DNA of 62,860 bases, filler included, from a bacterium (GTDB lineage Bacteria; UBP18; UBA7526), in NCBI GenBank assembly GCA_030615855.1. It is 5 parts of 5 records of this genome, joined end to end, with 100 filler letters (N's around TTAATTAATTAA, not from the genome) between each part and the next. Parts side by side here need not be neighbours in the genome. Positions count along the whole stretch, not along the records: positions 1 to 22,650 come from JAUWYL010000022.1; 4 more parts are not named here. The stretch is one strand, 5' to 3'. The notes under the pieces were generated by a model. It did no database searches. It was not told where the DNA came from and worked only from the letters and a program-made list of their open reading frames with translations. Positions 1 to 62,860 of the stretch are shown piece by piece. How positions within the stretch are numbered: the first letter of the stretch is position 1; each line of letters opens with the position of its first letter. A program made the position numbers and the translations under genes.

Positions 1-246
1 GACCAGGATTGCACCAGTCAGCCCAATTAAGGGTGCGACTAAGAAACCGGTTCTCCTGCTCCCTTCTGGTAATATGGTCTCTTTACTTAAGAGCTTCAAG
101 ATGTCAGCAAAGGGCTGGTACCAGGGGGGTCCCACCCTCCATTGGATCTTGGCGGTCAGTTTTCTATCTATCCAGGTGGAGAGTAATCCCACTATAGCGG
201 TAAAGATAAAGCCAGGAAAGATAATAAAGTAAAAGATTATTTTCAT
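1..246 (-). CDS. NuoH/HycD-like membrane subunit of group 4 hydrogenase, 5' part (continues at 52959-53780)
   Basis: Manual translation MKIIFYFIIFPGFIFTAIVGLLSTWIDRKLTAKIQWRVGPPWYQPFADILKLLSKE; the R.GPP.QP.AD.LKLL motif is typical of NuoH. Not in the ORF track. Confidence 0.9.
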   Translation of the reverse strand, partial: MKIIFYFIIFPGFIFTAIVGLLSTWIDRKLTAKIQWRVGPPWYQPFADILKLLSKETILPEGSRRTGFLVAPLIGLTGAILV

Positions 247-283
247 CTTCACTTTCCCTCTATTAAATCCGCGTCATCCGTGG

Positions 284-760
284 TTATTCCTTCCTCCAGG
301 GTGTGAGATGGACGAGGAGGTTCTCGCCCACCAGATATTTATTCTTCTTCTCTGTCTCTCTAAACTCTCCATATTTCAAAGCACCATAGGGACAGCTCGG
401 GATACATACTGGCTTCTTTCCGTCTGCCCGATCGATACAGAAGTCACACTTTGAGACAAGATAGGGAATGACCTCGGGATATATGATGCCAAAGGGGCAG
501 GCTAAAGCGCAAGAGCCACAGCCGGTACAGAGTAGATTGCTTCTCTTCAAGGCCCCATCATTCTCCTTCTTCAGGGCTTCCTGGGGGCAAGAGGTGACAC
601 AAGGGGCCTCCTCACATTGGCGACAGACCAAGGCAAAGCTTGCTACTTCTCTTATGGAATCTATTCCCCTGTTGTCAGGATGATAGAAGTAACTACAATC
701 AATGACGCATTCTGGGCACTTAGAGCAGATATCGAGATCGATGAATAATCTCTTTTTCAT
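284..760 (-). CDS. 4Fe-4S dicluster (HycB/DmsB-like) electron-transfer subunit
   Basis: CRQCEEAPCVTSCP, CTGCGSCALACPFG and KCDFC...PVCIPSCP motifs. Confidence 0.85.
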   Translation of the reverse strand: MKKRLFIDLDICSKCPECVIDCSYFYHPDNRGIDSIREVASFALVCRQCEEAPCVTSCPQEALKKENDGALKRSNLLCTGCGSCALACPFGIIYPEVIPYLVSKCDFCIDRADGKKPVCIPSCPYGALKYGEFRETEKKNKYLVGENLLVHLTPWRKE

Positions 761-1513
761 TTAGAAGAACTTCCCTCGTAATTCTCTCAAGGTCTGGAGG
801 TTGCGGGCAGACTGCTTATCCTCAGGATCGATCTCTACTGCCTTTTTGAAGTGTTCCATAGCCTTATCTATGTCTCCCTTATAATAATAAGCGACCCCAA
901 TATAATGGTGGGCAGGAGCCATATCAGGATCCAGGGCTAAGACCTTATTGTACTGCTCAATAGTTTCTTCCAGAAGGCCCTTCCTGGCCAGGGCTGCGGC
1001 CAGATGATAGTGGATGATCTTGAATTCCGGGGCTTTCTTCTCAAAGAGTTTATACATCTCGATGGCTTTATCTAGATCGCCCTTATAGTAATTGACCAGG
1101 CCCAGTCTGAAGTAGGCGATATCGAGGTCGGGGTCTATCTTTATTGCCTTTTGGTATTCAGATAGAGCCTTATCCAACACACCTGCCCTATAGTATACCG
1201 AGCCCAGCTCATAGTGGGCGATGGCAAAGTTAGGATCGAGCCTTATCGTTTTCTTATAATCCCTGATTGCTTTACCCAGTTTCCCCTGATGGTAATAGAC
1301 GTTAGCCAGATCCTTATGAGCTAAGGTATTCTTGGGCTCTATCTCTATCGCTTTCTTATATTCTATAGTAGCCTCCTTTAACTTGCCTACCCGAATATAG
1401 CCCGAGGCTCTATCCATGTAGATTCGCGCACTTGCCTCCTTTAGTTTTGCACCACATTCCTTACAGAACTTGGCATCCCTTGGATTCTTTGTCTTACACC
1501 TGGGACATTTCAT
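761..1513 (-). CDS. Zinc-ribbon plus tetratricopeptide-repeat protein
   Basis: N-terminal CPRC...FCKECG; about six TPR-like units (AI..YKKAI.IDP..A.AH..LG). Confidence 0.85.
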   Translation of the reverse strand: MKCPRCKTKNPRDAKFCKECGAKLKEASARIYMDRASGYIRVGKLKEATIEYKKAIEIEPKNTLAHKDLANVYYHQGKLGKAIRDYKKTIRLDPNFAIAHYELGSVYYRAGVLDKALSEYQKAIKIDPDLDIAYFRLGLVNYYKGDLDKAIEMYKLFEKKAPEFKIIHYHLAAALARKGLLEETIEQYNKVLALDPDMAPAHHYIGVAYYYKGDIDKAMEHFKKAVEIDPEDKQSARNLQTLRELRGKFF

Positions 1514-1528
1514 CTTTCTACCTCCTTT

Positions 1529-2416
1529 TCAAACAAAGGGGTTGGGAACCTCCTTGATCTGACTATATTTAAAGACCGGCCCATCCTTACAGACATAGTA
1601 TCTTCCAATCATGCAGTGGCCACACTGGCCCAATCCACAGGACATATTCCTCTCCATGGAGAGATAGGTATTTTTTGGTGAGTATCCAAGGTCGATGAGC
1701 TTTAGGGTAGTAAACTTCATCATAATGGGTGGGCCACAGACAATGGCAATAGACTTCTTAAGATCGAGAGTAAGATTATTCAATAAGGTGGTAACCAGAC
1801 CAACCCTGCCCCTCCACTTCCTATCCCCCTTATCTACCGTAATGCGCAGCTCCACCCTTTCCTCTTCCCCCCATTTTCTCAGGCCCTTCTTATAGATTAG
1901 GTCTTTCGGGGTGCGAGCTCCATAACAGAGTAGGATCTCTTTATACCTATCTATATCATGCAAAAGGGTCAAGAAGAGGGATCTCAAGGGAGCAAGGCCC
2001 ACCCCTCCTCCTACAATCAGAATCTCCTTCCCCTTAAACTCATCCAGGGGATAGCCAGTACCATAAGGACCCCTCAGGCCAACCTTCTGACCCTTCTTCA
2101 GCTTATGTAATGCTTCGGTAACCCGGCCAACTTTCATTACCGTTACTTCCAGGGTCTCTTTCTCATGGGGAGAAGAGGAAGGAGTAAAGGGGGCTTCCCC
2201 GACACCGGGAACAGTTAGCTGGACAAACTGGCCTGCTTTGAACTCCAGAGGTTCTCTGGGGGATAGGAGGAAAGTCTTTATCTCTGGGGTCTCTCTAATA
2301 ATCTCCTCAATCCTTGCTTCAATGGGCAGGTAAACCTCGTTAGAAGTAATCCGTCCCTTTCGGGATCGGATGCCTCGCCTTTGACGAGGACTTCTAACGG
2401 GGTAAAGATTCCTCAC
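1529..2416 (-). CDS. FAD/NAD(P)-binding 2Fe-2S subunit (sulfhydrogenase gamma / AsrB / PyrK-like)
   Basis: GPYG, VGGGVGLAPL, VCGPPIM and ERNMSCGLGQCGHC...VCKDGPVF motifs. Confidence 0.9.
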   Translation of the reverse strand: MRNLYPVRSPRQRRGIRSRKGRITSNEVYLPIEARIEEIIRETPEIKTFLLSPREPLEFKAGQFVQLTVPGVGEAPFTPSSSPHEKETLEVTVMKVGRVTEALHKLKKGQKVGLRGPYGTGYPLDEFKGKEILIVGGGVGLAPLRSLFLTLLHDIDRYKEILLCYGARTPKDLIYKKGLRKWGEEERVELRITVDKGDRKWRGRVGLVTTLLNNLTLDLKKSIAIVCGPPIMMKFTTLKLIDLGYSPKNTYLSMERNMSCGLGQCGHCMIGRYYVCKDGPVFKYSQIKEVPNPFV

Positions 2417-3435
2417 TTGCTCTCCTCTAATTTCTTGAGTACTTCTCTCATGTCTATCTTGCCCAAACAGCCTTCAACGCACCTTCCGCATCCGGTACAC
2501 ATATAGAGACCAAAGTCATCCTTAAAGTAGTCAAGTTTATGTAAATAGCGATGGCGTAGCCTTTCAGCCAGCCTCGCCCTGGGATTGGCGCCTCCGGCTA
2601 CCTGGGCAAATCCTATATATTGGCAGGAGTCCCACATCCTCATACGATTGAAAGCCCTCTTCTCTTTCTCATCGTATAATAAATAGCAGTGGCAGGTAGG
2701 GCAGATATTGGTGCAGAGTCCGCACTCCACACAATCTCCGGCCTCCTCTTCCCAGAGAGGCGAATCATAATTCTTCTTAACTATCTTTTGATAGGACTTT
2801 TTAGTCTTAAAGGAAGTGTTGGTAGCCTTAAGTAAATTCAAGGTTTTCTTTCTATTCTCCTTCTGCTCCTCTATTTGCTCTCCTGATGGTCGATTAAAGA
2901 AATCCTTAAATCGGGAGATAAGTTCCTCCCCTTTTTCGCTTCCCACTTCAACTAAAAAGCTCTCTTTTAGGGGGGAAAGGTTGAGATCGAAGCCCTTTCT
3001 CGGATAGGGCTCAAGATCTACTAGATTGCAGAAACAGGCATCCTTGGGTTTAGTACAGTCACTACTTATTAGGATGGTGTTCTTCCTCTCTTTTAGATAG
3101 AAAGGCTCTTTATATTCGCCCTCTATAAATACCTTATCCAGGATCTCCAGGGATTGTAAATCGCAGGCCTTCACCCCCAGGAAAATTCTTAGGCCTTCAC
3201 CCTTTTTTATTCTGGAAGGAGAAGGATAAGTAGCCACCCTCTGATTGAGGGAAAAGAAGTAAACCTTCAGGGGCCCAATGGTCCTCACTTCTCCTAAGAT
3301 TATCTCCTCCTCAGATATAAACTTTTGATAGACGAGGTTGCCATTAATCTCTTTTGGATGGTAGAGGGGAGCTTCCTGGGATAGCCTCTCTACCCAGCGC
3401 CTAAAATTTATTTTAGAAAGATAATGAACATCCAT
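2413..3435 (-). CDS. 4Fe-4S subunit (sulfhydrogenase beta / AsrA-like)
   Basis: GVKACD, CFC, CVECGLCTNICPTCHC, WDSC and CTGCGRCVEGC motifs. Confidence 0.9.
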   Translation of the reverse strand: MDVHYLSKINFRRWVERLSQEAPLYHPKEINGNLVYQKFISEEEIILGEVRTIGPLKVYFFSLNQRVATYPSPSRIKKGEGLRIFLGVKACDLQSLEILDKVFIEGEYKEPFYLKERKNTILISSDCTKPKDACFCNLVDLEPYPRKGFDLNLSPLKESFLVEVGSEKGEELISRFKDFFNRPSGEQIEEQKENRKKTLNLLKATNTSFKTKKSYQKIVKKNYDSPLWEEEAGDCVECGLCTNICPTCHCYLLYDEKEKRAFNRMRMWDSCQYIGFAQVAGGANPRARLAERLRHRYLHKLDYFKDDFGLYMCTGCGRCVEGCLGKIDMREVLKKLEESK

Positions 3436-3521
3436 AAAAGTCTCTTTCGAAATAGTCTGTGCTTTTTGGAGTCTTTTCCAAAAGCAACGTTAAGTTTAAC
3501 GTTGCCATTTTTTCACAAACT

Positions 3522-4184
3522 TTATCTTCCTCTCCTACTTAAAAAGAATGAGAGATTCTCAAGTTTTAAGGAAAGATCGACATTACTCAGTCTGACATCT
3601 TTAGGTACGGATATTCTTGCGGGAGCAAAGTTTAAAATGGCCTTTATTCCTGCCTTGGTTAATAGATTAGCCACCTCCTGGGCTGCAGGAGCAGGCACGG
3701 TAATGATCCCTATCTCGGTTCTTTCCTTTCGGATGATGGGCTTTAACTGGGTGATATCGTGGATCACTATTCCTGCCCACTTTTTACCAATCTTCTTGGG
3801 ATCGTTATCGAAGACAGCAACGATATAAAATCCCTGTCTTTTAAAGCCTTTATAGGCCAGAAGAGCGCTCCCTAAATTTCCCACCCCTATCAGGGCTACC
3901 TTCCACTTCCTGGTCAGGCCCAGAATCTTCTGGATCTCTCTCTTAAGCTTTGTTGTTTCATATCCCATCCCTGGTTTACCGAACTGGCCAAAAAGGCTTA
4001 AGTCCTTCCTCACCTGGCTATCGTTTATATCCAACTCCTCTGCTAACTGATAGGAGGCAGTATTATCAAAACCCATCCTCCCCAGTTCATCTAAGACCCG
4101 GAGATAACTGGATAATCGAGCAATGGTTGTTTCTGGTATTTTGGTTTTCCTCACCAACTTTTCCTCACCAGTATCCTTCCCCAT
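3522..4184 (-). CDS. rex: Redox-sensing transcriptional repressor Rex (true start possibly GTG at 4154)
   Basis: IPETTIARLSSY, SQVRKDLS.FGQFG..G.GY, GVGNLG and ILNFAP motifs. Confidence 0.95.
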   Translation of the reverse strand: MGKDTGEEKLVRKTKIPETTIARLSSYLRVLDELGRMGFDNTASYQLAEELDINDSQVRKDLSLFGQFGKPGMGYETTKLKREIQKILGLTRKWKVALIGVGNLGSALLAYKGFKRQGFYIVAVFDNDPKKIGKKWAGIVIHDITQLKPIIRKERTEIGIITVPAPAAQEVANLLTKAGIKAILNFAPARISVPKDVRLSNVDLSLKLENLSFFLSRRGR

Positions 4185-4187
4185 AGT

Positions 4188-4243
4188 TTGTGAATTTTTT
4201 CACAAAGTTAGGAAAAAAGAAGAGTTTGTGAAATTTTTCACAA
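4188..4243. promoter_or_regulatory. Two Rex operators (4188-4205, 4226-4243)
   Basis: TTGTGAA-TTTT-TTCACAA and TTGTGAA-ATTT-TTCACAA match the Rex consensus TTGTGAA-N4-TTCACAA. Confidence 0.9.
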
Positions 4244-4288
4244 AGTTAGGAAAAAATATATATTGACTTAGGTAAGTCAATATAAATA

Positions 4289-4317
4289 ACATTAACATAC
4301 TATTTGGGGTTTGTCAA
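4289..4317 (-). promoter_or_regulatory. Candidate sigma70 promoter for the rex operon
   Basis: TTGACA-17 nt-TAATGT on the minus strand, upstream of the Rex boxes. Confidence 0.45.
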
Positions 4318-4430
4318 CCCCGTTTAGAAATTTTTTTAAAATGTTGTATTCTAATGCGACACTTTGCTCAAGGTCAAATTGCAAATCATAAGATTTAACC
4401 TTAGATCACATAAGAATTTCTACCGGGGTT
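4316..4430. mobile_element. MITE-like TIR element
   Basis: Ends aaccccgtttagaaatt and aatttctaccggggtt resemble the ends of the 2334-2403 insertion. Confidence 0.55.
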
Positions 4431-4453
4431 AAGAACAAAGTTAAAGTTCTTAT

Positions 4454-5656
4454 TCAAGGTTCAGGAAGGGTCTCAAGTTGGGCGAGGCGGGTCTCTTTTA
4501 TTTTATTGAACTCTTTTAGGTACTCTTTCTTGACCGATTTTACTGGGGGGAACTTTAATCTCAAGAAGTTGATGTATCTTCCGTTCTTAATTATTCTGAA
4601 GTCTAAATGGGGGCCGGTGGAGAGGCCACTTGAACCGACATAGCCGATGACCTGGCCCTGGTGCACCTTTGCTCCAGTTCTTATTCCTTTAGCGTATCTC
4701 CTCAGATGGCCGTAGGTGGTATAATATCCTTTTTTGTGCTTTATCTTGATAAACTTCCCGAAGCCCCCCTTCCACCCCTTATAGACCACCCTCCCCTCTC
4801 CAATACTTCTTACCGGTGTTCCGATGGGGGCGGCATAATCGATACCTGGATGAGGACGATAGACCTTCAAGATGGGATGGAACCTGCGATATGAGAAGTA
4901 GGAGCTTATTCTCCTATAACTTAGAGGGGACCTTAAGAATTGCTTCCTTAGAGATTTCCCTTCTTCTGTGAAGTAGCCCCTATGGCCTTCAGGATCCTCG
5001 AAGTAGATGGCGGTATGGGTCTTGTGTCTATTGATATACTGGGCAGCGAGTATCCTGCCATCCGCTAACTTCTTCTCATCCTGCCAGTATTCTTCCCATA
5101 CCAGCCGGAAAGTATCTCCTGGTCGGGGCTCGGTCAAGAAGTCTATCTCCCAGTCGAAGATATCGGCAAAGTCCATGGTCAGAGAAGGCTTCTGACCAGC
5201 GGCTATCATGGCCTCATAAAGGGAGGCCTCTATTCTCCCTTCTACCCTGGCGATCCTCTTCTCAACCGGCAATCTCTCCTTCTTTGCTACTAACTTTCCA
5301 GACTCGTCTTTCTCTATAAGATAGAAGTCGATGGGGCTTACGGTAGTGTAGTATTTAAAATTTTTAAAGTGCCCTTCTAAGTTCCTCTCCAGTTCATAGC
5401 GATCACCGATCTGGGATCTTCTGACATCGAAGACTGGTTTGAGAGCCTTCTCTAAAAGGATTATCTTATCCTTCGGTATCCCTTCCCTTACCAGGGCGAG
5501 GTACAAGGACTCCCCTTTTCTGATCTCTCCCGCCACCACCTCAGTCAGGGAGGAGATGAGTTCCTCCTGGCGGAGATGCTCTACCTTCCTTAAGATAAAA
5601 AGAAAGGCAACGATCACTAGAAAAAGAACAAAAAGGAAAAAAAATCTTTTTCTCAT
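4454..5656 (-). CDS. M23 family peptidoglycan DD-endopeptidase (MepM/Csd3-like)
   Basis: HPGIDYAAP.GTPV, YGHL and STGPHLDFR motifs; N-terminal TM anchor. Confidence 0.92.
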   Translation of the reverse strand: MRKRFFFLFVLFLVIVAFLFILRKVEHLRQEELISSLTEVVAGEIRKGESLYLALVREGIPKDKIILLEKALKPVFDVRRSQIGDRYELERNLEGHFKNFKYYTTVSPIDFYLIEKDESGKLVAKKERLPVEKRIARVEGRIEASLYEAMIAAGQKPSLTMDFADIFDWEIDFLTEPRPGDTFRLVWEEYWQDEKKLADGRILAAQYINRHKTHTAIYFEDPEGHRGYFTEEGKSLRKQFLRSPLSYRRISSYFSYRRFHPILKVYRPHPGIDYAAPIGTPVRSIGEGRVVYKGWKGGFGKFIKIKHKKGYYTTYGHLRRYAKGIRTGAKVHQGQVIGYVGSSGLSTGPHLDFRIIKNGRYINFLRLKFPPVKSVKKEYLKEFNKIKETRLAQLETLPEP

Positions 5657-5665
5657 TTTCTTAAC

Positions 5666-5693
5666 AAAAAACCCCCGAGATATGGGGGGCTTT
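5666..5693 (-). terminator. Probable intrinsic terminator after rplQ
   Basis: Minus strand gcccccc-atatctc-ggggg followed by a U tract. Confidence 0.55.
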
Positions 5694-5727
5694 GGTTAGG
5701 AAGCCTTTCATTCTAATTCGGACCCTC

Positions 5728-6207
5728 TCACCTAAACCGGAACCATTTCTTAAAGAATGGTTCTTTCTTTGCTACTGGAGGTTTTTTCTCTTCTGGCTTT
5801 GGTTTTACTTCCTTAATTTCCCTAGGCTTTTTCTCTACCTTCTCTTTTTTCTTTTCGACTACTGGGGCGACCTTTTCCACCAATTCTATCAGAGCCAGGG
5901 AGGCATTATCCCCCCTTCTCTGCCCCAATCTGAGGATTCGGGTATAACCACCAGATCTTTCCTTAAATTTGGGGCCGATCTGGGAGAAGAGTTTCTTCAA
6001 AATTTCCTTATCTTTGATTACCTTCCCCGCTTCTCTTCTCGAGGCCAGGGTATCCTTCTTTGCCTTACTAATTAGCCTTTCTACCACTCCCCTCACCTCC
6101 TTTGCTCTGGGAAGGGTGGCGGTGATTCTCTCATAACGCAGAAGGGAGGTGGCCAGATTGGAAAGCATGGCCTTCCTATGGGAGGAGGTGCGTCCCAGTT
6201 TCCTCAT
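5728..6207 (-). CDS. rplQ: 50S ribosomal protein L17 with K/E-rich C-terminal extension
   Basis: RKLGRTSSHRKAML, GGYTRIL and RRGDNA motifs. Confidence 0.97.
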   Translation of the reverse strand: MRKLGRTSSHRKAMLSNLATSLLRYERITATLPRAKEVRGVVERLISKAKKDTLASRREAGKVIKDKEILKKLFSQIGPKFKERSGGYTRILRLGQRRGDNASLALIELVEKVAPVVEKKKEKVEKKPREIKEVKPKPEEKKPPVAKKEPFFKKWFRFR

Positions 6208-7193
6208 CTCTTTATCCCCGGAGATAGCCCATAGCTTGTTAAAATCTTCTTTATCTCCTCTAAGGACTTCTTGCCGAAGTTCCTTATCTTCAAGAGTTCT
6301 TCCTCGCTCTTCCTGGCCAGTTGACCGATGGTCTTTATCTGGGTTACTTTAAGGCAGTTGGCGCTGCGCACAGAGAGTTCCAGTTCCTCAATGCTCTTAT
6401 TCAGAATATCATCTATCTTTCTCTCTTCTTCTTTCACCTCAACCTCCTCTTCCTCTTTAGGTTCGGGGAAAGTGATAAAGAGATCGAGGTGGTTCTTCAA
6501 TATCTTGGCAGCAAAGGCCACCGCATCATCTGGCCTGACGCTTCCATCTGTCCAGACCTCTAGGATAAGCCGATCATAGTCTGTGATCTTTCCCACCCTG
6601 GTATTCTCTACCCGGTAACTCACCTTCTTTATGGGAGTAAATATGGAGTCTATGGGAATGGTCCCGATGGGATTATTCTCTTTTTTATGTCTCTCTGCAG
6701 TAATATATCCCCTACCCACATTTACCGCGATCTCCATATTCAGTTTACCCTTTTCATTTAAGGTGGCGATATGGAGGTTAGGATTCAGGATCTCGACATC
6801 GGCATCCTTGGTGATGTGGGAGGCCTTGACCTCTAAAGGCCCTTTGACCTTTAGATACAGGGTCTTGGGCTTTGCTTTATATAGTTTTAGGAGTAGCTGC
6901 TTGAGGTTCAGGATGATCTGGGGAACATCCTCCACTATCCCAGGAATGGTGGAGAACTCATGCTGAACTCCTTGAATCTTGATGCTGGTTACTGCTGCTC
7001 CAGTTAGGGAGGAGAGGAGTATCCGGCGCAGAGAGTTTCCAATGGTTATTCCATAGCCCCTCTCCAAGGGTTGAGCGATGAATTTACCATAGGTATTAGA
7101 GAGGATCTTCTTGTCCCACTCTATCCTCTTGGGTTTGATGAACCCCTTCCACTGGATGCTTATATCCTGCACTTCTCTTTTGGCCTTTGCCAT
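6204..7193 (-). CDS. rpoA: RNA polymerase alpha subunit
   Basis: PLERGYGITIGNSLRRILLSS; alpha-CTD LELSVRSANCL. Confidence 0.98.
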   Translation of the reverse strand: MAKAKREVQDISIQWKGFIKPKRIEWDKKILSNTYGKFIAQPLERGYGITIGNSLRRILLSSLTGAAVTSIKIQGVQHEFSTIPGIVEDVPQIILNLKQLLLKLYKAKPKTLYLKVKGPLEVKASHITKDADVEILNPNLHIATLNEKGKLNMEIAVNVGRGYITAERHKKENNPIGTIPIDSIFTPIKKVSYRVENTRVGKITDYDRLILEVWTDGSVRPDDAVAFAAKILKNHLDLFITFPEPKEEEEVEVKEEERKIDDILNKSIEELELSVRSANCLKVTQIKTIGQLARKSEEELLKIRNFGKKSLEEIKKILTSYGLSPGIKR

Positions 7194-7210
7194 CTATTCC
7201 TCCTTTTTAA

Positions 7211-7516
7211 TCACAGATATTCACAGATTGTTTACAGATAGACACAGATAACAGATGAAATTCGAAATTCTAATATCGAAAGCCCAATGCGCTTTGCTTG
7301 CATTGGAGAGAGTATAAATTTTAAACTCTGACTAAACAATGTCTAAATTCAAATCTCAAAATTCTAAACTGGGAAATCTTTTGTTTTGGTCATTTGGACT
7401 TTAAATATTTGGATTTGTTTCGGATTTAGGATTTCGTGCTTAGGATTTTAAAATCCAGCTGCTACTAAATATCTGTGATCTGTGAGAATCTGTCTTGAAT
7501 CTGTGGCCATCTGTGT
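7211..7516. repeat. Nested inverted tandem arrays between rpsD and rpoA
   Basis: Outer (cacagat)n...(atctgtg)n, inner (aaattct)n...(ggattt)n, plus an internal hairpin element. Confidence 0.85.
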
Positions 7517-7517
7517 A

Positions 7518-8147
7518 TTAACGAGAGTAGTATTCTACAATGAGCTGTTCTTGGATGGGGAGAGCAATCTCTTCCTTCTTTGGTAATCTCACTACCTTCC
7601 CTTTGAGGTTCTCCTGGTCTATCTCAAGCCAGGGAACTTTCTCTCTATCCTGGGAAAGCTTCATAGCCTCTCTTATTCCTACTATCTCTCTACTCTTGGT
7701 CCTGAGAGAGATCTCGTCCCCCACTTTGCAGGAATAGGAAGGGATGTTTACCTTCCGGCCGTTGACTAAGAAGTGACCATGACGCACCAATTGGCGGGCA
7801 CTGGCCCTGGTGAGAGAAAAACTCAGTCTGAAGACGATATTATCGAGTCTTTTTTCCAGAAGCAAGAGGAGATTCTCTCCGGTCATCCCTTTAGCCCTCT
7901 TGGCCTCTGCGAAGTATTTTCTAAACTGCTTTTCCAATACCCCATAGATCTTCTTTACCTTCTGCTTCTCTCTCAATCGCAGGCCATAGTTTGATATCTT
8001 TAGGCGCCTGCTCTTTCCGTGCTCCCCTGGCCTATAGTCCTTCCTAACCAGAGCGCATTTTTCGTTATAGCATCTCTTTCCTTTCAAAAATAGCTTCATC
8101 CTCTCTTGACGACATAGCTTACAACTCGAACCAATCAACCTCGCCAT
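7518..8147 (-). CDS. rpsD: 30S ribosomal protein S4
   Basis: LREKQKVK, RLDNIVFR and ARQLVRHGH motifs. Confidence 0.98.
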   Translation of the reverse strand: MARLIGSSCKLCRQERMKLFLKGKRCYNEKCALVRKDYRPGEHGKSRRLKISNYGLRLREKQKVKKIYGVLEKQFRKYFAEAKRAKGMTGENLLLLLEKRLDNIVFRLSFSLTRASARQLVRHGHFLVNGRKVNIPSYSCKVGDEISLRTKSREIVGIREAMKLSQDREKVPWLEIDQENLKGKVVRLPKKEEIALPIQEQLIVEYYSR

Positions 8148-8524
8148 TAAACCCTCCTTCTCTTCCTGGCACGGCAGCCATTGTGGGGAATGGGAGTGAC
8201 ATCCTTAATTGCGGTAATCACCAGTCCTACCGCCTGGAGGGAGCGGATGGCCGTCTCCCTTCCCGAACCTGGTCCTTTGACATAGACCGCCACTTCCTTC
8301 AAACCTTTCTCCATGGCTTTCTTTGCCGAGTTCTCAGCTATTAGCCCAGCAGCAAAAGGAGTAGACTTCCTAGTTCCCTTAAACCCCAGACTACCTGCAG
8401 ATGCCCAAGAGATGACATTTCCCTGAGTATCAGTAATGGTAACGATGGTATTATTGAAAGTAGCCTGGATATGGGCAATCCCTTTCTCTACCCCTCTCTT
8501 TTGGGTTTTCTTCTCCTGAATCAC
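8147..8524 (-). CDS. rpsK: 30S ribosomal protein S11
   Basis: [26 protein letters not shown]. Confidence 0.98.
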
Positions 8525-8928
8525 TTCTTCCTCTCCTCTCTCAGGGTCATTCTCTTCGTTTTCTCCCTAACAACGCCCACTGTCTTGCGTGGCCCCTTCC
8601 TTGTCCGAGCATTGGAGTGTGTCCTCTGCCCTCTCACCGGTAGGCCCTTCCTATGCCTCAGGCCCCGATAGCTCCCGATCTCTATGAGCCTCTTAATATT
8701 CTGGGCAACCTCGGTCCTCAGATCTCCCTCTACCCTATGTTCCTTGCTGACCACAGCGTTCAGCTTTCCTACCTCCTCCTCTGTCAGATCCTTCACCCTG
8801 GTATTTGGATGGACATTGGCAGTTGATAGAATCTTGTTGGCTAAGGTTCTTCCTACGCCATAGATATAGGTAAGGGCGATCTCTATCCTCTTATCCCGCG
8901 GTAGATCAACTCCTGCTACTCTTGCCAT
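8521..8928 (-). CDS. rpsM: 30S ribosomal protein S13
   Basis: [27 protein letters not shown]. Confidence 0.98.
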
Positions 8929-8941
8929 ACATTTCTCCTTT

Positions 8942-9057
8942 CAAACGCTGATACTCAACGCACTTCGTTTGCCTTGAGGCTTATCCGCTGATCTTTTTAT
9001 CTGCGCTAATCTGCGTCCTTTTATTTTTTCTCCTTGCTATCTGCGATAATCTGCGTA
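8942..9057. repeat. Inverted (cgctgat)/(atctgcg) array
   Basis: cgctgat twice on the left, atctgcg four times on the right; shorter copy at 14816-14854. Confidence 0.75.
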
Positions 9058-9171
9058 TTAGCCCTGGCGCTGCTTATGTCTTGGGTTACGGCATATGACC
9101 ATGACTACCCCTCTTCTTTTTATTATCTTACAGCTCTTGCATATTCGCTTAACAGAACTACGAACCTTCAT
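9058..9171 (-). CDS. rpmJ: 50S ribosomal protein L36
   Basis: Manual translation [37 protein letters not shown]; below the ORF-track cutoff. Confidence 0.97.
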
Positions 9172-9234
9172 TCCAACCTCGCTTACGCTCGGTTCGTTTA
9201 CCGTGAACGGTTAACGGTTAATCGTAAACCATCA

Positions 9235-9456
9235 TTACTTATGTCTATAAGTAATCCTTCCCCTGGTCAGGTCATAGGGAGAGAGCTCGACCGTCACCTT
9301 GTCTCCGGGCAGGATCTTGATATAGTACATTCTCATCTTACCCGAGACATGGGCAAGGATCTTATGCCCGCCTTCAAGCTCTACCCGAAACATGGCATTG
9401 GGCAGGGTTTCAATCACCGTACCTTCTACAACAACCGGCTCTTCCTTCTTAACCAT
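9235..9456 (-). CDS. infA: Translation initiation factor IF-1
   Basis: [17 protein letters not shown] and [18 protein letters not shown]; start trimmed to MVKKEEP. Confidence 0.97.
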
Positions 9457-9471
9457 CTTCACTCCACTCAG

Positions 9472-9559
9472 ATTGAACAATGAACAAGTAACATTGAACA
9501 ATGAACAATTTTTCCAGCCTCACTTTTCACTTCTTACTTTTTACTTGCTACTTGCTACT
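9472..9559. repeat. Heptamer arrays (tgaacaa)n and (tacttgc)n
   Basis: Visible 7-nt periodicity between map and infA. Confidence 0.75.
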
Positions 9560-10305
9560 TATAATGCAGTAAGTATCCAGGGCCCCTTCCTCGTTATTGC
9601 TACAGTATGTTCAAACTGAGCAGAGAGAGACCTATCTGAAGTAACTACCGTCCAGTTATCTCTTTTGACCTTCACCCTGAAGTCGCCGGCATTCACCATG
9701 GGCTCGATGGCTAAGACCATCCCCTCCTTCAATCTCGGCCCCCTCCCTGGAGGACCGAAGTGGGGAACTGGAGGATCCTCGTGCATCTTTTGACCGAGGC
9801 CATGGCCCACGTAATCCCGGACCACAGAGTATCCCCTTCCCTCAACATAGGATTGTATGGCATGGGAGATATCGCTTAATCTATTTCCAATGACCGTCTT
9901 CTTTATTCCTTTATATAGTGCCTCTTCCGTTACTTCCAATAATTCCTTTACCTGGGAAGAGATCTCTCCTACGGGATAGGTCACTGCATAGTCCCCACAG
10001 TAGCCATTCAACCTCACTCCAATATCGATCCCAATAATATCCCCGTTAGATAGTCTCCTTTTGCCCGGGATACCGTGAACTACTTCTTCGTTGATGGCGG
10101 TGCAGATATGGGCGGGAAAGCCATGATAACCCAGAAAGATGCTCTGAGCATGCTTCTTTTTTAATAAAGAAGCAACCAATTCATCCAGTTCTTTTGTAGT
10201 TATTCCTGGTCGAAGGTGCTGCTCGACGAGAGCGTGGGCCTCTGAGACCAGACGGCCGGCCTCCCTCATAAGCAGAAGCTCTTCTTCTGACTTCAGGATG
10301 ATCAT
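9559..10305 (-). CDS. map: Methionine aminopeptidase type I
   Basis: NEEVVHGIP, GHGLG..MHEDP, AIEPM and SAQFEHT motifs. Confidence 0.97.
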   Translation of the reverse strand: MIILKSEEELLLMREAGRLVSEAHALVEQHLRPGITTKELDELVASLLKKKHAQSIFLGYHGFPAHICTAINEEVVHGIPGKRRLSNGDIIGIDIGVRLNGYCGDYAVTYPVGEISSQVKELLEVTEEALYKGIKKTVIGNRLSDISHAIQSYVEGRGYSVVRDYVGHGLGQKMHEDPPVPHFGPPGRGPRLKEGMVLAIEPMVNAGDFRVKVKRDNWTVVTSDRSLSAQFEHTVAITRKGPWILTAL

Positions 10306-10928
10306 CTTACGCTTCCTAAAAGATTCTTAGTAACCTCTTCTTTGCTTCTCCCACCATCGATGATAATCAAGAGTCCTTTCTTCCTATAATACTTAATTAA
10401 GGGTTGAGTCTCTTCTCTATAGACTTCTAACCTCTTTAGGATGGCCTCTTTTTTATCATCCTCCCGAATGATTAACTCTCCCCCACACCTATCGCATATC
10501 CTCTCTCTCTTGGGAGGAAGGTAGATAATGTGGTACAGGGCCCCACATCCCTTACAGGTCCTTCTCCCAGATAGCCTCTCAATGGCTACCTCATCCTCTA
10601 CTTTTAGATTAATGACCTTATCTATATTGGATATCTTCTCCAAAGCCTCTGCCTGAGGTATGGTCCGGGGAAAGCCATCAAATAAGAACCCCTTCTTACA
10701 ATCCTCTCTCTTTATCCTCTCTTTGATTAGGTCTATGATTAGATCATCGGGAACGAGATGGCCCTTATCCATGTACTCCTTTGCCTTGAGCCCCAGGGGA
10801 GTTCTATCTTCTGAGGCCTGGCGCAGTATATCCCCGGTTGAGATATGGGGGATATTCAGTTCCTCGGCTAGGATCTTGGCCTGAGTCCCCTTCCCTGCTC
10901 CAGGAAGACCGAGCAAAATAATCCTCAC
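10302..10928 (-). CDS. adk: Adenylate kinase (zinc lid)
   Basis: GLPGAGKGTQ, HISTGD and DGFPRT motifs; CxxC pairs in the lid. Confidence 0.97.
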   Translation of the reverse strand: MRIILLGLPGAGKGTQAKILAEELNIPHISTGDILRQASEDRTPLGLKAKEYMDKGHLVPDDLIIDLIKERIKREDCKKGFLFDGFPRTIPQAEALEKISNIDKVINLKVEDEVAIERLSGRRTCKGCGALYHIIYLPPKRERICDRCGGELIIREDDKKEAILKRLEVYREETQPLIKYYRKKGLLIIIDGGRSKEEVTKNLLGSVR

Positions 10929-10945
10929 TCTTAACTCCTACGGAT

Positions 10946-11208
10946 TACGTCAAACGGTTGCCCTTCACTTCATTCAGGATACCTCGCAGGAGTGAAGTAT
11001 CCCGAGCTAATGGCGAGGGGCGGTTGCGAGGCTCGTATTGAATGATACGTCGCAATATCAAAAATCAAAATGTAAAAATTAAAATGATCCGTCTGAAACG
11101 GACAAAATACAAAATTTTAAATTTTAATTTGTAATTTTAATATTTAATTCTTAATACTTGATTTCTCAGCGTAGACGAAACGAGCAGCGTAATTGATAAA
11201 CGAATGAC
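10946..11208. repeat. Composite element: conserved frame enclosing inverted heptamer arrays
   Basis: tacgtcaaacggttgc...gagcagcgtaa..cgaatgac frame shared with 35803-35980; inner (tcaaaaa)/(ttttaat) arrays. Confidence 0.75.
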
Positions 11209-11216
11209 GATCTTTT

Positions 11217-12539
11217 TTAGAACCTGGCCTTTATCTTCCCCTTCTTTATGAAGCCTTCGTAGTGGCGCATGAGTAGGTGATTCTCAATCTGCTTCACAGT
11301 ATCTAAGGCTACCCCCACCACGATGAGCATCCCGGTCCCCCCATAGAAGCCAGCCAGAAGAGCCGAGACTCCCAGTCTGGTATTGACCACGTCTGGAAAG
11401 AGGGCGATGGCCGCCAGGGCAACGGCTCCCGCCAAGGTAATCCTAGAGAGGGTGCGCTCGATATATTCCGAGGTTGATCTTCCCGGCCTTATCCCGGGGA
11501 TGAAGCCCCCGTACCTCTTCATATTATCTGCTAAGTCCAGGGGGTTGAAGATCATGGCGGTATAGAAATAACAGAAGAAGATGATCAAGATAGCATAGAG
11601 GATGGAATAGAGGAGATGTCCTGGGGAAAGCCATACCCCAATCCCCTCCATAAACTCCAGCCTGGTGAAGGTAGCGATGGTGGCCGGGAACATGAGAATG
11701 GAGGAGGCGAATATTATGGGGATGACTCCTGGGGTATTGACCCTTATGGGGATAAAGGTGCTCTGTCCCCCATACATCCTCCTTCCCACGATTCTTTTAG
11801 CATACTGAACGGGAATCTTTCTCTGGCCCTCAGTGATGATCACTATTCCGGCAATGACTAGAGCCATCAAAGCCAGCATGAAGGCCAGTTTCACAGGGGA
11901 GAGCACCCCACTTTTCAGTTGCGCTGCGGTCTGGATCCCTGCCTGGGGGAGACGGGCTACGATCCCGGCAAATATGATGAGTGAGATTCCGTTCCCAATT
12001 CCCCTCTCCGTAATCTGCTCTCCCAGCCACATGATGAAGATGGTGCCGGCGGTCATGGTTAAGACAGTGATTAAAAGGAAAGAGGGGCCGGGTGAGGGGA
12101 CAACGGATATGCCTGTCGTCTCGGTCTTTAGATGCTGGAGCCAGACGGCGAGGCCTGAACCCTGGATGAGGCAGATGAAGACCGTGGCATATCTGGTATA
12201 CTGGTTGATCTTTCTCCTTCCTGCCTCTCCCTCCTTCTGCAGCCTTTCAAGCTGCGGGATGGTGGGGATGAGTAAGGAGAAGATGATGGAGGCCGTGATA
12301 TAGGGCATGATGCCCAGGGCGAAGACCGTGGCCCTCCCCAATGCTCCTCCAGTAAACATGTCGAAGTAGGTGAGGAGGGTTCCCTTGGCCTCAGCGAAGA
12401 ACTGGCCGAGAGCAGCTCCATCGATCCCTGGGGTTGGGATGTGCCCCCCTATCCGATAGACAACGAGTATGGCAAAGGTGAATAGGATCCTTTTCTTTAA
12501 TTCTGGTATCTTGAAGGCATCCCTAAAGGCTCTTAACAC
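11217..12539 (-). CDS. secY: Preprotein translocase subunit SecY
   Basis: [34 protein letters not shown] and [10 protein letters not shown] motifs. Confidence 0.98.
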
Positions 12540-12976
12540 TTGATCACCTCTATCTCTCCCCCAGCCTCCTTTATTCTTTCTATTGCTTTCTGAGAGAAGG
12601 CATGAGCACTCACCTTCAGTCCTTTGGTCAACTTCCCCTCACCCAGGATCTTTATCCTATCCCTCTTTCTCGCCAGGCCCTTCTTCACTAAGAAGTCTGG
12701 AGTAATTTTACTCCCTTCCTTGAACCTCTCTAAATCCCTAACATTCAGGATAGCGTATTCTTTCTTAAAGATGTTGACGAAGCCCCTCTTGGGGAGCCTC
12801 CGGGAGAGGGGCATCTGTCCTCCCTCAAAGCCCGGTCTCACCCCGCCTCCGCTGCGCGCCTTCTGTCCCTTATGGCCCCGGGTGGAGGTCTTCCCATGGC
12901 CACTAGATCTACCCCTTCCCACCCTCTTGGGTCTTTTTTTACTCCCTCTAGGTACTTTTAACTGGCTTAACTTCAT
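12533..12976 (-). CDS. rplO: 50S ribosomal protein L15
   Basis: [30 protein letters not shown]. Confidence 0.98.
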
Positions 12977-13142
12977 CTATCCTCACCATATAAGATACCC
13001 TAGCTATCATTCCCCTTATCTGGGGATTATCTTCTTTAATTACTGAGGAGCCTATCCTCTTCAAGCCCAGGGCCTTGATGGTCCTTCTGTGCCTCTCTTT
13101 CTTTCCGGCCAGGCTCCTGATCAATGTTATCCTTATCTTCAC
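12948..13142 (-). CDS. rpmD: 50S ribosomal protein L30
   Basis: GTG start, [34 protein letters not shown]; position in the spc operon. Confidence 0.93.
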
Positions 13143-13247
13143 CCCGCTCCTTTTGTTATTCACCCCGCACTTTTCCGCTACGAAAGGATACTTCAAATGT
13201 AAAAGGTGCGGGGTTCACTCTCGCTCCTCTTTGAGGGGTGGGGTTCA
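13138..13247. mobile_element. Two nested TIR elements at the rpsE/rpmD junction
   Basis: Outer ttcaccccgctcc...aggggtggggttca; inner ttcaccccgcactttt...aaaaggtgcggggttca (13159-13217). Confidence 0.7.
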
Positions 13248-13769
13248 AAGGATCTCCTCCTCTTTCTTACCCCGCCGGCGGGCAACTTCTTTAAGCTCCT
13301 TCAGCTGGGAGAGGGCAAGGAGGGTGGCCTTTACCATATTGTGGGGATTGGAGCTTCCTAAAGATTTGGTCAGAATATCCTTTATCCCACAGGCCTCGAT
13401 CACCGCTCGCACCGGCCCTCCAGCAATCACCCCAGTGCCCAACGAAGCAGGACGAAGGAGAACTTTTCCCGCCCCGAACTTTCCTATGATTCTATGGGTA
13501 ATGGTCCTTCCCTTCATGGGAACAGTGATCATATTCTTCTCCGCTCTATCATGGGCCTTCCTAATGGCCTCTGGAACATCATGGGCCTTGCCCTTTGCTA
13601 CCCCCACCTTTCCCTTTCCATCGCCCACTACTACTAAGGCAGAGAAGGAGAACCTCTTTCCTCCTTTAACCACCTTAGAGACCCGGTTGATGGAGACCAC
13701 CCTCTCAATCAGCTCCTCTTCTTTCTTCCCTTCGATCCTCTTTTCTAATTTCTTCCTCACCCGTTCCAT
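13245..13769 (-). CDS. rpsE: 30S ribosomal protein S5
   Basis: [32 protein letters not shown]. Confidence 0.98.
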
Positions 13770-13820
13770 TATTCTATATCCCTCTTCTTAGTATTCGCGA
13801 TGATTCGCGTCTTTGCGTCT

Positions 13821-14183
13821 TCAGAACTTAAGTCCCCCTTTACGTGCTCCTTCTGCTAAGGCCTTCACCCTTCCATGGTAGAGATATCCTCCTCGATCAA
13901 AAGCCACCTTTTCTATTTTCTTGGCAAGTGCCTTCTGAGCAAGAAGTTCTCCCACGGCATAAGCACTCTTTATGTTCCCACCCCTTTTAATCCTATCTCT
14001 TATCTCTTTAGAGAGGCTAGAGGCAGCAACCAATGTCTCACCCTTAAGGTCATCTATGATCTGGGCGTAGATGTGGTTGAGGCTACGAAAGACAACCAGG
14101 CGTGGCCTCTTGAGAGTGCCCAAGATCCTCTTTCTTACTCTCTTATGCCTTCTCTCTCTGGCCAGTTCTTTTTTTACAACCAT
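13821..14183 (-). CDS. rplR: 50S ribosomal protein L18
   Basis: [29 protein letters not shown]. Confidence 0.98.
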
Positions 14184-14202
14184 ACCCTACTCTCTCTAAA
14201 AA

Positions 14203-14246
14203 AATTCGCGTCAATTCGTGTCTTTTAATTCGCGTTGATTCGCGTC
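14203..14246. repeat. (attcgcgt) tandem array
   Basis: Same unit at 13793-13820 and 50372-50434, each next to a stop codon. Confidence 0.7.
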
Positions 14247-14801
14247 TTAAGTTCCTACCGGTCCAGTGACCGCTGCCTTCCCTACCTTGCGTTTTATATA
14301 CTCCCCTTTATACCTGATCCCCTTTCCCTTATAGGGTTCGGGTGGCTTGAGGGCCCGGATGTTAGAGGTGACCTCACCAACAAGCCCCTTATCCCCGCCC
14401 GAGACAATAATCTGGGTTCCCTTCTCCACCTTTATCCCTATTCCCTTGGGAATAGGGAACTCTACGGGATGAGAGAGACCCAAGGATAGCATGAGCTTAT
14501 CACCCTTTAGATTAGCCTTATAGCCCACCCCGATAATCTCCAGGGATTTAGAAAAGCCTTCGTTCACCCCTTTGATCATATTGGCCAGGAGGGAGCGGGA
14601 GAGGCCGTGGAGAGATTTATGGGGTTTTGCACTGGAAGGCCTCTTAATTATGATCTCCTTCTCTTTTACCTCTACCTTTATTTCAGAAGGGATCTTCCTT
14701 GTTAACTTTCCTTTCGGGCCCTCCACAGTAAAGGTATTACCTTCTATCTGGACTTTCACCCCTTCTGGTACAATAATGGGTCTTTCTCCAACTCTCGACA
14801 T
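14247..14801 (-). CDS. rplF: 50S ribosomal protein L6
   Basis: MSRVGERPI, PPEPYKGKGIRY. Confidence 0.98.
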   Translation of the reverse strand: MSRVGERPIIVPEGVKVQIEGNTFTVEGPKGKLTRKIPSEIKVEVKEKEIIIKRPSSAKPHKSLHGLSRSLLANMIKGVNEGFSKSLEIIGVGYKANLKGDKLMLSLGLSHPVEFPIPKGIGIKVEKGTQIIVSGGDKGLVGEVTSNIRALKPPEPYKGKGIRYKGEYIKRKVGKAAVTGPVGT

Positions 14802-14854
14802 CTCGCTTTCCCTTCAAACGCTGATTACCGCTGATAATCTGCGGTCATCTGCGT

Positions 14855-15253
14855 TTACCAAATGTGGCAGATAACCTCTCCCCCAATCCTTCTCTTCCTA
14901 GCCTCCTTATCCGTCATTATTCCCTGAGAAGTGGAGAGTATGGCTACGCCCAATCCGCCCAAGACCCTGGGAACCTCACTCGCCTTGGCGTAGTGTTTCA
15001 GGCTGGGCTTGCTAATCCTCTTTATACCACTAATTACCTTTTCCTTCTTTGAGGTGTACTTGAGATAGATCCTCAGTATCCCCTGCCTTCTATCCGAGAT
15101 CACCCTAAAGTTCTTAATATAACCTTCCTCTTTTAGGATTCTGGCGATCTCCTGTTTCATCTTTGAAGAAGGGATATCCACCCTATCCTTCTTTGCCTGA
15201 TTGGCATTTCTGATCCTGGTGAGCATCTCAGCAATTGGGTCAGTTACCGTCAT
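14855..15253 (-). CDS. rpsH: 30S ribosomal protein S8
   Basis: [25 protein letters not shown]. Confidence 0.98.
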
Positions 15254-15280
15254 TTTTAAAAACCTCGCTTTACTCGGTTT

Positions 15281-15346
15281 TAGTTCGGAGCACGCTCGGC
15301 TTTGCCTCGCTTGAGTTCGGTGTTTTTTGTCTCCGAACTCCGAACT
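15281..15346. repeat. Inverted (agttcgg)/(ccgaact) array with internal insert
   Basis: Second copy at 32920-33010. Confidence 0.75.
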
Positions 15347-15369
15347 GAGATATCTGCAGTCATCTGTGG

Positions 15370-15555
15370 TTACCAGCTAGACTTGGTCACTCCCGGGATT
15401 TGGCCTTCACTGGCCAACTTCCTGAAACATATCCTGCAGATCTTGAACTTCCTCATATAGCCCCTTCTCCTCCCACAGATCTGACATCTATTATATGTCC
15501 TTGTCTTATACTTTGGCTTTCTCTTCTGCTTTGCTATCCAGGACTTTTTAGCCAT
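15370..15555 (-). CDS. rpsZ: 30S ribosomal protein S14, zinc-binding type Z
   Basis: RCQICGR...[16 protein letters not shown]. Confidence 0.96.
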
Positions 15556-16106
15556 CATTCACTCCTCTCGCGTTTAAGGGGGAAGCCGAAGGCGGAGAGG
15601 AGTTCCCTTGCCTCCTCATTCGATTCCGCAGTAGTTACAATAGTAATATCCATGCCATGGATGAGGGGTACCTTATCATAGTCTATCTCTGGAAATACGA
15701 TCTGTTCCGTTATCCCTATGGTATAATTCCCCTTCCCATCGAAGGAGTCAGGAGAGAGACCCTTAAAGTCCCTTATCCTGGGTAGGGCGACATTTATGAG
15801 CCTATCCAGGAATTCGTACATCCTCTCTCTTCTCAGAGTCACCTTACAGCCGATCTTCACTCCTTTCCTCAGTTTGAAGGAGGCGATGGCTCTCCTTGCC
15901 TTGGTGATGAGCGGTCTTTGGCCCGTAATCTGGGCCAGTTCGTCTACTGCGGCATCCAATAATTTGGAATCGCTTAGGGCCTTTCCCATACCAACGTTGA
16001 TCACCATCTTCTCTATCCTGGGAACCTGATAGAGGTTGGTGTAATTGAACCTCTTCATCAGAAGGGGCACAATCTCTTTTTGATATCTCTCCTTCAATCT
16101 AGCCAT
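15555..16106 (-). CDS. rplE: 50S ribosomal protein L5
   Basis: [16 protein letters not shown] and [10 protein letters not shown]; start trimmed to MARLKE. Confidence 0.98.
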
Positions 16107-16199
16107 AAATCCTCGTTTACTGTTGAGCGGCACGTTTTACTTGCCCCGCTGATGAATAACTATTATTCAATTTGCCCGCTCCTCACCTTGTTCGTCGCT

Positions 16200-16251
16200 G
16201 TTTACCGTTTACGGTAAAAAATATTATACCGTAAACCGTTAACCGTAAACC
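16200..16251. repeat. Inverted (gtttacc)/(ccgtaaa) heptamer array
   Basis: Same unit family at 9191-9231, 22067-22089 and 29656-29696. Confidence 0.75.
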
Positions 16252-16267
16252 TTTGCTAACTAATATC

Positions 16268-16594
16268 TCATTCCTTATCTATGGTCTCCCCGCATTTCTT
16301 ACAGACCCTCAATTTCTTTCCCTTCTCCACTACTTTATAATATCCTATCCTGGTAGGCTGATTACATCTGGGGCAGATGAGCATAACGTTTGAGATGGCT
16401 AAAGGAGCCTCCTTCTCTATGATCCCAGAGGGCTTTCCTTCGCCCCTTGGCTTAGTATGCCTCTTAATGAAGTTAAGGCCTTGAACAAGCACCCTCTCCT
16501 CCTTGGGAAAGAGGCCCAGGACCTTCCCTTCCTTCCTCCGCTCTTTCCCAGCGATGATCCTTACCTTGTCTCCCTTTCTTATCTTAAAACCCAT
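16268..16594 (-). CDS. rplX: 50S ribosomal protein L24
   Basis: IRKGDKVRIIAGK, EAPLAISNVM. Confidence 0.97.
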   Translation of the reverse strand: MGFKIRKGDKVRIIAGKERRKEGKVLGLFPKEERVLVQGLNFIKRHTKPRGEGKPSGIIEKEAPLAISNVMLICPRCNQPTRIGYYKVVEKGKKLRVCKKCGETIDKE

Positions 16595-16614
16595 TGTTCA
16601 CTCCGTTCGCATTT

Positions 16615-16980
16615 TCAGACGACCTCTGGAGCAAGAGAGATTAGTTTAGCAAACTTCTCCTTCAGCTCACTGGCTACTGGCCCGAATATTCTGGTCCCCA
16701 GTAGCTCCCCCTGGGCAGTGACCAAAACGCAGGCGTTCTCATCAAACTTTATATAGGAGCCATTCTCTCTTCTGGCCTCCTTCTTCATTCGCACGATAAC
16801 CGCCCGTACCACAGACCCCTTCTTTATCTCACTGGTGGGAATGGCCTCCTTGACGCTAGCCACGATAATATCCCCTAGCCGGCCATATCTTCTCTTGCTC
16901 CCACCCAGGACCCTGATACACATGACCCTTCTCACCCCAGTGTTATCCGCAACCTCTAGGACAGTTCTCTCTTGAATCAT
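16615..16980 (-). CDS. rplN: 50S ribosomal protein L14
   Basis: [23 protein letters not shown] and SLAPEV; start trimmed. Confidence 0.98.
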
Positions 16981-17000
16981 CTCTCCTCGCTTTGCTCGGA

Positions 17001-17262
17001 AGTTATCAGTTAATAGTAAAAATAAGATCCAATAACCAATGACCAATAACCAAACAATAACCAATGACCAATAACCAATCACCAAACTGTTTTGTCCGAC
17101 CACCTATGGTGGACGGATTGAATTTGGATATTGGAATTTGTTTGACCAATGCTTAATTATTTATGCTCTCTCCAATGCCAGCGAAGCGCATTGGGTATTG
17201 TATCTTGTATCTTGGTGTTTAATCACTAGAATTTCGGAACTATAAACTGGTTACTGGTTACT
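17001..17262. repeat. Nested inverted heptamer arrays with two hairpin inserts
   Basis: (ccaatra)n left arm, (ttgga..)/(atcttgt) right arm, outer agtt../ctggtta units. Confidence 0.85.
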
Positions 17263-17277
17263 TTAAAATATACTTTC

Positions 17278-17520
17278 TTACTTGGCCTTTTCTAATATCT
17301 TGGCTACCCGCCATCTCTTATCCTTGGAGAAGGGTCGGGCCTCGACAATCTCTACCCTATCCCCAATCCGGCACTCATTCTTCGGGTCATGAGCCTTGAA
17401 GCGCTTGGCGCGCTTTATTACCTTACCATAGAGGGGGTGGCGAAATGTTCTTTCCACTCGGACCACTACCGTCTTATCCATCCTGTTACTAACTACTCTT
17501 CCCACTCTCACCTTTCTCAC
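17278..17520 (-). CDS. rpsQ: 30S ribosomal protein S17
   Basis: [20 protein letters not shown] and RPFSKDKRW. Confidence 0.97.
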
Positions 17521-17717
17521 TTGCTCTCTCCTCTTCTTTCCTGTAGGATGGTTTTGGCCTTTGCCATCTCCCTGCGCCGTTGGCGAATGGTCAAGGGATT
17601 GGCAAGTCCTCCGGTGGACTTCTTCGCCTTGAGGTTGAATAGCTCCTCTTTTAGAGAGGAGATCTTTACCTCAAGCTCTGGGATGCTCAATTCTCTTAAA
17701 TCCTCTTTCTTGGGCAT
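17517..17717 (-). CDS. rpmC: 50S ribosomal protein L29
   Basis: LKEELFNLK...[14 protein letters not shown]; operon position. Confidence 0.93.
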
Positions 17718-17718
17718 A

Positions 17719-18126
17719 TTATCTTCTCTGAACGAACTTCGTCTTCAGGGGTAGCTTACGGGCAGCGCGCTCCATGGCCTCCTGGGCAATTGATTCTGAT
17801 ACCCCAGCCAGTTCGAATAGCATTCTGCCCGGCTTGACCACCGCCACCCAGATCTCAGGGGCTCCCTTCCCCTTTCCCATCCTGGTTTCTAAAGGCTTCT
17901 TGGTCACTGGTTTATCGGGAAAGATCCTGACCCAGATCTTTCCTCCTCTTTTGATAAAATGGGTGAGGGCCACCCTCGCTGCCTCTATCTGGCGGGTGGT
18001 TACCCAGGAGGGCTCCAGGGCCTGGAGGCCATACTCTCCGAAGCTCACCCTAGAGCCCCGAAAGGCCTTCCCTCTCATCCTGCCTCTCTGCTGCTTTCTA
18101 TGTTTTACTCTCTTAGGCATTAACAT
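17719..18126 (-). CDS. rplP: 50S ribosomal protein L16
   Basis: [24 protein letters not shown]. Confidence 0.98.
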
Positions 18127-18132
18127 AATTAC

Positions 18133-18771
18133 TCACTCTTCGTTTTCTTTGGGCTTCCCTTCCTTGAATATCCAAACCTTTACCCCAATCCTTCCATATG
18201 TCGTGTGGGCCTCACTGAACCCATAATCGATATCTGCCCTCAGGGTATGTAAGGGAACTCTTCCTTTTCTATACCACTCTGTTCTAGCAATCTCCGCTCC
18301 CCCCAGGCGACCACTGCAGGCGATCTTTATTCCCTTGGCTCCCGCCTCCAGGGCATTCTCCACCATCCTCTTCATGGCCCTTCGGAAGCCGCGCCTTTTC
18401 TCAAGTTGGAGGGCAACGCTCTCTGCTACTAACTGGGCATCTAGGAAGGGGGTTTCTATCTCCTGGATGTTGAGATAGATCTCCTTACTCGTTATTTTAG
18501 AGAGGTCCTCCTTTAATCTCTCCACCTCCGCCCCTTTTCTTCCGATGACGATCCCAGGGCGAGCAGCGAAGATATTGATTCTCAGGCGCTTTCCTGCCCG
18601 GTAGATCTCTATCTTAGAGATGCCGGCGCGATGCAGCCTCTCCTTTATGAACTTGCGAATCCGAAAGTCTTCCAACAGTAGGTCGCCGTAATCCTTTTTG
18701 GCAAACCACTTGCTCTTCCAGTCCTTTACGATCCCGATTCGGAAGCTAAGGGGATGAACCTTCTGTCCCAT
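18133..18771 (-). CDS. rpsC: 30S ribosomal protein S3
   Basis: [21 protein letters not shown]; start trimmed. Confidence 0.98.
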
Positions 18772-18793
18772 AATAACCCTCGCTACGCTCTGT

Positions 18794-18882
18794 AAAATCA
18801 AATATTAAAATTTAAATATTAAAATTCAAAAAGTTTCGTAATTTTGATTTGTCACTTTGATTTTTGATTTTTAATTTTTGAT
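18794..18882. repeat. Inverted AT-rich heptamer array overlapping the rplV 3' end
   Basis: (aaatatt/aaaattt)n...(tttgatt)n. Confidence 0.75.
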
Positions 18883-19214
18883 ATCCCTTCTCCCTCTTCC
18901 CGCTCTTTCAGCACGATAGTGATATGGCTTGTTCTCTTCCTTATCCTGGTCGCCCTTCCAAAGGCACGTGGCCTCCACCTGGGTAGGGTGGGACCCTGAT
19001 CACAGGTCGCCTGGGCCACATAGAGGTTCTCCTTTACCTTGGCATTGGCCAGGGCGGAGCGCAGGAGCTTCTCCAAGATAGGAGATACCCTTCCTGGAGT
19101 AAACTTTAGGATGCTTAGAGCCTCTTCTGTCTTCTTGCCTCTGATGAGGTCCAGAACCCTCCTCGCCTTGCGGGGAGCGATCCTGATAAATCGTGTCTTT
19201 GCCTTGGCTTCCAT
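18852..19214 (-). CDS. rplV: 50S ribosomal protein L22
   Basis: [18 protein letters not shown] and KRTSHITIV. Confidence 0.98.
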
Positions 19215-19221
19215 TCCTGCC

Positions 19222-19506
19222 TCACTTAATGGCGGTTATTCTCTCCGTGTGGGCCCCATGGGCCCGGAATATCCTGGTGGGTGAGAACTCACCCAGCTTC
19301 TGGCCCACCATCTCCTCTGTGATGTAGACTGGGATGAACCTCTTTCCATTATAGACCGCTAAGGTATGGCCTACCATCTGGGGGAATATGGTTGAGGAAC
19401 GAGACCAGGTCTTGATCACGGCCTTCTTTCCTGTCTTATTCATGGCCTCAATCTTTTTCAATAACTTAGGATCGATAAAAGGTCCTTTCTTTATTGACCT
19501 ACCCAT
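19222..19506 (-). CDS. rpsS: 30S ribosomal protein S19
   Basis: [17 protein letters not shown]. Confidence 0.98.
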
Positions 19507-20327
19507 TACTTCCTCCTCTTGATGATTAATCTATCAGAGGGCTTCTTCTTCCTTGTCTTATATCCCTTAGTGGGCTTTCCCCAGGGAGTTACCGGATGTC
19601 TCCCTCCAGAGCTCTTCCCCTCCCCACCACCATGGGGATGGTCAACAGGGTTCATGGCCACTCCCCTTACCTTGGGACGATAGCCAAGATAACGGGACCT
19701 TCCGGCCTTCCCCAAAGAAATGCGCCCCCAGTCGACATTCCCCACCTGTCCGATGGTCGCCAGGCAGTCCAGAAGGACCTTTCTTATCTCCCCTGAAGAT
19801 AGCCTCAGGTGGGCATACCTCCCCTCCTTGGCCAAGACTTGGGCAAAGGTGCCTGCTCCCCGTGCCATCTGTCCGCCTCTGCCTTTGGTGAGCTCAATGT
19901 TATGGATGGTGGTCCCTAAGGGGATATGCTTGAGAGGCAAAGAGTTCCCAATCCTGATATCAACATCCTCACCAGATATTACCTCATCCCCCACCTTCAA
20001 GCCCTGAGGAGCAATGATATATCTCTTCTCCCCATCCCTATAAGATAGAAGGGCGATGTAGGAGGTGCGATTGGGATCGTACTCAATGGAGACCACCCTG
20101 GCTGGGATATGGAACTTATTTCTCTTAAAGTCAATGACCCGATATCTTCTCTTATGACCTCCTCCCCTCCAGCGGATGGTAATCCTTCCCTCCCTGCCTC
20201 TACCTGCCCTCTCCTTTAAGGGCCTGAGGAGGGGTTTGTGGGGTTTGACCCCGGTGAGCTCTACAAAGGTTGCCCCAGTTGTCGATCTTCTCGATGGGGT
20301 AGTCGGCCTATATTTTTTGATAGCCAT
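19506..20327 (-). CDS. rplB: 50S ribosomal protein L2
   Basis: [24 protein letters not shown]; start trimmed to MAIKKY. Confidence 0.98.
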
Positions 20328-20354
20328 GAATTTGCTCCATTCCCAAAAATCGTA

Positions 20355-20478
20355 ATCAATCAGCAATTATCAATGCAAAATTAGCAATGAAAAAGTAAAA
20401 ATTCTTTTTTTATACTGTATTGTTTAATAGTCCAATCGCCTTAAATTTTGCATTTTTCATTTTGTATTTTAAATTGTT
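20355..20478. repeat. Inverted heptamer array
   Basis: (caatgca/aaattag) left arm, (ttttgca/ttttcat) right arm; related to 52583-52612. Confidence 0.65.
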
Positions 20479-20485
20479 ATTTATC

Positions 20486-20776
20486 TTAGGTTCCCTCAAA
20501 TAACTCTATCTTCTCTCCCTCCTTCAGGGTGAGGATGGCTTTCTTCACATCCGGGGTCTTGCCGCTATGTCTGCCTACCCTCTTTACTTTACCCCTCAGA
20601 TAGGAGGTATTGACCGCCAGGACCTTCACCTTGAATATCTCCTCAATCGCTCTCTTAATTTCATCCTTATTTGCCCGGCTATCGACAAGGAAGGCATACT
20701 TATTCTCTCTTTCCTTCAGTATGGTGCTCTTCTCTGTTATCAAGGGGGTCTTTATGATATCGTAGGGACTCTTCAT
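20486..20776 (-). CDS. rplW: 50S ribosomal protein L23
   Basis: [18 protein letters not shown] and KKAILTL. Confidence 0.97.
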
Positions 20777-21399
20777 TATCCCAAGTTCTCTTCTAATCTC
20801 GTTAGGGCCTCTTTAGTGACGATCAATCTATCATGGCTTAATAAGTCGTAGACGTTCAGAGAATTGGGTGATAGCACCTTTACCCCCTCAATATTGCGTG
20901 CCGAGCGGCGAACCATCTCATTCTTCTCTTCAATAATCAGCAGGGGCTTTTTGCCACTTCTCAGCTTAACCAATATACTGGCCATCCTCTTCGTCTTGGC
21001 CTCCTTCAGATCCATTCTATCCAGGATCAGGATCTTCTTCTCCTTAAACTTAGCGGAGAGGGCACACCGGAGAGATTTCCTCCTCGCCTTCTTGGAAAGG
21101 GAGTAGGAGTAGTCCCTAGGGTGGGGGCCGAATGTCGTCCCCCCTCCCTTCCATATTGGAGAGCGGATGGAGCCTGCCCTGGCCCTCCCGGTTCCTTTCT
21201 GCCTCCAGGGCTTCCTCCCTCCACCGCGAACCTGGCCTCTCTCCTTGGTAGAGGCGGTTCCCCGCCTCCAGGAAGCGAGTCCTCGCCTTAGCGCCTCATA
21301 GAGCAAGGCCTCATTCACCTTCGCCCCGAATACCTTGCTACTCAGAGAGAGCTCTCCTATTCTCTCCCCCTCTATATTGTGAAGGTTTAACTTAGGCAT
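20776..21399 (-). CDS. rplD: 50S ribosomal protein L4
   Basis: [22 protein letters not shown]. Confidence 0.98.
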
Positions 21400-22006
21400 A
21401 TTTCTTCTTTAGGGCCTCCTTGATAATAAGATAGCCTTCCCTTGCTCCAGGAATCGCGCCCTTTACCAATAAGAGGTTCTTCTCTGATTCCACCTTCATC
21501 ACCTTCAGGTTCTGAACCGTGATCCTATCTCTCCCCATCCTTCCCGGCATCTTCTTTCCCTTCAGAACCCGAGAGGGGAAGGCGCTACCACTGCCGATGG
21601 AACCCACCCTCCTGTGGGATTTAGAACCATGGGAGGCTGGCCCGCCAGCAAACCCCCATCTCTTCATGACTCCCGCAAATCCCTTCCCCTTGCTCATTCC
21701 CGTGATATCGAGATAATCCCCTTCCTTGAAGATATCTGCCTTGATCTCCTGGCCGAGGGTATACTTCTCATCACTAGAAATAGGGATTTCCCTCAATATT
21801 CTAACCGGCTCTACTTTGGCCTTTGCCAGGTGTCCCTTAAGGGACTTCTTAACCTTCTTCGTTCTCCCGAATCCGAGCTGGATGGATCTCTCCTTAATCT
21901 GGGTAACGAAGCAGGGGCCGGCCTGGATGATGGTTACCGGGATGCTTTTCCCCTCCTCATCATAAATCTCTCCCATACCCAGCTTCTTTCCTAAGATACC
22001 CTTCAT
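21392..22006 (-). CDS. rplC: 50S ribosomal protein L3
   Basis: GKKLGM, SKGKGFAG and KMPGRMG; start trimmed to MKGILG. Confidence 0.98.
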   Translation of the reverse strand: MKGILGKKLGMGEIYDEEGKSIPVTIIQAGPCFVTQIKERSIQLGFGRTKKVKKSLKGHLAKAKVEPVRILREIPISSDEKYTLGQEIKADIFKEGDYLDITGMSKGKGFAGVMKRWGFAGGPASHGSKSHRRVGSIGSGSAFPSRVLKGKKMPGRMGRDRITVQNLKVMKVESEKNLLLVKGAIPGAREGYLIIKEALKKKYA

Positions 22007-22096
22007 TATTTCACTTACTTCCTTAATGTCAGCTATTCGTTTACCCATCCCGACATCCGTCGGGACTGTTAACCGTAAACCGTAAACCATTAAGGC

Positions 22097-22408
22097 TTAT
22101 AGCTTTATTTCCACATCTACCCCAGCAGGAAGATCGAGCCTCATCAGGGCATCTATTGTCTTGGGGGTTGGTTCCAAGATATCCAAGAGCCTCTTATGGA
22201 TCCTTATCTCAAACTGTTCCCTCGACTTCTTATCCACATGGGGCGAACGCAGGACGGTATACTTTGAGATCTTGGTTGGTAGGGGGATGGGGCCAGAGAC
22301 CTTGGCACCCGTCCGCTTCGCTGTCTGGAGTATCTCTTGAGCAGACTGATCTAAGAGCCGGTGGTCATAGGCCTTCAATCTAATTCTTATTCTTTCTCTT
22401 CTGGGCAT
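22097..22408 (-). CDS. rpsJ: 30S ribosomal protein S10
   Basis: [24 protein letters not shown]. Confidence 0.98.
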
Positions 22409-22427
22409 CTTATACCTCGCTACGCTC

Positions 22428-22506
22428 GGTTAGTTTACCAGTTTGCCGGTTTTCCGGTTTGTTGGTTTGTCTTGACTAACTGGCCAACTGGCCAACTGAC
22501 TGACTG
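22428..22506. repeat. Inverted octamer array (ccagttt)/(aactggcc)
   Basis: 8-nt periodicity; related array at 47402-47477. Confidence 0.75.
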
Positions 22507-22507
22507 T

Positions 22508-22650
22508 TCACTGTATAATCTCTGTCACCACCCCAGCACCCACCGTCTTTCCTCCCTCTCTGATGGCAAAGTTCTGCTCGGGTTCTAAGGCGATGGGGAT
22601 GATGAGCTCTATCTCCAGATCCACATTGTCTCCAGGCATGACCATCTCCA
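22508..22650 (-). CDS. tuf: Elongation factor Tu, 3' fragment at contig end
   Basis: EMVMPGDNV...[20 protein letters not shown]. Confidence 0.95.
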
Positions 22651-22750
22651 NNNNNNNNNNNNNNNNNNNNNNNNNNNNNNNNNNNNNNNNNNNNTTAATT
22701 AATTAANNNNNNNNNNNNNNNNNNNNNNNNNNNNNNNNNNNNNNNNNNNN
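22651..22750. other. Artificial contig spacer (also 27547-27646, 52859-52958, 60378-60477)
   Basis: 44 N + TTAATTAATTAA + 44 N; genes are truncated on both sides. Confidence 0.98.
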
Positions 22751-23008
22751 CCGTTCTTCCTTTACTTTTCGGGTCTCTTCCTCATACTTTTTGAGTTCTT
22801 CTTTGGAATACTTTAGAGTAGCACCTTTTTTAGGGGGCTTCTTAGAACTCTCCCTCCTCTTATGGCGTAGCTCCTCTAACTTCTGAAGGAGCTTGAGGTA
22901 CTTCTTATCCAATTCTAAGAGCCGGTCGATATCCACCATCTCTTTCTTCGCCCGGCAGGCCTCTTTTACCTTCTCTGGATTCTCCCTGATAAACTTTATA
23001 TCCAACAT
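22751..23008 (-). CDS. serS: Seryl-tRNA synthetase, 5' fragment
   Basis: MLDIKFIRENPEKVK followed by the coiled-coil arm. Confidence 0.9.
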
Positions 23009-23095
23009 TTAGACCTCGCTCTGCTCGGTCAGTTTACAGTTTCAGCCGAAGGCTGATCCGCCTCTGGCGGACGCTGGTTACTGGTTACTTCTATT

Positions 23096-24553
23096 CTATC
23101 CCTTTACAACCACCCAGGGTCTTAACTTGGCTACTTTCTTCGAGAGCCCGGCTCCCTGGACCACATGGACCACTTCATTGACATCCTTATAGGCCTCAGA
23201 GACCTCCTCCTGCAGGGTATGCCTTCCCCTCCAGTGGACGATAATCCCTTTTTCTGCTAATTCCTGTTTGATATCCCTTCCCCTGGTAAGTCTAATAGCA
23301 GCATGCCTTGACATCACCCTTCCTGCGCCATGGCAGGTAGAGCCCCAGGACTCTTCTTCTGCTTTCTTAGTTCCTACTAAAATATAGGAGTTTCTTCCCA
23401 TATCGCCCGGAATGAGAACCGGCTGACCGATGGCCTTATATTCTTTAGGAATCTGAGGATGATTCGGCCCAAAGGCCCTGGTGGCTCCCTTCCTATGAAT
23501 GCATAACTTTGTTCTCTTCCCCTCTACTTCATATTCCTCAAACTTGGCGATATTATGGGCCACATCGTAGATTAAATCCATCCCTAAATCCTTAGGACTC
23601 CTTCCCAAGACCTTCTCAAAGAGCTCCCTCGTCCAGTGCATGATGCACTGCCTGTTCGCCCAGGCATAGTTTGCCGCACAGGCCATGGCTCCAAAGTAGT
23701 CTTTCCCTTCCTTAGAATTGACCGGGGCACAGGCCAGCTGCCTATCGGGAAGGCTCAGGCCATACTTCTCTATCGCCCTCCCCATATAAACTAGGTGGTC
23801 GGTGCAGACCTGATGGCCAAAACCACGAGAGCCACAGTGGATCATCACTGTGATAGAACCCTTCTCTATGCCAAAGATCCTGGCTGCCTCATCATCAAAG
23901 ATCTCCTCCACCACCTGAATCTCTAAAAAATGGTTCCCGCTTCCTAAGGTTCCTAACTGTTTTCTTCCCCTTTCTTTAGCATGATGAGAGACTTTATCCG
24001 GATCAGCGCCAGGCATGGCTCCCTCTTCTTCAGTATGTTCAATATCCTCTGAAACACCATAGCCCTTCTTCACCGCCCACTGGGTACCCTTGGTAAGAAC
24101 CTCCTGCCACTCGCTATCGCTTACTCTAATTCTTCCCGTAGAGCCTACCCCACAGGGAATCTCTCGAAAGAGAGCCCAGCCCAGGTCCTGGACCTTCTCC
24201 CTAATATCTTCTTCTTTTAAATTGGTACGTAAAACTCGCACGCCACAATTCACGTCGTAGCCTACACCCCCTGGAGATATTACACCTTTCTCCATATCAA
24301 AGGCGGCTACTCCGCCAATAGGGAAGCCGTAGCCCCAGTGGATATCGGGCATGGCTAAGGAACTGCCCACAATCCCGGGAAGAAAAGCAACATTGGCCAC
24401 CTGGTCTAATGCCTGATCCTGACGGATACTGGTTAAGAGTCTCTCATCACTATAGATAATCCCTGAAGTTCTCATCCCTGATTTATAAGACTTTGGGATG
24501 CGATAGCGATACTCATCGATCTTCTCTAACGGTCCAGTCCACTCCTTTTTCAT
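23096..24553 (-). CDS. rtcB: RtcB RNA ligase (archaeal/eukaryote-like long form)
   Basis: MPDIHWGYGFPIGG, GYDVNCGVR, GSGNHFLE, HNIAK, HRKGATRA and STCHGAGR motifs. Confidence 0.97.
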   Translation of the reverse strand: MKKEWTGPLEKIDEYRYRIPKSYKSGMRTSGIIYSDERLLTSIRQDQALDQVANVAFLPGIVGSSLAMPDIHWGYGFPIGGVAAFDMEKGVISPGGVGYDVNCGVRVLRTNLKEEDIREKVQDLGWALFREIPCGVGSTGRIRVSDSEWQEVLTKGTQWAVKKGYGVSEDIEHTEEEGAMPGADPDKVSHHAKERGRKQLGTLGSGNHFLEIQVVEEIFDDEAARIFGIEKGSITVMIHCGSRGFGHQVCTDHLVYMGRAIEKYGLSLPDRQLACAPVNSKEGKDYFGAMACAANYAWANRQCIMHWTRELFEKVLGRSPKDLGMDLIYDVAHNIAKFEEYEVEGKRTKLCIHRKGATRAFGPNHPQIPKEYKAIGQPVLIPGDMGRNSYILVGTKKAEEESWGSTCHGAGRVMSRHAAIRLTRGRDIKQELAEKGIIVHWRGRHTLQEEVSEAYKDVNEVVHVVQGAGLSKKVAKLRPWVVVKG

Positions 24554-24572
24554 CTCTGTAAGCCTCTTTATG

Positions 24573-24702
24573 CACAGATTACAGAATGCGCTTCGCTGGC
24601 ATTCTAGAGAGCATAAATATTAAGCATTGACACAGATTTGATACAGATGATCACAGATAAATCCGTGTCTATCTGTAGTTTTTTATCCGTGTCTATCCGC
24701 AT
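24573..24702. repeat. Inverted (cacagat)/(atccgtg) array with hairpin insert
   Basis: Same units as the outer arms of 7211-7516 and 48240-48312. Confidence 0.8.
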
Positions 24703-24704
24703 CA

Positions 24705-25121
24705 TCAGATGTCGAAAATTACTCTTATTCTCCAGTCTTCATTCTTCTCTATCGTCAATTGATGATAGGTTACGGCCTTGATCTGAGTATCTATGGTATG
24801 TCTCTTTAGATCTATCTTCTCCCCATAGACCTCTGCCTTCAATTCCTTATCGGTCAGAAGAGAGATACTAACCCTCTTCGGTAGGAGATCGTTTACCTCA
24901 TACTTATAGAGCAGTTCACTCAAGAAAGCAACCAGTACTTCCTTTTCATCCCTTCCCTTTGCTTTTAGAGAGTAGGATTCTTCTTCTTCTTCAACCTTCT
25001 CTGGATCGATCATGATAGAGAGCATTCCAGAGGCAGCGTTCTCAAATGCTTCCTTCAGGGTCGCGCCTTCTGCCTCTATTCCCACATCTGCAGTATGCTC
25101 TAATATTTTGTATTTTTCCAT
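24705..25121 (-). CDS. Archease
   Basis: Y..LEHTADVGI and IKAVTYH...IFDI motifs; start trimmed to MEKYKI. Confidence 0.95.
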   Translation of the reverse strand: MEKYKILEHTADVGIEAEGATLKEAFENAASGMLSIMIDPEKVEEEEESYSLKAKGRDEKEVLVAFLSELLYKYEVNDLLPKRVSISLLTDKELKAEVYGEKIDLKRHTIDTQIKAVTYHQLTIEKNEDWRIRVIFDI

Positions 25122-25238
25122 AATTGACTTCTTATCAATGTTTGTGATAATATCGTTGTGTCCGTTTAACCCGTCTTGTCTGTTTAACCGACTCAACTGA
25201 CCTAACTGCAATAATGATAATTGCTTTTGGAGTTAAAA

Positions 25239-26264
25239 ATGTTTAAAAAAGTTCTTCTGTTAATTGTTAGCCTATATTTTCTATTCGGCCTAAATGCCGC
25301 TGCTCAAGAAGAAATAACTCTTGTTGCCGTAGGGGATATCATGCTCGCTCACCGCCTGGAACCATTCATTGAAGAATATGGCCCCCTTTATCCTTATAAG
25401 TACACCGCCCATATATTCAAGGAGGCCGATATCTCCTTTGCTAACTTGGAATCTCCCCTATCCACAAAAGGAGAACCCGTTCCAGATAAGGAGTATACCT
25501 TCCGTGCTCATCCCAAGGTAGCAGAAGGATTAAAGGGTGCGGGATTCGATGTCCTATCCTTGGCCAATAATCACATCCTGGACTATGGGGAAGAAGCCCT
25601 CTTTGAGACCATAGAGGTCCTGGATAGCAAAATGATCTTTCACATCGGAGCAGGGAAGAATATCCTTGAAGCAAGAGAACCAGTTATCTTAAAAGTAAAG
25701 GATAAGAGATTCGGATTTCTTGCTTACTCCAATACCTTCCCTCAAAGATTCTGGGCAGAAGAGGAAAAAGCAGGAACTGCCTACGGTAAATTCTCAAGAG
25801 TAAGAGAGGATGTCAAAGAGCTAAAGGAAAAGGTAGATTTTTTAATCGTCTCCTTCCACTGGGGAAGTGAAGAGGAAATCTCTCCTCAAGAGTATCAGAG
25901 AAACTTAGCCCGTCTTGCCATTGAACAGGGAGCGGATATTATCTTAGGCCATCATCCTCATATCCTAAGTGGTATCGAGACCTATGAGAAGGGGGTGATT
26001 ATTTATTCTTTGGGAAACTTTGCCTTCGGCTCCTATAGCGAGAAAGCAAAGGAATCGGCAATCTTTAGGTTTTCTTTTTCAAAAGATAAGTTGCAAAGGT
26101 TAGAGATAATCCCTATCTCAGTCTATAACAAAGAAGTTAAATTCCAGCCCCGAATCCTTAAGGATAAAGAAGCAGAAAGGGTCCTGGAAAGAATTCAGGA
26201 ATTATCAAAAGAATTTAATACTAGGATTAAGTTGAGGAACTCTATCGGAATAATTACTTTTTAA
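25239..26264 (+). CDS. CapA/PgsA family metallophosphoesterase, exported
   Basis: AVGDIML, ANLESP, LANNHILDYG, HWGSE, GHHPH and YSLGNF; signal peptide. Confidence 0.92.
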   Translation: MFKKVLLLIVSLYFLFGLNAAAQEEITLVAVGDIMLAHRLEPFIEEYGPLYPYKYTAHIFKEADISFANLESPLSTKGEPVPDKEYTFRAHPKVAEGLKGAGFDVLSLANNHILDYGEEALFETIEVLDSKMIFHIGAGKNILEAREPVILKVKDKRFGFLAYSNTFPQRFWAEEEKAGTAYGKFSRVREDVKELKEKVDFLIVSFHWGSEEEISPQEYQRNLARLAIEQGADIILGHHPHILSGIETYEKGVIIYSLGNFAFGSYSEKAKESAIFRFSFSKDKLQRLEIIPISVYNKEVKFQPRILKDKEAERVLERIQELSKEFNTRIKLRNSIGIITF

Positions 26265-27546
26265 TTTTGACTTTTGCCGCCCTTTGGGCGAGCCTCGCCC
26301 CTTTGGGGCGGGATTTTTGATTTTTGATTTTCTTTTTAGGGGGTCTCCCCCTTTTTCTTTTTCCGCCTTCTTTAATCTTTTCTCTGCGCTCTCTGCGAAT
26401 CTTTTGCGTCTTTGCGCCTGCCTGCCGAAGCCTTGGCGTAGGCAGGGTTGCAATTTTCCCACTTTTCGAAGCGGAGCCCCGCTTTCTGCGGGATAAACTC
26501 CGACCCCGACCCTGACTCTTCTCGGAACGAAGTGGAGATCCCGACTCTTCTCTTCTTGCTTGTCGGGGCCGCTTGTCGGGGCTACTTTCTCTCTTTACTT
26601 CTGCTTCCTTCTCTTCCTGGTTGCTCATAACCCGGGCAGTGGCCACTACCTTATCTTCGGGCTTGAGCCTGATGAGACGAACCCCTTGAGTATTTCTTCC
26701 CATGGACCGGATATCCTTAATTGGAGATTGGATAATCATCCCTTTTGCAGTAATAATCATCAACCCATCAGAGGTATCGACCATCTTGATCCCCACCACC
26801 GGGCCATTCCTCTTGGTGGTCTGAATATTTATTACTCCTTTACCGCCCCGCGACTGGACCCGATAATTGGTATACTTGGTCCTTTTCCCATATCCGTTCT
26901 CGGTAATCGCTAATAACGTAGCCTCCTCCCTCATGACCTCCATGCCAATTAGCCGATCATCCTTAGCCAGCCTAATCCCTCTCACTCCTCTTGCACCCCT
27001 TCCCATGCCTCGCACCTGGGTTTCTTTAAACCTTATGGCTAGTCCCCCTCTGGTTCCCAAGACAACATCCTGAGAGCCATCGGTCATCTTCACCTTTATC
27101 AACTCATCCCCCTTATCTAGACGGAGAGCAATGATCCCTCCTGCCCGAGGGCGGGAGTAGGCAGCCAGATTGGTCTTCTTAATTACTCCCTTCTTGGTAG
27201 CCATAATGAGAAAATGTTTATCATCAAACTCCTTCACTGGTATAAAGGTGGTGATGAACTCGTCCTTATCCAGCCTCAAGAGGTTGACGATAGCCTTCCC
27301 CTTGGCGACCCTTCCTGCCTGGGGAATCTTATAGACCTTGAGCCAGTGAATCCTCCCCTTATTGGTGAAGCACAGAATATACTGGTGGGTAGAAGCAATC
27401 AAGAGATGCTCTATGAAATCCTCCTCCTTGGTCCCCATTCCCGTGACCCCTCTTCCACCTCTCCTTTGCACGCGATAGATGGAGACCGGGATTCTCTTTA
27501 TGTAACCAGTATGGGAAACGGTAATGGCCACATCCTCCTCAGCGAT
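26254..27546 (-). CDS. gyrA: DNA gyrase subunit A, C-terminal beta-pinwheel (5' truncated) with long basic tail
   Basis: GyrA box QRRGGRG and repeated pinwheel blades. Confidence 0.93.
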   Translation of the reverse strand: MAEEDVAITVSHTGYIKRIPVSIYRVQRRGGRGVTGMGTKEEDFIEHLLIASTHQYILCFTNKGRIHWLKVYKIPQAGRVAKGKAIVNLLRLDKDEFITTFIPVKEFDDKHFLIMATKKGVIKKTNLAAYSRPRAGGIIALRLDKGDELIKVKMTDGSQDVVLGTRGGLAIRFKETQVRGMGRGARGVRGIRLAKDDRLIGMEVMREEATLLAITENGYGKRTKYTNYRVQSRGGKGVINIQTTKRNGPVVGIKMVDTSDGLMIITAKGMIIQSPIKDIRSMGRNTQGVRLIRLKPEDKVVATARVMSNQEEKEAEVKRESSPDKRPRQARREESGSPLRSEKSQGRGRSLSRRKRGSASKSGKIATLPTPRLRQAGAKTQKIRRERREKIKEGGKRKRGRPPKKKIKNQKSRPKGARLAQRAAKVKIKK

Positions 27547-27646
27547 NNNNNNNNNNNNNNNNNNNNNNNNNNNNNNNNNNNNNNNNNNNNTTAATTAATT
27601 AANNNNNNNNNNNNNNNNNNNNNNNNNNNNNNNNNNNNNNNNNNNN

Positions 27647-28723
27647 GCTTGATAGTATCACCAGACCAACCGAGAGACCAACGATGGTCAAGACCTTCTT
27701 GATGGTCACCCAGGGTATGGTCTTTCTGAAGAGACTGACCTCCCTCTTTCCCCGAAACATGGCAAGTAAACTGGTTAAGAAGACGCAGAAGGTGCTGGTC
27801 TTTACCCCTCCTCCTGTGGAACCGGGCGAAGCACCAATAAACATCAAGATCATTAATAGGAAGAGGCTTGCCCCTCTCATCTGGCTAACAGGTAAGGTAT
27901 TGAAGCCTGCTGTCCGGGGAGTAATGGCCTGGAAGGCAGCCCCCAGTATCTTTCCTCCTACAGGGAGAGTACTTAGAGTATTATTCCCCTCCAGGAGGAA
28001 GATGAGAGGAATAGCTATGACAATGAGAAAGAAGGTGGTGGATAAGACTACCTTAGTATGAAGGCTCAAGGCTCCCTTTCCTTTGGGGCGATATCTCTTC
28101 AGATTGGATAGAATAGTAAACCCCAATCCACCGAGAATGATCAAGGAAAGCATTATGATATTTATTGCGGGATCGCTTCTATAACCCACCAGGCTATCTC
28201 TAAAGAGGGAGAACCCAGCGTTGCAGAAGCCAGAGATGGCATGAAATATAGCGCAGTATCCAGGATAACTAATACCTGTCCCTCTCCACCTCAGATAGAA
28301 GAATATGGCTCCCAATCCCTCGATGCTCAGGGTCAGGATAATGACATACTTTAAGAGAACCCTTATTCCCCCTAATGTGGAGTGCTTCAATGCCTCCTGA
28401 ACGACCATCCTCTCCCGCAGAGAAATCCTCTTCCCGATCATGAGGCCAAATAATGTGGCCATGGTCATGATCCCCAATCCGCCAAGCTGAATGAGCACCA
28501 GGATGACCAGTTGGCCAAATAGAGAGAAGTAAGTTCCCGTATCGACCACTTTCAGACCCGTGACACAGGTGGCACTGGTTGCAGTAAATAGGGCATCGAC
28601 AAAGGGAAGCCTCTGGCCATTGGCCGTGCTTAGAGGTAGGGAGAGGAGAATGGTCCCTATGGTAATAGCGAATAGAAAGCCCAGGGCAAGGATCTGGGCA
28701 GGATTCAGTCTGGCCTTCGCCAT
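27647..28723 (-). CDS. TrkH/KtrB potassium uptake membrane subunit (3' truncated)
   Basis: FTATSATCVTGL, SGFCNAGF, PRTAGF and GASPGSTGGG motifs. Confidence 0.93.
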
Positions 28724-28810
28724 TCACTCTCCTTTGTCCCGCTATAGCGGGATCCCGCTGCTTCTGCTACTCTGTGTAGCATCTTGCGGGGCAACCGCCA
28801 AACGAAGTAG

Positions 28811-28966
28811 CTAGATTAGGAAACTAGACGGATTAGTTGGATTACATTCTATCAAATCCAACTATTTTAAGGCATCGGAACTTCAATAAGTAAAACAAGG
28901 TTCTGACGAAGTCAGGTTCTTATTTTACTATTCCACCTAATATACTAAATTAGTCCAACCAATCTG
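28811..28966. repeat. Inverted 9-mer array with a nested 64-bp dispersed repeat
   Basis: (ggattagtt)/(tccaacta) arms; 28863-28926 is the reverse complement of about 39130-39193. Confidence 0.75.
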
Positions 28967-28971
28967 GCGCC

Positions 28972-29334
28972 TTAGCGTTCAAGGGTATTCTTCTTAGCAA
29001 TATCTACCAGTTGGGTGAAGGTCTCTGGGTCATTTATGGCTAAATCGGATAGGATCTTACGGTCGATGGCAATCTCTGCCTTTTTTAGTCCATTAATAAA
29101 TCTATTATAACTTATTTCCTGGCTGCGGCAGGCAGCATTTATTCTTGAGATCCACAAGCGTCTGAAGTCCCTCTTTCTTCTCTTTCGATCTCGATAAGCA
29201 TAGACCAGAGATCTGGTCACCGCCTCTTTTGCCGTTCTATAGAGTCTACTCTTTGCTCCGTAATACCCCTTTGCAGCCTTTAATATTCTCTTCTTCTTTC
29301 TCTTTCTTGCCGGGGCATACTTTGTTCTTACCAT
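28972..29334 (-). CDS. rplT: 50S ribosomal protein L20
   Basis: [21 protein letters not shown]; start trimmed to MVRTKY. Confidence 0.97.
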
Positions 29335-29354
29335 CTTCTTCCTCGCTTCGCTCA

Positions 29355-29421
29355 CAGTGATCGGTGATCAGTGATCGGTTAAATCTCTTTTACTGTTCAC
29401 AGTTCACAGTTCACGGTTCAC
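29355..29421. repeat. Inverted heptamer array (gtgatcr)/(gttcaca)
   Basis: cagtgatcggtgatcagtgatcgg...ctgttcacagttcacagttcacgg. Confidence 0.8.
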
Positions 29422-29440
29422 ACTTAAGTGCTTATAGCCC

Positions 29441-29638
29441 TTATCCGTAGGGAATTAATCTCCTGATATTTTTCACATCGGCCTTATGAATGAGACCCGA
29501 TTTCTTAAGGCTTCTCTTTCTCTTGGCGCTCTTCTTAGTCAGGATATGGCTCTTAAAGGCCTTCTTTCTCTTAATCTTCCCCTTCTTGGTTAACCTGAAC
29601 CTCTTGGCTGCTCCTCTTTTGGTCTTTATCTTAGGCAT
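29441..29638 (-). CDS. rpmI: 50S ribosomal protein L35
   Basis: [22 protein letters not shown]. Confidence 0.97.
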
Positions 29639-29717
29639 TCTAACCTCACTTTGTTCGGTTCGTTTACCGTTAACCGTTCACCGTGAACCGTAAACCAAAA
29701 GTGCACATTGCACTTCC

Positions 29718-30224
29718 CTATTTTGATTTAAGAACCATGGTCATGTTGTAGCCTGCTAATCTTGGGCTTATCTCCACTTCGGCAATCTCTTTTGTCTCTT
29801 CAATCAATCTATCAAGAAGGCGCCGGCCCAGCTCGGGATGGGATCTCTGTCTCCCTAGAAACATGATGGTTACTTTGACTTTATCTCCTCTTTCTAAGAA
29901 TTTCACGGCAAGGCGTTTCTTTACCTGGTAATCATGCTCTCCAATCTTGATGCGCATCTTCACTTGTTTAATTTCATAGGTCTTCTGCCTCTTCCTCGCT
30001 TCTCGCAATTTTCTCTCTTGTTGGTATTTAAACTTTCCATAATCCATTACCCGACAGACAGGGGGAGAAGCCTGGGGAGCGATTTCTATTAAGTCTAAAG
30101 CCTCTCTTCGGGCAATCTCCAGGGCCTTTCCTATATCCATAATTCCCAGCTGCTTACCCTCTTTACCAATCACCCTTACCTCTTTGGCCGAGATGGCCTC
30201 ATTTACCCTCAACTCTTTTTTAAT
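29718..30224 (-). CDS. infC: Translation initiation factor IF-3 (ATT start)
   Basis: PPVCRVMDYGKFKY; AAGGAGG followed by an in-frame ATT at 30224. Confidence 0.95.
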   Translation of the reverse strand: MKKELRVNEAISAKEVRVIGKEGKQLGIMDIGKALEIARREALDLIEIAPQASPPVCRVMDYGKFKYQQERKLREARKRQKTYEIKQVKMRIKIGEHDYQVKKRLAVKFLERGDKVKVTIMFLGRQRSHPELGRRLLDRLIEETKEIAEVEISPRLAGYNMTMVLKSK

Positions 30225-30243
30225 CTTTCCTCCTCCTTACATT

Positions 30244-30346
30244 AAAAAATTTGGATGGCAGAAGCCATCCTTTTCATATCTAAACCCTACGCGCAGTCCT
30301 TTCATGAGGACGCGGTAAGGTGAGAAGCAGATAGCTTCCGCTTTAC
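30244..30346 (-). ncRNA. Ribosomal protein L20 leader
   Basis: AAGCGGAAGCTATCTGCTTCTCACCT 5' motif and GGATGGC-TTCT-GCCATCC hairpin with U tract, upstream of infC-rpmI-rplT. Confidence 0.75.
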
Positions 30347-30356
30347 TAAAATTTTA

Positions 30357-32075
30357 TCACTCTTTCTTTTTAATTGCAAGAGAAATTCTTCTGATGAATT
30401 TATCTATCTTTATCTCTCCCAAATCCTCTTCGCTTCTCAACCTCAAGGAGAGGGTATTATTCTTTACTTCTTTATCTCCGATAATGAGCATATAGGGGAC
30501 CTTCTCTATCTGGGCCTCTCGGATCTTTTTGCCGATCTTCTCGTTCCGGCTGTCTAACTCCACCCTCAGATTCTCTTTTTCCAACCTCTCCTTTACTTTT
30601 GAAGCATACTTAATATGGCGGTCTGCTATAGGGAGTATCCTCACCTGAACTGGAGAAAGCCAGACAGGGAAGGCTCCTCCATAATGCTCAATCAAGACTC
30701 CTAAGAACCTCTCTATGCTTCCCAATAAGGCCCGATGAATCATGACGCATCTGTGCTTCTTGCCGTCTCTTCCCGTATAGGTGAGGTCGAATTTCTCCGG
30801 GAAGTTGAAGTCTACCTGAATGGTAGAACACTGCCAGAGTCTCCCTAAGGCATCCGAGATCTGAATATCTATCTTCGGCCCGTAGAAGGCCCCCTCGCCA
30901 GGAGCAATCTCATATTCTAACTTACTTTCTTTTAGCGCTTCTTTTAATGCCCTTGTAGCATGCTCCCAGTTTTTCTTACTTCCAATATAATCCTCTGGTC
31001 GGGTAGATAGAATGAGCTTATAACCAAAGCCAAAGGGCTGCAAGATATCTAAGGCAAAGGAGACCGCATCCTCTATTTCTTCCTTAAGTTGAGCCGGGGT
31101 ACAGAAGATGTGGCCATCATCCTGGGTAAAGCCTCGGGCTCTCATCAGGCCATGCATTACTCCCGATCTTTCATGTCTGTAGACTGTTCCCAATTCAAAG
31201 TATCTTATAGGCAGGTCTTTATAACTTCTGGTCTTGCTCTTATAGATCAGGACATGGCCCGGACAGTTCATGGGCCTTATGGCATACTCCTGCTTTTCTA
31301 TCTTGAAGAAATACATTAATTCCCGATAGAAGTCATAGTGGCCGGATCTCTTCCATAAGTCGATCTTATATATGTGAGGAGTAATGACCGATTGATAGCC
31401 TCTCTTTTTATGCTCCTCTTCTATAAAGTCCTCAATTATTCTTCTTAAGATAGCTCCCTTGGGATGGTAGATGATCAACCCTGCCCCAGCCTCATTATGG
31501 ATGCTGAAGAGATCTAAAGATTTTCCTAATTTCCTGTGGTCCCTCTTCTTCGCCTCCTCAATATTCCGTAGATGTCTATCTAACTCTTCCTTACTAAAGA
31601 AAGCCGTGCCATATATCCTCTGGAGCATGGGATTGGTTTCTCTCCCCCTCCAGTAGGCGCCAGCAATAGAGGTGAGTTTAAAGACTTTTACTTCCCCGCT
31701 ACTCTTCATATGGGGTCCTTTGCAGAGATCGACGAATTCTCCTGTAGCATAGAAACTTATTTTCTTTCCTTTGAGCCCTTTAAGAAGTTCTAACTTGAAC
31801 CTCTCTTTATCCTTCTTTAATAACTTCTCTGCCTGACTTCCGGAAAGCATCCTCTTTTCGAAAGAAAGATCTTTATTTATTATCTCTCTCATCCTTTTCT
31901 CTATTCTCTTTAAATCCCCCGGAGTAAAGGGCTCTTTTTTTTCAAAGTCATAGTAGAAGCCGTCAGCAATTGCCGGGCCAATCCCCAACTTTACCTTGGG
32001 AAATAATTCTTTCACTGCTGCGGCCAAAATATGAGAAGTAGAATGTCTCAGAGTATCAAGGTTTCTTTTCGCCAT
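30357..32075 (-). CDS. thrS: Threonyl-tRNA synthetase (lacks N-terminal TGS domain)
   Basis: LRHSTSH, DLCKGPH, RDHRKLG, PMNCPGH and FYGPKID motifs. Confidence 0.97.
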   Translation of the reverse strand: MAKRNLDTLRHSTSHILAAAVKELFPKVKLGIGPAIADGFYYDFEKKEPFTPGDLKRIEKRMREIINKDLSFEKRMLSGSQAEKLLKKDKERFKLELLKGLKGKKISFYATGEFVDLCKGPHMKSSGEVKVFKLTSIAGAYWRGRETNPMLQRIYGTAFFSKEELDRHLRNIEEAKKRDHRKLGKSLDLFSIHNEAGAGLIIYHPKGAILRRIIEDFIEEEHKKRGYQSVITPHIYKIDLWKRSGHYDFYRELMYFFKIEKQEYAIRPMNCPGHVLIYKSKTRSYKDLPIRYFELGTVYRHERSGVMHGLMRARGFTQDDGHIFCTPAQLKEEIEDAVSFALDILQPFGFGYKLILSTRPEDYIGSKKNWEHATRALKEALKESKLEYEIAPGEGAFYGPKIDIQISDALGRLWQCSTIQVDFNFPEKFDLTYTGRDGKKHRCVMIHRALLGSIERFLGVLIEHYGGAFPVWLSPVQVRILPIADRHIKYASKVKERLEKENLRVELDSRNEKIGKKIREAQIEKVPYMLIIGDKEVKNNTLSLRLRSEEDLGEIKIDKFIRRISLAIKKKE

Positions 32076-32112
32076 TTATTGCTCCTGGATAGTATATTTG
32101 TTATCCAGATTC

Positions 32113-32541
32113 TCATTTGCCTTCGAGTTTTTTGATTATTCTGTTAACCTTCCTAGTTATTATTACAATACCAATCAGAATAATGATGGGAACAATAAAC
32201 ATGACAAAAAACATAACCAATCCCGGTCCCATCATAGGCCAACGACTTCGTTCTTTCTCCTCTTCAATATTAACAGTAACCTTCTTCTCTTTAAGGAGTT
32301 CAATAAGGAGTGGATCATTGGCAGAATCGCTCTCATGATAACTATGGAATTGTTTTTTGTTGTCATTCTCAATATAAACACCTGTAATTCGAGAATATTT
32401 TCCCAAGTTTATAGATTCTACATTGCCTGCTTTTACCTTCTCGATTAATTCTTCATAGCGCAAATATTCTCCTTCCTCTGCTGATAAGAGAGTATAAGGA
32501 GTTAGAAGTAAAAGTGTCAAGACTATAAGAGTCACTTTCAT
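32113..32541 (-). CDS. Small membrane protein resembling the FtsH extracytoplasmic domain
   Basis: Signal peptide, Y.ELIEKVKAGNVESI, L.ELLKEK.V.V, C-terminal TM; GGAGG RBS. Confidence 0.55.
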   Translation of the reverse strand: MKVTLIVLTLLLLTPYTLLSAEEGEYLRYEELIEKVKAGNVESINLGKYSRITGVYIENDNKKQFHSYHESDSANDPLLIELLKEKKVTVNIEEEKERSRWPMMGPGLVMFFVMFIVPIIILIGIVIITRKVNRIIKKLEGK

Positions 32542-32586
32542 GATTACCTCCTTTGGAATTAATTTAAAACCTGTGATTATACAGAA

Positions 32587-32663
32587 TGGTGGGCGGTACT
32601 GGATTTGAACCAGTGACCTCCTGCGTGTCGAGCAGGCACTCTAACCAACTGAGCTAACCGCCC
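32587..32663 (-). tRNA. tRNA-Val(GAC)
   Basis: GGGCGGTTAGCTCAG...CCTGC-TCGACAC-GCAGG...GGTTCAAATCC...CCA. Confidence 0.95.
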
Positions 32664-32667
32664 ATAG

Positions 32668-32754
32668 TGCCGAGGGCCGGAGTCGAACCGGCACGCCCTT
32701 TAAAAGGACAAGGGATTTTAAGTCCCTTGCGTCTACCAATTCCGCCACCCCGGC
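32668..32754 (-). tRNA. tRNA-Leu(TAA)
   Basis: GCCGGGGTGGCGGAATTGGTAGAC, AGGGA-CTTAAAA-TCCCT, long variable arm; CCA not encoded. Confidence 0.95.
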
Positions 32755-32756
32755 AT

Positions 32757-32832
32757 TGGAGGCGCGGGTCGGACTCGAACCGACGAATCGCGGTTTTGCA
32801 GACCGCTCCCTTAGCCCCTTGGGTACCGCGCC
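32757..32832 (-). tRNA. tRNA-Cys(GCA)
   Basis: GCGGT-CTGCAAA-ACCGC anticodon arm, T arm and CCA. Confidence 0.95.
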
Positions 32833-32836
32833 CTAT

Positions 32837-32912
32837 TGGAGCGGGCGATGGGTTTCGAACCCACGACCTCAACCTTGGCAAGGTTGCGTTCTACCAACTG
32901 AACTACGCCCGC
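32837..32912 (-). tRNA. tRNA-Gly(GCC)
   Basis: CAACC-TTGCCAA-GGTTG anticodon arm and CCA. Confidence 0.95.
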
Positions 32913-33023
32913 CTAACTACAGTTCGGAGTACGCCCCGATTTCATCGGGGCTTGAGTTCGGAGTTAGGTGTATTGTTTTTCCAAACTCCGAACTATTAAC
33001 TCCGAACTAAATTATCTGTGTTA

Positions 33024-33110
33024 TGGTGCGGACGAGAGGATTCGAACCTCCACGAGATAACTCCCACTAGCCCCTCAAGCTAGCGCGTCTACCAATTCCG
33101 CCACGTCCGC
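33024..33110 (-). tRNA. tRNA-Leu(GAG)
   Basis: CTAGC-TTGAGGG-GCTAG anticodon arm, long variable arm and CCA. Confidence 0.95.
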
Positions 33111-33132
33111 ATACCTTGTTGTCAGTCCAAAA

Positions 33133-33426
33133 TTATTTGCCCGCTGGAACCTCTTCTGGGATAGTCTCTACTGCCGGTTCCTTCTCCATGACAGAGACTC
33201 TCTTCTTGGAGGAGAGAACGGCTAAGGTCAGGGAGGTAATCATAAAGAGGATGGCCATGGTAGTGGTGAACCTAGTTAGAAAGGTTCCTGCTCGGCTGCC
33301 AAAGGCAGTCTCAGTTACTCCCCCAAAGGCTCCTCCCAAGCCTCCTCCTTTAGCCGACTGCATGAGGACAATGAGAATTAATAAGAGACTTGCTACGATA
33401 TGGATTCCCAGAATTAGATTAGTCAT
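33133..33426 (-). CDS. secG: Preprotein translocase subunit SecG
   Basis: VLMQSAKGGGLGGAFGG...FLTRFT; followed by tRNA-Leu. Confidence 0.95.
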   Translation of the reverse strand: MTNLILGIHIVASLLLILIVLMQSAKGGGLGGAFGGVTETAFGSRAGTFLTRFTTTMAILFMITSLTLAVLSSKKRVSVMEKEPAVETIPEEVPAGK

Positions 33427-34619
33427 CTTCCCCCCTTATTACTTAAAGCTACTACACCAGGAAGTTCTTTCCCTTCTAAGAATTCCAGAGAGGCTCCTCC
33501 ACCAGTAGAGACATGGCTCATTCTATCCGTAAGACCTATCTTTGCGATGGCTGCTACAGAATCCCCTCCCCCAACAATTGTGGTAGCCTTTGATTCTGCC
33601 AAGAGTTTAGCGATGGTAAATGTTCCCTTACTGAAAGGTTCGATCTCAAATATCCCCAGGGGGCCATTCCACAAGACAGTCCTTCCCTTATTTATGGCAT
33701 GGCCGAACTTAGCAATGGTGGCTGGTCCGATGTCCACCGCCTGCCAGTCAGGAGGAATACCCAGGCGCTGAACGACCTTCACCTTAGCATCGGCTGCTAC
33801 CCTGTCTGCTACCACATGGTCAATGGGAAGAAGAATGGGAATCCCCTTTCTTATGGCCTCGATCAGTATCTCCTTGGCAAGTTCTATCTTGTCCTCCTCT
33901 ACTAATGACCTACCGATCTCTACCCCTCTGGCCTTAAAGAAGGTATAGGCCATCCCTCCCCCAAAGATGAAGATGTCTGCCTTACCAAAAAGGTTCTTAA
34001 TTACCCCGATCTTCGTCGATACCTTTGCCCCCCCTAGGATAACTATGAAAGGCCTCTCAGGATTGGAGAGAACTTTTCCTAAATACTCAATCTCCTTCTT
34101 CAATAGATAGCCACAGGCAGAAGGAAGGAATTTAGTCACGCCTACGGTTGAGGCATGGGCTCGATGGGCGGTGCCAAAGGCATCGTTGATAAAGAAATCT
34201 GCCAGGCTGGCTAACTGCTTTGCAAATTCTGGGTCGTTTTCTTCTTCTTCTTTGTGAAATCTAAGGTTTTCTAAGAGTATTACCTCGCCCTCTCTCAATT
34301 CGGAGACTGCTTCCTTTACCTCTCCTCCAACGCAGTCATCGAGCTTCCTTATCCTCCTTTTAAGCAGTTCTTCCAATCTCTCTGCTACCGGAGTCAGGCG
34401 AAGCTCTTCTTTTATCTTTCCTTTCGGCCGCCCAAGATGGGAGATGAGAATGGCTTTCCCTCCCTGTTTCAGGACTCTCCTTATGCTTGGAAGGGAGGCC
34501 CTGATGCGGGTATCATCCGTGACCTTCCCCTTATCTAGGGGAACGTTGAAGTCCACCCGGATAAGGACTCTCTTGCCCTTTAAATCCAGATCATCGATGC
34601 TTAATTTATCCATTCTCAT
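33423..34619 (-). CDS. pgk: Phosphoglycerate kinase
   Basis: RVDFNVP, SHLGRP, NDAFGTAHRAHAS and STGGGASLEFLEG. Confidence 0.98.
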   Translation of the reverse strand: MRMDKLSIDDLDLKGKRVLIRVDFNVPLDKGKVTDDTRIRASLPSIRRVLKQGGKAILISHLGRPKGKIKEELRLTPVAERLEELLKRRIRKLDDCVGGEVKEAVSELREGEVILLENLRFHKEEEENDPEFAKQLASLADFFINDAFGTAHRAHASTVGVTKFLPSACGYLLKKEIEYLGKVLSNPERPFIVILGGAKVSTKIGVIKNLFGKADIFIFGGGMAYTFFKARGVEIGRSLVEEDKIELAKEILIEAIRKGIPILLPIDHVVADRVAADAKVKVVQRLGIPPDWQAVDIGPATIAKFGHAINKGRTVLWNGPLGIFEIEPFSKGTFTIAKLLAESKATTIVGGGDSVAAIAKIGLTDRMSHVSTGGGASLEFLEGKELPGVVALSNKGGR

Positions 34620-34637
34620 CCTCGCTCCACCCTAACG

Positions 34638-34782
34638 GATATTAGGAAATTTGGATATCAGGATTTGGAAATTGGGATATCAGGAACGCCTTTGTCTCTA
34701 ACCCCCCAGTCCCCTAATCACCAAATCCCAGTCACCCAATCACCCAATTTCCCAAATTTACTATTCTACCTAATCCAACTAA
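34638..34782. repeat. Inverted octamer array between gap and pgk
   Basis: (ggatatca/ggaaattg) left arm, (cacccaat) right arm. Confidence 0.75.
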
Positions 34783-35799
<1,017 letters not shown>

Positions 35800-35802
35800 T
35801 TA

Positions 35803-35980
35803 TACGTTAAAAGGTTGCGCAACTCGTTTTCAGATTATCAGAACATCAGACTATCAGAATGAGAATTCAGGAATCAGATTTCAGATTCAATCTGACCTTC
35901 TGATAACTGACCCTCTCCATCTGATACTCTGGTAATCTGATATTCTAATTATATGAGCAGCGTAACCGCAACCGAATGAC
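35803..35980. repeat. Composite element: conserved frame enclosing (atcaga)/(tctgat) octamer arrays
   Basis: Ends match 10946-11208; inner units match 49660-49800. Confidence 0.75.
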
Positions 35981-35996
35981 TTCTCCTTAATTTATT

Positions 35997-36025
35997 ATAA
36001 TATCATATTTTCAAAGATAAGTCAA
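35997..36025 (-). promoter_or_regulatory. Sigma70 promoter for gap-pgk-secG
   Basis: TTGACT-17 nt-TATTAT with extended TG. Confidence 0.6.
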
Positions 36026-36744
36026 ATTTTTGAGGTGGTCCGGGCTAAAGTGAGGACTGTTACCTCCTTTGTTCCGGCAGTAAGTAGGACTTTGCTGCAT
36101 TCGTCTACCGTGGCTGCAGTAGTACATATATCGTCAATGAGAAGAATCCTTCTATTCCGAACCCCTTCTTCCTCTTTCACCATAAAGGCACCTCTGACAT
36201 TCTTCCTCCTCTCTTCGGGATTCAAGTTGCTCATGCTTTTGGTATCCCTTATTCTTAATAGGTTTCCATTCGAGACAGAAAGAGAGAAATGCTTACCAAT
36301 TATCTGGGCAAAGGCCTCTGCCTGATTGAATTCCCTCTCTTTCTTCTTGCTCCTGAAGAGAGGAACAGGGAGGATGAGGTCAAAGTCGCTCATCTTTAGA
36401 TTCCTCTGGCAATACTTTAGGAGTAATTCCCCCAGAGGTGGAATGAGGGCCTTTACCCTTTCATACTTGAGAAGCAGAATGGCCTCCCTCAGTACTTCCT
36501 GATAGATGCCCATAGAATATATACTTTTAAAGTAACGTTTCTCTTTTTGGCAATCCTTACAGATCCTATTTTCAAAAGGTCTTAAAGGTCGGCCGCATTT
36601 GAGGCAACGGGGCCCTTCAATGAATCTAATCTTAGCAAAGCATTCTGAACAGATATAAGTGAGATTCCCTGCTTCTAAAGTTTTCTTGCAGATTCTGCAT
36701 TCCAGAGGAAAGATTAAACTTAAAAGAGTTTTGATAAGGTTCAT
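36022..36744 (-). CDS. ComF family protein (zinc ribbon plus PRTase)
   Basis: CxxC pairs, PVPL..KKEREFNQA, LLIDDICTTAAT. Confidence 0.92.
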   Translation of the reverse strand: MNLIKTLLSLIFPLECRICKKTLEAGNLTYICSECFAKIRFIEGPRCLKCGRPLRPFENRICKDCQKEKRYFKSIYSMGIYQEVLREAILLLKYERVKALIPPLGELLLKYCQRNLKMSDFDLILPVPLFRSKKKEREFNQAEAFAQIIGKHFSLSVSNGNLLRIRDTKSMSNLNPEERRKNVRGAFMVKEEEGVRNRRILLIDDICTTAATVDECSKVLLTAGTKEVTVLTLARTTSKI

Positions 36745-36752
36745 AGTTACAT

Positions 36753-36824
36753 TTTACCCCGTCCTCATTCGAAAATCAAGTCATTATTCTGTGAATTTTT
36801 ACAAAAATGGGGGCGGGGTTTACC
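36753..36824. mobile_element. Short TIR element
   Basis: accccgtcctcatt...aatgggggcggggt with tttacc repeated at both ends. Confidence 0.6.
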
Positions 36825-36838
36825 CTAAAAGATAGAAT

Positions 36839-36867
36839 TTGCAAAATTTATTTAGTTGAGGTATACT
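36839..36867 (+). promoter_or_regulatory. Sigma70 promoter for lptFG
   Basis: TTGCAA-17 nt-TATACT. Confidence 0.6.
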
Positions 36868-36912
36868 ATATATAAGTAGGAGAGTAGCAAAGTAAGATAG
36901 TAGGAAAGTAGG

Positions 36913-38013
36913 ATGAAAATTCTGAGGCGCTATATCTGTAAGGAATTAGTAGGGCCTTTCTTTCTGGGCTTAGGAATCTTTACCTTCGTTATGCTCATGC
37001 AACAGATCATAGAACTCACCGATCTGGTCATTTACAAGGGAGTGGGCATAGGGATTGTGGGGCGGCTCTTTCTCTATGTCCTTCCCTACTTCCTCATGTT
37101 CATCATCCCCATGGCTATTTTGGTAGCAGTATTGCTTTCCTTCGGTCGGCTATCACAAGATAATGAGATCACTGCCATCCAGGCCTCGGGCACTAATCTC
37201 TGGGTCTTGGTACGGCCAGTACTGATCATCGGCCTGGCCTTGAGTATCTTTCTGACCCTCTTCAATAATTTCATCTCCCCCAGAAGTAAATATGCCTTCA
37301 GGAGCCTCTACTTTGATATCGTTGATAAGCAGGCCAGCGTTATCCTCCAGCCTAGAATCTGGATCTCGGACTTCGATGGCCTCATCCTGCACACCGAGGA
37401 GATGGATGAAAGAACGGGGGAGATGTTCGGGGTCACTCTATATCAATTGAGTGAGGAGGGTTCTCCAAGAACCATCTTTGCCCAGAGAGGAAAGCTGGTC
37501 TCCGATCCCCAAAAACTAGAGGTGGGAATCAAGCTCTTCGATGGAACGATGCATACTGCAGATGTCAAACACCCCACGCGTTACCATATCCTATCCTTCG
37601 CCACCCACTTCACCAACCTGGACATCCACGGTTCTCTTAAACACGAAGAGACGGCGAAGCGCTTGGAAGAGATGACCACAAAAGAGCTCTGGGGACATAT
37701 TAGAGAGATTCGCAGTCGAAAACAGGTTCCCAGATGGCAGTTGGTCAAGCTTCACAAGAGGTTCTCCTTCGCCTTCGCTCCCCTGGCCTTCATCCTGATT
37801 GGAGTCCCCCTGGGAATAAAGACCCACCACAGCGCCAAGTCCATCGGTTTCGTCATCAGTTTCTGTCTGGCCTTTGTCTATTATTTCATCATGATGGCGG
37901 GAGAGCATCTGGGTAGAATAGGGGCTCTTCCTCCGGGTCTGGCCATCTGGCTCCCCAATCTCTTTTTGGGAATAGCCGGGATATTCCTCTTAGTAAGAAT
38001 GGTGAAAAGGTAA
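36913..38013 (+). CDS. lptF: LPS export permease LptF
   Basis: ILRRYI.KE, GRLSQDNEITAIQASG and AIWLPN; paired with lptG. Confidence 0.88.
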   Translation: MKILRRYICKELVGPFFLGLGIFTFVMLMQQIIELTDLVIYKGVGIGIVGRLFLYVLPYFLMFIIPMAILVAVLLSFGRLSQDNEITAIQASGTNLWVLVRPVLIIGLALSIFLTLFNNFISPRSKYAFRSLYFDIVDKQASVILQPRIWISDFDGLILHTEEMDERTGEMFGVTLYQLSEEGSPRTIFAQRGKLVSDPQKLEVGIKLFDGTMHTADVKHPTRYHILSFATHFTNLDIHGSLKHEETAKRLEEMTTKELWGHIREIRSRKQVPRWQLVKLHKRFSFAFAPLAFILIGVPLGIKTHHSAKSIGFVISFCLAFVYYFIMMAGEHLGRIGALPPGLAIWLPNLFLGIAGIFLLVRMVKR

Positions 38014-39086
38014 TGAAGATTCTGGATCGTTATTTAGCAAGAGAGCTCTTAAAGCCCTTCATCTTCTGTCTCTTGATCTTCACTGCTCTGATATTCATCG
38101 CCCAACTCTTTGAGGAACTGGACCATATACAGCGCTTGGGGTGGGGGGTGATGATTCGCTACTTGCTCTATCGCACCCCTTTCTTCCTGGCCCAGTTCGC
38201 ACCAGTAACGGTGCTTCTCGCTGGGCTATGGTCTTTAGGAAACCTCTCCAAGAACTACGAACTCATCGCCATGAAGGCCGGAGGAATATCCTTCGGGCGT
38301 ATCTTGGTTCCCATGTTAGCTTTAGCATTGGTTATCAGCTTCCTCACCCTCATCCTGAATGAATCCATCATTCCTCCCCTCAACATGAAGGTCAAGAGGT
38401 TTGAACAGACCAGGATGGATGAGCGGCCAGAGTATGAGAGGAGAGATAATGTCGCCTTCTATAGCCCGGACCATCAATACCTCATCTATATGAAGACCTT
38501 TGACGGAGAGAAGAGCCAGATGCGTCATATCCAGATTTTGGCCCGGCGCCCGGATGGTAGCTTAGCAAGGAGAATAGATGCCCAGAAGGGGCTATACAGT
38601 AATGGAGGCTGGTACTTCATTGAAGGGATAGAGAGGGAGTTCGATGTGCGAGGAGAGAATATCTTAAAGGAAGAGGGTTTCGAAGAGAAATATCTTCCCC
38701 TGGATGTTAAGCCAAGTGACTTCAGCCGGGAGATACAGAAGCCGGAGGAGTTGAACTTCATCCAGCTGGCAAGATATATTGCTCAGTCCAGAAGAGGGGG
38801 ATATGATGTCCGGAGGTATTTGGTTGACCTCCATCTGAAGATCGCCTCACCCTTCGCTTGTATCATCATCCTCTTGGTGGGTGCTCCCCTGGCCATCTTT
38901 TCCCCAAGGAGTGGAAGACTGATCAGTTTCGGGATAGCCACCTTCATCGGCTTCCTTTATTGGGGGGGGATGTCTGTCGGTCGCTCCTTAGGAAGGGTAG
39001 GGATTCTAACCCCGCTTCTTGCCGCCTGGGTGGCCAATTTTCTCTTCATTAGCCTAGGATTATATCTCCTACGCCGGGCGAGATAA
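38013..39086 (+). CDS. lptG: LPS export permease LptG
   Basis: ILDRYL.RE, L....ELIAMKAGG and P.LAAW.AN. Confidence 0.88.
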   Translation: MKILDRYLARELLKPFIFCLLIFTALIFIAQLFEELDHIQRLGWGVMIRYLLYRTPFFLAQFAPVTVLLAGLWSLGNLSKNYELIAMKAGGISFGRILVPMLALALVISFLTLILNESIIPPLNMKVKRFEQTRMDERPEYERRDNVAFYSPDHQYLIYMKTFDGEKSQMRHIQILARRPDGSLARRIDAQKGLYSNGGWYFIEGIEREFDVRGENILKEEGFEEKYLPLDVKPSDFSREIQKPEELNFIQLARYIAQSRRGGYDVRRYLVDLHLKIASPFACIIILLVGAPLAIFSPRSGRLISFGIATFIGFLYWGGMSVGRSLGRVGILTPLLAAWVANFLFISLGLYLLRRAR

Positions 39087-39420
39087 GAACCTCCGATTTC
39101 ATCGGAGAACCTTGTTTCTCGCTTTGCTCAAAATAAGAACCTGACTTCGTCAGAACCTTGTTTTGCTTATTGAAGTTCCGATATCTTAAAATAACGGCGC
39201 GCTTCGCTCTCCGTCGTCTTTTGCTTATTAAAGTTCCGATACCTTAAAATAAAAGACATTATTCTCAGATATTCCAGATAGGCACTCGTTTCACTCGTGC
39301 TCTATCTTCCTTCGGACAGCCCCTTTTATCAAAGAGGCTGGGTTCGTATCAGTTGAGCCCCGCACCTTAACCCGAAGGGTAAGGGGCGGTCGGAATTGAA
39401 TTTATTCAAGTTCCGATACG
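39081..39420. repeat. Composite repeat and hairpin cluster
   Basis: 34-bp direct repeats at 39161-39194 and 39219-39252, plus several hairpins. Confidence 0.75.
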
Positions 39421-39424
39421 ATAA

Positions 39425-39457
39425 AAAAGGGGCGGCTCATTTAGAGCCGCCCCTTTT
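39425..39457. terminator. Bidirectional intrinsic terminator between lptG and ahcY
   Basis: aaaaggggcggctc-attta-gagccgcccctttt. Confidence 0.85.
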
Positions 39458-39471
39458 CACTTTTGGGATAT

Positions 39472-40728
39472 TTAGGTTCCTAACTCCCAGGATTTGAGGT
39501 ATATCTCTTGTGCTTTTGTCAGTCTATCTACCCTTATTCCTAAGGATCTGAGCTTCAACCTGGCGATCCTTTCGTCTATCTGGGAAGGAACGGGGTATAC
39601 CCTCTTCTCCAATCCTCCCTTCATCTTTGATAGATAGGCAGCAGATAAAGCCTGATTGGCAAAAGACATATCCATTACCGTAGGAGGATGTCCCTCAGCA
39701 CAGGCCAAATTCACCAGCCTTCCCTCTCCTAAGAGGTTGATTCGCTTCCCATTGGGAAGGAGATATTGGTCGATTAGACCCCTCATCCTTTTCTTTTTCT
39801 TGGCCACCCTTTTTAAAGCCGGGATATTGATCTCAACATTGAAGTGGCCGGCATTGGCAACAATCGCCCCGTCCTTCATTACCCTGAAGTGTCTCTTATC
39901 AATGAGGTTTATGTCCCCGCTTGCGGTGATAAAGATATCCCCTATCCCTGCCGCTTCAATCAGGGGCATCACCTGATAGCCATCCATACTTGCCTCCAGG
40001 GCCTTTAAGGGATCGACCTCAGTGATGATGACTTTTGCTCCCATACCTCTGGCTCTCATAGCGATTCCCCTTCCACACCAGCCATAGCCACAGACCACAA
40101 AGTTACTCCCCGCCAGAAGCCTATTCGTTGCCCGTAAGATACCATCTATGGTTGACTGTCCCGTCCCATACCTATTATCAAAGAAGCGCTTCGTCCGGGC
40201 ATCGTTTACGGCAATGATGGGATATCTCAATATTCCCCTATCTGCCATGCTCTTTAATCTTATCACCCCGGTAGTGGTCTCCTCCGTTCCTCCGATAATA
40301 CCACGGTGAACGGTGAACGGTGAACGGTGAACGGTAGCAACGAGATCAGCTCCGTCATCCATAGTAATCTGAGGTTTGATATTTAGAACACTTCTAATAT
40401 GCTGATAATAGGTTCTATTATCCTCTCCGTGAATGGCAAAGACGCTGATCCTGTCGTGTTTTACTAAGGAGGCCGCCACATCATCCTGGGTAGAGAGGGG
40501 ATTGGAGGCACAGAGATAAGGGGTTGCTCCTCCGGCCTTCAGGGTCTGCATCAGGATAGCGGTCTCACTCGTCACATGGAGGCAGGCAGCGATTTGTAGG
40601 CCTTTGAAGGGCTTTTTCTTTATAAACTCTTTCTTAATGAGTCGTAAAACAGGCATCTCCCCGGCTGCCCATTCAATACGCTTCTTTCCTTTCTCTGCTA
40701 ATTTAATCTTCTTAATATGGTATTTCAT
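39472..40728 (-). CDS. ahcY: Adenosylhomocysteinase
   Basis: [31 protein letters not shown] and [13 protein letters not shown]. Confidence 0.97.
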
Positions 40729-41651
40729 TCTATGACCTCCCCGTTTAGATCCTCAAAATGGGTCATCCTCTTGAACGCCCGATATCTTTCGATAATCTCT
40801 TTATTCTTTAACCTCTCAAGTCTCTCTATGCTGAAATCTTCCACATTATAGGAGGCCATGACGCTCCCAAAGACCATGGCCCTCCTCATGTTGTCCTCAC
40901 TTAAGTCATTTGTATAGGCTAGGAATCCTAAAAAACCACCGGCAAAGGCGTCACCTGCGCCGGTGGGATCGTTAATATCCTCTAAGGGGTATCCCGGGGC
41001 AGCGAAGTGAGAATTCTCGCTCCACATCAGGGCCCCATGCTCTCCCTTCTTTATGATTACTGTCTCTGGGCCCATCTTCAGTATCCTGCGCGAGGCCTTG
41101 AATAGGCTGTGCTCTCCAGTCAACTCCCTAACCTCTGAGTCGTTCAAGAGAAGGATATCGACCTCTTTCAGGGTAAGAAGCAGTTCCTTTCTCTTCTTCT
41201 CAATCCAGTAGTTCATGGTATCGCAGAGAACGAGCTTGGGTCTCTTGACCTGTCTTAAAACAGAGAGCTGTAATTGGGGATCGATATTGGCTAAGAAGAT
41301 ATACTCTATTCTCTTATACTCTTTTGGTATCTTGGGGTGAAAGGTGCGAAAGACATTCAACTCGGTCTTCTGGGTATGGGCCTGATTCAGATCGTACTCG
41401 TAGTAGCCCTTCCACCGGAAGGTCTTGCCCTTCTTTATCTTCAGTCCCTTGGTATCGATCCCCTTTCTCCTGAAGAGACCCAGATGCTTTTTAGGGAAGT
41501 CGCTTCCCACAACTGCCACCAGGCTCACCTGGGTATAGTGATGAGCACTCAGGGCAAAATAGGTGGCACTTCCTCCTAGGACTTCTTTTACTTCTCCAAA
41601 GGGGGTCTTCACAGTATCCAAGGCAACAGAACCTACTACCAGAACGCTCAT
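40725..41651 (-). CDS. PfkB family carbohydrate/nucleoside kinase
   Basis: VGSVALD, LGGSATY and [12 protein letters not shown]. Confidence 0.93.
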
Positions 41652-42859
41652 TATAGTCCGGCTTCTTTGCGCAATATTTCTGCTTTATCCCTCTTCTCCC
41701 AGGTGAAGCTCTCTTCTTCCCTTCCGAAGTGGCCATAGCAGGCGGTTTTTCTATAGACGGGTTGCCAGAGGTCGAGTTCCTTAATGATCCCCTCTGGGGT
41801 CAGTGAGAAGTGTTTCTTCACTAACTCCACGATCCTTTTCTCATTAATCCTTCCCGTACCATAGGTATCGACCATGATCGAGACCGGGTCCTTGACCCCA
41901 ATGGCATAGGCCAGTTGAACGCAACACTCATCCGCTATCCCAGCAGCCACCAAGTTCTTGGCAATATATCTCGCCATATAAGAAGCGGATCTATCTACCT
42001 TGGTAGGGTCCTTCCCACTGAAGGCCCCTCCCCCATGCAAGGCCCTCCCTCCATAGGTATCGACAATGATCTTCCTTCCCGTCATGCCGGTATCGGACTT
42101 TGGCCCGCCAGTGATGAATTTCCCGGTGGGGTTAACCAAATACTTCGTCTTTTTATCTAAGAACCTTTCCGGGATGACCTCCTTTATTACTAAATCGATC
42201 AGCTCCTCCCTCGCTTTATCCGTTATGTGGGTCTTCTTGGCATCCAGGATCTTCTCTGTATGCTGGGTGGAGAGAACGATAGCATCCACGCGAACCGGCT
42301 TACCATCCTGATATTCTACAGTGACCTGGCTCTTTCCATCCGGACCGAGATAGTCCAAGATCCCTTCTTTTCTCACCTGGGCCAACCTCCTAGTTAATCC
42401 ATGGGCGAGCATAATGGGCAGGGGCATGAGCTCCTTGGTCTCTTTGCAGGCGTAGCCGATCATACTACCCTGATCCCCGGCTCCTCCCGTATCCACCCCC
42501 AGGGCGATATCCGGGGACTGTTTTCCAATGGCATTCAATATGGCGCAGGTCTCATGCTCAAAGCCGAACTCTGGTCGGGTATAGCCGATCTCTTTAATCA
42601 GACCGCGCACCAGAATAGGGAGATCGACATAGCATCCGGTGGTGATCTCCCCTCCCACCACAACCAATCCCACAGTGACGAATGTCTCACAGGCCACCCG
42701 GCTTCCCCTCTTTCCCCCTTTTTTCTTTCTATAGGGAGGAAGGTGGTTTTTCAGGTCATCTCTTAAGACCTTATCCAGAACAGCGTCCGAGATCTGATCG
42801 CAGATCTTATCTGGATGACCCTCGGTCACACTCTCCGAAGTAAATAGATGTCTCTTCAT
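41651..42859 (-). CDS. metK: S-adenosylmethionine synthetase
   Basis: [19 protein letters not shown] and [15 protein letters not shown]. Confidence 0.98.
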
Positions 42860-42861
42860 TC

Positions 42862-43602
42862 CTACACCTCTTTTCTGTAATCTAAATCTGCTTCTTTTAA
42901 GGATTCCAGGCTTCCGATATCATACCACTTCTCTTTGAAGACAAAACCGTAGACCTCTTCCCTCTTGGCCAACCATTGGATATAGAAACCAGGAGCATCC
43001 TTTCTCCTTTCTTCTTCTAGATATTTATTGATGGATGGGAGGTCCTCTTTGGGGAAGAGATAGAGGCAGGTAGCGATGAGAGTAGAGGTAGGATGGGAAG
43101 GCTTCTCCTCAAATTTGACGATTCTCTGATTCTCATCTACCGTTACCACCCCATAATTCCTGGCCTTCTCTTTATCTCTGATATCATAAAGAGCGATACA
43201 GGGGGCCTTCTTCTTTTCAAAGGATTTAATAAACCTTGAGAGGTCGAATTGGAAGAGGTTATCTCCAGCAACGATTAGAAGGTCATCATCGATCTTCTCT
43301 TCCTCCAGAAAAAATCTAATATCCCCAATGGCTCCCAGTTTATCATCATCACATGTTGAACCATCGTTTAGGGTCTTTACTCTCTTCTTCATTTGGAAGT
43401 TGGCAAACCAGTTCTGGAAGTCCAGGATGAACTTCTGGTTGGTTACCAGATAGATAGCATCGATCTCTTCTACTCTTTCCAGTTTCCCCATAATGTATTC
43501 TAAGATGGGCTTGCCTGCGATGGGCAGAAGGGGCTTTGGTCTATCCTTAGTCAGAGGATAGAGCCTGGTAGCATAACCTGCAGCCAGGATAAGGGCTTTC
43601 AT
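42862..43602 (-). CDS. Sugar-phosphate nucleotidyltransferase
   Basis: [23 protein letters not shown] and WYDIG. Confidence 0.9.
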
Positions 43603-44654
43603 CCCTTGGCCAGCTCTTTCTTGAAATAGTCGATAGCCTCAACTGGGGTGGGGTCTATTCTGTTGAGGATAGCGAGGTAATAACTCACCCAATCCCCGAG
43701 ATAGATGAGAGAGAAGAGGCGGGCGAGAAGGCTTTTTCCTTGAGAATAGAGGAAGTCCAGGCCATGTGCCTTTCTCCTGATAATCTTAGAAGTAATCTCT
43801 ATCCTCTTCTTTATTCTGGGAGAATCATACCTATCCCGCAGGATGATGAGATAGCACCTCTTAAGGATTTCTGGCAGACATTTCCAGCCAACAATCTCAT
43901 TGTGGCTTAATTCGGGGAAGGTATTGGAGAAGGCTAAGACCTTGCTATTCTCAGATAGCTGTCCCTTCCAGCGCAGACCAACCGGGGAGAGGATGGGAGA
44001 GGTATAGATTAGAGGGAGATTCTTATGTAATTTAAGGGCTATTCTCTTCGCCTGATTGGAACCCACTTTTGATGAGAGAGAAAACTTTCTTTTCAAATCC
44101 TTGAGCAACCGAAGGGTCTCCTGGCATTCCCGCTTCTTACTTTTAACTAGTCCCAGGCGCTCTAAGCTGATAAGTAAGGAGAAGAAGAGATAGCCTAAAG
44201 AGGCCCGGGGAGGAAGCCCAGAGGGTATAGAGACTACCGGAACCCCGTCTCTCTTGGCTAATCTGCCCAATCTTCCTCCGGTAGTGATGGCTATCATCTT
44301 CGCCTTCTTCTTTGCTGCCTCTCGATAGGCAGAGAGGGTTTCTTCTGTATTCCCCGAGTAACTGACAGAGGAGACCAGGGTTTTAGAGTCGACGAACTCT
44401 GGAAGGGAGTAATTCTTGTTGATCACCAAGGGGATTCTTAACTCTGGTTCTATCACGCTCTTCAATATCTCTCCCCCAATACCTGAGCCACCCATTCCAC
44501 AGACCAGAATCTTGTCAATCTTCTTGTATGAAGGAAGAGAAGATTGAAGGGCTATCTCAATTGCTCGGGAGCATTGATCAGGAAAATCAGCCAAAAGATA
44601 GGCCATATCTTTCTTATCATACTTCTCAAGATCTTTTAGGTTATCAAGGTTCAT
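43599..44654 (-). CDS. Bifunctional phosphoglucose/phosphomannose isomerase
   Basis: CGMGGSGIGG, SYSGNTEET, ENSK, PELSHNEI and DPTPV. Confidence 0.93.
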   Translation of the reverse strand: MNLDNLKDLEKYDKKDMAYLLADFPDQCSRAIEIALQSSLPSYKKIDKILVCGMGGSGIGGEILKSVIEPELRIPLVINKNYSLPEFVDSKTLVSSVSYSGNTEETLSAYREAAKKKAKMIAITTGGRLGRLAKRDGVPVVSIPSGLPPRASLGYLFFSLLISLERLGLVKSKKRECQETLRLLKDLKRKFSLSSKVGSNQAKRIALKLHKNLPLIYTSPILSPVGLRWKGQLSENSKVLAFSNTFPELSHNEIVGWKCLPEILKRCYLIILRDRYDSPRIKKRIEITSKIIRRKAHGLDFLYSQGKSLLARLFSLIYLGDWVSYYLAILNRIDPTPVEAIDYFKKELAKG

Positions 44655-44754
44655 CCCGCCCCTCCTTCTCTAAAATTATCAATGTATTTTTCCTATTTTT
44701 CATGTATTCTCACTTTTCCCATTAAACTAAATCGTATCGAGGGGCGGGATTCAT
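44650..44754. mobile_element. TIR element at the ptsI / pgi-pmi junction
   Basis: ttcatcccgcccctc...gaggggcgggattcat. Confidence 0.7.
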
Positions 44755-44757
44755 CAT

Positions 44758-46503
44758 TTAAGTTACCGCTTCCGGCAAGATCTTCCTTGCCTTCTCTTTA
44801 AGGAGGGCTTCGATCTCTTGGGCAGTAGAAAGATTCAGAGCCTTTCTGGAGAGTTCTTCTGCCTCCTTTAGAGTGAGAGAGCGAACGACTTCTTTCACTT
44901 CAGGAATGACAATGGGGCTCATGCTTAATTCATCCAAACCTAGACCCAATAGGAGAGGAGTAAAGAGGGACTCTCCGGCCATCTCCCCACACATCCCCAC
45001 CCAAATCCCTGCCTTATGTGCCCCATCAATGATTCTCTTCAAGAGGTGCAGTACCGCAGGATGTAGGGGCTGATAGAGATAGGCGATGTTCTCATTCACC
45101 CTATCGATGGCTAAGGCGTACTGAATGAGATCGTTGGTTCCAATAGAAAAGAAGTCCACCTCTTTAGCAATGGATTCACAGGTGAGGGCCGCAGAGGGAA
45201 TCTCGATCATGGCTCCTACTTCTAAGTTTTTGTTAAAGGGAATTCCTTTCTTCTTAAGTTCTTCTTTAACTTCGCTCAATATCTGATTTGCTTTCTTCAC
45301 CTCCTCAACCCCGGAGATCATGGGATACATGACTTTTAAATCCCCATAGGGGCTGGCCCTTAGTATGGCCCGTAATTGATCCTTGAAGAGAGGGATATCT
45401 GCCAGGCAGAGCCTGATGGCCCTTAGGCCCAAGAAAGGGTTCATCTCTGGGGCGAGGTTGAGGTAGGATAAAAACTTATCTCCTCCCAGATCTAGGGTCC
45501 TGATGATTACTGGATGGGGAGAAAGCTTCTGGGCCACTTCCCTATAGGCCTTAAACTGCTCATCGATAGAGGGGAGATCATCCCTTCCCAGATGAAGAAA
45601 TTCTGTACGATATAGCCCGATCCCCTCTCCCCCGTGCTCCTTGACATATTTAATCTCATCCGGAACCTCAATATTTGCTGCTAAGATTATCCTATGGCCA
45701 TCGAGCGTTTGGGCCGGAAGGTCCTTTAACTTAACTAACTCATGCTCGAAGACCTCAAAGGACTCCTTATCTTTCCTATATCTCTTTAGAGTCTTTTTAT
45801 CTGGGGTTATAATCACCAACCCATGACTGCCATCCACAATCAGGGTATCAAGCGCCTGGGCTTCTTGAGTGATATTCTTCAATCCCACTACGGCCGGGAT
45901 CTCCAGAGCCCGGGCCATGATTGCCGTATGGGAGGTCTTGGTTCCCATATCTGTGGCAAATCCGATCACCTTCTCCTTGTGCATGGATACCGTATCAGAA
46001 GGGGAGAGGTCGTGGGCTACGACGATGACCTCTTCCTTCAGGGTGGCCAGAGTCTCCCTCTCCTTGCCCAGAAGGTTCCTCAATATCCTCCTTTCCACAT
46101 CCTTAATATCTACTGCCCTTCCTTTTAGGTAGGAGTCTTCCATGCTGCTGAAGGTCTCTCGGAAAGTCTCCAGGACCTGGGAAAGGATATACTCCACATT
46201 GATCAATTCCTCTTTCACCCCCTGAGTGACCTTCTTTATTAAATAGGGGTCTTTCAGGATCAAGAGGTGGGCATCAAAGATATAGGCCTCCTCCTTTCCC
46301 AATCTTTTAGCGACCTGGGCCCTTATCTCTTTGATCTCTTCCTCTGTTTTGGCCAGGGCTTCCTGGAAGCGTGAGATATTCTTAGAGACCATGTCTTTCC
46401 TGATGGGTCTCTTCTTTATCTCGAACTCCTCCTTATCCAGGAAGAAGACCTTTCCCACCATTACTCCGGGAGAAGCAGGAATCCCCTTCAACTCCTTCAT
46501 CAT
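44758..46503 (-). CDS. ptsI: PTS enzyme I
   Basis: TSHTAIMAR, IGLYRTEF, RTLDLGGDK, SIGTNDL and GMCGEMAG. Confidence 0.97.
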   Translation of the reverse strand: MMKELKGIPASPGVMVGKVFFLDKEEFEIKKRPIRKDMVSKNISRFQEALAKTEEEIKEIRAQVAKRLGKEEAYIFDAHLLILKDPYLIKKVTQGVKEELINVEYILSQVLETFRETFSSMEDSYLKGRAVDIKDVERRILRNLLGKERETLATLKEEVIVVAHDLSPSDTVSMHKEKVIGFATDMGTKTSHTAIMARALEIPAVVGLKNITQEAQALDTLIVDGSHGLVIITPDKKTLKRYRKDKESFEVFEHELVKLKDLPAQTLDGHRIILAANIEVPDEIKYVKEHGGEGIGLYRTEFLHLGRDDLPSIDEQFKAYREVAQKLSPHPVIIRTLDLGGDKFLSYLNLAPEMNPFLGLRAIRLCLADIPLFKDQLRAILRASPYGDLKVMYPMISGVEEVKKANQILSEVKEELKKKGIPFNKNLEVGAMIEIPSAALTCESIAKEVDFFSIGTNDLIQYALAIDRVNENIAYLYQPLHPAVLHLLKRIIDGAHKAGIWVGMCGEMAGESLFTPLLLGLGLDELSMSPIVIPEVKEVVRSLTLKEAEELSRKALNLSTAQEIEALLKEKARKILPEAVT

Positions 46504-46766
46504 TCCTCTCCAAATTTATCCAAGACTAACTCCTCTAACTTCCTGATGGCCTCTTCCTCATCACTGCCCTCTACCTTTATTTTTATTCTGGTTCCCTTCC
46601 CAGCAGCAAGCATCATGATCCCCATGATGGATTTACCATCTACCTCCTGGCCCTCCTTAGCCACTTTTATTTGGGAGGCGAACTTATTGGCCGTCTGAAC
46701 AAATAGCGCCGCCGGCCGGGCATGGAGGCCGGCCTTATTCTCTATGACCAATTCTTTCTCCTGCAT
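46500..46766 (-). CDS. ptsH: Phosphocarrier HPr
   Basis: GLHARPAA, GKSIMG. Confidence 0.96.
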   Translation of the reverse strand: MQEKELVIENKAGLHARPAALFVQTANKFASQIKVAKEGQEVDGKSIMGIMMLAAGKGTRIKIKVEGSDEEEAIRKLEELVLDKFGEE

Positions 46767-46832
46767 ATCCCTCCTTTAAAATTTCTAAGTCAAAGAACTT
46801 TGTCTCGCTCCGCTCGCCAAAGGTTCCGGTAC

Positions 46833-47375
46833 CTAATACCAGAACTCTGGCTCGATGAGGCCGTAGTTTCCATCCTTCCTCCGATAGACAATGTTGACCT
46901 GCTCTGTAGTGGGATTGAAAAAGACAAAGAAATTATAACCCAATAGCTCCATCTGCTCTGCGGCTTCTGATGGGGTCATGGGCTTTATGGCGAATCTCTT
47001 GCTCGCTATGATCTCGTGTTTCTCCTTCTTCATCTCAAGAGGAGTAATAACCTTCATCTTTGCCCCAAAGTGCTTCGGCTTATGCCTTCCCTTATGGCTT
47101 ATTCTCTCCTTATGCCTCTTGACCTGTCTGGTTATCTTAGCCATCGCTCCATCCAGGGAGGCGTACATATCGGGTGAGGTCTGGACGGCCTTAAAGGTGA
47201 GGTCATCCCCGTAGATGACCACCTCCGCCCTCTGACGCTCTTTGGTGACGGTGGTCGTGACATGGGCGCTCACCATGTTTTCAAAGTACTTCAAAATATC
47301 TCTCATCTTCTCCTGAATATAGTTTCGCAGGGGGGGAGTTATTCTCATTCCCCGTCCAGTAATGGTTAAATTCAT
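46833..47375 (-). CDS. hpf: Ribosome hibernation factor (long HPF)
   Basis: ITGR...ITPPLR.Y, DMYASLD, KPMT..EA..QM and VYRRKDGNYGLIEP. Confidence 0.93.
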   Translation of the reverse strand: MNLTITGRGMRITPPLRNYIQEKMRDILKYFENMVSAHVTTTVTKERQRAEVVIYGDDLTFKAVQTSPDMYASLDGAMAKITRQVKRHKERISHKGRHKPKHFGAKMKVITPLEMKKEKHEIIASKRFAIKPMTPSEAAEQMELLGYNFFVFFNPTTEQVNIVYRRKDGNYGLIEPEFWY

Positions 47376-47401
47376 TTTAACCTCCCCATAGTCTCCTTAT
47401 C

Positions 47402-47477
47402 GTTTACCAGTTGACCAGTTAACCAGTTTAAAACCAGCAAACCAGCGAACTGGCAAACAGGCAAACCGGCTAACAGG
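47402..47477. repeat. Inverted octamer array (accagtt)/(ggcaaac)
   Basis: 8-nt periodicity between lptB and hpf. Confidence 0.75.
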
Positions 47478-47483
47478 AAAACT

Positions 47484-48209
47484 TCACTCTAAGGTAAACT
47501 TCTCGCCAAGATAGATTTCTCTGGCCTCTTTACTATTCGCCAGTTCCTGAGAGGTACCAGAGATTAGAATTTCCCCTTCATACATAATATATGCTCGATC
47601 GGTGATGGCCAATGTTTCTCGCACGCTATGATCGGTAATCAAAACCCCGATCCCCTTCTTCTTGAGTTGAAAGATGATCTCCTGGATATCAGCAATGGCA
47701 ATGGGATCGATACCAGTAAAGGGCTCGTCCAGTAAAATGAAGGAAGGGGTAGTAACCAGAACTCTGGTGATCTCCACCCTTCTCCTCTCTCCGCCAGAGA
47801 GGGTATAGGCCTTGTTCTTGGCAAGGGGGGAGAGATTGAGTTCTGCCAAGAGCTCCTTCAGCCTCTTCCCCTTCTCTTCCTCTGTCAGATCCAGGGTCTC
47901 CAGGATGGCCAGGATATTTTCCTCAACAGTGAGCTTTCTGAAGATGGAGGGCTCCTGGGCAAGGTAACCGATCCCCTTTCTCGCCCTCTTATACATGGGG
48001 AGTCTGCTAAGATCGAAGTCGTCGATGAGTATCTGCCCCCGATTTGGCTTGACCAATCCCACGATCATATAGAAGGTGGTGGTCTTTCCTGCTCCATTGG
48101 GACCCAGAAGGCCAACGATCTCTCCCTCCCTTACCTCTAAGTTAACATCGTTTACCACTCTCCTTCTCTTGTAGCTTTTGACCAGGCCCTGGATCTTTAG
48201 GGTCTTCAC
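47484..48209 (-). CDS. lptB: LPS export ATPase LptB
   Basis: [24 protein letters not shown] and [11 protein letters not shown] start. Confidence 0.96.
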
Positions 48210-48366
48210 CCCACCCCTCCTTTTGTATTCAAAACAGCAACCACGGATTTCACAGATTTCCACGGATTAGTATTCTTTTTAAAAATCTGTTTAATCCGTC
48301 CAATCCGTGGTTTTATTAAAGTCTTCGAAGCTACAAGATTATCAATTCCGTGAGGGGCGGGGTTCA
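48205..48366. mobile_element. TIR element at the lptA/lptB junction with a nested array
   Basis: ttcaccccacccctc...gaggggcggggttca; inner (cacggat)/(atccgtg). Confidence 0.7.
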
Positions 48367-49002
48367 TTCCTTCTCCTCTGGGATGAATTTTATTCTTGCT
48401 TTATTCTCAACCACCACCCGGTACTCATCGACATACAGGGTTATTCTCTCCCCAGTGACCAGATTCTCTTTTTCTCTTATCTCAGGATTACCAGTCAAGA
48501 CGGCCTTTCTCTCTTTGTCGAAATAATCGAGGACCTTACAGGTGGCAACCATACCATCCCTTACTAACTTCACCCTTCCTGTGGCCCGCAATCTATCCTC
48601 TGGTAGAAAGGCCTCTATCTTCTTACTGGTCAGGGTAAAGTTTTCCTTCTCGCTGACCAATTTTGGCTTTCCTGTTGCCATTCCGTACCTTCTATCATGG
48701 TAGTATTCTATTCTTTCACCTGTTAAGATCATTTTCTGTTTCTCGTCCTTCATCCAAGCCCGGCCTTGGGCAACGGCCTTATTCTCATCCGGGAAGAGTT
48801 TTAGTTGATCACTTCTTAGAGTAGTGGTCCCCTGAACAGCAACCACATGGCCGGTAAATACTACTACCTCTTTCCCCTTCACCTTAGAATATTCTACCTC
48901 ATCTGAGGTAATATCCAGAGGGGGACCTTTCTTCTCTGTCCCCCAGGAGGGAAGGGCAAAGAGTACGAGGATCAAAGATAGAAAGATTAGTTTACGGTGC
49001 AC
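48364..49002 (-). CDS. lptA: LptA/OstA family protein
   Basis: Signal peptide, ITSD, FTGHV..QG, LTGNP and GERI; operon position. Confidence 0.8.
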   Translation of the reverse strand: MHRKLIFLSLILVLFALPSWGTEKKGPPLDITSDEVEYSKVKGKEVVVFTGHVVAVQGTTTLRSDQLKLFPDENKAVAQGRAWMKDEKQKMILTGERIEYYHDRRYGMATGKPKLVSEKENFTLTSKKIEAFLPEDRLRATGRVKLVRDGMVATCKVLDYFDKERKAVLTGNPEIREKENLVTGERITLYVDEYRVVVENKARIKFIPEEKE

Positions 49003-49543
49003 TTAAGGCCTTCACCTTTACCTTGACATCCCTTTTTATCTTCGCATTCTCCAAGTCAGAATCTATCTCCAGGTCATAACCTGTGGTTACCCTATCTGGC
49101 TCGATAATCTTGACGAACTCTTCAGTGACGAACTTCCCCTTCTTCTCCTTTTCTGTGGGGGATAGGTAGTGAAGCTCTTCTGTCTCCAAACGCGAGCCTT
49201 TTGTCGAGGTCACGATTACATTCCCCGTAGCCTCCATATTATTGGTGGTCATGTCAAGGATTCCCCTCCGGGCAGAAAGGATGGAGGCCAGTTCTCCCTC
49301 TTCATAGATGGAGGTCTTGAAGTCCTGAATATAGGTCTTCTTTATCTTCTCATAGATCTGGGCAGCCTCGGCCTCCAGCTCCCAGGTCTTCACTCCTCCC
49401 TCTGTGGCGATGAGTCTAAAGTCCTCTAACTTCTGCTGGGGGACGGGGATCTCATTTGCCACCCGGGAAAGGGGAGACCTTGAACTACAGCCCCCCAAAA
49501 CAAAGACTAAAATGACAAGCCCCAATAAGATCAGTTTCTTCAT
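48992..49543 (-). CDS. lptC: LptC family protein
   Basis: W.L.A..A, GNV.V, L.TEEL.Y; between kdsC and lptA. Confidence 0.8.
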   Translation of the reverse strand: MKKLILLGLVILVFVLGGCSSRSPLSRVANEIPVPQQKLEDFRLIATEGGVKTWELEAEAAQIYEKIKKTYIQDFKTSIYEEGELASILSARRGILDMTTNNMEATGNVIVTSTKGSRLETEELHYLSPTEKEKKGKFVTEEFVKIIEPDRVTTGYDLEIDSDLENAKIKRDVKVKVKALSAP

Positions 49544-49559
49544 TTTCTAGCGACCAACC

Positions 49560-49844
49560 AATGCCTAATAATTAATAACCAAACTGAGAATCTCCAATTT
49601 CCAATTCCTAATTTCCAATAAAATTTTAAATGTCAAATGCCAAAAAAAGAAATAAGTAGATCAGAGAATCAGAATATCAGTAGGAAGGGTATCAGAAGAC
49701 CAGGGTATCAGGCTTTAAAGAAAGATTTTCTGATGTTCTGATATACTGCATTCAGGGCATCGCGAAGAATTTAGCCAGCTTGTCTGGCGTCTATCCTGAT
49801 ATACTTTTTGAATTGTTAGAAATTGGATATTAGATATTAGAAAT
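49560..49844. repeat. Nested inverted arrays
   Basis: Outer (tttccaa)/(ttagata) heptamers, inner (atcaga)/(ctgat) units. Confidence 0.75.
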
Positions 49845-50357
49845 TTAATAAGTTTTTTTAGCCTTAAGAATTATATCTATCGCTTCTCTCACCGCTCCCC
49901 TTCCTCCAGAAGCCCGAGTAACATAGTGAACGATGTCTTTGATCTCTTTTACTCCATTTGCTGGAGCGAGGGCCAGGCCTGCCTTTCTTAAGGGAGGGAT
50001 GTCCCCTAGATCATCGCCGATATAGGCCACTTCCTCATTCTTTAAACCATATTTCTTTAAGAACTTATGATAAACTTCTATCTTAAGAGAGACCCCCTGA
50101 TAGACTTCGCTTATTTTTAGCTCCTCTGCCCTTCTCTCCACTACTTTAGATTTTCGACCACTGACCAATGCTACGATCAGTCCTTTTTGTAAAGCAAGAT
50201 TGATTCCCTGGCCATCCTGGACATAAAAATTCTTTAATTCCTCTCCCTTGCTCCCTAAAATAATGCGACCATCTGTCAGTACTCCATCAACATCCATAAT
50301 GAGCATCTTTATTCTTCTTGCTCTTTCCCGTATCTTTTGCGATATTTTCTTCTCCAT
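49845..50357 (-). CDS. kdsC: KDO-8-phosphate phosphatase
   Basis: MDVDGVLTDG, YIGDDLGD and GGRGAVRE. Confidence 0.95.
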   Translation of the reverse strand: MEKKISQKIRERARRIKMLIMDVDGVLTDGRIILGSKGEELKNFYVQDGQGINLALQKGLIVALVSGRKSKVVERRAEELKISEVYQGVSLKIEVYHKFLKKYGLKNEEVAYIGDDLGDIPPLRKAGLALAPANGVKEIKDIVHYVTRASGGRGAVREAIDIILKAKKTY

Positions 50358-50433
50358 ATTTTATTCCTAATATTCGCGTAGATTCGCGTTTTGTTTATTG
50401 CGTTTTTGTCTAACAGTTCGCGTTTATTCGCGT

Positions 50434-51408
50434 TTAGGTGATTCCTTCTTTCAAGAGGTCCCTTTCATCAACGATGCCTATGGGACAATTATCCTCATCC
50501 ACTACTGGTATGTTATCAAACCCCTTCTCCTCCAAGATCCCCACTGCTTCCGTGGCCAGTTTATCCCTGGTAATAGTAGTGGGCTTCTTGGTCATAACGA
50601 GCGAGATCTTCTTTTCTAAAAGATCCTTATCCTTCTGCAATTTCCTTCGCAAATCTCCATCAGTAAAGAAACCTACTAACCTTCCTTCTCTATTAATAAC
50701 GCTTACCGCCCCCAGTCTGGTGGAGGTCATGACGAGCAGAGCCTCTTTCACTGTCTTATCCTCATCTATCAAGGGATTCTCTTCTTCCTTTCTCATAATA
50801 TCCTCAACCCGCAATAATAATTTCTTCCCCAAGGGTCCACCAGGATGGAGCAGAGCAAAGTCACTCTCCTTAAATCCTTTTCTACTCAGGAGAGAGATGG
50901 CTAGGGCATCGCCTAAAGCTAACATGGCGGTAGTTGAGGCGGTGGGTACCAAGTTGAAGGGACAAGCCTCTCTCTTTACTTTGACATTCAATACCACATC
51001 AGACTCCTTGGCTAAAGAGGAATTCGGATTCCCAGTCAAGGTAATGAGCTTTAGTCTTAATCTCTTGACCAAGGGTAGAATTCTTTTTATCTCTTCCGTC
51101 TCCCCGCTATAGGATAAGGCGAGGATGATATCCTCTTTCATGACCATCCCCATATCCCCATGCATCCCCTCTACCGGGTGGACGAAGAAGGCGCTTGTTC
51201 CGGTACTCGATAGGGTGCTGGCGATCTTTCTCCCAACGAGCCCGCTCTTTCCCATGCCCGTGACGATCACTCTTCCCTTACACCTACTGACTAGATCTAC
51301 CGCTTGAGAGAAGTTATCATCCAATTGCTTCATCAAATTCTTAATGGCCTCTGACTCTATCTCCAATACCTTCTTGGCATCCTCAATACTCATCCTACTC
51401 TCCTTCAT
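50434..51408 (-). CDS. kdsD: Arabinose-5-phosphate isomerase (SIS plus CBS)
   Basis: GMGKSG, HGDMG, EACP.NLVPTASTT and HPGG. Confidence 0.95.
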   Translation of the reverse strand: MKESRMSIEDAKKVLEIESEAIKNLMKQLDDNFSQAVDLVSRCKGRVIVTGMGKSGLVGRKIASTLSSTGTSAFFVHPVEGMHGDMGMVMKEDIILALSYSGETEEIKRILPLVKRLRLKLITLTGNPNSSLAKESDVVLNVKVKREACPFNLVPTASTTAMLALGDALAISLLSRKGFKESDFALLHPGGPLGKKLLLRVEDIMRKEEENPLIDEDKTVKEALLVMTSTRLGAVSVINREGRLVGFFTDGDLRRKLQKDKDLLEKKISLVMTKKPTTITRDKLATEAVGILEEKGFDNIPVVDEDNCPIGIVDERDLLKEGIT

Positions 51409-51411
51409 TTT

Positions 51412-51560
51412 ACATTGAACATTTTTGCTAACAGTTAATATTGGTTAATATTGGTTGCTTTCAAATCGTCCCTCGTCCCTCATCCTTCACCAATCCACCC
51501 AATCCAACTAATCCAACTAATTTACTACCCACTTTCCCACTTTCTCACTTTCTCACTTTC
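51412..51560. repeat. Mixed short tandem arrays
   Basis: (aatccaact) and (actttccc) units; same units at 52403-52635. Confidence 0.7.
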
Positions 51561-52374
51561 TCACTATCCTGTCTATTTCTTTCACCTCTTTTAAGAGTTT
51601 TGCTACTTCCTCTAGCCTCATCATGTTGGGACCATCGGATAACGCCTTATCTGGATCGGGATGGGCCTCAAGGAATAAGGCATCTACCCCACAGGCCACC
51701 GCTGCCCGAGCAAGATAGGGGATATAATCCCTATTTCCACCAGTTGCTATCTCCATTCCCCCGGGAAGTTGAACGCTATGTGTGGCATCGAAGACCACGG
51801 GATATCCCAAGGAACGCATGATGGGCAGGGATTTCATATCAACCACTAAATTATTGTAGCCGAAGGTGGTTCCCCTCTCTGTTAATAAAATATTCCTATT
51901 CCCTACGGATTCAATCTTCTCAACGACATTCTTCACATCCCAGGGGGCTAAGAACTGACCCTTCTTGACATTCACCGGCTTTCCTGCCTTGGCCACTGCC
52001 AGAACGAAGTCTGTCTGGCGGCATAAGAAAGCCGGGATCTGTAAGATATCTGCTATCTTACTGACCGCGGGCACCTGTTCTCTCTCATGGACATCGATTA
52101 AGAGGGAAATGTTCAACTCTTTTTTTATCTTTTCTAAGATTTCAAGACCCTTTTTTGGGCCTGGGCCACGGTAGGACTTTATCGATGTCCGATTCGCCTT
52201 ATCATAGGAGGATTTAAAGATAAAGGGCATTCTTAATTCGCTGGTAATCTCTTTTAGTCTCCTTGCCGTTTGAAAGGTCTGCTCCCCTGTTTCGATAACA
52301 CAGGGCCCAGCGATCAAAACCAGTGGATTATTTCCACCAATCCTGATATTCCTTACCCTTACTTCCTTAACCAT
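51553..52374 (-). CDS. kdsA: KDO-8-phosphate synthase
   Basis: IAGPCVIE, SYDKANRTS, QIPAFLCRQT and DATHSVQ. Confidence 0.97.
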   Translation of the reverse strand: MVKEVRVRNIRIGGNNPLVLIAGPCVIETGEQTFQTARRLKEITSELRMPFIFKSSYDKANRTSIKSYRGPGPKKGLEILEKIKKELNISLLIDVHEREQVPAVSKIADILQIPAFLCRQTDFVLAVAKAGKPVNVKKGQFLAPWDVKNVVEKIESVGNRNILLTERGTTFGYNNLVVDMKSLPIMRSLGYPVVFDATHSVQLPGGMEIATGGNRDYIPYLARAAVACGVDALFLEAHPDPDKALSDGPNMMRLEEVAKLLKEVKEIDRIVRK

Positions 52375-52402
52375 TTTTCCCCTCTCTTTCTCACTTCCAT
52401 TT

Positions 52403-52635
52403 TACATTGAGCATTGAACAACGAACAATGAAATCTGAAACCTGTAGTGAAATTAGAAATCTGAAATCAGTATTCCGTTTTTACTACCAATCCACCTAAT
52501 CCACCTAATCTACTATCTACTTTCTAACTTTCTAACTTTCCCACCTGCCCATCTGTTCACTTTCCCACTTTCCCACTTTCACATTTTGCATTGCTAATTT
52601 TGCATTTTTCATTGATCACCGATTACCGATTACTG
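52403..52635. repeat. Mosaic of 7-9-mer arrays between kdsB and kdsA
   Basis: tgaacaa, aatccacct, actttccc, ttttgca and ccgatta units. Confidence 0.75.
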
Positions 52636-52858
52636 TTTTTGAAAAAGGGCTTTTACCCTTTCTAAATCCCCTGGGGTATCGACACCAATGGAATCATACT
52701 CTGTCTCCACAACCTTTATTCTATATCCACTCTCCAGAACGCGCAACTGTTCCAGGCCCTCTATTTTTTCTAAAGGACTTGGCTCTAATTGAACGAGTTT
52801 CGCTAGAAACTCTTTTCTATAGATGTAGAGACCAATGTGTTTGTAAAACGGTAAGAAG
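52630..52858 (-). CDS. kdsB: CMP-KDO synthetase, 3' fragment
   Basis: Manual translation HIGLYIYR...[16 protein letters not shown]...GVDTP.DL. Confidence 0.93.
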
Positions 52859-52958
52859 NNNNNNNNNNNNNNNNNNNNNNNNNNNNNNNNNNNNNNNNNN
52901 NNTTAATTAATTAANNNNNNNNNNNNNNNNNNNNNNNNNNNNNNNNNNNNNNNNNNNN

Positions 52959-53780
52959 TGGAGGGTGGGACCCCCCTGGTACCAGCCCTTTGCTGACATC
53001 TTGAAGCTCTTAAGTAAAGAGACCATATTACCAGAAGGGAGCAGGAGAACCGGTTTCTTAGTCGCACCCTTAATTGGGCTGACTGGTGCAATCCTGGTCT
53101 CTACTATGCTCTGGAGATTGAACCTTGCTCCTGAAGTGACCTTCATTGGAGATCTGATCGTAGTTCTCTACCTCCTCATCCTCCCTTCTTTGGCGGTAAT
53201 CATCGGCGGCTCTGCCTCTGCCAACCCTTTAGGGGCTACCGGGGCCAGCCGAGAGATGAAATTGGTCCTGGCCTATGAGCTACCTTTCTTGATCGCTATG
53301 TTCACTGCCGTGGTAAGTGCAGGGGGGAGCATTAAGATTGGAGAGATCCTAAATTATCAAGCGGCTAACGGTCTTATCTTGGGCAGTCTCTCCGGGGCAA
53401 TGGCCTTTATCGTCTCTTTACTCTGCATTCAGGCGAAGTTGACCTTCATTCCCTTTGACATCCCGGAGGCAGAGACGGAGATCATGGCTGGCCCACATAT
53501 CGAATACTCTGGGCCGGCCTTGGCAGCCTTCAAGTTGACCCGGGCCATGATGCTCTTCGTCCTACCCGTCTTTCTCATCACCATCTTCTGGAGAGGACTC
53601 TCCTTTTCGGGAATGAATGCCCTATGGACTATTCTCAAGTATCTCGCTATTTTAGTTATTATTATTTTAATAAAGAATACCAATCCCCGCGTAAGGATCG
53701 ACCAAGCTCTGAAATTTTTCTGGTTCCCGGTAACAGGATTGGCTATTCTGGGGATGATTCTGGCCCTTTTTGGAAAATAA
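52959..53780 (+). CDS. NuoH/HycD-like hydrogenase membrane subunit (5' end is at window 1-246, minus strand)
   Basis: PFDIPEAETEI.AG..IEYSG, PRVRIDQ; joined ORF is 308 aa. Confidence 0.92.
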   Translation, partial: WRVGPPWYQPFADILKLLSKETILPEGSRRTGFLVAPLIGLTGAILVSTMLWRLNLAPEVTFIGDLIVVLYLLILPSLAVIIGGSASANPLGATGASREMKLVLAYELPFLIAMFTAVVSAGGSIKIGEILNYQAANGLILGSLSGAMAFIVSLLCIQAKLTFIPFDIPEAETEIMAGPHIEYSGPALAAFKLTRAMMLFVLPVFLITIFWRGLSFSGMNALWTILKYLAILVIIILIKNTNPRVRIDQALKFFWFPVTGLAILGMILALFGK

Positions 53781-53798
53781 ACTAAGGAGGAGGAGAAG

Positions 53799-54536
53799 AT
53801 GCATATTCCAGATGGGTTTCTATCGAGAAATATCTGCGGAGCAATGGGAATGGTTGCTCTGGCAGTGATTAGCTATTGTATCCGAAGGGCTCGGGCAATG
53901 CTCTTTGAGAAAGTAAAGGTTCTAAAGACAAAATTAGTTACTGCCCAAGGGCCGGGCGTGGGAAAATACTCTACTAAGAGTATCTTGAGCGCTCTGGGCA
54001 GAAAGAAGGCATCCTTGATGGGAGTAGTGGGAGGATTTGTCTTCGCCGCTCAGATGCTCAACTTTCCTGTCAAGTATGGAACGAGTGGCCATCTGGTAGG
54101 TGGAGTACTAGCCGCTATTTTATTGGGGCCTTTTGAGGCAGCGATAGTAATGACCATCATTTTGGCCGTTCAGGCCTTCCTCTTCGCAGATGGTGGGATC
54201 TTCGCCTTAGGGGCAAACATATTCAATATGGGAATCCTTGCTACCGTGGGAGGATACTATCTTTATTATTTCCTAAAGAAAATTCTGTCTGGAAAGAGAG
54301 GGATGCTATTTTCTGCCTTTATTGCTGCCTGGCTCTCTGTGGTATCAGCTTCCATTGCCTGCTCTTTTGAGTTAGGATTTAGCAGGACCTATCCCTTATC
54401 CCGAACCTTGCCCGCTATGGTCAATCTCCATATCTTGATCGGCCTCTGCGAGGCCTTGATTACCGTTGGAATATTAACTCTCCTCTTAAAAGTTAAGCCG
54501 GAACTACTCAAAGAGGAGGTGGGAGATGAGACTTAA
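53799..54536 (+). CDS. CbiM/NikM ECF substrate-binding component (Ni/Co)
   Basis: MHIPDGFL N-terminus, AAQMLNFP..GTSGHL.G and QA..FADGG..ALGAN. Confidence 0.92.
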   Translation: MHIPDGFLSRNICGAMGMVALAVISYCIRRARAMLFEKVKVLKTKLVTAQGPGVGKYSTKSILSALGRKKASLMGVVGGFVFAAQMLNFPVKYGTSGHLVGGVLAAILLGPFEAAIVMTIILAVQAFLFADGGIFALGANIFNMGILATVGGYYLYYFLKKILSGKRGMLFSAFIAAWLSVVSASIACSFELGFSRTYPLSRTLPAMVNLHILIGLCEALITVGILTLLLKVKPELLKEEVGDET

Positions 54537-54813
54537 GTGGTATCATCTGGGGTTGATTATCTCTTTACTTTTAGCCGGGTTTCTATCTCCCTTTGCTTCC
54601 TCTCTTCCCGATGGCCTGGAAAAGGTGGCAGAGGATTTGGGTTTTATAGAAAAGGGGAAGGTTATCCTCTCCTCACCCCTGGCTGACTATCTCTTTCCCG
54701 GAATAGAGAGTGAGAGATTAGCTACCTCCTTAGCCGGAATAATCGGGGTATTATTAGTGTCTGGTTTGGCCTGGAAATTGGAGAGACTTCTTATTAAGGG
54801 AATAAAGGAATGA
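54526..54813 (+). CDS. PDGLE-domain protein (NikN/CbiN-like)
   Basis: ASSLPDGLEKVA, PLADY, two TM helices. Confidence 0.9.
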   Translation: MRLKWYHLGLIISLLLAGFLSPFASSLPDGLEKVAEDLGFIEKGKVILSSPLADYLFPGIESERLATSLAGIIGVLLVSGLAWKLERLLIKGIKE

Positions 54814-55063
54814 ATCCCGCCCCTCTTTCCTTAAACCGACAAAATAATTCTATAGAAAGTTCAAATATCTTTCTCGAGGTATCGGAATTTGAATAAATTC
54901 CGATACCGAGGATTAGAAGGTCTGGGGGAAAGAATCTGCTTACTCCCAGGGGGTGACAGGGAATTTTTCCGAACTATTGCAGGAAAAATTCCCGCCAGAG
55001 GGGCAAAGCCCCTATGGAAGTATTCCCGAAGGGGATATCTTGGGCAAGGAGGGGCGGGATGAA
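54810..55063. mobile_element. TIR element at the PDGLE / small-subunit junction with a hairpin-rich interior
   Basis: atgaatcccgcccctc...gaggggcgggatgaa. Confidence 0.72.
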
Positions 55064-55475
55064 ACTAAAGGATTGGGCCTTTAAAAAATCCCCCTGGATA
55101 TTCCATCTCGGCGCCGGCTCCTGTAACAACTGCGACATCGAGCTTTTAGACTGTATCACACCGAAGTTCGATGTGGAGAGGTTTGGAATTCTACTGGTGG
55201 GTAGCCCGAGACATGCCGATTGCCTGGTAATCACTGGAATTGTCACCAAGAAGGTTCTCCCCAGACTCAAGAGAGTCTATAAGCAGACCCCAGATCCAAA
55301 GATAGTTATCGCTGTGGGTGCTTGTGCCTGTTCTGGGGGAATCTTTCGGGATGGTTACAATATGGCGGGACCAGTGGATAGGGTTATTCCCGTAGATGTC
55401 TATATCCCGGGTTGCCCTCCCAAGCCAGAGGCCATTATCTCAGGAATAGTTAAGGCTTTGGGGGACATGAAATGA
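55059..55475 (+). CDS. Group 4 [NiFe]-hydrogenase small subunit (NuoB-like)
   Basis: GSCNNCDIE, SPRHAD, VGACA.SGG.F and YIPGCPP; start trimmed to MKLKDW. Confidence 0.93.
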   Translation: MKLKDWAFKKSPWIFHLGAGSCNNCDIELLDCITPKFDVERFGILLVGSPRHADCLVITGIVTKKVLPRLKRVYKQTPDPKIVIAVGACACSGGIFRDGYNMAGPVDRVIPVDVYIPGCPPKPEAIISGIVKALGDMK

Positions 55476-55903
55476 AAGAGGATGTAGTCAAAGAGATTAA
55501 GAAAAAGTTTTCTGAAGGAATAAAAGATTTTCAAGAGAAATCAAAGAAGAGGGTATACTTTACCATTGATAAGAAGGATCTCTTAGGGGTGATAGAATAT
55601 CTCTTTAATAATCTTGAAGCACGTTTTATCACCGAGACTGGTCTAGATACTCGAGCAGGAATAGAGATTTTGTATCACTTCTCCTTTGATGAATTAGATA
55701 AGATAGTTACTATTCGTACTCTGTTAGATCGGAAGAAACCAGAAGTAGAATCTGTCGTTTCCATTATCAAAGGCGCAGAGTGGATTGAAAGGGAAATATA
55801 CGATATCCTGGGAGTGAGGTTCAAGAATCATCCCAACCTGAAGAGGTTCATCCTGGCCGAGGATTGGCCCAAGGGAAAGTATCCTTATCGGAAGGTGAAA
55901 TAG
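55472..55903 (+). CDS. NuoC-like hydrogenase subunit
   Basis: ILYHF, A.WIEREI.D.LG..F..HPN. Confidence 0.9.
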   Translation: MKEDVVKEIKKKFSEGIKDFQEKSKKRVYFTIDKKDLLGVIEYLFNNLEARFITETGLDTRAGIEILYHFSFDELDKIVTIRTLLDRKKPEVESVVSIIKGAEWIEREIYDILGVRFKNHPNLKRFILAEDWPKGKYPYRKVK

Positions 55904-57106
55904 ATGGCAGAGAAGAAAAGGACCATAATTCCTATCGGTCCCTACCATCCCCTGCAAGAGGAGCCAGAGTTCTTCCTCCTGGGAGTAGAAGGGGAGAAGG
56001 TAGTGGACATCGAATGGAAGACAGGATATAACCATCGGGGGATAGAGAGGATAGCTGAGACCAAGTCCTATGACCAGGTTACTTTCCTGGTGGAGAGGGT
56101 CTGCGGAATCTGTTCTACCTCTCACCCCATAGCCTACTGCAATGCCATGGAGGATTTGGCGGGTATCGAGATCCCGGAGAGGGCAAAGTATATCCGGAGC
56201 ATTATTGCTGAACTGGAGAGGATCCATAGCCATCTCCTCTGGGTGGGATTGGCCGGACACTTCTTAGGTTACAATACGGTCTGGATGTGGTCCTGGAAGT
56301 ATCGGGAACCGGTCCTGGATATCATGGAGGCCATAAGCGGTAACCGGCAGAACTATGCCATGCTGAAGATAGGAGGGGTGAGGAGGGACATCGAGGAGAG
56401 TGACATCCCAAAGATTCTAAAGATGGTGGAAAAGCTAGTTCCTAACTTAGATCTCTTGACTGGTGCGATAACCGATGATCCAGTACTCCATGTTCGATTG
56501 AAGGGAGTAGGAATTCTGACCAAAGAGGAGGCCCGGAACTATGGGGCAACCGGACCCACTGCCCGGGCAAGTGGACTTCCCTTTGATGCGCGCCGGGATT
56601 CTCCCTACGCTGCCTATGATTTAGTGGACTGGAAGGTCATTACCCGCCAGGAGGGGGATGTCTTCGCCAAGGTAGTGGTAAGATTACTGGAGATGTACGA
56701 GTCGGTGAAGATCATCAAAGAGTGCCTGATGAGATTGAGAAAGGTAAAGACAGAAATCGCCATTAAGGTGGAGGAGATTCCTCCTGGAGAGGGGATCGGC
56801 CATCCCGAAGCACCCCGGGGAGAGGTATTTCACTATATCCGCTCAGACGGAACCAATCGGCCAGTGCGGCATAAGATAAGGGCGCCCAGTTTTTGTAATG
56901 TCCCCACCTTCCGGGCCACGGTCATAGGAGAGACGATATCCGATGCCACCATAATATTGGCTGCAGTAGACCCCTGCTATTGCTGTACCGAGAGGATGGC
57001 GGTGGTGGATAAGAGAACGGGAAAGAAGGAAATGAATGGTTTCGATCTCATTAGGCTATCTCAAGAGAAGACTAAGGATTTGAGAAGAAAGATGTTGGGG
57101 AAATGA
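55904..57106 (+). CDS. Group 4 [NiFe]-hydrogenase large subunit
   Basis: GPYHP, L1 RVCGIC, EAPRGE, L2 DPCYCCTER plus a C-terminal extension. Confidence 0.92.
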   Translation: MAEKKRTIIPIGPYHPLQEEPEFFLLGVEGEKVVDIEWKTGYNHRGIERIAETKSYDQVTFLVERVCGICSTSHPIAYCNAMEDLAGIEIPERAKYIRSIIAELERIHSHLLWVGLAGHFLGYNTVWMWSWKYREPVLDIMEAISGNRQNYAMLKIGGVRRDIEESDIPKILKMVEKLVPNLDLLTGAITDDPVLHVRLKGVGILTKEEARNYGATGPTARASGLPFDARRDSPYAAYDLVDWKVITRQEGDVFAKVVVRLLEMYESVKIIKECLMRLRKVKTEIAIKVEEIPPGEGIGHPEAPRGEVFHYIRSDGTNRPVRHKIRAPSFCNVPTFRATVIGETISDATIILAAVDPCYCCTERMAVVDKRTGKKEMNGFDLIRLSQEKTKDLRRKMLGK

Positions 57107-58908
57107 ACGCGCTCCTTTATCCTATAGTTTTACCTTTGGTAGCTGGTACTATATCTTTTATCATCCCTAAAAAGCGAAAAGCTTATCTTTACCTGTTAGC
57201 CTTTGCCACATCCTTAGCCACCCTTCTGGTGGCTATTTATCTATTCATGAATCGACCATTATCCTGGCAACTGAATGACTTCACCATTTTAAGGGTGGAC
57301 AGTCTTTCCAGCTTCATACTGCTGGCCATCGCTCTCTTTGGTTTCCTCATCATCCTCTATTCCCTTCGCTATATGGGAGAGAAGCAGGGATTAAAAGTAT
57401 ATTATGCTAATCTATTATGGACCATTGGAGCGGCCTGCGGAGTAGTCCTATCAAATAATCTGATTCTTTTCTTAACATTTTGGGGATTCTTGGGGATTAC
57501 TCTATATCTTCTCATAAATCTTGGGGGGGAAGAAGCGGCTTATGCCGCGAAGAAGACCTTCATTATTATTGGCGGCTCAGACGCTTTAATACTCCTGGGC
57601 ATAGCAATCATCTGGCAACTTACCGGGTCTTTCCAGATGGACGGAATAAGTATATCTTTAAATGGAGGATTGCCCCTCCTGGCCTATCTCTCTTTGGCCA
57701 TAGGGGCCTTTGCCAAGGCAGGGGCCATGCCCTTTCACACCTGGATTCCTGATATGGCCGAGAGCGCACCGGTCTCAGTCACCGCATTCCTGCCGGCATC
57801 ATTGGATAAGTTGTTGGGTATCTATCTCTTGGCCAGGATCTCATTAAATCTCTTTATAATGAATAAGGCCCTGGGTTTGGTTTTATTAATAGTTGGGGCA
57901 GTAACCATTATTGCTGCAGTGATGATGGCCTTGATCCAGCACGACTTGAAGAGACTCCTCTCTTACCATGCAGTATCCCAAGTGGGTTATATGGTTTTAG
58001 GTATTGGAACAGGCAACCCGATAGGCATTGCTGGTGGTTTATTCCACATGTTGAATCATGCTATCTATAAAGGCTGTCTTTTCTTATGTGGTGGCGGCGT
58101 AGAACATCAAACAAGAACCTCGAACCTAAATAAATTGGGTGGATTAGCCAAGGCCATGCCCATTACCTTCGTTACCTGCCTAATAGCCGCCCTATCCATA
58201 TCTGGCATTCCTCCCTTCAATGGCTTCGTCTCCAAGTGGATGGTCTATCAGGGTGTGATTGAACTTGGGAAGACTGGGGATAGACTATGGGTTATATGGC
58301 TAATAGCCGCTATGTTTGGTTCTGCCTTGACTTTAGCCAGCTTTATGAAGTTAATTCACGCTATATTCTTAGGCCAACGAGCTAAAGAATTAGCAGGCAA
58401 ACGAATCACTGAAGTCCCCTGGACCATGTGGCTTCCTATGGTGATTTTAGCTGGTCTCTGCATTCTTTTTGGGGTATTCGCTATATCAGTGCCCCTAAGA
58501 CATTTTATCCTTCCTGCGGTAGAAGGCGTCTCATTCTTAGGGTTCTGGTCACCAGCCTTAGCCACCCTTTTGATCATCATAGGCATCATAATTGGGCTCA
58601 TTCTTTATGGTATAAGTAACTTGAGACTGAATTTAAGGAGGGACACCAGTTTTATCGGAGGGGAAGTAATCCCTGATGAATATCGAGTTAGCGGGGTTGA
58701 TTTCTATAATACGGTAAAGGAACTTTCACCCCTCAAAGGGATCTACAAAAAGGCAGAAGATAAATTCTTCGATATCTATGACCAAGGCAAAAGACTCACC
58801 CTCTTCTTTACCCGTCGACTTCAACATTTACATAGTGGGATACTTCCCACATATTTGGTCTGGTGCTTAGTGGGAATGCTCGTCCTATTCTTCGTTTTAA
58901 TGAGGTAA
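57103..58908 (+). CDS. Antiporter-like proton-pumping subunit (HyfB/MrpD/NuoL family)
   Basis: KAGAMPFHTWIP, KRLLSYHAVSQVGY, NHAIYK and GIPPFNGFVSK. Confidence 0.9.
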   Translation: MNALLYPIVLPLVAGTISFIIPKKRKAYLYLLAFATSLATLLVAIYLFMNRPLSWQLNDFTILRVDSLSSFILLAIALFGFLIILYSLRYMGEKQGLKVYYANLLWTIGAACGVVLSNNLILFLTFWGFLGITLYLLINLGGEEAAYAAKKTFIIIGGSDALILLGIAIIWQLTGSFQMDGISISLNGGLPLLAYLSLAIGAFAKAGAMPFHTWIPDMAESAPVSVTAFLPASLDKLLGIYLLARISLNLFIMNKALGLVLLIVGAVTIIAAVMMALIQHDLKRLLSYHAVSQVGYMVLGIGTGNPIGIAGGLFHMLNHAIYKGCLFLCGGGVEHQTRTSNLNKLGGLAKAMPITFVTCLIAALSISGIPPFNGFVSKWMVYQGVIELGKTGDRLWVIWLIAAMFGSALTLASFMKLIHAIFLGQRAKELAGKRITEVPWTMWLPMVILAGLCILFGVFAISVPLRHFILPAVEGVSFLGFWSPALATLLIIIGIIIGLILYGISNLRLNLRRDTSFIGGEVIPDEYRVSGVDFYNTVKELSPLKGIYKKAEDKFFDIYDQGKRLTLFFTRRLQHLHSGILPTYLVWCLVGMLVLFFVLMR

Positions 58909-58912
58909 CTAA

Positions 58913-59437
58913 ATGCTTGAACTGTATATCCTTTCATTGCTCATGATTATAGGTGCCATAATTGCCGTAGAGATTAAGGATCTATTATCCTCAGTCATTG
59001 CTGTAGGTGCCGTGGGATTAGTGCTATCAGTTACCTTCCTTATATTAAAGGCGCCAGATTTAGCCATTACTCAGTTAGTAGTAGAGCTTTTATGTCTAAT
59101 TATTTTGATTCAGGCAACAATTAAGAGAGGTATTCCGCGGGTTATAAGCAGACAGAGTTTTCTTACTATATTTGTGACCTTAACCTTTATTGGTCTATTT
59201 TTAGCATTTGCTTATTCTTCCTTAAGAGACCTACCCCAGTTTGGCCATCCCATAATGAGGGTGGCTAACCATTACTTAGAAGAGGGCTTAAATAAAACCG
59301 GAGCAACCAATCTGGTGGCTTCAGTGATCTTAGATTTTCGTGCTTATGACACCTTGGGTGAGGCAACAGTACTCTTTACCGCAGTGATTGGAGTCCTGGC
59401 AGTTTTGAGAAAAATCGGAAGGAAGAAAACCCCATGA
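58913..59437 (+). CDS. MbhD/MbhE-like (DUF4040 plus MrpA C-terminal) subunit
   Basis: APDLAITQ, NLVASVILDFRAYDTLGE. Confidence 0.88.
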   Translation: MLELYILSLLMIIGAIIAVEIKDLLSSVIAVGAVGLVLSVTFLILKAPDLAITQLVVELLCLIILIQATIKRGIPRVISRQSFLTIFVTLTFIGLFLAFAYSSLRDLPQFGHPIMRVANHYLEEGLNKTGATNLVASVILDFRAYDTLGEATVLFTAVIGVLAVLRKIGRKKTP

Positions 59438-59901
59438 GACAAAAAAATCTGCGTAATCAGCGATCAGGAATGACACTAATTGTAAAGACAATTACCCGTC
59501 TAACCATCGGACTAATTCTTTTGTTCGGCATCTATATCGTCCTGCACGGACATATTACACCCGGGGGTGGCTTTGCTGGAGGAGTAATTATCGCTTTATC
59601 CTTTATTCATCTGATGCTTGCTTTTGGAAAGGATCTGGCTCTGAAGAAGTTAAGCGAGGTTCAGGCTTCTTTCTTTGAGAGCCTGGGTGCCATTATGTTT
59701 TTGACTATTGCTATTCTGGGTTTTGTGGGTGGATACTTCTTCCTCAATTTCTTCTCAGATAAAGGAGAGCCCTTTAGACTCTTTAGCGCCGGGATTATTC
59801 CTTTATGTAATGTCGCCATATGTTTTAAGGTGGGAGCGGGATTATTTGCCATCTTTGCAGCTCTGGTCTTCCTAAAGATAGGTTCAGGAGAGGAGAAATG
59901 A
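59434..59901 (+). CDS. MrpB/MnhB (MbhF-like) subunit (start possibly 59470)
   Basis: HGHITPGGGFAGG. Confidence 0.9.
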   Translation: MRQKNLRNQRSGMTLIVKTITRLTIGLILLFGIYIVLHGHITPGGGFAGGVIIALSFIHLMLAFGKDLALKKLSEVQASFFESLGAIMFLTIAILGFVGGYFFLNFFSDKGEPFRLFSAGIIPLCNVAICFKVGAGLFAIFAALVFLKIGSGEEK

Positions 59902-60236
59902 TAATCTACTTCATGTGCCTGATTCTTTTCTGTGTTGGTCTATACGCTATTTTGGTAAAGAGGAACCTCATTAAGATTATCATTGGCATAATAATAACCG
60001 AATATGCAGTTAACTTATTCTTTATCTTAGTTGCCTACCGCTCGAAAGGTCGGGCACCGATATTAGCACCAGATCAGATAGTCAAGAATATGGTCGATCC
60101 CCTGCCTCAAGCGCTGGTCTTAACTGCCATTGTTATCGGCCTGGCCGTGACTGCCTTGATAGTCTCCATTGCGGTAAGAGTCTATGAAAAATATGGTACT
60201 TTTGATATTACCAAAATTAGGAGATTAAAAGGATGA
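59898..60236 (+). CDS. MrpC/MnhC (MbhG-like) subunit
   Basis: RNLIKIIIG, DPLPQALVLTAIVIG. Confidence 0.92.
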   Translation: MIIYFMCLILFCVGLYAILVKRNLIKIIIGIIITEYAVNLFFILVAYRSKGRAPILAPDQIVKNMVDPLPQALVLTAIVIGLAVTALIVSIAVRVYEKYGTFDITKIRRLKG

Positions 60237-60377
60237 ACCTATTGCCCCTCTTCGTGGCTATACCATTGGGTACTGCATTTCTGGTCTCTCTTTTTGGAAA
60301 AAGAGTAAAGAATTTTTCTGATTCTTTATCCAATTTAGCCACCCTTTCCTTACTTCTCCTTTCTTTATTTTCCATAT
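60233..60377 (+). CDS. Probable MrpD/MbhH subunit, 5' fragment
   Basis: Hydrophobic start LLPLFVAIPL..AF, coupled to mrpC; truncated by the gap. Confidence 0.6.
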
Positions 60378-60477
60378 NNNNNNNNNNNNNNNNNNNNNNN
60401 NNNNNNNNNNNNNNNNNNNNNTTAATTAATTAANNNNNNNNNNNNNNNNNNNNNNNNNNNNNNNNNNNNNNNNNNNN

Positions 60478-61738
60478 TAGGAATGAGGCATCTCTTAAAG
60501 CCCAGCTTCTCTGCCTCCCTTATCCTTAAAGGTACCCGGTTGATACTGCGCACCTCCCCGCTTAAGCCCACCTCGCCCAAAGCAACCAGATTGGGATCGA
60601 TGGCCTTATTCTTAAGACTGGAGGCCACAGCCAATATCATAGAGAGATCCACCGCTGGTTCATAAACCCTCAATCCCCCAGCAACATTTAGAAAGACATC
60701 CTTATTCCCCAGTTTCAATCCCGCCCTCTTCTCCAAGACGGCTAATAAAAGGGAGGCACGGTTATAGTCCAGTCCAGTCGTCCTTCTCTGGGGTAAGGCG
60801 AAACTGGAGGGACTCACCAGGGCCTGGATCTCAACCAAGAGGGGCCTGGTTCCTTCCAAGGTGGCGGTGATGCAGGAGCCAGAGGCGCCTTCTGCCCTCT
60901 CCTCTAAGAGGATCCTTGAAGGATTCCTCACCTCAGCCAAGCCATCTTCTTTCATCTCAAAGATTCCCACCTCATTCGTGGAGCCAAACCTATTCTTCAC
61001 TGCCCTCAGGATTCTATAGGTATACTCTTTTTCTCCCTCAAAGTATAAGACAGTATCAACCATATGCTCTAAGACCTTGGGACCAGCTAAGACTCCTCCC
61101 TTAGTCACATGGCCGATCAAGAAGATAGGGATATTCATGCTCTTTGCTAAATAGAGAAGCTCGGCACAAGACTCCTTTAACTGTATGATGCTTCCCGGGG
61201 TAAAGGGAAGATCCGATTTATAGACCGCCTGAATGGAATCGACAACCACAGATCTTGGCTTTAAGTCCTCAATATATTTCGTAGTCTCCTCAATGCTCGT
61301 GGTGGCTAAGATATGAAGTCTGGAAGAGTTTACTCCTATCCTCTGGGCCCTGAGCTTCGTCTGGGTGAGTGATTCTTCACCCGAGGCATAGAGGACCAGA
61401 CCGGATTTACTGCTCAGGTTATTCATGGCCTGAAGAAGGAGGGTGGACTTCCCGATCCCCGGGTCCCCACCGATTAAGACTACTGAGCCCGGAACTAATC
61501 CCCCTCCCAAGACCCTATCGAACTCCCCCATCCCGGTTTTTAGCCTCCCCTCCTCATCCATCTTAATCTCTGATATTGCCTGGGGCTTGGCCTTCGTCTT
61601 AAATACCCGATGCTTGAACTTGGAGGGTGGGGCCTCTTTCGTCTCAGTGAAGGTATTCCAACTTCCACATCCCGGGCACCTCCCCAGCCACTTTATAGAT
61701 TCATAGCCACACTCTGCACAGAAATACTTCGTCTTCAC
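60478..61738 (-). CDS. radA: DNA repair protein RadA/Sms (3' truncated)
   Basis: CAECG...CPGC, GGDPGIGKSTLL and KNRFG. Confidence 0.97.
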
Positions 61739-61853
61739 CCCGCACCTTTTTTAATAAAATTTTGTATTCTACTTGGCAAGACAAATAAAAAGCTTCTCAT
61801 TTCCCTATTTCCAAAAGATAAATTATAGAACATGGTAAAAGGTGCGGGGTTCA
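61734..61853. mobile_element. TIR element at the mlaD/radA junction
   Basis: ttcaccccgcacctttt...aaaaggtgcggggttca. Confidence 0.75.
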
Positions 61854-62483
61854 TTTCTTCTTCTCTTTTCCCTTCCGAAATAGTTTCCAGGGATGCTCCT
61901 TCACATCTTCAGATAAGTCTCTCAAATTCCTGATCATGGCATTGAGGTTGTCATAGAGTTCCTCATCAGCCACTAACTTCCCTACTGTTCCTTTCCCCCC
62001 CCTTATGGAAGAGATGATGCCTCCCAAATCCTCCATAGCCTCTCCCGCACTGGAGAACACCTCACTTATGTCTACCGCATCTTTACCAATTAAAGTAGCC
62101 CCAGACTTGATGATTGGGGCATCCAGGGAACCAGGGGTGATCTCAATATACTTTTCTCCCAAGAGGCCCACCGTGGTTATAGAGAACTGGGCATTCTCCC
62201 GCAATTGAATGGCTTCCTTTAAGGAAATGGTGGCTTCCACCTTGGTAGTGGGCTCCTGGATGAATCGTATCCTCTCCACCTGCCCCACCTTTACCCCAGC
62301 CAATCTAACGGGAGCGGTCTCCTTCAGGCCGCCAACAAAATTGAAGATGACCTTTACAGTATATTCCTTGGTCCGGAAGCCCCTGACTTCACCCTCCTTG
62401 ACGATAAAGGCCGAGAAGATTAGAATCACAATTGCCATGGCTACCACAATCCCTACTTTCACCTCATTAGTAAAGAATTTCAT
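61851..62483 (-). CDS. mlaD: MlaD/MCE family protein
   Basis: GL...APVRLAGVKVG.V, GLLGEKYIEI.PG. Confidence 0.88.
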   Translation of the reverse strand: MKFFTNEVKVGIVVAMAIVILIFSAFIVKEGEVRGFRTKEYTVKVIFNFVGGLKETAPVRLAGVKVGQVERIRFIQEPTTKVEATISLKEAIQLRENAQFSITTVGLLGEKYIEITPGSLDAPIIKSGATLIGKDAVDISEVFSSAGEAMEDLGGIISSIRGGKGTVGKLVADEELYDNLNAMIRNLRDLSEDVKEHPWKLFRKGKEKKK

Positions 62484-62495
62484 CTTATACCTCCT

Positions 62496-62602
62496 GTTAT
62501 TCGGTTACGGTTAAGGTTACGATGCCCGTTTCGTCTTTCGGTTATGGTTACGTTACTACCTAACCCTTTGACGTTACCGATACGGGCCTCGTTGCCGTAA
62601 CC
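62496..62602. repeat. Inverted copy of the conserved-frame element with (ggtta) units
   Basis: Reverse complement contains aacgtcaaagggtt and agacgaaacgggcatcgtaacc...ccgaataac. Confidence 0.55.
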
Positions 62603-62631
62603 TTTATTCTTAATATTATGCTTCCTAATAA

Positions 62632-62860
62632 TTAGTCGGCAGTAATGGGTCCTATCGCTGCTCCAGTGATGAACTGCCTGACCACAGGATTTTTAGTATT
62701 CTTAATCTCTTTTGGAGTACCGACCTCGATGATCTTTCCTTCATAGAGCATGGCTATTCTGTCCGCAATCTTATAAGCACTGGCCATATCATGGGTAACG
62801 GCGATGGAGGTAATCTTTAACTTATCATGGAGTTCAATAATGAGTTCGTTTATGGCATCC
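62632..62860 (-). CDS. MlaF-like ABC ATPase, 3' fragment
   Basis: Manual translation ITSIAVTHDMASAYKIADRIAML..G....GTP....NPVVRQFI. Confidence 0.85.
   Translation of the reverse strand, partial: DAINELIIELHDKLKITSIAVTHDMASAYKIADRIAMLYEGKIIEVGTPKEIKNTKNPVVRQFITGAAIGPITAD

What the first reader, a model, noticed from the sequence alone, without database searches (positions are those of the whole stretch)
1..4243. Rex-controlled Mrp-type group 4 [NiFe]-hydrogenase with its own NAD(P)H diaphorase module
Seen after the join: rex, sulfhydrogenase beta-like, gamma-like (FAD/NAD/2Fe-2S), TPR, HycB-like, NuoH, CbiM, PDGLE, NuoB, NuoC, large subunit with both CxxC, antiporter subunit, MbhD/E, MrpB, MrpC, MrpD. 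All are co-oriented and mostly tightly coupled. Known: beta/gamma pairs normally serve soluble group 3b hydrogenases or Asr reductase, whereas Mbh/Ech use ferredoxin, and Rex senses NADH/NAD+. No group 3b alpha/delta or AsrC gene is in the visible operon. Inference: an ion-translocating H2:NAD(P)+ oxidoreductase, either conserving energy from H2 to NAD(P)+ or using the ion gradient to make H2 from NAD(P)H.
Basis: partly seen in the sequence, partly recalled or inferred. Interest (0 to 1): 0.85.

Follow-up and report, generated by a model that had tools for sequence, protein, structure and literature searches.

The report
Rex-controlled Hun membrane hydrogenase operon
This is a real operon, split over three contigs, for the already published but never purified "Hun" membrane nickel-iron hydrogenase; here its flavoprotein module and its NADH-sensing repressor suggest that it burns NAD(P)H rather than only ferredoxin.

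Summary
The window is a chain of MAG contigs. Contig C22 (window 1-22650) and C28 (52959-60377) share an exact 141-base end overlap, and C28 overlaps off-window C40 in the same way. Both joins give intact genes. The same gene order lies on single contigs in 42 of 42 related loci with enough upstream DNA.

The operon runs rex, hunA/B (sulfhydrogenase beta/gamma-like), a TPR gene, hunC, hunD, cbiM, a PDGLE gene, hunE-hunP, then hycI and hypAFCDE. No group 3b, AsrC or second hydrogenase was found in the genome.

It is not a new kind. It is the "Hun" complex of Glass et al. 2021 (HydDB group 4g there), also called "Mbh-Mrp-oxidoreductase". The large subunit carries Hun's CGIC/CYCC signature. This scan reached the same verdict on other genomes.

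The papers I read assume ferredoxin as donor or call the module's function unknown. Two results favour an NAD(P)H link, but do not prove it. The gamma subunit keeps an invariant nucleotide-binding motif. Two perfect Rex boxes precede the operon, and 21 of 43 relatives have a box upstream of hunA.

Particular to this genome are the TPR and Ni/Co-transporter insertions and an in-frame palindromic insert in hunB.

The parts
4226..4243 (.). Distal Rex operator, a perfect match to TTGTGAA-N4-TTCACAA
   Evidence: 0 mismatches. Only two perfect sites occur in the 1.375 Mb genome.
4188..4205 (.). Proximal Rex operator, a perfect match, ending 4 nt upstream of the rex ATG
   Evidence: The two boxes sit in a 38-nt direct repeat. 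A relative in run X3 has about one unit less here (joint 4170->4223).
4253..4280 (-). Sigma-70-like promoter (TTGACT, 16-nt spacer, TATTTT) just upstream of the Rex boxes
   Evidence: a consensus match only, 9 of 12 positions.
3522..4184 (-). rex, redox-sensing repressor (220 aa)
   Evidence: NF003995 271 bits (cut-off 126) and NF003993 263.5 bits (cut-off 217). Put_DNA-bind_N plus CoA_binding domains.
3484..3505 (.). 9-bp palindromic hairpin between rex and hunA, a possible attenuator
   Evidence: It was flagged as terminator-like on the + strand only. On the operon strand only 4 T follow it.
2413..3435 (-). hunA, sulfhydrogenase-beta/AsrA-like Fe-S protein (340 aa, 15 Cys)
   Evidence: Fer4_22, 1.1e-30; 9NEZ_B, 7.5e-44; below the equivalog cut-offs of ShyB, HydB and AsrA; the invariant columns among 33 homologues include 15 Cys.
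1529..2416 (-). hunB, sulfhydrogenase-gamma/AsrB-like FAD/NAD(P)/[2Fe-2S] flavoprotein (295 aa)
   Evidence: FAD_binding_6, NAD_binding_1 and DHODB_Fe-S_bind; 9NEZ_C, 5.2e-59. G137, G138, G140, P143 and C260, C265, C268, C276 are invariant in 33 sequences.
2331..2402 (-). In-frame insert of about 72 nt, palindromic and MITE-like, in the 5' end of hunB. It adds about 24 Arg-rich residues.
   Evidence: sequence; folds at -39.7 kcal/mol, with partial matches on C21 and C30; one search gave about 70 nt at 81-83% identity at the same places; contigs of X2, X3 and X4 skip 2327-2402.
761..1513 (-). Zinc-ribbon plus TPR protein (250 aa) inserted between hunB and hunC
   Evidence: No hit at this place in 65 loci or 3 more. 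An X3 contig joins 760->1554 without it.
284..760 (-). hunC, HycB/CooF-like polyferredoxin (158 aa, 16 Cys in four 4Fe-4S-type motifs)
   Evidence: Fer4_11. HDCR HycB3/4 and FHL HycB (7Z0S_B, 9.4e-11)..
1..252 (-). hunD (NuoH/MbhM-like), N-terminal 84 residues. The last 47 are encoded by the 141-nt overlap.
   Evidence: NADHdh profile positions 8-81..
52959..53780 (+). hunD, remainder (the joined ORF is 310 aa)
53799..54536 (+). CbiM/NikM-type metal-transporter S component, inserted between hunD and hunE
   Evidence: No hit in 65 + 3 related loci.
54526..54813 (+). PDGLE-domain (CbiN/NikN-like) partner of CbiM
   Evidence: No CbiQ was found in the genome.
55014..55475 (+). hunE, NuoB-type small subunit
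55472..55903 (+). hunF, NuoC-type subunit
55904..57106 (+). hunG, group 4 [NiFe] large subunit (400 aa). L1 is CGIC and L2 is CYCC, followed by a C-terminal tail.
   Evidence: sequence. MbhL 6CFW_L, 1.8e-90. CGIC in 61 of 61 and CYCC in 58 of 61 homologues.
57103..58908 (+). hunH, NuoL/MbhH-like antiporter subunit (601 aa)
58913..59437 (+). hunI, fused MbhD/MbhE (MrpA C-terminus-like)
59434..59901 (+). hunJ, MrpB-like
59898..60236 (+). hunK, MrpC/NuoK-like
60233..60377 (+). hunL (MrpD-like) N-terminus. The gene continues on C40 (L005 13511-14998, minus strand). hunM-P, hycI and hypAFCDE follow there, off the window.

Best explanation
This is a complete Hun-type operon (hunA-P), that is, a membrane-bound, Mrp-linked group 4 [NiFe] hydrogenase.

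Shown here:
- The operon is contiguous across three contigs.
- It carries all 16 Hun subunits plus maturation genes.
- It is the only hydrogenase found in the genome.
- Two perfect Rex operators sit in front of it, and rex is its first gene.

Inferred mechanism:
- HunB (FAD, [2Fe-2S]) oxidises NAD(P)H.
- Electrons pass through the Fe-S clusters of HunA, the four clusters of HunC (HycB-like), HunP (NuoI/HycF-like) and HunE, and reach the Ni-Fe site of HunG, where H2 is made. The layout resembles formate hydrogenlyase with the formate dehydrogenase replaced by a beta/gamma diaphorase.
- The HunD/H-O membrane arm couples the reaction to H+/Na+ movement.
- Rex releases the operon when NADH/NAD+ rises, so the enzyme would act as an NADH relief valve.

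My own calculation from standard potentials (-320 and -414 mV): NADH->H2 costs +18 kJ/mol at 1 atm H2, but yields about -10 kJ/mol at 1 Pa H2. At sediment-type H2 levels it could therefore pump ions. At higher H2 the ion gradient would drive it, or it would run backwards.
For: Joins:
- Exact 141-nt overlaps.
- Intact ORFs across both joins.
- Full-length alignment to homologues.

Conserved linkage:
- 42 of 42 loci with more than 5 kb upstream of the large subunit have beta+gamma+HycB+NuoH co-oriented.
- 41 of 44 loci with more than 8.5 kb downstream have the Mrp set plus NuoI.

HunB:
- 5.2e-59 to the gamma subunit of P. furiosus sulfhydrogenase I.
- Glycine-rich GGGVGLAP motif (GxGxxP type) and four [2Fe-2S] Cys conserved (G137, G138, G140, P143 and the four Cys invariant in 33 sequences).

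HunC and HunP:
- Both resemble FHL's HycB and HycF.

No other partner in the genome:
- One NiFe large subunit.
- No FeFe hydrogenase.
- No AsrC over the cut-off, 31.9 against 324 bits.
- One Fer4_22 protein.
- All hun genes are single-copy.

Rex:
- Two 0-mismatch boxes sit just downstream of a promoter-like site.
- The genome has only 4 other sites with 2 or fewer mismatches.
- 21 of 43 related loci have a box with 2 or fewer mismatches within 500 nt upstream of hunA, and 17 of 43 have one with 1 or fewer. The other 821 kb of those loci hold 5 sites.
- 200 dinucleotide shuffles gave a mean of 0.185 loci and a maximum of 2.

Metabolic setting:
- GAPDH (an NADH source), Rnf and 2-oxoacid:ferredoxin oxidoreductases are present.
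Against: - No biochemistry exists for any Hun enzyme.
- Glass et al. read HunAB as accepting electrons from ferredoxin.
- HunP keeps the MbhN-like subunit that takes ferredoxin in Mbh, so ferredoxin input is not excluded.
- Rex regulons cover fermentation genes in general, including enzymes that also use ferredoxin (passage in PMC5317091). Rex control therefore shows a link to NADH balance, not the substrate.
- 22 of 43 relatives have no Rex box at 2 or fewer mismatches.
- Only 6 of 65 loci, plus 2 of 3 further loci, have rex nearby.
- A hairpin lies between rex and hunA.
- NADH->H2 is uphill under standard conditions.
- NADH versus NADPH cannot be told from sequence here.
- The two same-genus genomes (75% and 83% complete) gave no hit.
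Confidence: 0.6

Rival explanations
1. Ferredoxin-driven Hun, as published. HunABC only relay electrons from reduced ferredoxin to the Ni-Fe site, and the nucleotide domain of HunB is vestigial or regulatory.
For: This is the reading of Glass et al.. Williams et al. read group 4g Mbh the same way. Ferredoxin-producing oxidoreductases are present. HunP is MbhN/HycF-like.
Against: The nucleotide-binding glycine motif of HunB is invariant in 33 sequences from many phyla, which argues against a vestige. Rex boxes lie upstream of hunA in 21 of 43 loci. Mbh itself needs no beta/gamma/HycB module.
Confidence: 0.2
2. Mainly an uptake enzyme. H2 reduces NAD(P)+ while ions are pumped, supplying reductant and energy, for example in H2-consuming or acetogen-like lifestyles.
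For: The reaction is exergonic at high H2 (my own calculation). Elusimicrobia that carry this type were predicted to be acetogens. Group 4 enzymes are reversible in principle.
Against: Rex derepresses when NADH is high. That fits NADH disposal, not NADH production (logic quoted). At sediment H2 levels, uptake to NAD+ would be endergonic.
Confidence: 0.12
3. HunAB is a separate soluble NAD(P)H:ferredoxin oxidoreductase. It is co-expressed with an ordinary ferredoxin-dependent Mbh-type hydrogenase but is not bound to it.
For: Nothing here shows physical contact. Co-transcription alone would also fit a functional pair.
Against: The strict gene order hunA-hunB-hunC-hunD holds in 42 of 42 loci. HunC is a HycB/CooF-type connector, which in FHL bridges an input enzyme to the hydrogenase. 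NADH->ferredoxin is strongly uphill without bifurcation.
Confidence: 0.07
4. The join is an assembly or binning artefact, and the beta/gamma genes belong to another organism.
For: The contigs were broken by the assembler at this point. The partner beyond window position 1 was not seen directly in reads.
Against: The overlaps are exact 141-mers and are unique among the ends of the 45 contigs. The ORFs are intact. The order is identical on single contigs in 42 of 42 loci. In family member G005, hunC sits right upstream of hunD on one contig.
Confidence: 0.01

Closest known systems
Hun Ni-Fe hydrogenase-Na+/H+ antiporter supercomplex, HunA-P (Glass et al. 2021, bioRxiv 10.1101/536078; passages read)
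   Same: - The same 16 subunit types in the same order.
- AsrA/B-like HunAB, with no AsrC.
- CGIC/CYCC motifs in HunG.
- One of the paper's own example genomes (UBA9627) is my locus L047, with 69% large-subunit identity and the same synteny.
   Different: - Here rex is the first gene, with two perfect operators.
- Three extra genes are inserted (TPR, CbiM, PDGLE).
- hunB carries an in-frame palindromic insert.
- The host is a member of a 6-genome GTDB phylum.
- My reading of the donor (NAD(P)H) differs from theirs (ferredoxin).
'Mbh-Mrp-oxidoreductase type' group 4 hydrogenase of Elusimicrobia (10.1101/765248) and the 'enigmatic' Saganbacteria hydrogenase with asrA, asrB and cooF (PMC6349859)
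   Same: The same operon family. Many of my 65 related loci are from Elusimicrobia.
   Different: Those papers state that the function of the oxidoreductase module is unknown. Some of their variants hold a molybdopterin protein between hunB and hunC, which is absent here.
Pyrococcus furiosus membrane-bound hydrogenase Mbh (PDB 6CFW; called HydDB group 4d from recall)
   Same: It is the best solved match of the large subunit (1.8e-90). It has an Mrp-type membrane arm with MbhD/E, MbhH and MbhM equivalents, and an MbhN-like subunit.
   Different: Mbh has no beta/gamma flavoprotein and no HycB-like subunit, and it takes ferredoxin. The L2 motif differs according to Glass et al. (CYCC here).
E. 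coli formate hydrogenlyase (PDB 7Z0S)
   Same: It is the second-best match of the large subunit (3.7e-85). It has the same HycB-like -> HycF-like -> small subunit -> large subunit wiring, HycI processing, and a C-terminal tail on the large subunit.
   Different: The input enzyme there is the formate dehydrogenase FdhF; here it is beta/gamma. The membrane arm there is Hyc-type, not a full Mrp set.
Group 3b sulfhydrogenase SHI/SHII (PDB 9NEZ) and the anaerobic sulfite reductase AsrABC
   Same: HunA and HunB are homologues of their beta/gamma and AsrA/AsrB subunits.
   Different: There is no alpha/delta and no AsrC in the operon or genome. HunA and HunB score below all four equivalog cut-offs. 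Some relatives carry a separate beta/gamma set with a small-subunit-like and a protease-like hit next to hun (L021; beta/gamma only in L055). I read this as a group 3b set; it was not checked further.

Membership tests
Hun complex (Glass et al. 2021) | Operon with the HunA-P subunit types in order: AsrA-like, AsrB-like, polyferredoxin, NuoH, NuoB, NuoC, large subunit, NuoL-like, MrpA-C-terminus/B/C/D/E/F/G-like, NuoI-like | tested here: met
   all 16 are present and co-oriented across C22/C28/C40. Three non-Hun genes are inserted.
Hun complex (Glass et al. 2021) | HunG metal-site motifs: L1 CGIC and L2 CYCC | tested here: met
   for the window protein. CGIC in 61 of 61 and CYCC in 58 of 61 homologues, with CYSC in the other 3.
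Hun complex (Glass et al. 2021) | AsrC absent from the operon | tested here: met
   for the operon. for the genome: best hit 31.9 bits against a cut-off of 324.1.
Hun complex (Glass et al. 2021) | Relatedness to the paper's own examples | tested here: met
   UBA9627 is named in the Fig. 3 legend and is locus L047. The reference protein RXG63129 itself was not on hand.
HydDB group 4g | Classification of the large subunit by the HydDB classifier | not testable with these tools
   HydDB is not available here. Group 4g is taken from Glass et al. for HunG.
Group 4 [NiFe] hydrogenase, as opposed to Ehr/Mbx/complex I | Both CxxC pairs for Ni-Fe, a dedicated endopeptidase, and hyp genes | tested here: met
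   (CGIC, CYCC, C-terminal tail). (HycI, HypA/F/C/D/E). HypB was not looked for.
Group 3b sulfhydrogenase | Alpha and delta subunits partnering beta/gamma | tested here: not met
   the genome's only PF00374 match is the group 4 large subunit; beta and gamma score below the ShyB/HydB and HydG/ShyC cut-offs.
Anaerobic sulfite reductase AsrABC | AsrC sirohaem subunit; AsrA/B at equivalog level | tested here: not met
   no AsrC. TIGR02910 scores 142.7 against 323.15, and TIGR02911 scores 238 against 288.6.
Rex-regulated operon | A Rex protein plus an operator TTGTGAANNNNTTCACAA at the promoter | tested here: met
   (Rex over the cut-offs). (two perfect boxes 4-60 nt upstream of the rex ATG). (promoter-like site just upstream). 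The consensus is as quoted from Ravcheev 2012 in PMC5317091. Binding was not tested.
NAD(P)H-dependent flavoprotein (FNR/PyrK/HydG type) | FAD- and NAD(P)-binding domains with a GxGxxP motif, and a C-terminal [2Fe-2S] with four Cys | tested here: met
   Actual nucleotide binding and specificity are not testable here.

The most novel reading that the evidence does not exclude
Hun is in fact an NADH:proton oxidoreductase. In this reading it has a complex-I-like scaffold that independently recruited a non-NuoEFG NAD(P)H module, and it is switched on by Rex when NADH accumulates.

Small-genome fermenters that have it as their only hydrogenase could then vent glycolytic NADH as H2 and still pump ions at the low H2 of sediments. 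With Rnf this would give two coupling sites between ferredoxin and H2. Published ferredoxin-only models for many candidate phyla would be wrong.
Probability: 0.5. Interest if true: 0.6.

Novelty: new member of a known kind. Interest (0 to 1): 0.35.

Why it matters
Hun-type operons occur in many uncultured anaerobic phyla. My 65 related loci include Elusimicrobiota, Omnitrophota, Cloacimonadota, Aerophobota, WOR-3, Bacteroidota, Planctomycetota, Verrucomicrobiota and Actinomycetota.

The metabolic models in the papers I read treat the enzyme as a ferredoxin sink, or leave the function of its extra module open. If it takes NAD(P)H, the hydrogen and energy budgets inferred for these organisms change.

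It would also be a second, independent way of attaching an NADH-oxidising module to a complex-I-type ion pump.

For this window alone the gain is modest. The finding adds a clean Rex-operator case, a carrier in a very small phylum, and three lineage-specific insertions.

Tried and rejected
- **Complex prediction of HunA+HunB+HunC** (33-row alignments, partner HunC). After many queue-full answers the job ran. The result was 'no answer', score 0.00, and the controls were not folded. It says nothing either way.
- **Expression.** No RNA holder was listed for window 1-4300.
- **Laying Logan contigs of four DNA runs**. This could not show what lies beyond window position 1, only that contigs go on.
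- **Paper searches.**
  - A search for a paper on the 9NEZ sulfhydrogenase structure found nothing.
  - Searches for later work on Hun found no biochemical study and no NAD(P)H proposal. The 2024 Atribacterota cultivation paper does not use the word Hun.
  - Subscription-journal papers are outside the library.
- **TPR, CbiM and PDGLE as parts of the complex.** Rejected. There were no hits at these places in 65 + 3 related loci (thresholds of at least 50% or 40% query coverage). One unrelated TPR hit lay at the edge of L061.
- **The third-best Rex-like site in the genome** (1 mismatch, C34:1069-1086). It precedes a DUF123/MOSC, lipoyl synthase and lipoate ligase cluster. No clear link to NADH was found, and I left it.
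- **Large-subunit tree**. Only the quick tree was obtained, because the careful search did not finish. It places the window protein in a 9-row clade (SH-aLRT 97) with Aerophobota, Bacteroidota, Cloacimonadota and unnamed MAGs. I used it only descriptively.
- **NADH versus NADPH preference from sequence.** Considered, and judged not decidable.

Full report
**What the window is.**
The 62,860 bases are not one molecule. They hold five contigs of a 1.375-Mb, 45-contig MAG (93.6% complete), separated by N/TTAATTAATTAA spacers. These are C22 (window 1-22650), C24, C25, C28 (52959-60377) and the first 2383 bases of C44.

The first 141 bases of C22 are the exact reverse complement of the first 141 bases of C28. 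The last 141 bases of C28 match the end of C40, which is not in the window. Many contig ends in this MAG overlap in this way.

I extended it to reverse-complemented C40, fetched as L005.

**Is the join real?**
When the three contigs are joined in memory, both junctions fall inside intact ORFs: a 310-aa NuoH-like gene and a 497-aa MrpD-like gene.
- The joined NuoH aligns in a single HSP across the junction in 55 of 58 related loci with a hit.
- The joined MrpD does so in 42 of 63.

The large subunit found 65 related loci in public genomes, at 53-79% identity.
- Of these, 42 have more than 5 kb upstream of the large subunit. All 42 carry beta, gamma, HycB-like and NuoH-like genes upstream, co-oriented and in this order.
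- The other 23 loci have 5 kb or less upstream. Three still hold all four genes; in the rest, the genes detected before the contig end fit the same order.
- Downstream, 41 of 44 loci with more than 8.5 kb have the antiporter set plus a NuoI-like gene.
- Two Elusimicrobia loci (L026, L032) lack the Mrp set, and L057 lacks two of its genes.

Logan contigs of two runs run on beyond window position 1. I regard the join as settled.

**Gene content.**
The order, all on one strand, is:
- rex;
- hunA (sulfhydrogenase-beta/AsrA-like);
- hunB (gamma/AsrB-like; FAD, NAD and [2Fe-2S] domains);
- a zinc-ribbon/TPR protein;
- hunC (HycB/CooF-like, 16 Cys in four cluster motifs);
- hunD (NuoH);
- CbiM;
- a PDGLE protein;
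- hunE (NuoB);
- hunF (NuoC);
- hunG (large subunit);
- hunH (NuoL/MbhH-like);
- hunI (MbhD/E);
- hunJ to hunO (MrpB to MrpG);
- hunP (NuoI/HycF-like, with two extra CxxC pairs);
- HycI, HypA, HypF, HypC, HypD and HypE.

That makes 26 co-oriented genes over about 20.6 kb. Unrelated genes follow.

The best solved matches are:
- MbhL (6CFW, 1.8e-90) and then HycE (7Z0S) for the large subunit;
- the beta and gamma subunits of P. furiosus sulfhydrogenase I (9NEZ) for HunA and HunB;
- HycB-type proteins for HunC;
- HycF and MbhN, among full-length matches, for HunP.

**Are the usual partners of beta/gamma anywhere?**
None was found. In the whole assembly:
- the only PF00374 match is hunG;
- there is no FeFe hydrogenase;
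- no AsrC reaches the cut-off, 31.9 against 324 bits;
- there is only one Fer4_22 protein;
- every hun gene is single-copy, and there is no separate complex I or Mrp.

The genome is 93.6% complete, so absence is not proven.

**It is a known kind.**
Notes of this scan on other genomes pointed me to Glass et al. 2021. I read passages of that paper.
- It names a 16-subunit 'Hun' Ni-Fe hydrogenase-Na+/H+ antiporter supercomplex in Atribacteria, Firmicutes, Omnitrophica, Elusimicrobia, Bacteroidetes and Kosmotoga.
- HunAB are AsrA/B-like and AsrC is missing.
- HunG is classed as HydDB group 4g and carries CGIC and CYCC motifs.

The window's large subunit has exactly CGIC and CYCC. Among the complete homologues, 61 of 61 have CGIC and 58 of 61 have CYCC. 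One of the paper's example genomes, UBA9627, is my locus L047.

Other papers hold the same operon under other names:
- an 'enigmatic' hydrogenase with asrA, asrB and cooF in Saganbacteria (passages);
- the 'Mbh-Mrp-oxidoreductase type' whose oxidoreductase 'function is unknown' in Elusimicrobia (passages);
- 'Group 4g Mbh, Mrp-linked' in Antarctic-lake MAGs, which is probably the same operon; those passages do not list the beta/gamma genes (passages).

All of these either assume ferredoxin as donor or leave the donor open. In eight searches I found no biochemical study and no printed NAD(P)H proposal. Papers outside the library could hold one.

**Evidence on the donor.**
HunB keeps a full FNR/PyrK-type build. 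In an alignment of 33 HunB sequences, the glycines and proline of the nucleotide-binding GGGVGLAP motif and the four [2Fe-2S] cysteines are invariant. HunB is about half identical, by eye, to the gamma subunit of sulfhydrogenase I. From my own knowledge, that enzyme is NADP(H)-dependent.

The regulator adds a second line.
- Two perfect matches to the Rex consensus TTGTGAA-N4-TTCACAA lie at 4188-4205 and 4226-4243, between a promoter-like site and the rex start codon. The consensus is as quoted from Ravcheev 2012 in PMC5317091.
- They are the only perfect sites in the genome. One site has 1 mismatch and three have 2.
- In relatives, 21 of 43 loci examined have a box with 2 or fewer mismatches within 500 nt upstream of hunA. 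Of these, 17 have 1 or fewer mismatches and 5 are perfect.
- The other 821 kb of those loci hold only 5 such sites. Two of the five precede a rex gene that itself precedes hunA.
- Dinucleotide shuffles of the upstream regions gave a mean of 0.185 loci and a maximum of 2 in 200 trials.

Rex control of Hun is thus widespread but not universal: 22 of 43 loci show no box. It ties expression to the NADH/NAD+ ratio. It does not identify the substrate, because Rex regulons include enzymes that also use ferredoxin.

**Mechanism proposed.**
What is shown is the parts list, the conserved order, the cofactor motifs and the operators. The electron path and its coupling are inferred:
- NAD(P)H reduces the FAD and [2Fe-2S] of HunB.
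- Electrons pass to the HunA clusters, the four HunC clusters, HunP and HunE, and reach the Ni-Fe site in HunG.
- This is the wiring of formate hydrogenlyase with a diaphorase in place of the formate dehydrogenase, mounted on an Mbh/Mrp-type membrane arm.

From standard potentials (my calculation), NADH->H2 is +18 kJ/mol at 1 atm H2 and about -10 kJ/mol at 1 Pa.
- At low H2 the enzyme could export ions.
- At higher H2 the gradient would have to drive it, or it would run in reverse.

The genome also has GAPDH, Rnf and 2-oxoacid:ferredoxin oxidoreductases. Ferredoxin electrons could therefore reach Hun through Rnf and NADH.

I put this reading at about 0.6. The published ferredoxin reading gets about 0.2, mainly-uptake about 0.12, and a detached HunAB about 0.07.

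**What is particular to this genome.**
- The host belongs to a GTDB phylum with only six species genomes in one family, each 0.8-1.4 Mb. The Hun large subunit was found in 2 of the 6.
- In the family member G005, the operon lacks the CbiM/PDGLE insertion, and hunB appears to abut hunC without the TPR gene.
- TPR, CbiM and PDGLE gave no hits at these places in the 65 loci. A contig in run X3 joins 760 to 1554, skipping the TPR gene.
- hunB carries an in-frame palindromic insert of about 72 nt that relatives in three runs lack. It has two further copies in the genome.

**Verdict.**
This is a new member of a known, biochemically untested family. Interest is moderate to low for this window alone. 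The open question of the donor, NAD(P)H or ferredoxin, is worth an experiment.

Noticed in passing
window 2331-2402 (minus strand), inside hunB: An insert of about 72 nt, palindromic and MITE-like, with 9-nt inverted ends and flanking 6-nt direct repeats. It lies in frame near the 5' end of hunB and adds about 24 Arg-rich residues. It folds at -39.7 kcal/mol. Related copies lie on C21 and C30. Contigs of runs X2-X4 lack it.
   Followed up: partly
window 761-1513 (minus strand): A zinc-ribbon/TPR gene is wedged exactly between hunB and hunC and abuts the hunC start. It is absent at this place in 68 related loci and in an X3 contig. Loose ends at position 760 in X1, X2 and X4 suggest that co-occurring relatives lack it.
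   Followed up: partly
window 53799-54813 (+): A CbiM plus PDGLE (NikMN-like) metal-uptake pair sits inside the hydrogenase operon, between hunD and hunE. It is unique among 68 loci. No CbiQ (ECF T component) was found in the 93.6%-complete genome.
   Followed up: partly
window 4186-4262: The two Rex boxes lie in a 38-nt tandem direct repeat. A relative at high depth in run X3 has about one unit less (joint 4170->4223 with 15 other letters).
   Followed up: partly
L026 and L032 (Elusimicrobia RIFOXYA2 MAGs): Hun-like operons with hunA-G followed directly by the NuoI-like gene, HycI and HypA. The Mrp/antiporter set is missing. This looks like a short form of the complex.
   Followed up: no
L058, L060, L061, L062, L070: A gap of about 1.5-2.5 kb lies between hunB and hunC. 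It probably holds the molybdopterin-domain protein that Glass et al. and Matheus Carnevali et al. mention. I did not annotate it.
   Followed up: no
L021 425-4900; L055 809-2400: A second beta/gamma pair lies just upstream of the hun operon. In L021 it is followed by a small-subunit-like and a protease-like hit. It looks like a group 3b set, so Hun and group 3b would each keep their own beta/gamma.
   Followed up: no
L006 5903-7762: hunA and hunB lie in the same reading frame, separated by a single stop codon.
   Followed up: no
L005 4445-5424 (minus strand; G000:C40): An aldo/keto reductase is split into 82-aa and 184-aa ORFs. This may be a frameshift or a pseudogene.
   Followed up: no
G000:C34:1069-1086 (L074): The only other Rex-like site with 1 mismatch in the genome. 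It lies about 100 nt upstream of a DUF123/MOSC, lipoyl synthase and lipoate ligase cluster.
   Followed up: partly
whole genome G000: The MAG belongs to a GTDB phylum represented by only six species genomes in one family, each 0.8-1.4 Mb. G000 is the most complete of them.
   Followed up: partly

Follow-up and report, generated by a model that had tools for sequence, protein, structure and literature searches.

Tandem heptamer arrays between core genes of a small uncultured bacterium: probable arms of hairpin insertion cassettes related to 23S rRNA intervening sequences

ORF-bearing intervening sequences (IVSs) of 23S rRNA are known from Coxiella burnetii, Leptospira and others (PMC4990558). 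The element combines tandem GACAGAT heptamers with a terminal stem and is excised by RNase III; the number of heptamers varies between strains, and the elements are regarded as selfish (PMC4990558). These IVSs are the closest known relatives of the elements described here, short repeat runs that occupy many junctions of ribosomal and other core genes in a small uncultured bacterium. REP/REPIN-RAYT systems consist of short extragenic palindromes present in many copies, rare copies of which have a gene between the repeats. BOX, Correia/NEMIS and RPE sequences are mosaic, gene-less intergenic hairpin elements co-transcribed with operons; to our knowledge, none has tandem-array arms or gene-bearing master copies of the four-helix-bundle (4HB) or GxxExxY families. 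The STRR sequences of cyanobacteria are heptameric simple-sequence repeats. Heptamer elements are also described in Geobacter metallireducens (PMC2700814), and the TAACTGA repeats of Beggiatoaceae are almost only direct, with one inverted set among 170 (PMC4679880).

The elements share with the 23S rRNA IVSs terminal inverted repeats forming a stable predicted stem (z down to -7.0) and heptamers of the same type (GACAGAT in the IVSs, CACAGAT/GACAGAT here). The PF05635 / TIGR02436 protein family encoded in the IVS loop has 9 hits elsewhere in the genome; the window copies are gene-less. In contrast to the IVSs, which occupy rRNA helices, the window copies are located between protein-coding genes or between tRNA genes, and the elements mostly lack an ORF, have longer arms made of many different units, and are often nested; the same design is also used by another cargo family, the putative GxxExxY nuclease. 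Excision by RNase III is known for the IVSs; the genome analysed here encodes an RNase III. Cassettes with cargo exist, as the proposal of an undescribed cassette-mobility system had anticipated, but they have a published relative in the ORF-bearing IVSs. The mosaic, gene-less, hairpin-forming organization recalls BOX, Correia/NEMIS and RPE elements, and the presence of arms on both sides of the ORF differs from integron gene cassettes, which have a single 3' attC. Tandem intergenic 7-nt units, often near start codons and also upstream of ribosomal protein genes, are common to the TAACTGA, STRR and Geobacter repeats. Where those accounts report one or a few words in direct orientation, however, we found 340 units, frequent inverted pairing and dispersed composites, as well as cargo genes, while no associated gene is described in the accessible parts of the heptamer reports (PMC4679880, PMC2700814).

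The window, i.e., the whole stretch of DNA analysed, measures 62,860 nucleotides, filler included. It contains 37 gaps that are N-free, at least 25 nt long and flanked by Pfam-checked genes. Tandem arrays with a period of 6-12 nt occur in 23 of these gaps (95 TRF rows in the window), in line with the preliminary description, which had counted more than 20 such junctions. All seven of the recurring words it listed (CACAGAT/ATCTGTG, GTTTACC/ACCGTAA, AGTTCGG/CCGAACT, ACCAGTT, ATCAGA/TCTGAT, ATTCGCG and TGAACAA) were located at the coordinates it gave. Many window gaps feature direct-only arrays with private units. The L36 gene (rpmJ, 9058-9171, minus strand) sits within one nominal gap. The elements are as follows (z, fold relative to shuffles; the method or score is in brackets).

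7194..7517, minus strand: nested hairpin cassette, rpsD to rpoA, with outer arms of five CACAGAT-type units (7211-7257) and five ATCTGTG units (7471-7517) (sequence inspected; RNA fold -86.5 kcal/mol, z -6.1).
8985..9050, minus strand: direct ATCTGCG / CGCTGAT-type array, rpmJ to rpsM (sequence and relatives' junctions).
9186..9232, minus strand: near-palindromic GTTTACC/AACGGTT array, infA to rpmJ (z -2.1).
9474..9560, minus strand: serial direct arrays TGAACAA x5, TCACTTT x4 and TACTTGC x3, without inverted partner (TRF).
11060..11156, minus strand: AT-rich arrays, secY to adk, where the gap measures 288 nt (TRF).
13785..13820, minus strand: direct ATTCGCG-type array, rplR to rpsE (sequence).
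14203..14248, minus strand: direct AATTCGCGTC array, rplF to rplR (TRF; z -0.3).
14802..14854, minus strand: short hairpin (CGCAGAT)2 + (ATCAGCG)2, rpsH to rplF (z -2.9).
15281..15369, minus strand: AGTTCGG/CCGAACT element with ATCTGCA/ATCTGTG units, rpsN to rpsH (z -2.8).
16110..16254, minus strand: family B element, a GGTTTAC hairpin and a conserved core (~95 nt) that extends to the ribosome-binding site of rplE.
17029..17262, minus strand: CCAATAA x8 array, family C core (17147-17192), TTGTATC and ACTGGTT arrays, rpsQ to rplN (TRF).
18793..18882, minus strand: AT-rich TAAAATT / TTTGATT arrays, rplV to rpsC (TRF, cargo-flank BLAST).
20365..20470, minus strand: GCAAAAT ... ATTTTGC inverted arrays, rplW to rplB (TRF; z -1.5).
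22429..22498, minus strand: GTTTGCCG and AACTGGCC arrays preceding rpsJ (TRF, fold).
24573..24704, minus strand: family C core flanked by CACAGAT units, then ATCCGTG-type units, archease to rtcB (z -4.1).
29357..29422, minus strand: GTGATCG x3 and GTTCACA x4 arrays, rpmI to rplT (TRF).
29656..29696, minus strand: CGTTAAC-type near-palindromic array, infC to rpmI (TRF; z -2.6).
32913..33026, minus strand: AGTTCGG/CCGAACT element between two tRNA genes (sequence).
34641..34748, minus strand: 22-nt units and partial complement, gap to pgk (TRF; z -3.0).
35782..36021, minus strand: family A hairpin of ATCAGA/TCTGAT type, enclosed by GGTTGCG arms (fold -54.7 kcal/mol, z -7.0).
36874..36914, plus strand: direct array of AAGTAGGA x5, preceding lptF (TRF).
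47402..47482, minus strand: ACCAGTT and AAACCAGC arrays, lptB to hpf (TRF; z -3.0).
48242..48300, minus strand: CACAGAT and ATCCGT units close to the start of lptB (TRF).
49589..49845, minus strand: nested pairs, AATTTCC ... TTAGAAA outer and ATCAGA ... TCTGAT inner, kdsC to lptC (TRF; z -3.5).
50372..50436, minus strand: direct ATTCGCGT array, kdsD to kdsC (TRF; z -1.7).
51434..51569, minus strand: four different direct arrays in series (TRF; z +0.7).
52413..52633, minus strand: many serial direct arrays, upstream of kdsA (TRF).

Arrays are enriched throughout the genome. TRF returned 1880 rows, against 349 from an order-3 Markov shuffle, the figures being 480 and 38 for period 7, and 347 and 49 for period 8. 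Of 1388 arrays, 698 lie outside ORFs and another 82 span an ORF end, while non-coding DNA makes up 14.3% of the genome. The 794 arrays of period 7/8 comprise 340 distinct units. Arrays are present in 431 of 732 gaps genome-wide, which does not support the idea that highly expressed operons are targeted.

We consider it probable that the arrays, be they paired, nested or single, are arms of small hairpin-forming insertion cassettes that carry a 4HB or a GxxExxY ORF when complete. A complete cassette would run from a 5' array through a small ORF to the reverse-complement array, the ORF encoding either a 4HB protein (TIGR02436 / PF05635) or a putative PD-(D/E)XK nuclease of the GxxExxY type (TIGR04256 / PF13366). 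This genome (G000) has 9 TIGR02436 hits (the rRNA-IVS protein) and 6 GxxExxY genes, nearly all of which are located between inverted arrays. The inverted-repeat score of the arms is at least 24 in 11 of 13 full-length cargo copies of G000 (mirror control, 0). The same score is reached at 28/32 4HB loci (mirror, 1) and 13/20 GxxExxY loci (mirror, 0) in the six genomes of the family, and inverted arms flank 26/28 4HB loci (mirror, 0/28) and 17/25 GxxExxY loci (mirror, 2/25) in distant genomes. The two gene families that the preliminary description had named for other uncultured bacteria are exactly the cargo both here and at a distance.

Arm type follows cargo family. The motif CRCRRAK occurs at least twice upstream of 13/20 GxxExxY loci versus 4/32 4HB loci in the six genomes, and in distant genomes, too, GxxExxY arms conform to a single sequence pattern. 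Divergence of the arms parallels that of the cargo: cargo proteins that are at least 81% identical mostly have common arm units, whereas those that are 60-70% identical have different units. Duplication into a new gene junction involves the entire cassette. For instance, two GxxExxY copies in G000 encode proteins 99% identical and share ~455 nt of DNA homology that stops at the arm ends; no target-site duplication was found at the ends of this duplicated cassette. The D...ExK residues are conserved in the GxxExxY protein, for which a sequence search found no solved structural relative. The 4HB protein has a weak PDB match to 2GSC.

The window copies are all gene-less, and gene-less versions far outnumber gene-bearing ones. 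BLAST ties only 9 of the 37 window gaps to at least one cargo-cassette flank, which counts against the cassette reading; many direct-only arrays are left without such an assignment. In three of the nine, both flanks match and the ORF is absent; as in MITEs, these gaps have their ends and sub-terminal stretches in common with a longer element that carries a gene. The inner arms and flanks of 7194..7517 match the 4HB cassettes G002:C46 and G005:C35 on either side of the ORF; 14802..14854 matches both flanks of the GxxExxY cassette G001:C17; and 35782..36021 matches both sides of the 4HB cassette G004:C160, with 447 nt including the ORF there and 20 nt here. Such collinearity would be compatible with either ORF loss or ORF capture. 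One-flank matches link 14203..14248, which agrees with the CRCRRAK arm type, to the GxxExxY cassette G002:C42, the secY-adk arrays to 4HB cassettes of G002, and 49589..49845 to the 4HB cassette G001:C93.

Dispersed repeats with at least 3 other copies genome-wide form 402 intervals (42.5 kb), and aligned families include composite elements of 100-130 nt at 18-24 sites with up to 97% identity. Family A has 24 copies (79-97% identity), oriented 11 versus 11. Family B has 18 copies; in 14/16, the element directly precedes an ORF on the same strand, and these ORFs differ in function. The beginning of the family B element is similar to the 3' flanking sequence of the 4HB cassette G004:C79.

Turnover of the cassettes between close relatives is rapid and comprises gains, losses and replacements. 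Orthologous junctions proved to be empty, filled or differently filled in the five relatives compared and in other metagenomes, which is the variation that the preliminary description had called for. Six genomes have rpsD-rpoA gaps of 35 (G003), 94, 124, 160, 324 or 383 nt, with four different occupants, and the outer arms of 7194..7517 are ~96% identical to the sequence at the same junction in G004. The secY-adk gap is 2 nt long in G001, 112 nt in G004 and 288 nt here. At one GxxExxY junction, G000 and G005 are filled, but G002 and G003 have other elements. At rpsH-rplF (4 letters in run X8) and rpsN-rpsH (10 letters in run X4), the cassettes are missing from contigs of other metagenome runs. 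One and the same element can also occupy different junctions in different genomes. For instance, the 15281..15369 element occupies the rpsD-rpoA junction in G002 and G005, and in G004 the 9186..9232 element is found a junction further upstream (map to infA).

Formation in place by replication slippage, as in ordinary simple-sequence repeats such as the cyanobacterial STRR or TAACTGA, with small genes preferring pre-existing hairpins, would account for the many direct-only arrays of private units, the 340 units, and the change in unit number between orthologous infA-rpmJ hairpins (2 per arm in G003 versus 4 in G004). We regard it as unlikely. Near-identical composites recur at 18-24 sites, and independent slippage therefore cannot explain them, as had been argued at the outset; moreover, elements change junctions between genomes, arms move with their cargo in intragenomic duplicates, and a single GxxExxY arm pattern persists across distant genomes. 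Some direct-only arrays may nevertheless have grown in place, or may be solitary arms.

Folding bears on the cassette reading and on a further alternative. Among the 23 array-bearing window gaps, 13 fold with z <= -2 (one confounded by tRNAs), while the other 10 fold no better than shuffles, a point against cassettes; direct-only gaps behave like shuffles (z -1.7 to +0.7). The expectation that arrays are usually followed by their reverse complement applies to about half of the array-bearing gaps, the rest being direct-only. Genome-wide, a strict test for a reverse-complement partner of at least 2 units no more than 300 nt away was passed by 85/660 arrays (15-29 in three controls), and 118/536 co-directional gaps contain a strong inverted repeat (mirror control, 33). 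Cassettes tend to sit just 3' of the stop codon, leaving the next ribosome-binding site free. The first array starts within -15 to +5 nt relative to the stop codon in 121/339 gaps, so that a start at the stop codon, described as frequent, characterizes about one third of gaps and not the remainder; the last array usually ends 11-40 nt upstream of the next start (146/339 gaps).

Hairpins might instead be host-selected RNA elements, i.e., RNase III sites or REP/Correia-like mRNA stabilisers that uncouple operon genes, the small genes being incidental. Strong predicted stems (z <= -3 in 15/37 window gaps, -6 to -7 in the largest elements), the RNase III gene, the constant orientation of family B in 15/16 co-directional contexts and one covarying pair in its stem (A-U in 7 copies, G-C in 6) fit this explanation. 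We find it improbable, as sense-strand G:U mismatches in the arms are not in excess over A:C, either in 210 gaps (277 vs 307) or in 32 cassettes (32 vs 34), family A occurs equally in both orientations, and orthologous junctions in relatives function without any element. Selection on the sense RNA of the arms is not supported. Of the long mRNA hairpins initially proposed, long predicted stems stand in about half of the array-bearing gaps, and a role at the mRNA level finds no support.

High-copy extragenic palindromes with a few gene-bearing versions would also fit REP/REPIN sequences moved by a RAYT (Y1 HUH) transposase or MITEs of a classical insertion sequence. Either origin is highly improbable. 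The 93.6%-complete G000 assembly yielded no match to a transposase, a reverse transcriptase (RVT_1) or a Y1 transposase (Y1_Tnp, PF01797); the genes between the arms encode either a four-helix bundle or a putative PD-(D/E)XK nuclease, neither being a known transposase; each arm is a tandem array whose words are specific to the element, instead of one conserved palindrome; and no target-site duplication was seen. The absence of such enzymes and of a target-site duplication also counts against the cassette reading. The window consists of five contigs chained by N linkers, and relatives' contigs often end near these junctions, but assembly or binning artefacts have a negligible chance of explaining why related elements recur in five relatives assembled independently and in contigs from four further runs belonging to four studies.

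If the arrays are cassette arms, a DNA-level process, e.g., slippage combined with fold-back copying or with repair inside the hairpin, would preserve arm complementarity, and selection at the mRNA level would not. The putative GxxExxY nuclease may work on its own CRCRRAK-type arms. There are 340 distinct units versus only 15 cargo genes, and most arrays therefore have no cognate protein in the genome, a further point against the cassette reading. Gene-less copies would rely in trans on cargo proteins, like MITEs or REPINs, and the long stems transcribed within operons may, by analogy with the rRNA elements, be substrates of the cellular RNase III.

The window joins five contigs of one metagenome-assembled genome (G000; 1.375 Mb in 45 contigs, approximately 45% G+C, 93.6% complete) and is therefore discontinuous. 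Pfam searches placed the following main features, to which the joins are added:

5728-22408, minus strand: alpha, spc and S10 ribosomal operons
9058-9171, minus strand: rpmJ (L36, 37 aa), inside the 306-nt infA-rpsM "gap", with arrays on both sides
22651-22750: contig join, N block around a short linker
27547-27646: contig join, as before
52859-52958: contig join, as before
60378-60477: contig join, as before

Beyond the ribosomal operons, the window carries rtcB/archease, infC-rpmI-rplT, a tRNA cluster, gap-pgk, lpt and kds genes, and others, and Rfam returned five tRNAs only. Tandem Repeats Finder (TRF) reported 95 rows in the window, and arrays of period 6-12 are present in 23 of the 37 N-free gaps of at least 25 nt. 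The recurring words named in the preliminary description were found at their places when the gaps were read, and the enrichment over shuffled DNA was confirmed: TRF returned 1880 rows genome-wide versus 349 in an order-3 Markov shuffle, with period 7 (480 versus 38) and period 8 (347 versus 49) in marked excess. When ORFs of at least 100 aa are considered, 698 of 1388 non-redundant arrays lie outside ORFs and another 82 straddle an ORF end, although the non-coding share of the genome is only 14.3%. At least one array occurs in 431 of 732 gaps (59%); the phenomenon is therefore genome-wide, and the proposed aim at highly expressed operons was not borne out.

Arrays are often placed close to the flanking genes. 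Of 339 gaps, 121 have a first array that starts within -15 to +5 nt of the stop codon, and in 146 the last array ends 11-40 nt ahead of the following start. These positions replaced the distance from stop codon to best inverted repeat, a poorly defined measure as several elements may occupy one gap. A practical consequence of the arrays is that assemblies break at them, ORF starts are inflated and small genes, rpmJ among them, are hidden. Contigs of the relatives tend to stop near array-rich junctions.

Some arrays enclose genes. Profile searches of the genome yielded nine matches to TIGR02436, the four-helix-bundle (4HB) family named 23S_rRNA_IVP in Pfam, and six to TIGR04256, the GxxExxY family named PDDEXK_3, the alignment of which retains the D...ExK motif. 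A sequence search of the PDB gave one weak match for 4HB proteins and no match for GxxExxY proteins. These cargo genes share one layout, being flanked by inverted arrays that abut the neighbouring genes. Among the 13 full-length copies, 11 score at least 24 for their arms (mirror control, 0), and both of the neighbouring genes are on the same strand in 11, according to a crude ORF call. Among the six family genomes, the arm score is passed by 28 of 32 4HB loci and 13 of 20 GxxExxY loci (mirror control, 1 and 0, respectively). In a sample of 81 genomes, TIGR02436 is found in 37 and TIGR04256 in 24; among the loci retrieved, 26 of 28 4HB loci (mirror, 0) and 17 of 25 GxxExxY loci (mirror, 2), most of them from genomes outside the family, lie between inverted arrays. 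The statement in the preliminary description that similar arms flank genes of both families is supported. A scan for genes between inverted repeats was discarded: ackA, groES and other core genes ranked high in it because the gaps on either side of them each contain a complete hairpin of one family, and these genes are therefore not cargo.

Arm units follow the cargo. GxxExxY arms follow the single pattern C[AG]C[AG][AG]A[GT] (CRCRRAK; for instance, CACAGAG, CACAAAG, CACGAAG, CGCAGAT and CACGGAT); 4HB arms are built from many different words. CRCRRAK occurs at least twice upstream of 13 of 20 GxxExxY loci versus 4 of 32 4HB loci, and at least three of these four 4HB loci have CACAGAT units as an outer arm that encloses other inner arms. 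Arms and cargo are co-inherited: units are mostly common to cargo proteins that are at least 81% identical and differ at 60-70% identity. Cassettes are also copied to new junctions. The GxxExxY proteins encoded on contigs C30 and C45 are 99% identical, and the approximately 455 nt of DNA homology between the two cassettes ends at the outer arm ends, where no target duplication was seen. Similarly, the relative G002 carries two 4HB copies that are 99% identical and have the same arms. One 4HB copy of G000 (C35:26755-27069) features an in-frame TAA and is therefore a decaying cargo gene.

Gene-less counterparts of the cassettes are present in the window. Gap 7194-7517 matches the 4HB cassettes of two relatives (G002:C46 and G005:C35) on both sides of an ORF that is absent from the window, and the outer arms of the G002 cassette are of the identical CACAGAT/ATCTGTG type. 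Gap 35782-36021, a member of the 24-copy family A, shares 85 nt of matching sequence with the cassette G004:C160 on one side and 44 and 31 nt on the other; 447 nt of that cassette, including the ORF, correspond to 20 nt in the gap. Gap 14802-14854 matches both flanks of the GxxExxY cassette of G001:C17. Overall, 9 of 37 window gaps match a cassette flank at an E value of 1e-4 or better. Matches to both flanks, judged from the alignments, would fit loss of the ORF or its capture alike.

Turnover is rapid, and filled, empty and differing junctions were all found among relatives, as the preliminary description anticipated. The family-level comparison comprised the five genomes in the collection (G001 to G005), the remaining relatives being labelled only "same domain". 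At rpsD-rpoA, the gap of G003 measures 35 nt, and that of G001 measures 94 nt and contains its own hairpin. The gaps of G002 (124 nt) and G005 (160 nt) each contain an AGTTCGG element that in G000 is found at rpsN-rpsH instead. In G000 (324 nt) and G004 (383 nt), the outer arms are common (approximately 96% identical) and the interiors differ. This occupancy pattern does not follow relatedness. The secY-adk gap measures 2, 112 or 288 nt among family genomes, and rpoA and rplQ overlap in four genomes and are 142-150 nt apart in two. The infA-rpmJ hairpin has two units per arm in G003 and four in G004; in G001, an altered unit is accompanied by a matching alteration in the opposite arm. One GxxExxY junction is occupied in G000 and G005 and holds unrelated elements in G002 and G003. 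Contigs from other metagenome runs are short and often end at gaps, and only the parts covered count as evidence: in run X8, 4 letters stand in place of the 53-nt rpsH-rplF cassette, and 120 additional letters are present at rpoA-rplQ, where the genes of G000 overlap; in run X4, 10 letters replace the 116-nt rpsN-rpsH gap. At rpsN-rpsH, where G000 has a hairpin, G004 carries a 479-nt insertion (L039, 678-1156); its ORF of approximately 150 aa resembles a small membrane protein, a different kind of cargo.

Arrays had been described as usually inverted. Pairing is real but is not the rule: when a reverse-complement run of two or more units is required no further than 300 nt away, 85 of 660 arrays qualify, versus 15 for reverse-only, 29 for complement-only and 28 for same-strand controls. 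Genome-wide, 118 of 536 co-directional gaps contain a strong inverted repeat versus 33 in the mirror control. Folds with z of -2 or lower are predicted for 13 of the 23 array-bearing window gaps, one of the 13 being confounded by tRNAs, and the largest predicted stems have folding energies of -86.5 kcal/mol (z -6.1) and -54.7 kcal/mol (z -7.0). Gaps with direct arrays only, such as 14184-14246, 50358-50433 and 51409-51552, fold no differently from shuffles. Other pairing searches were set aside: TRF consensus pairing was too insensitive (28 inverted pairs versus 9.8 after permutation of the units), a unit scan that allowed one mismatch was so permissive that controls scored equally, and a downstream search to 2.5 kb (127 versus 97 in the control) gave an excess confined to partners within 100 nt.

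Hairpins might be maintained purely at the RNA level. The sense RNA folds more stably than the antisense RNA in 331 gaps versus 194, but base composition could explain this bias, and mismatch types were used instead. G:U and A:C arm mismatches in sense RNA number 277 and 307 in 210 gaps, and 32 and 34 in 32 cassettes. That G:U mismatches are no commoner than A:C counts against a purely RNA-level reading. Arm complementarity therefore looks strand-symmetric, which we read as upkeep in DNA.

In a self-BLAST of the genome, 402 intervals (42.5 kb) proved to have at least three further copies. Family A is a hairpin of approximately 110 nt (ATCAGA/TCTGAT) in 24 copies sharing 79-97% identity, oriented 11 versus 11 and often nested within CAGTAAC-type arms. 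Two further families have sites in the window:

16110-16254: family B, 18 copies with 17 other sites in the genome; conserved core of approximately 95 nt with three stems
24590-24640: family C
7283-7330: family C
17147-17192: family C

Family B is oriented one way in 15 of 16 co-directional contexts, nearly always in the sense direction, and 14 of 16 copies immediately precede an ORF on the same strand, the functions of these ORFs being varied. Its core ends at the ribosome-binding site of rplE, ispD, truB, rimP, lepA, a dksA-like gene and others. Covariation is seen in one stem pair, and the family might be a structured RNA or else a mobile leader. Family C (19 copies) has a 55-nt core with a 7-bp stem, is accompanied by CACAGAT, CACGGAT or CGCAGAT units, and comprises two subfamilies of opposite orientation relative to genes.

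Several other elements were noted. A conserved short motif (sense strand, AACCGAGCG.AGCGAGG type) that bears a Shine-Dalgarno sequence is found directly after an array and ahead of several start codons, and the elements may supply the ribosome-binding site:

22409-22432: Shine-Dalgarno motif
15254-15278: Shine-Dalgarno motif
9172-9190: Shine-Dalgarno motif
29639-29662: Shine-Dalgarno motif
23009-23032: Shine-Dalgarno motif

A distinct inverted-repeat class with G/C-rich ends of the CCCGCACC ... GGTGCGGG type encloses approximately 100 nt (61739-61850, 44655-44757 and 13197-13244), and a similar element occupies the rpoA-rplQ junction of G002 and G003. A dispersed repeat family devoid of tandem arrays (39087-39471 and 28860-28930) includes the strongest predicted fold of the window (z -11.6); members of this family are also found on both sides of a cell-division gene on contig C26. 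Near-identical long palindromes, possibly operators, enclose each of two PaaX-like genes that have a Cas2-like middle domain (C30:6056-6847 and C35:135096-135854).

The closest parallel comes from rRNA intervening sequences, which combine an S23p ORF with a 28-bp terminal stem, are excised in vitro by RNase III, and contain tandem GACAGAT heptamers in strain-variable number (PMC4990558). TAACTGA repeats (PMC4679880) and Geobacter heptamer elements (PMC2700814) differ in being direct repeats of single words. A literature search with family names and repeats, supplements excluded, found no paper on the cassette layout or on either family with repeat arms. Neither a reverse transcriptase nor a Y1 transposase was found in the G000 assembly, itself 93.6% complete. 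An RNase III gene is present, and by analogy with the rRNA elements, operon copies may be cut by RNase III when transcribed.

It is conceivable, albeit doubtful as a whole, that rRNA intervening sequences, the unexplained heptamer excess in bacterial intergenic DNA and the two protein families, both widespread and uncharacterised, make up one undescribed superfamily of minimal selfish cassettes. The tandem-repeat arms of each cassette would be recognised by its cargo protein: in the four-helix bundle, a pentamer, every subunit would bind one unit, and CRCRRAK arrays would be cut by the GxxExxY nuclease. Fold-back copying would regenerate the arms, and movement or homing would proceed without a classical transposase. 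If this were true, gene-less descendants would fill up to the 59% of gaps (431/732) that carry arrays in this 1.4-Mb genome, the S10-spc-alpha operons included. The probable cassette nature of the arrays already supplies a concrete origin for part of the short tandem repeats in bacterial intergenic DNA. It provides PF05635 and PF13366, which are very common and of unknown function, with a candidate substrate, their own arms, that can be tested at the bench, and it extends the 35-year-old puzzle of rRNA intervening sequences to ordinary operons. Selfish hairpins are tolerated by a streamlined 1.4-Mb genome in the operons that are most conserved, and they turn over so fast that members of one genus differ.

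Follow-up and report, generated by a model that had tools for sequence, protein, structure and literature searches.

Bacterial MITEs such as the Neisseria Correia elements, RUP, and MITEAba12 are derived from DDE insertion sequences (ISs) and have interiors that are common to their copies; to our knowledge, these three do not aim at start codons. MIRUs, which occur in mycobacteria, are direct repeats that often stand in tandem and lack terminal inverted repeats, and we know of no enzyme that has been linked to them. In the text of Brown and Wade (2025, PMC12548453), MIRUs insert at start codons, and their internal ORF and the host gene are coupled with a spacing of -4 nt, which is thought to limit harm. 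The text of Chenal et al. (2025, PMC11893778) describes Ssn, a single-domain GIY-YIG nuclease of ~94 to 110 amino acids (aa) whose gene lies between inverted, hairpin-forming NTS/SRM repeats, and these repeats are also scattered as many gene-less copies. In that text, the authors remarked on the likeness of NTS-ssnA-NTS to an insertion sequence, only hypothesized that such GIY-YIG-plus-repeat units are mobile, and proposed that Ssn functions in the control of transformation. SsnA cleaves single-stranded DNA site specifically beside the repeat, and its cut was placed a few nucleotides upstream of the hairpin, in a variable flank and not at a fixed element boundary (PMC11893778, text).

Ssn/SRM (PMC11893778) is the closest published system to the elements described here, and the MIRUs (PMC12548453) are the closest functional analog. 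A literature search conducted mostly outside subscription journals and supplements found no description of start-codon- or ATGA-targeting GIY-YIG/MITE elements and, within the same scope, nothing relevant on UPF0213/YhbQ/COG2827 or on Omnitrophota repeats.

Architecture of the elements in the window

The window, which is the whole 62,860-nt stretch of DNA that was analyzed, came from an uncultured Omnitrophota bacterium. It consisted of five contigs with N/TTAATTAATTAA linkers between them, and distances between loci on different contigs are therefore meaningless. When read on the mRNA strand, six elements (two of them nested) followed the pattern TGAA-YCCCRCNCCT...AGGNGYGGGR-TGAA, and the terminal inverted repeat (TIR) architecture that had been claimed from the sequence alone was seen at all five loci. 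The elements were the following:

13138-13247, minus strand: E1 outer, at the junction of rpsE (S5, stop TGA 13245-13247) and rpmD (L30, GTG 13140-13142)
13159-13217, minus strand: E1 inner, 51-nt core, nested at GTGAA within E1 outer
44650-44753, minus strand: E5, 96-nt core, seated at the ATG of the PGI-SIS gene (43599-44654)
48205-48366, minus strand: E2, 154-nt core; upstream gene, lptA (stop TGA 48364-48366); downstream gene, lptB-type ABC ATPase (GTG 48207-48209)
54811-55063, plus strand: E3, 245-nt core; upstream gene, PDGLE (stop TGA 54811-54813); downstream gene, Oxidored_q6 (NuoB-like small subunit, ATG 55059)
61734-61853, minus strand: E4, 112-nt core between mlaD (stop TGA 61851-61853) and radA (GTG 61736-61738)

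Neighboring genes were identified via Pfam (S5/L30, LptA/LptB-type ABC ATPase, PDGLE/Oxidored_q6, and MlaD/RadA). These identities and the coordinates bore out the earlier claim that the left TGA is the upstream stop and the right RTG the downstream start at rpsE/rpmD, lptA/lptB, PDGLE/small subunit, and mlaD/radA. The element near 44650 had been placed on a pgi-pmi start, and the downstream gene was indeed PGI-SIS by Pfam. The gene upstream of E5 was ptsI (PtsI, a PEP-utilizing enzyme), with 6 nt from its TAA (44758-44760) to the element.

A motif-blind scan for TGAA plus a 9-nt arm followed by the reverse-complement arm plus TGAA (up to 1 mismatch, spacing of 20 to 450 nt) returned six pairs; all had YCCCGC arms, and none lay outside the loci described above. 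In 50 block shuffles, the mean was 0.1 pairs and the maximum was 1. When all 256 tetramers were used as flanks, TTCA gave 5 pairs, TGAA gave 1, and every other tetramer gave 2 or fewer. All six elements had TGAA on both sides. In five of the six elements, the arms measured 12 to 17 nt and had 0 to 1 mismatch in 9 nt; those of E1 outer were degenerate (CCCCACCCCTC / GGAGCGGGG). The arms of E1 inner were CCCCGCACCTTTT / AAAAGTGCGGGG, and its ends matched those of E4.

The G-rich right end had been read as a Shine-Dalgarno (SD) sequence. This held for E1, E2, E3, and E5, whose right arms carried GGAG or GGAGG 4 to 6 nt before the RTG, but E4 had only a weak AAGGTG. Specifically, the right arm of E1 outer contributed AAGGAG and the G of the rpmD GTG start, and that of E5 yielded AAGGAGGGGCGGG-ATG. 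In predicted mRNA folds, the arm stem was closed in 6/6 elements.

The interiors had been called unrelated, and local alignment scores between them were at the level of shuffled sequence; thus, the window copies were not related over their whole length. Unrelated interiors are unusual for a MITE family. The E2 interior was a hairpin made of AATCCGTGG-like words, and that of E3 combined four or five local hairpins in a mosaic. Relay frames linking the left ATGA to the right GTGA were present in E2 (53 codons) and E4 (39 codons). Overall, relay frames reached the right TGA in two of the five primary window copies, and among ORF-less relatives this was true of 8 of 10. The relay frames had no Pfam match, and an Rfam search of the window detected only 5 tRNAs, with zero matches on the elements.

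Variants with TTTACC repeats had also been proposed, and two such items were located:

2330-2406: TTTAC-flanked item with different arms (CCCGTTAGAAGT), within an N-terminal reading frame
36753-36822, no strand assigned: aberrant relative, 62-nt core, arms CCCCGTCCTCAT / ATGGGGGCGGGG, TTTA flanks

Both exist, but they form a different or aberrant set and are not typical of the family. The second had a related arm (CCCCGY) and was located in a divergent spacer, 13 nt upstream of the ATG of the gene at 36022-36744 (minus strand).

Empty sites in relatives

The empty-site comparison covered two of the five occupied junctions, lptA/lptB and ptsI/pgi. The lptA/lptB site was empty in the relatives L132 (80% LptA identity; GGAATGAAAACC) and L131 (84% LptA identity; GAGAAGTGAAGACC), and the window counterpart was GGAATGAA[154 nt]TGAAGACC. 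Both relatives had the plain ATGA or GTGA overlap that the sequence-only reading expected of them, with one TGAA kept. In the relative L130, the E2 copy at lptA/lptB was partly decayed. In the case of ptsI/pgi, a contig of run X6 (record 29), which came from another sample and a closely related strain, fused 44652 to 44753. This contig was short by exactly 100 nt, which corresponds to the 96-nt core plus one TGAA, and one TGAA was kept. The window copies are discrete insertions, each with one extra TGAA flanking it.

L30 adjoining S5 was absent at 30 of 30 sampled relatives' loci as judged by tblastn, and the gene after S5 at these loci was L15. The genome collection contained 42 PtsI-to-PGI junctions, all from relatives so distant (at most 61% PtsI identity) that they give information on architecture only: 5 were RTGA overlaps, 5 were other overlaps, and gaps of up to 30 nt, 31 to 60 nt, and more than 60 nt were found at 24, 1, and 6 junctions, respectively.

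Placement on start codons

In the window copies, the right-hand TGAA coincided with the TG-A of a gene start. The element supplied the base in front of TG (G or A), so that the start became GTG or ATG, and the upstream stop at former RTGA overlaps was preserved by the left TGAA. All five primary window copies were on start codons, and E1 inner was the sole window copy that was not. Among the TGAA/TTCA sites that were not fully coding, 22 of 109 touched gene ends; by our own arithmetic, the probability of finding five of five elements at gene ends is then ~3e-4.

In the window and G286, an Omnitrophota genome described below, the right end opened a long gene in 11/11 cases (frames of 64 to 486 codons), and the left TGA ended a frame of at least 100 codons in 7/11. 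For E1 outer, the upstream and downstream frames were 180 and 64 codons, respectively. In the other subfamily, 17 of 17 right ends opened frames of at least 33 codons. The common target is the start codon RTGAA, and an RTGA stop/start overlap is frequent but not universal. Thus, the proposal that the family targets translational-coupling sites stood in so far as the elements often sit at stop/start junctions, but the common denominator was the start codon. The further suggestion that seating at such junctions is harmless is consistent with the anatomy of the sites, from which it was read.

Nuclease-bearing units in other Omnitrophota genomes

The sequence-only reading had placed the enzyme outside the window. 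A GIY-YIG profile search of the six-frame window detected no nuclease gene or remnant (best E value, 4.3), and GIY-YIG units with the same ends were found in relatives' genomes only. A search of 401 genomes with the pattern TGAAYCCCGCNCCT-N{290,320}-AGGNGCGGGRTGAA matched in one, at G286:C20:16360-16694. This 335-nt Omnitrophota unit had the ends and TGAA flanks of the window elements, and its sole ORF, which started on the host gene's ATG, encoded a ~100-aa GIY-YIG nuclease (Pfam E value, 2e-16). The six left ends in G286 corresponded to the full-length unit, three clean short copies (58 to 96 nt), and two copies with decayed right ends. All six left ends were thus explained, and G286 yielded no larger element that bears them. 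The G286 copies had ~25 nt in common past the arms.

Seven further units of 323 to 340 nt were identified in six other genomes and had the ends RTGA-TCCCAYCMCC...TGGGA-TGA. The ORF spanned the left xTG to the right TGA in six of the seven. ORF-less copies with the same ends were present in genomes G001 to G005; of these, G001 was examined for a full-length unit and contained one (L088/L093). The long members with an ORF that had been anticipated therefore exist in other Omnitrophota genomes. In the full-length relatives, the nuclease ORF started at the host gene's original ATG and ended at or just before the right-hand TGA, and the element ends were translated within it (MNPAP or MIPPP at the start and ...G* at the end). 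Flank repeats varied among subfamilies (TGA, TGAA, and, in L105, TGGTAG), and the two flanks were unlike in L102, L104, L106, L112, and L118.

GIY-YIG core residues were kept in 9/9 of the relatives' proteins. The PF01541 E values were 2e-16 for the L123 ORF and 8e-15 for the L088 ORF, with no second domain, and an NCBIfam search with the nuclease gave nothing above the cutoff. The nearest solved structures to the Omnitrophota nuclease were the UPF0213 proteins 1zg2 and 1ywl (PDB chains). On this sequence evidence, the putative partner enzyme is a ~100-aa GIY-YIG nuclease seen only in relatives' genomes, and not a classical transposase.

Comparison with described systems

Like the Correia, RUP, and MITEAba12 elements, the window elements are short, gene-less, and multicopy, have TIRs and a short target duplication, and can bring expression signals; target-site duplication was accompanied by empty sites, and an enzyme gene of their own was absent. 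They differ from these MITEs in their unrelated interiors, start-codon placement, and GIY-YIG partner gene (in relatives). The start-codon insertion of MIRUs (PMC12548453, text) was matched in 5/5 primary window copies, but a relay ORF ending on the right RTGA was seen in only 2/5. Unlike MIRUs, the window elements are single units with inverted ends, are found in Omnitrophota, bring a new SD sequence, and have a nuclease-bearing full-length form elsewhere.

Judged against the text of PMC11893778, Ssn and the Omnitrophota units share a ~100-aa single-domain GIY-YIG gene, gene-less copies, and a G/C-rich repeat core (ATTCCCGCG...GCGGGAAT in Ssn and YCCCGCNCC...GGNGCGGGR in the window). In contrast, the Ssn repeats are local hairpins of 20 to 50 nt, whereas the window elements have element-spanning terminal repeats. 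The Omnitrophota nuclease genes had inverted ends on both sides, and short copies (L022 and those of G286) were the only ones with local hairpins. Ssn belongs to CDD family cd10448 (PMC11893778); the Omnitrophota nuclease, a possible member, resembles Ssn in size and in its single GIY-YIG domain. Supplementary tables aside, the text of that paper reports neither a target site nor its duplication, does not describe empty sites or placement on start codons, and has zero mentions of start codon, intergenic, or Omnitroph; the supplementary tables may list such taxa.

The text of PMC11893778 also discusses REP/BIME sequences and RAYT (IS200/IS605-type Y1), where a small nuclease gene likewise lies amid its own multiplied hairpin repeats and single-stranded hairpin recognition is plausible. 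However, the RAYT fold is HUH and not GIY-YIG, and REPs lie after genes, without target duplication or start-codon placement. Whereas elements of the HUH Y1 type have neither inverted ends nor a target duplication, the units described here had inverted ends, flank repeats, and a GIY-YIG gene as the sole ORF.

Origin and possible movement of the elements

We consider it probable, with good confidence, that a very small, start-codon-targeting Omnitrophota mobile element, whose route of movement we infer, gave rise to the six inserts as gene-less (MITE-like) forms. The nonautonomous mobile family that had been proposed is supported by the empty sites, the ORF-bearing long forms elsewhere, and the lack of an enzyme remnant in the window. 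The unrelated interiors, the flank repeats that vary among subfamilies, and the SsnA cut in a variable flank weigh against this reading. One alternative is that the hairpins are host-evolved SD/anti-SD stems that formed in place, are immobile, and tune translational coupling. The arms do pair an SD (GGAGG) with its complementary sequence, the SD and start are covered by the predicted stem in 6/6 elements, and L130 and the X6 strain keep the right arm while the left has decayed, which would fit a functional right arm. However, stems of this kind would not account for near-identical 13- to 17-nt ends and TGAA flanks at unrelated loci, for one copy nested within another, or for the nuclease gene enclosed by the same ends in G286, and they are contradicted by clean presence and absence in relatives with exactly one TGAA at the empty site. 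We rejected this explanation on the empty sites and regard it as extremely improbable.

GIY-YIG enzymes are classical homing endonucleases, and presence and absence were observed between strains at one locus. Both points would fit homing, in which an allele without the element is cut by the nuclease and then acquires it from an occupied homolog through recombinational repair, as with free-standing phage GIY-YIG genes. Yet the same ends and flanks occurred at many nonhomologous loci per genome (five in the window and six in G286), and a nested copy exists; new loci cannot arise by homing, which makes this explanation very unlikely. Less improbable, but still unlikely, is that a conventional transposase family (e.g., DDE ISs that make a short target duplication) has these elements as its MITEs and that the GIY-YIG ORF is a passenger or homing endonuclease carried by some copies. 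TIRs with a short target duplication are a DDE hallmark, and we know of no transposition or strand-transfer chemistry for a lone hydrolytic GIY-YIG domain; the text of PMC11893778 shows cleavage only. Against a transposase stand the nine nuclease-bearing units, which at 290 to 340 nt lack room for a second gene, the six of six G286 left ends that belong to short copies or the nuclease unit, and the nuclease ORF that is built into the element ends.

For a mobile element that targets start codons, the full-length form would be ~325 to 340 bp, with two inverted ends of 12 to 20 nt around one ORF for a ~100-aa single-domain GIY-YIG protein. Nuclease made elsewhere in the genome would recognize the ends and mobilize both full-length and gene-less forms. 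This step may involve host repair functions and, as with the Ssn enzymes, single-stranded DNA. By landing on a start codon, a promoter-less nuclease gene would gain the ribosome-binding site of the host gene, and the right end of the element would repay the host gene with a new one. In the mRNA, the arms are predicted by folding to pair and conceal the new SD and start. A ribosome terminating on the left TGA, 1 nt short of the left arm, would open this stem; in some copies, a relay ORF that terminates on the right TGA would bring ribosomes instead. Either way, translational coupling would persist. The interiors may differ because constraint acts on the ends only and short-word repeats inside turn over rapidly.

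It is quite possible, and we propose it tentatively, that the ~330-bp units represent a distinct class of autonomous bacterial transposon and the smallest known. Their sole protein would be a ~100-aa hydrolytic GIY-YIG (Ssn-like) nuclease; they would aim at start codons, borrow the host ribosome-binding site, return an SD and a start base, and depend on host repair or replication and an undescribed chemistry. If so, the Ssn/SRM systems reported in 2025 would at root be such mobile elements. The empty sites, nested copy, nuclease-bearing and gene-less forms, and shared ends provide comparative evidence that Ssn-type GIY-YIG-plus-repeat units move. They also suggest how selfish DNA can sit inside essential operons, a ribosomal-protein operon included, without breaking them, namely by start-codon insertion with a new ribosome-binding site. 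A start-codon-specific insertion device of ~330 bp might serve as a tool if its mechanism were worked out. For annotation, gene callers place starts wrongly at these elements; for L30, LptB, and the NuoB-like gene, choosing the longest ORF extended the start into the element.

E1 to E5 are insertions

The sequence-only reading had described terminal inverted repeats at five loci. Inspection of these sites and a listing of all YCCCRC and GYGGGR words in the window yielded six elements, which had the form TGAA-YCCCRCNCCT...AGGNGYGGGR-TGAA on the gene strand (flanking genes were named via Pfam).

Inverted-repeat elements in the window and the genes that flank them
13138-13247, minus strand: E1 outer, between the S5 and L30 genes
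13159-13217, minus strand: E1 inner, nested in E1 outer
44650-44753, minus strand: E5, PtsI, then a PGI-SIS protein
48205-48366, minus strand: E2, LptA, then an LptB-type ABC ATPase
54811-55063, plus strand: E3, PDGLE protein, then an Oxidored_q6 (NuoB-like) small subunit
61734-61853, minus strand: E4, MlaD, then RadA

A motif-blind scan was also performed, in which we searched for TGAA, a 9-nt arm, the reverse-complement arm, and TGAA, with at most one mismatch and a spacing of 20 to 450 nt. The scan returned six pairs in the window, every one of them at the E1 to E5 loci, versus a mean of 0.1 pairs and a maximum of 1 in 50 shuffled windows, which confirmed the architecture proposed for the five loci. 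Other tetranucleotide flanks produced at most two pairs each in the window. The linkers at 22651-22750, 27547-27646, 52859-52958, and 60378-60477 were runs of N around TTAATTAATTAA; thus, the window consisted of five artificially joined contigs.

Using LptA as the query in a metagenome scan, we identified three close relatives (L130, L131, and L132) and compared their lptA/lptB junctions with the junction that contained E2.

The lptA/lptB junction in the window and in three relatives
Window: GGAATGAA[154 nt]TGAAGACC
L132 (LptA identity of 80%): GGAATGAAAACC, a plain ATGA overlap
L131 (LptA identity of 84%): GAGAAGTGAAGACC, a plain GTGA overlap
L130 (LptA identity of 93%): right end kept (AAAAGGAGGGGCGGGG-TGAAGACC), interior different, left end replaced

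The plain ATGA and GTGA overlaps anticipated for relatives were therefore found at this junction, and the replaced left end in L130 altered the C terminus of LptA. Contigs from four other sediment metagenomes were also compared with the window. In a 2558-nt contig of X6, a sediment metagenome run, window position 44652 was joined directly to position 44753; hence, exactly 100 nt were absent, which equals the E5 core (96 nt) and a single TGAA. A second X6 contig matched the window only 29 nt into the right end of E2. The empty sites (L131, L132, and X6) and the nesting of one copy within E1 ruled out the alternative that the structures evolved in place. E1 to E5 are insertions.

Relatives of the elements carry a GIY-YIG nuclease gene

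No GIY-YIG gene was present in the window. Comparable short elements, whose ends read TGA-TCCCACCNCC, were present in Omnitrophota loci retrieved via PtsI, and one of the genomes concerned contained a 327-nt unit with ends of this type and a single ORF, which encoded a 110-aa GIY-YIG protein. This ORF started on the ATGA that ended an upstream transporter gene and stopped on the ATGA that started the next gene. Of the 401 Omnitrophota genomes sampled, 289 encoded homologues of the protein. The seven best homologue loci, which were from six genomes, were all units of 323 to 340 nt with the ends RTGA-TCCCAYCMCC...TGGGA-TGA (the TCCCA subfamily), and in six of the seven the ORF began at the left xTG and ended at the right TGA.

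When the window's own ends, separated by a gap of 290 to 320 nt, were used as a pattern on the 401 genomes, one genome was matched, at G286:C20:16360-16694. The match was a 335-nt unit, TGAA-CCCCGCACCTTCTT...AGAAGGTGCGGGG-TGAA, whose sole ORF encoded a GIY-YIG protein. G286 contained six window-type left ends, namely, the 335-nt unit, three clean short copies (58 to 96 nt), and two copies with decayed right ends; all six were preceded by aaaTGAA or taaTGAA, and all six led into a long gene. The GIY, YIG, Arg, His, and Glu positions were kept in all nine nuclease ORFs from the relatives' genomes. The sequence-only reading had proposed a non-autonomous mobile family with its enzyme encoded elsewhere. 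The empty sites, the nested copy, and the lack of a GIY-YIG gene in the window supported this proposal, as did the ORF-bearing G286 unit with window-type ends; the putative partner is the GIY-YIG nuclease, which was found here in relatives' genomes only. We class the window elements as MITE-like and as derived from a GIY-YIG mini-element.

Left-end-like sequences that had no right end were observed at position 11735 of L071 (ATGA-CCCCGCCCCTGC, read as the first codons of PGI, MTPPLL...) and position 20833 of L042 (ATGA-TCCCACCACCTGC, read as the first codons of a response regulator, MIPPPAPA...). These sequences could be fossil element ends that were turned into N termini, or chance occurrences in GC-rich DNA.

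The interiors of the window elements aligned no better than they did with shuffled sequence, so the description of them as unrelated was upheld. In G286, about 25 nt past the arms were common to the copies and their full-length unit. The E2 interior was a hairpin built of AATCCGTGG-like words, at the position of which L130 (93% identical) had a different word array, and the E3 interior was a series of small hairpins. The interiors probably differ because constraint is on the ends only, chiefly on the right arm, which is the present ribosome-binding site of the downstream gene. Inverted arrays of 7- to 9-nt words (GTTCACGG, TACCGTTTAC, and TCAGA type) were observed in the window spacers at 29402-29695, 16200-16243, 35830-35940, and 49690-49743; the words in the E2 interior were of the same kind.

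The target of the elements is the start codon

At the primary sites (E1 outer and E2 to E5), the right RTG was the start of the downstream gene in five of five cases (frames of 64 to 420 codons), and the R of this start codon was the final base of the element. The left TGA was the stop of the upstream gene at four of the five sites (upstream frames of 107 to 217 codons); at E5, the upstream gene (PtsI) stopped at a TAA located 6 nt before the element. The elements had been proposed to target stop/start overlaps. In the window and G286 combined, 7 of 11 left TGAs ended a frame of at least 100 codons, but 11 of 11 right ends opened a long frame, and the common target is the start codon. In the TCCCA subfamily, the right end opened a frame of at least 33 codons in 17 of 17 cases.

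As for random placement, the window contained 576 TGAA/TTCA sites outside the elements: 467 that were fully coding, 87 that were non-coding, and 22 that touched gene ends. All five primary copies were at gene ends, versus 22 of the 109 sites that were not fully coding, and the probability of this outcome was about 3e-4, assuming that insertions were tolerated to the same degree at every non-coding and gene-end site. Five starts were occupied, and four RTGAA overlaps in the window were left unoccupied.

A unit with a nearly identical arm (CCCCGCACCTTTG) in another genome was flanked by TGGTAG. It was located on the 7-nt nuoK/nuoL overlap (ATGGTAG), where the downstream start became GTG; thus, the flank repeats derive from the target and vary in length (3, 4, or 6 nt). 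The left and right flanks were unlike each other in some other subfamilies. Two elements, in tandem or nested, shared one start codon and a common flank in the relatives' loci L096 (1499-1967, minus strand) and L043 (5-276), which indicated that occupied sites can be hit again, as in E1.

Proposed translational coupling at the elements

GGAG or GGAGG was located 4 to 6 nt before the RTG in the right arms of E1, E2, E3, and E5, in agreement with the proposal that the G-rich right end serves as a Shine-Dalgarno (SD) sequence; E4 was the exception and contained only AAGGTG. In predicted mRNA folds, the arm stem was closed in all six elements, and the new SD sequence and start were paired with the left arm, which began 1 nt past the upstream stop codon. 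A ribosome terminating upstream would cover the left arm and free the SD sequence, as in the coupling model based on RNA unfolding (reviewed in PMC12548453).

Two elements had a relay ORF, in which the frame that opened at the left xTG reached the right TGA: E2, with 53 codons, and E4, with 39 codons. E1, E3, and E5 had no such frame. Among the ORF-less copies of the TCCCA subfamily, 8 of 10 had the relay frame and 9 of 10 had lengths of 3n+2. These counts point to selection for the relay ORF where the SD sequence of the arm is weak.

Comparison with known systems

To our knowledge, MIRUs have no inverted ends and no reported enzyme, whereas the elements described here have inverted ends and a nuclease-bearing full-length form. 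According to the available text of Brown and Wade (2025, PMC12548453), MIRUs are repeats that appear to be mobile and whose insertion sites are start codons, the ORF being coupled with a spacing of -4 nt, and on this account they are the closest functional analogue of the window elements. Ssn proteins, as described in the available text of Chenal et al. (2025, PMC11893778), are single-domain GIY-YIG nucleases of about 94 aa (CDD family cd10448) whose cleavage site on single-stranded DNA lies a few nucleotides upstream of a hairpin. The ssn genes lie between hairpin repeats (SRM), of which there are also hundreds of copies, and the authors likened the architecture to an insertion sequence and suggested domestication. 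Neither a target site nor a duplication, an empty site, or placement on start codons is reported in that text, in contrast to the elements here. We found no description of GIY-YIG mini-elements on start codons in the literature searched, which excluded most subscription journals and supplements. The window elements resemble known kinds, namely, MITE, Ssn/SRM, and MIRU-like placement.

Other observations

The TTTACC items had been listed as variants of the E1 to E5 family. We judged them to be a separate matter; their flanks were TTTAC, unlike the TGAA of E1 to E5. At 2330-2406 (minus strand), a 67-nt inverted-repeat unit with the arms CCCGTTAGAAGT and ACTTCTAACGAGG had TTTAC on both sides and started 7 nt past a GTGA overlap (2413-2416). 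Provided that the downstream ORF truly begins with the GTG at 2416, the unit and one TTTAC (72 nt) added 24 in-frame codons after codon 5 of this ORF. The left end of this unit, TTTACCCCGT, was identical in the element at 36753.

All 30 of the Omnitrophota genomes sampled for this region (L133 to L162) had the L15 gene (N terminus ...GSGHGKT) after the S5 gene, and L30 was undetected between them; unlike in these genomes, L30 followed S5 in the window's lineage (window 12948-13769). Five tRNA genes (Val-GAC, Leu-TAA, Cys-GCA, Gly-GCC, and Leu-GAG) were clustered at 32587-33110 on the minus strand of the window.
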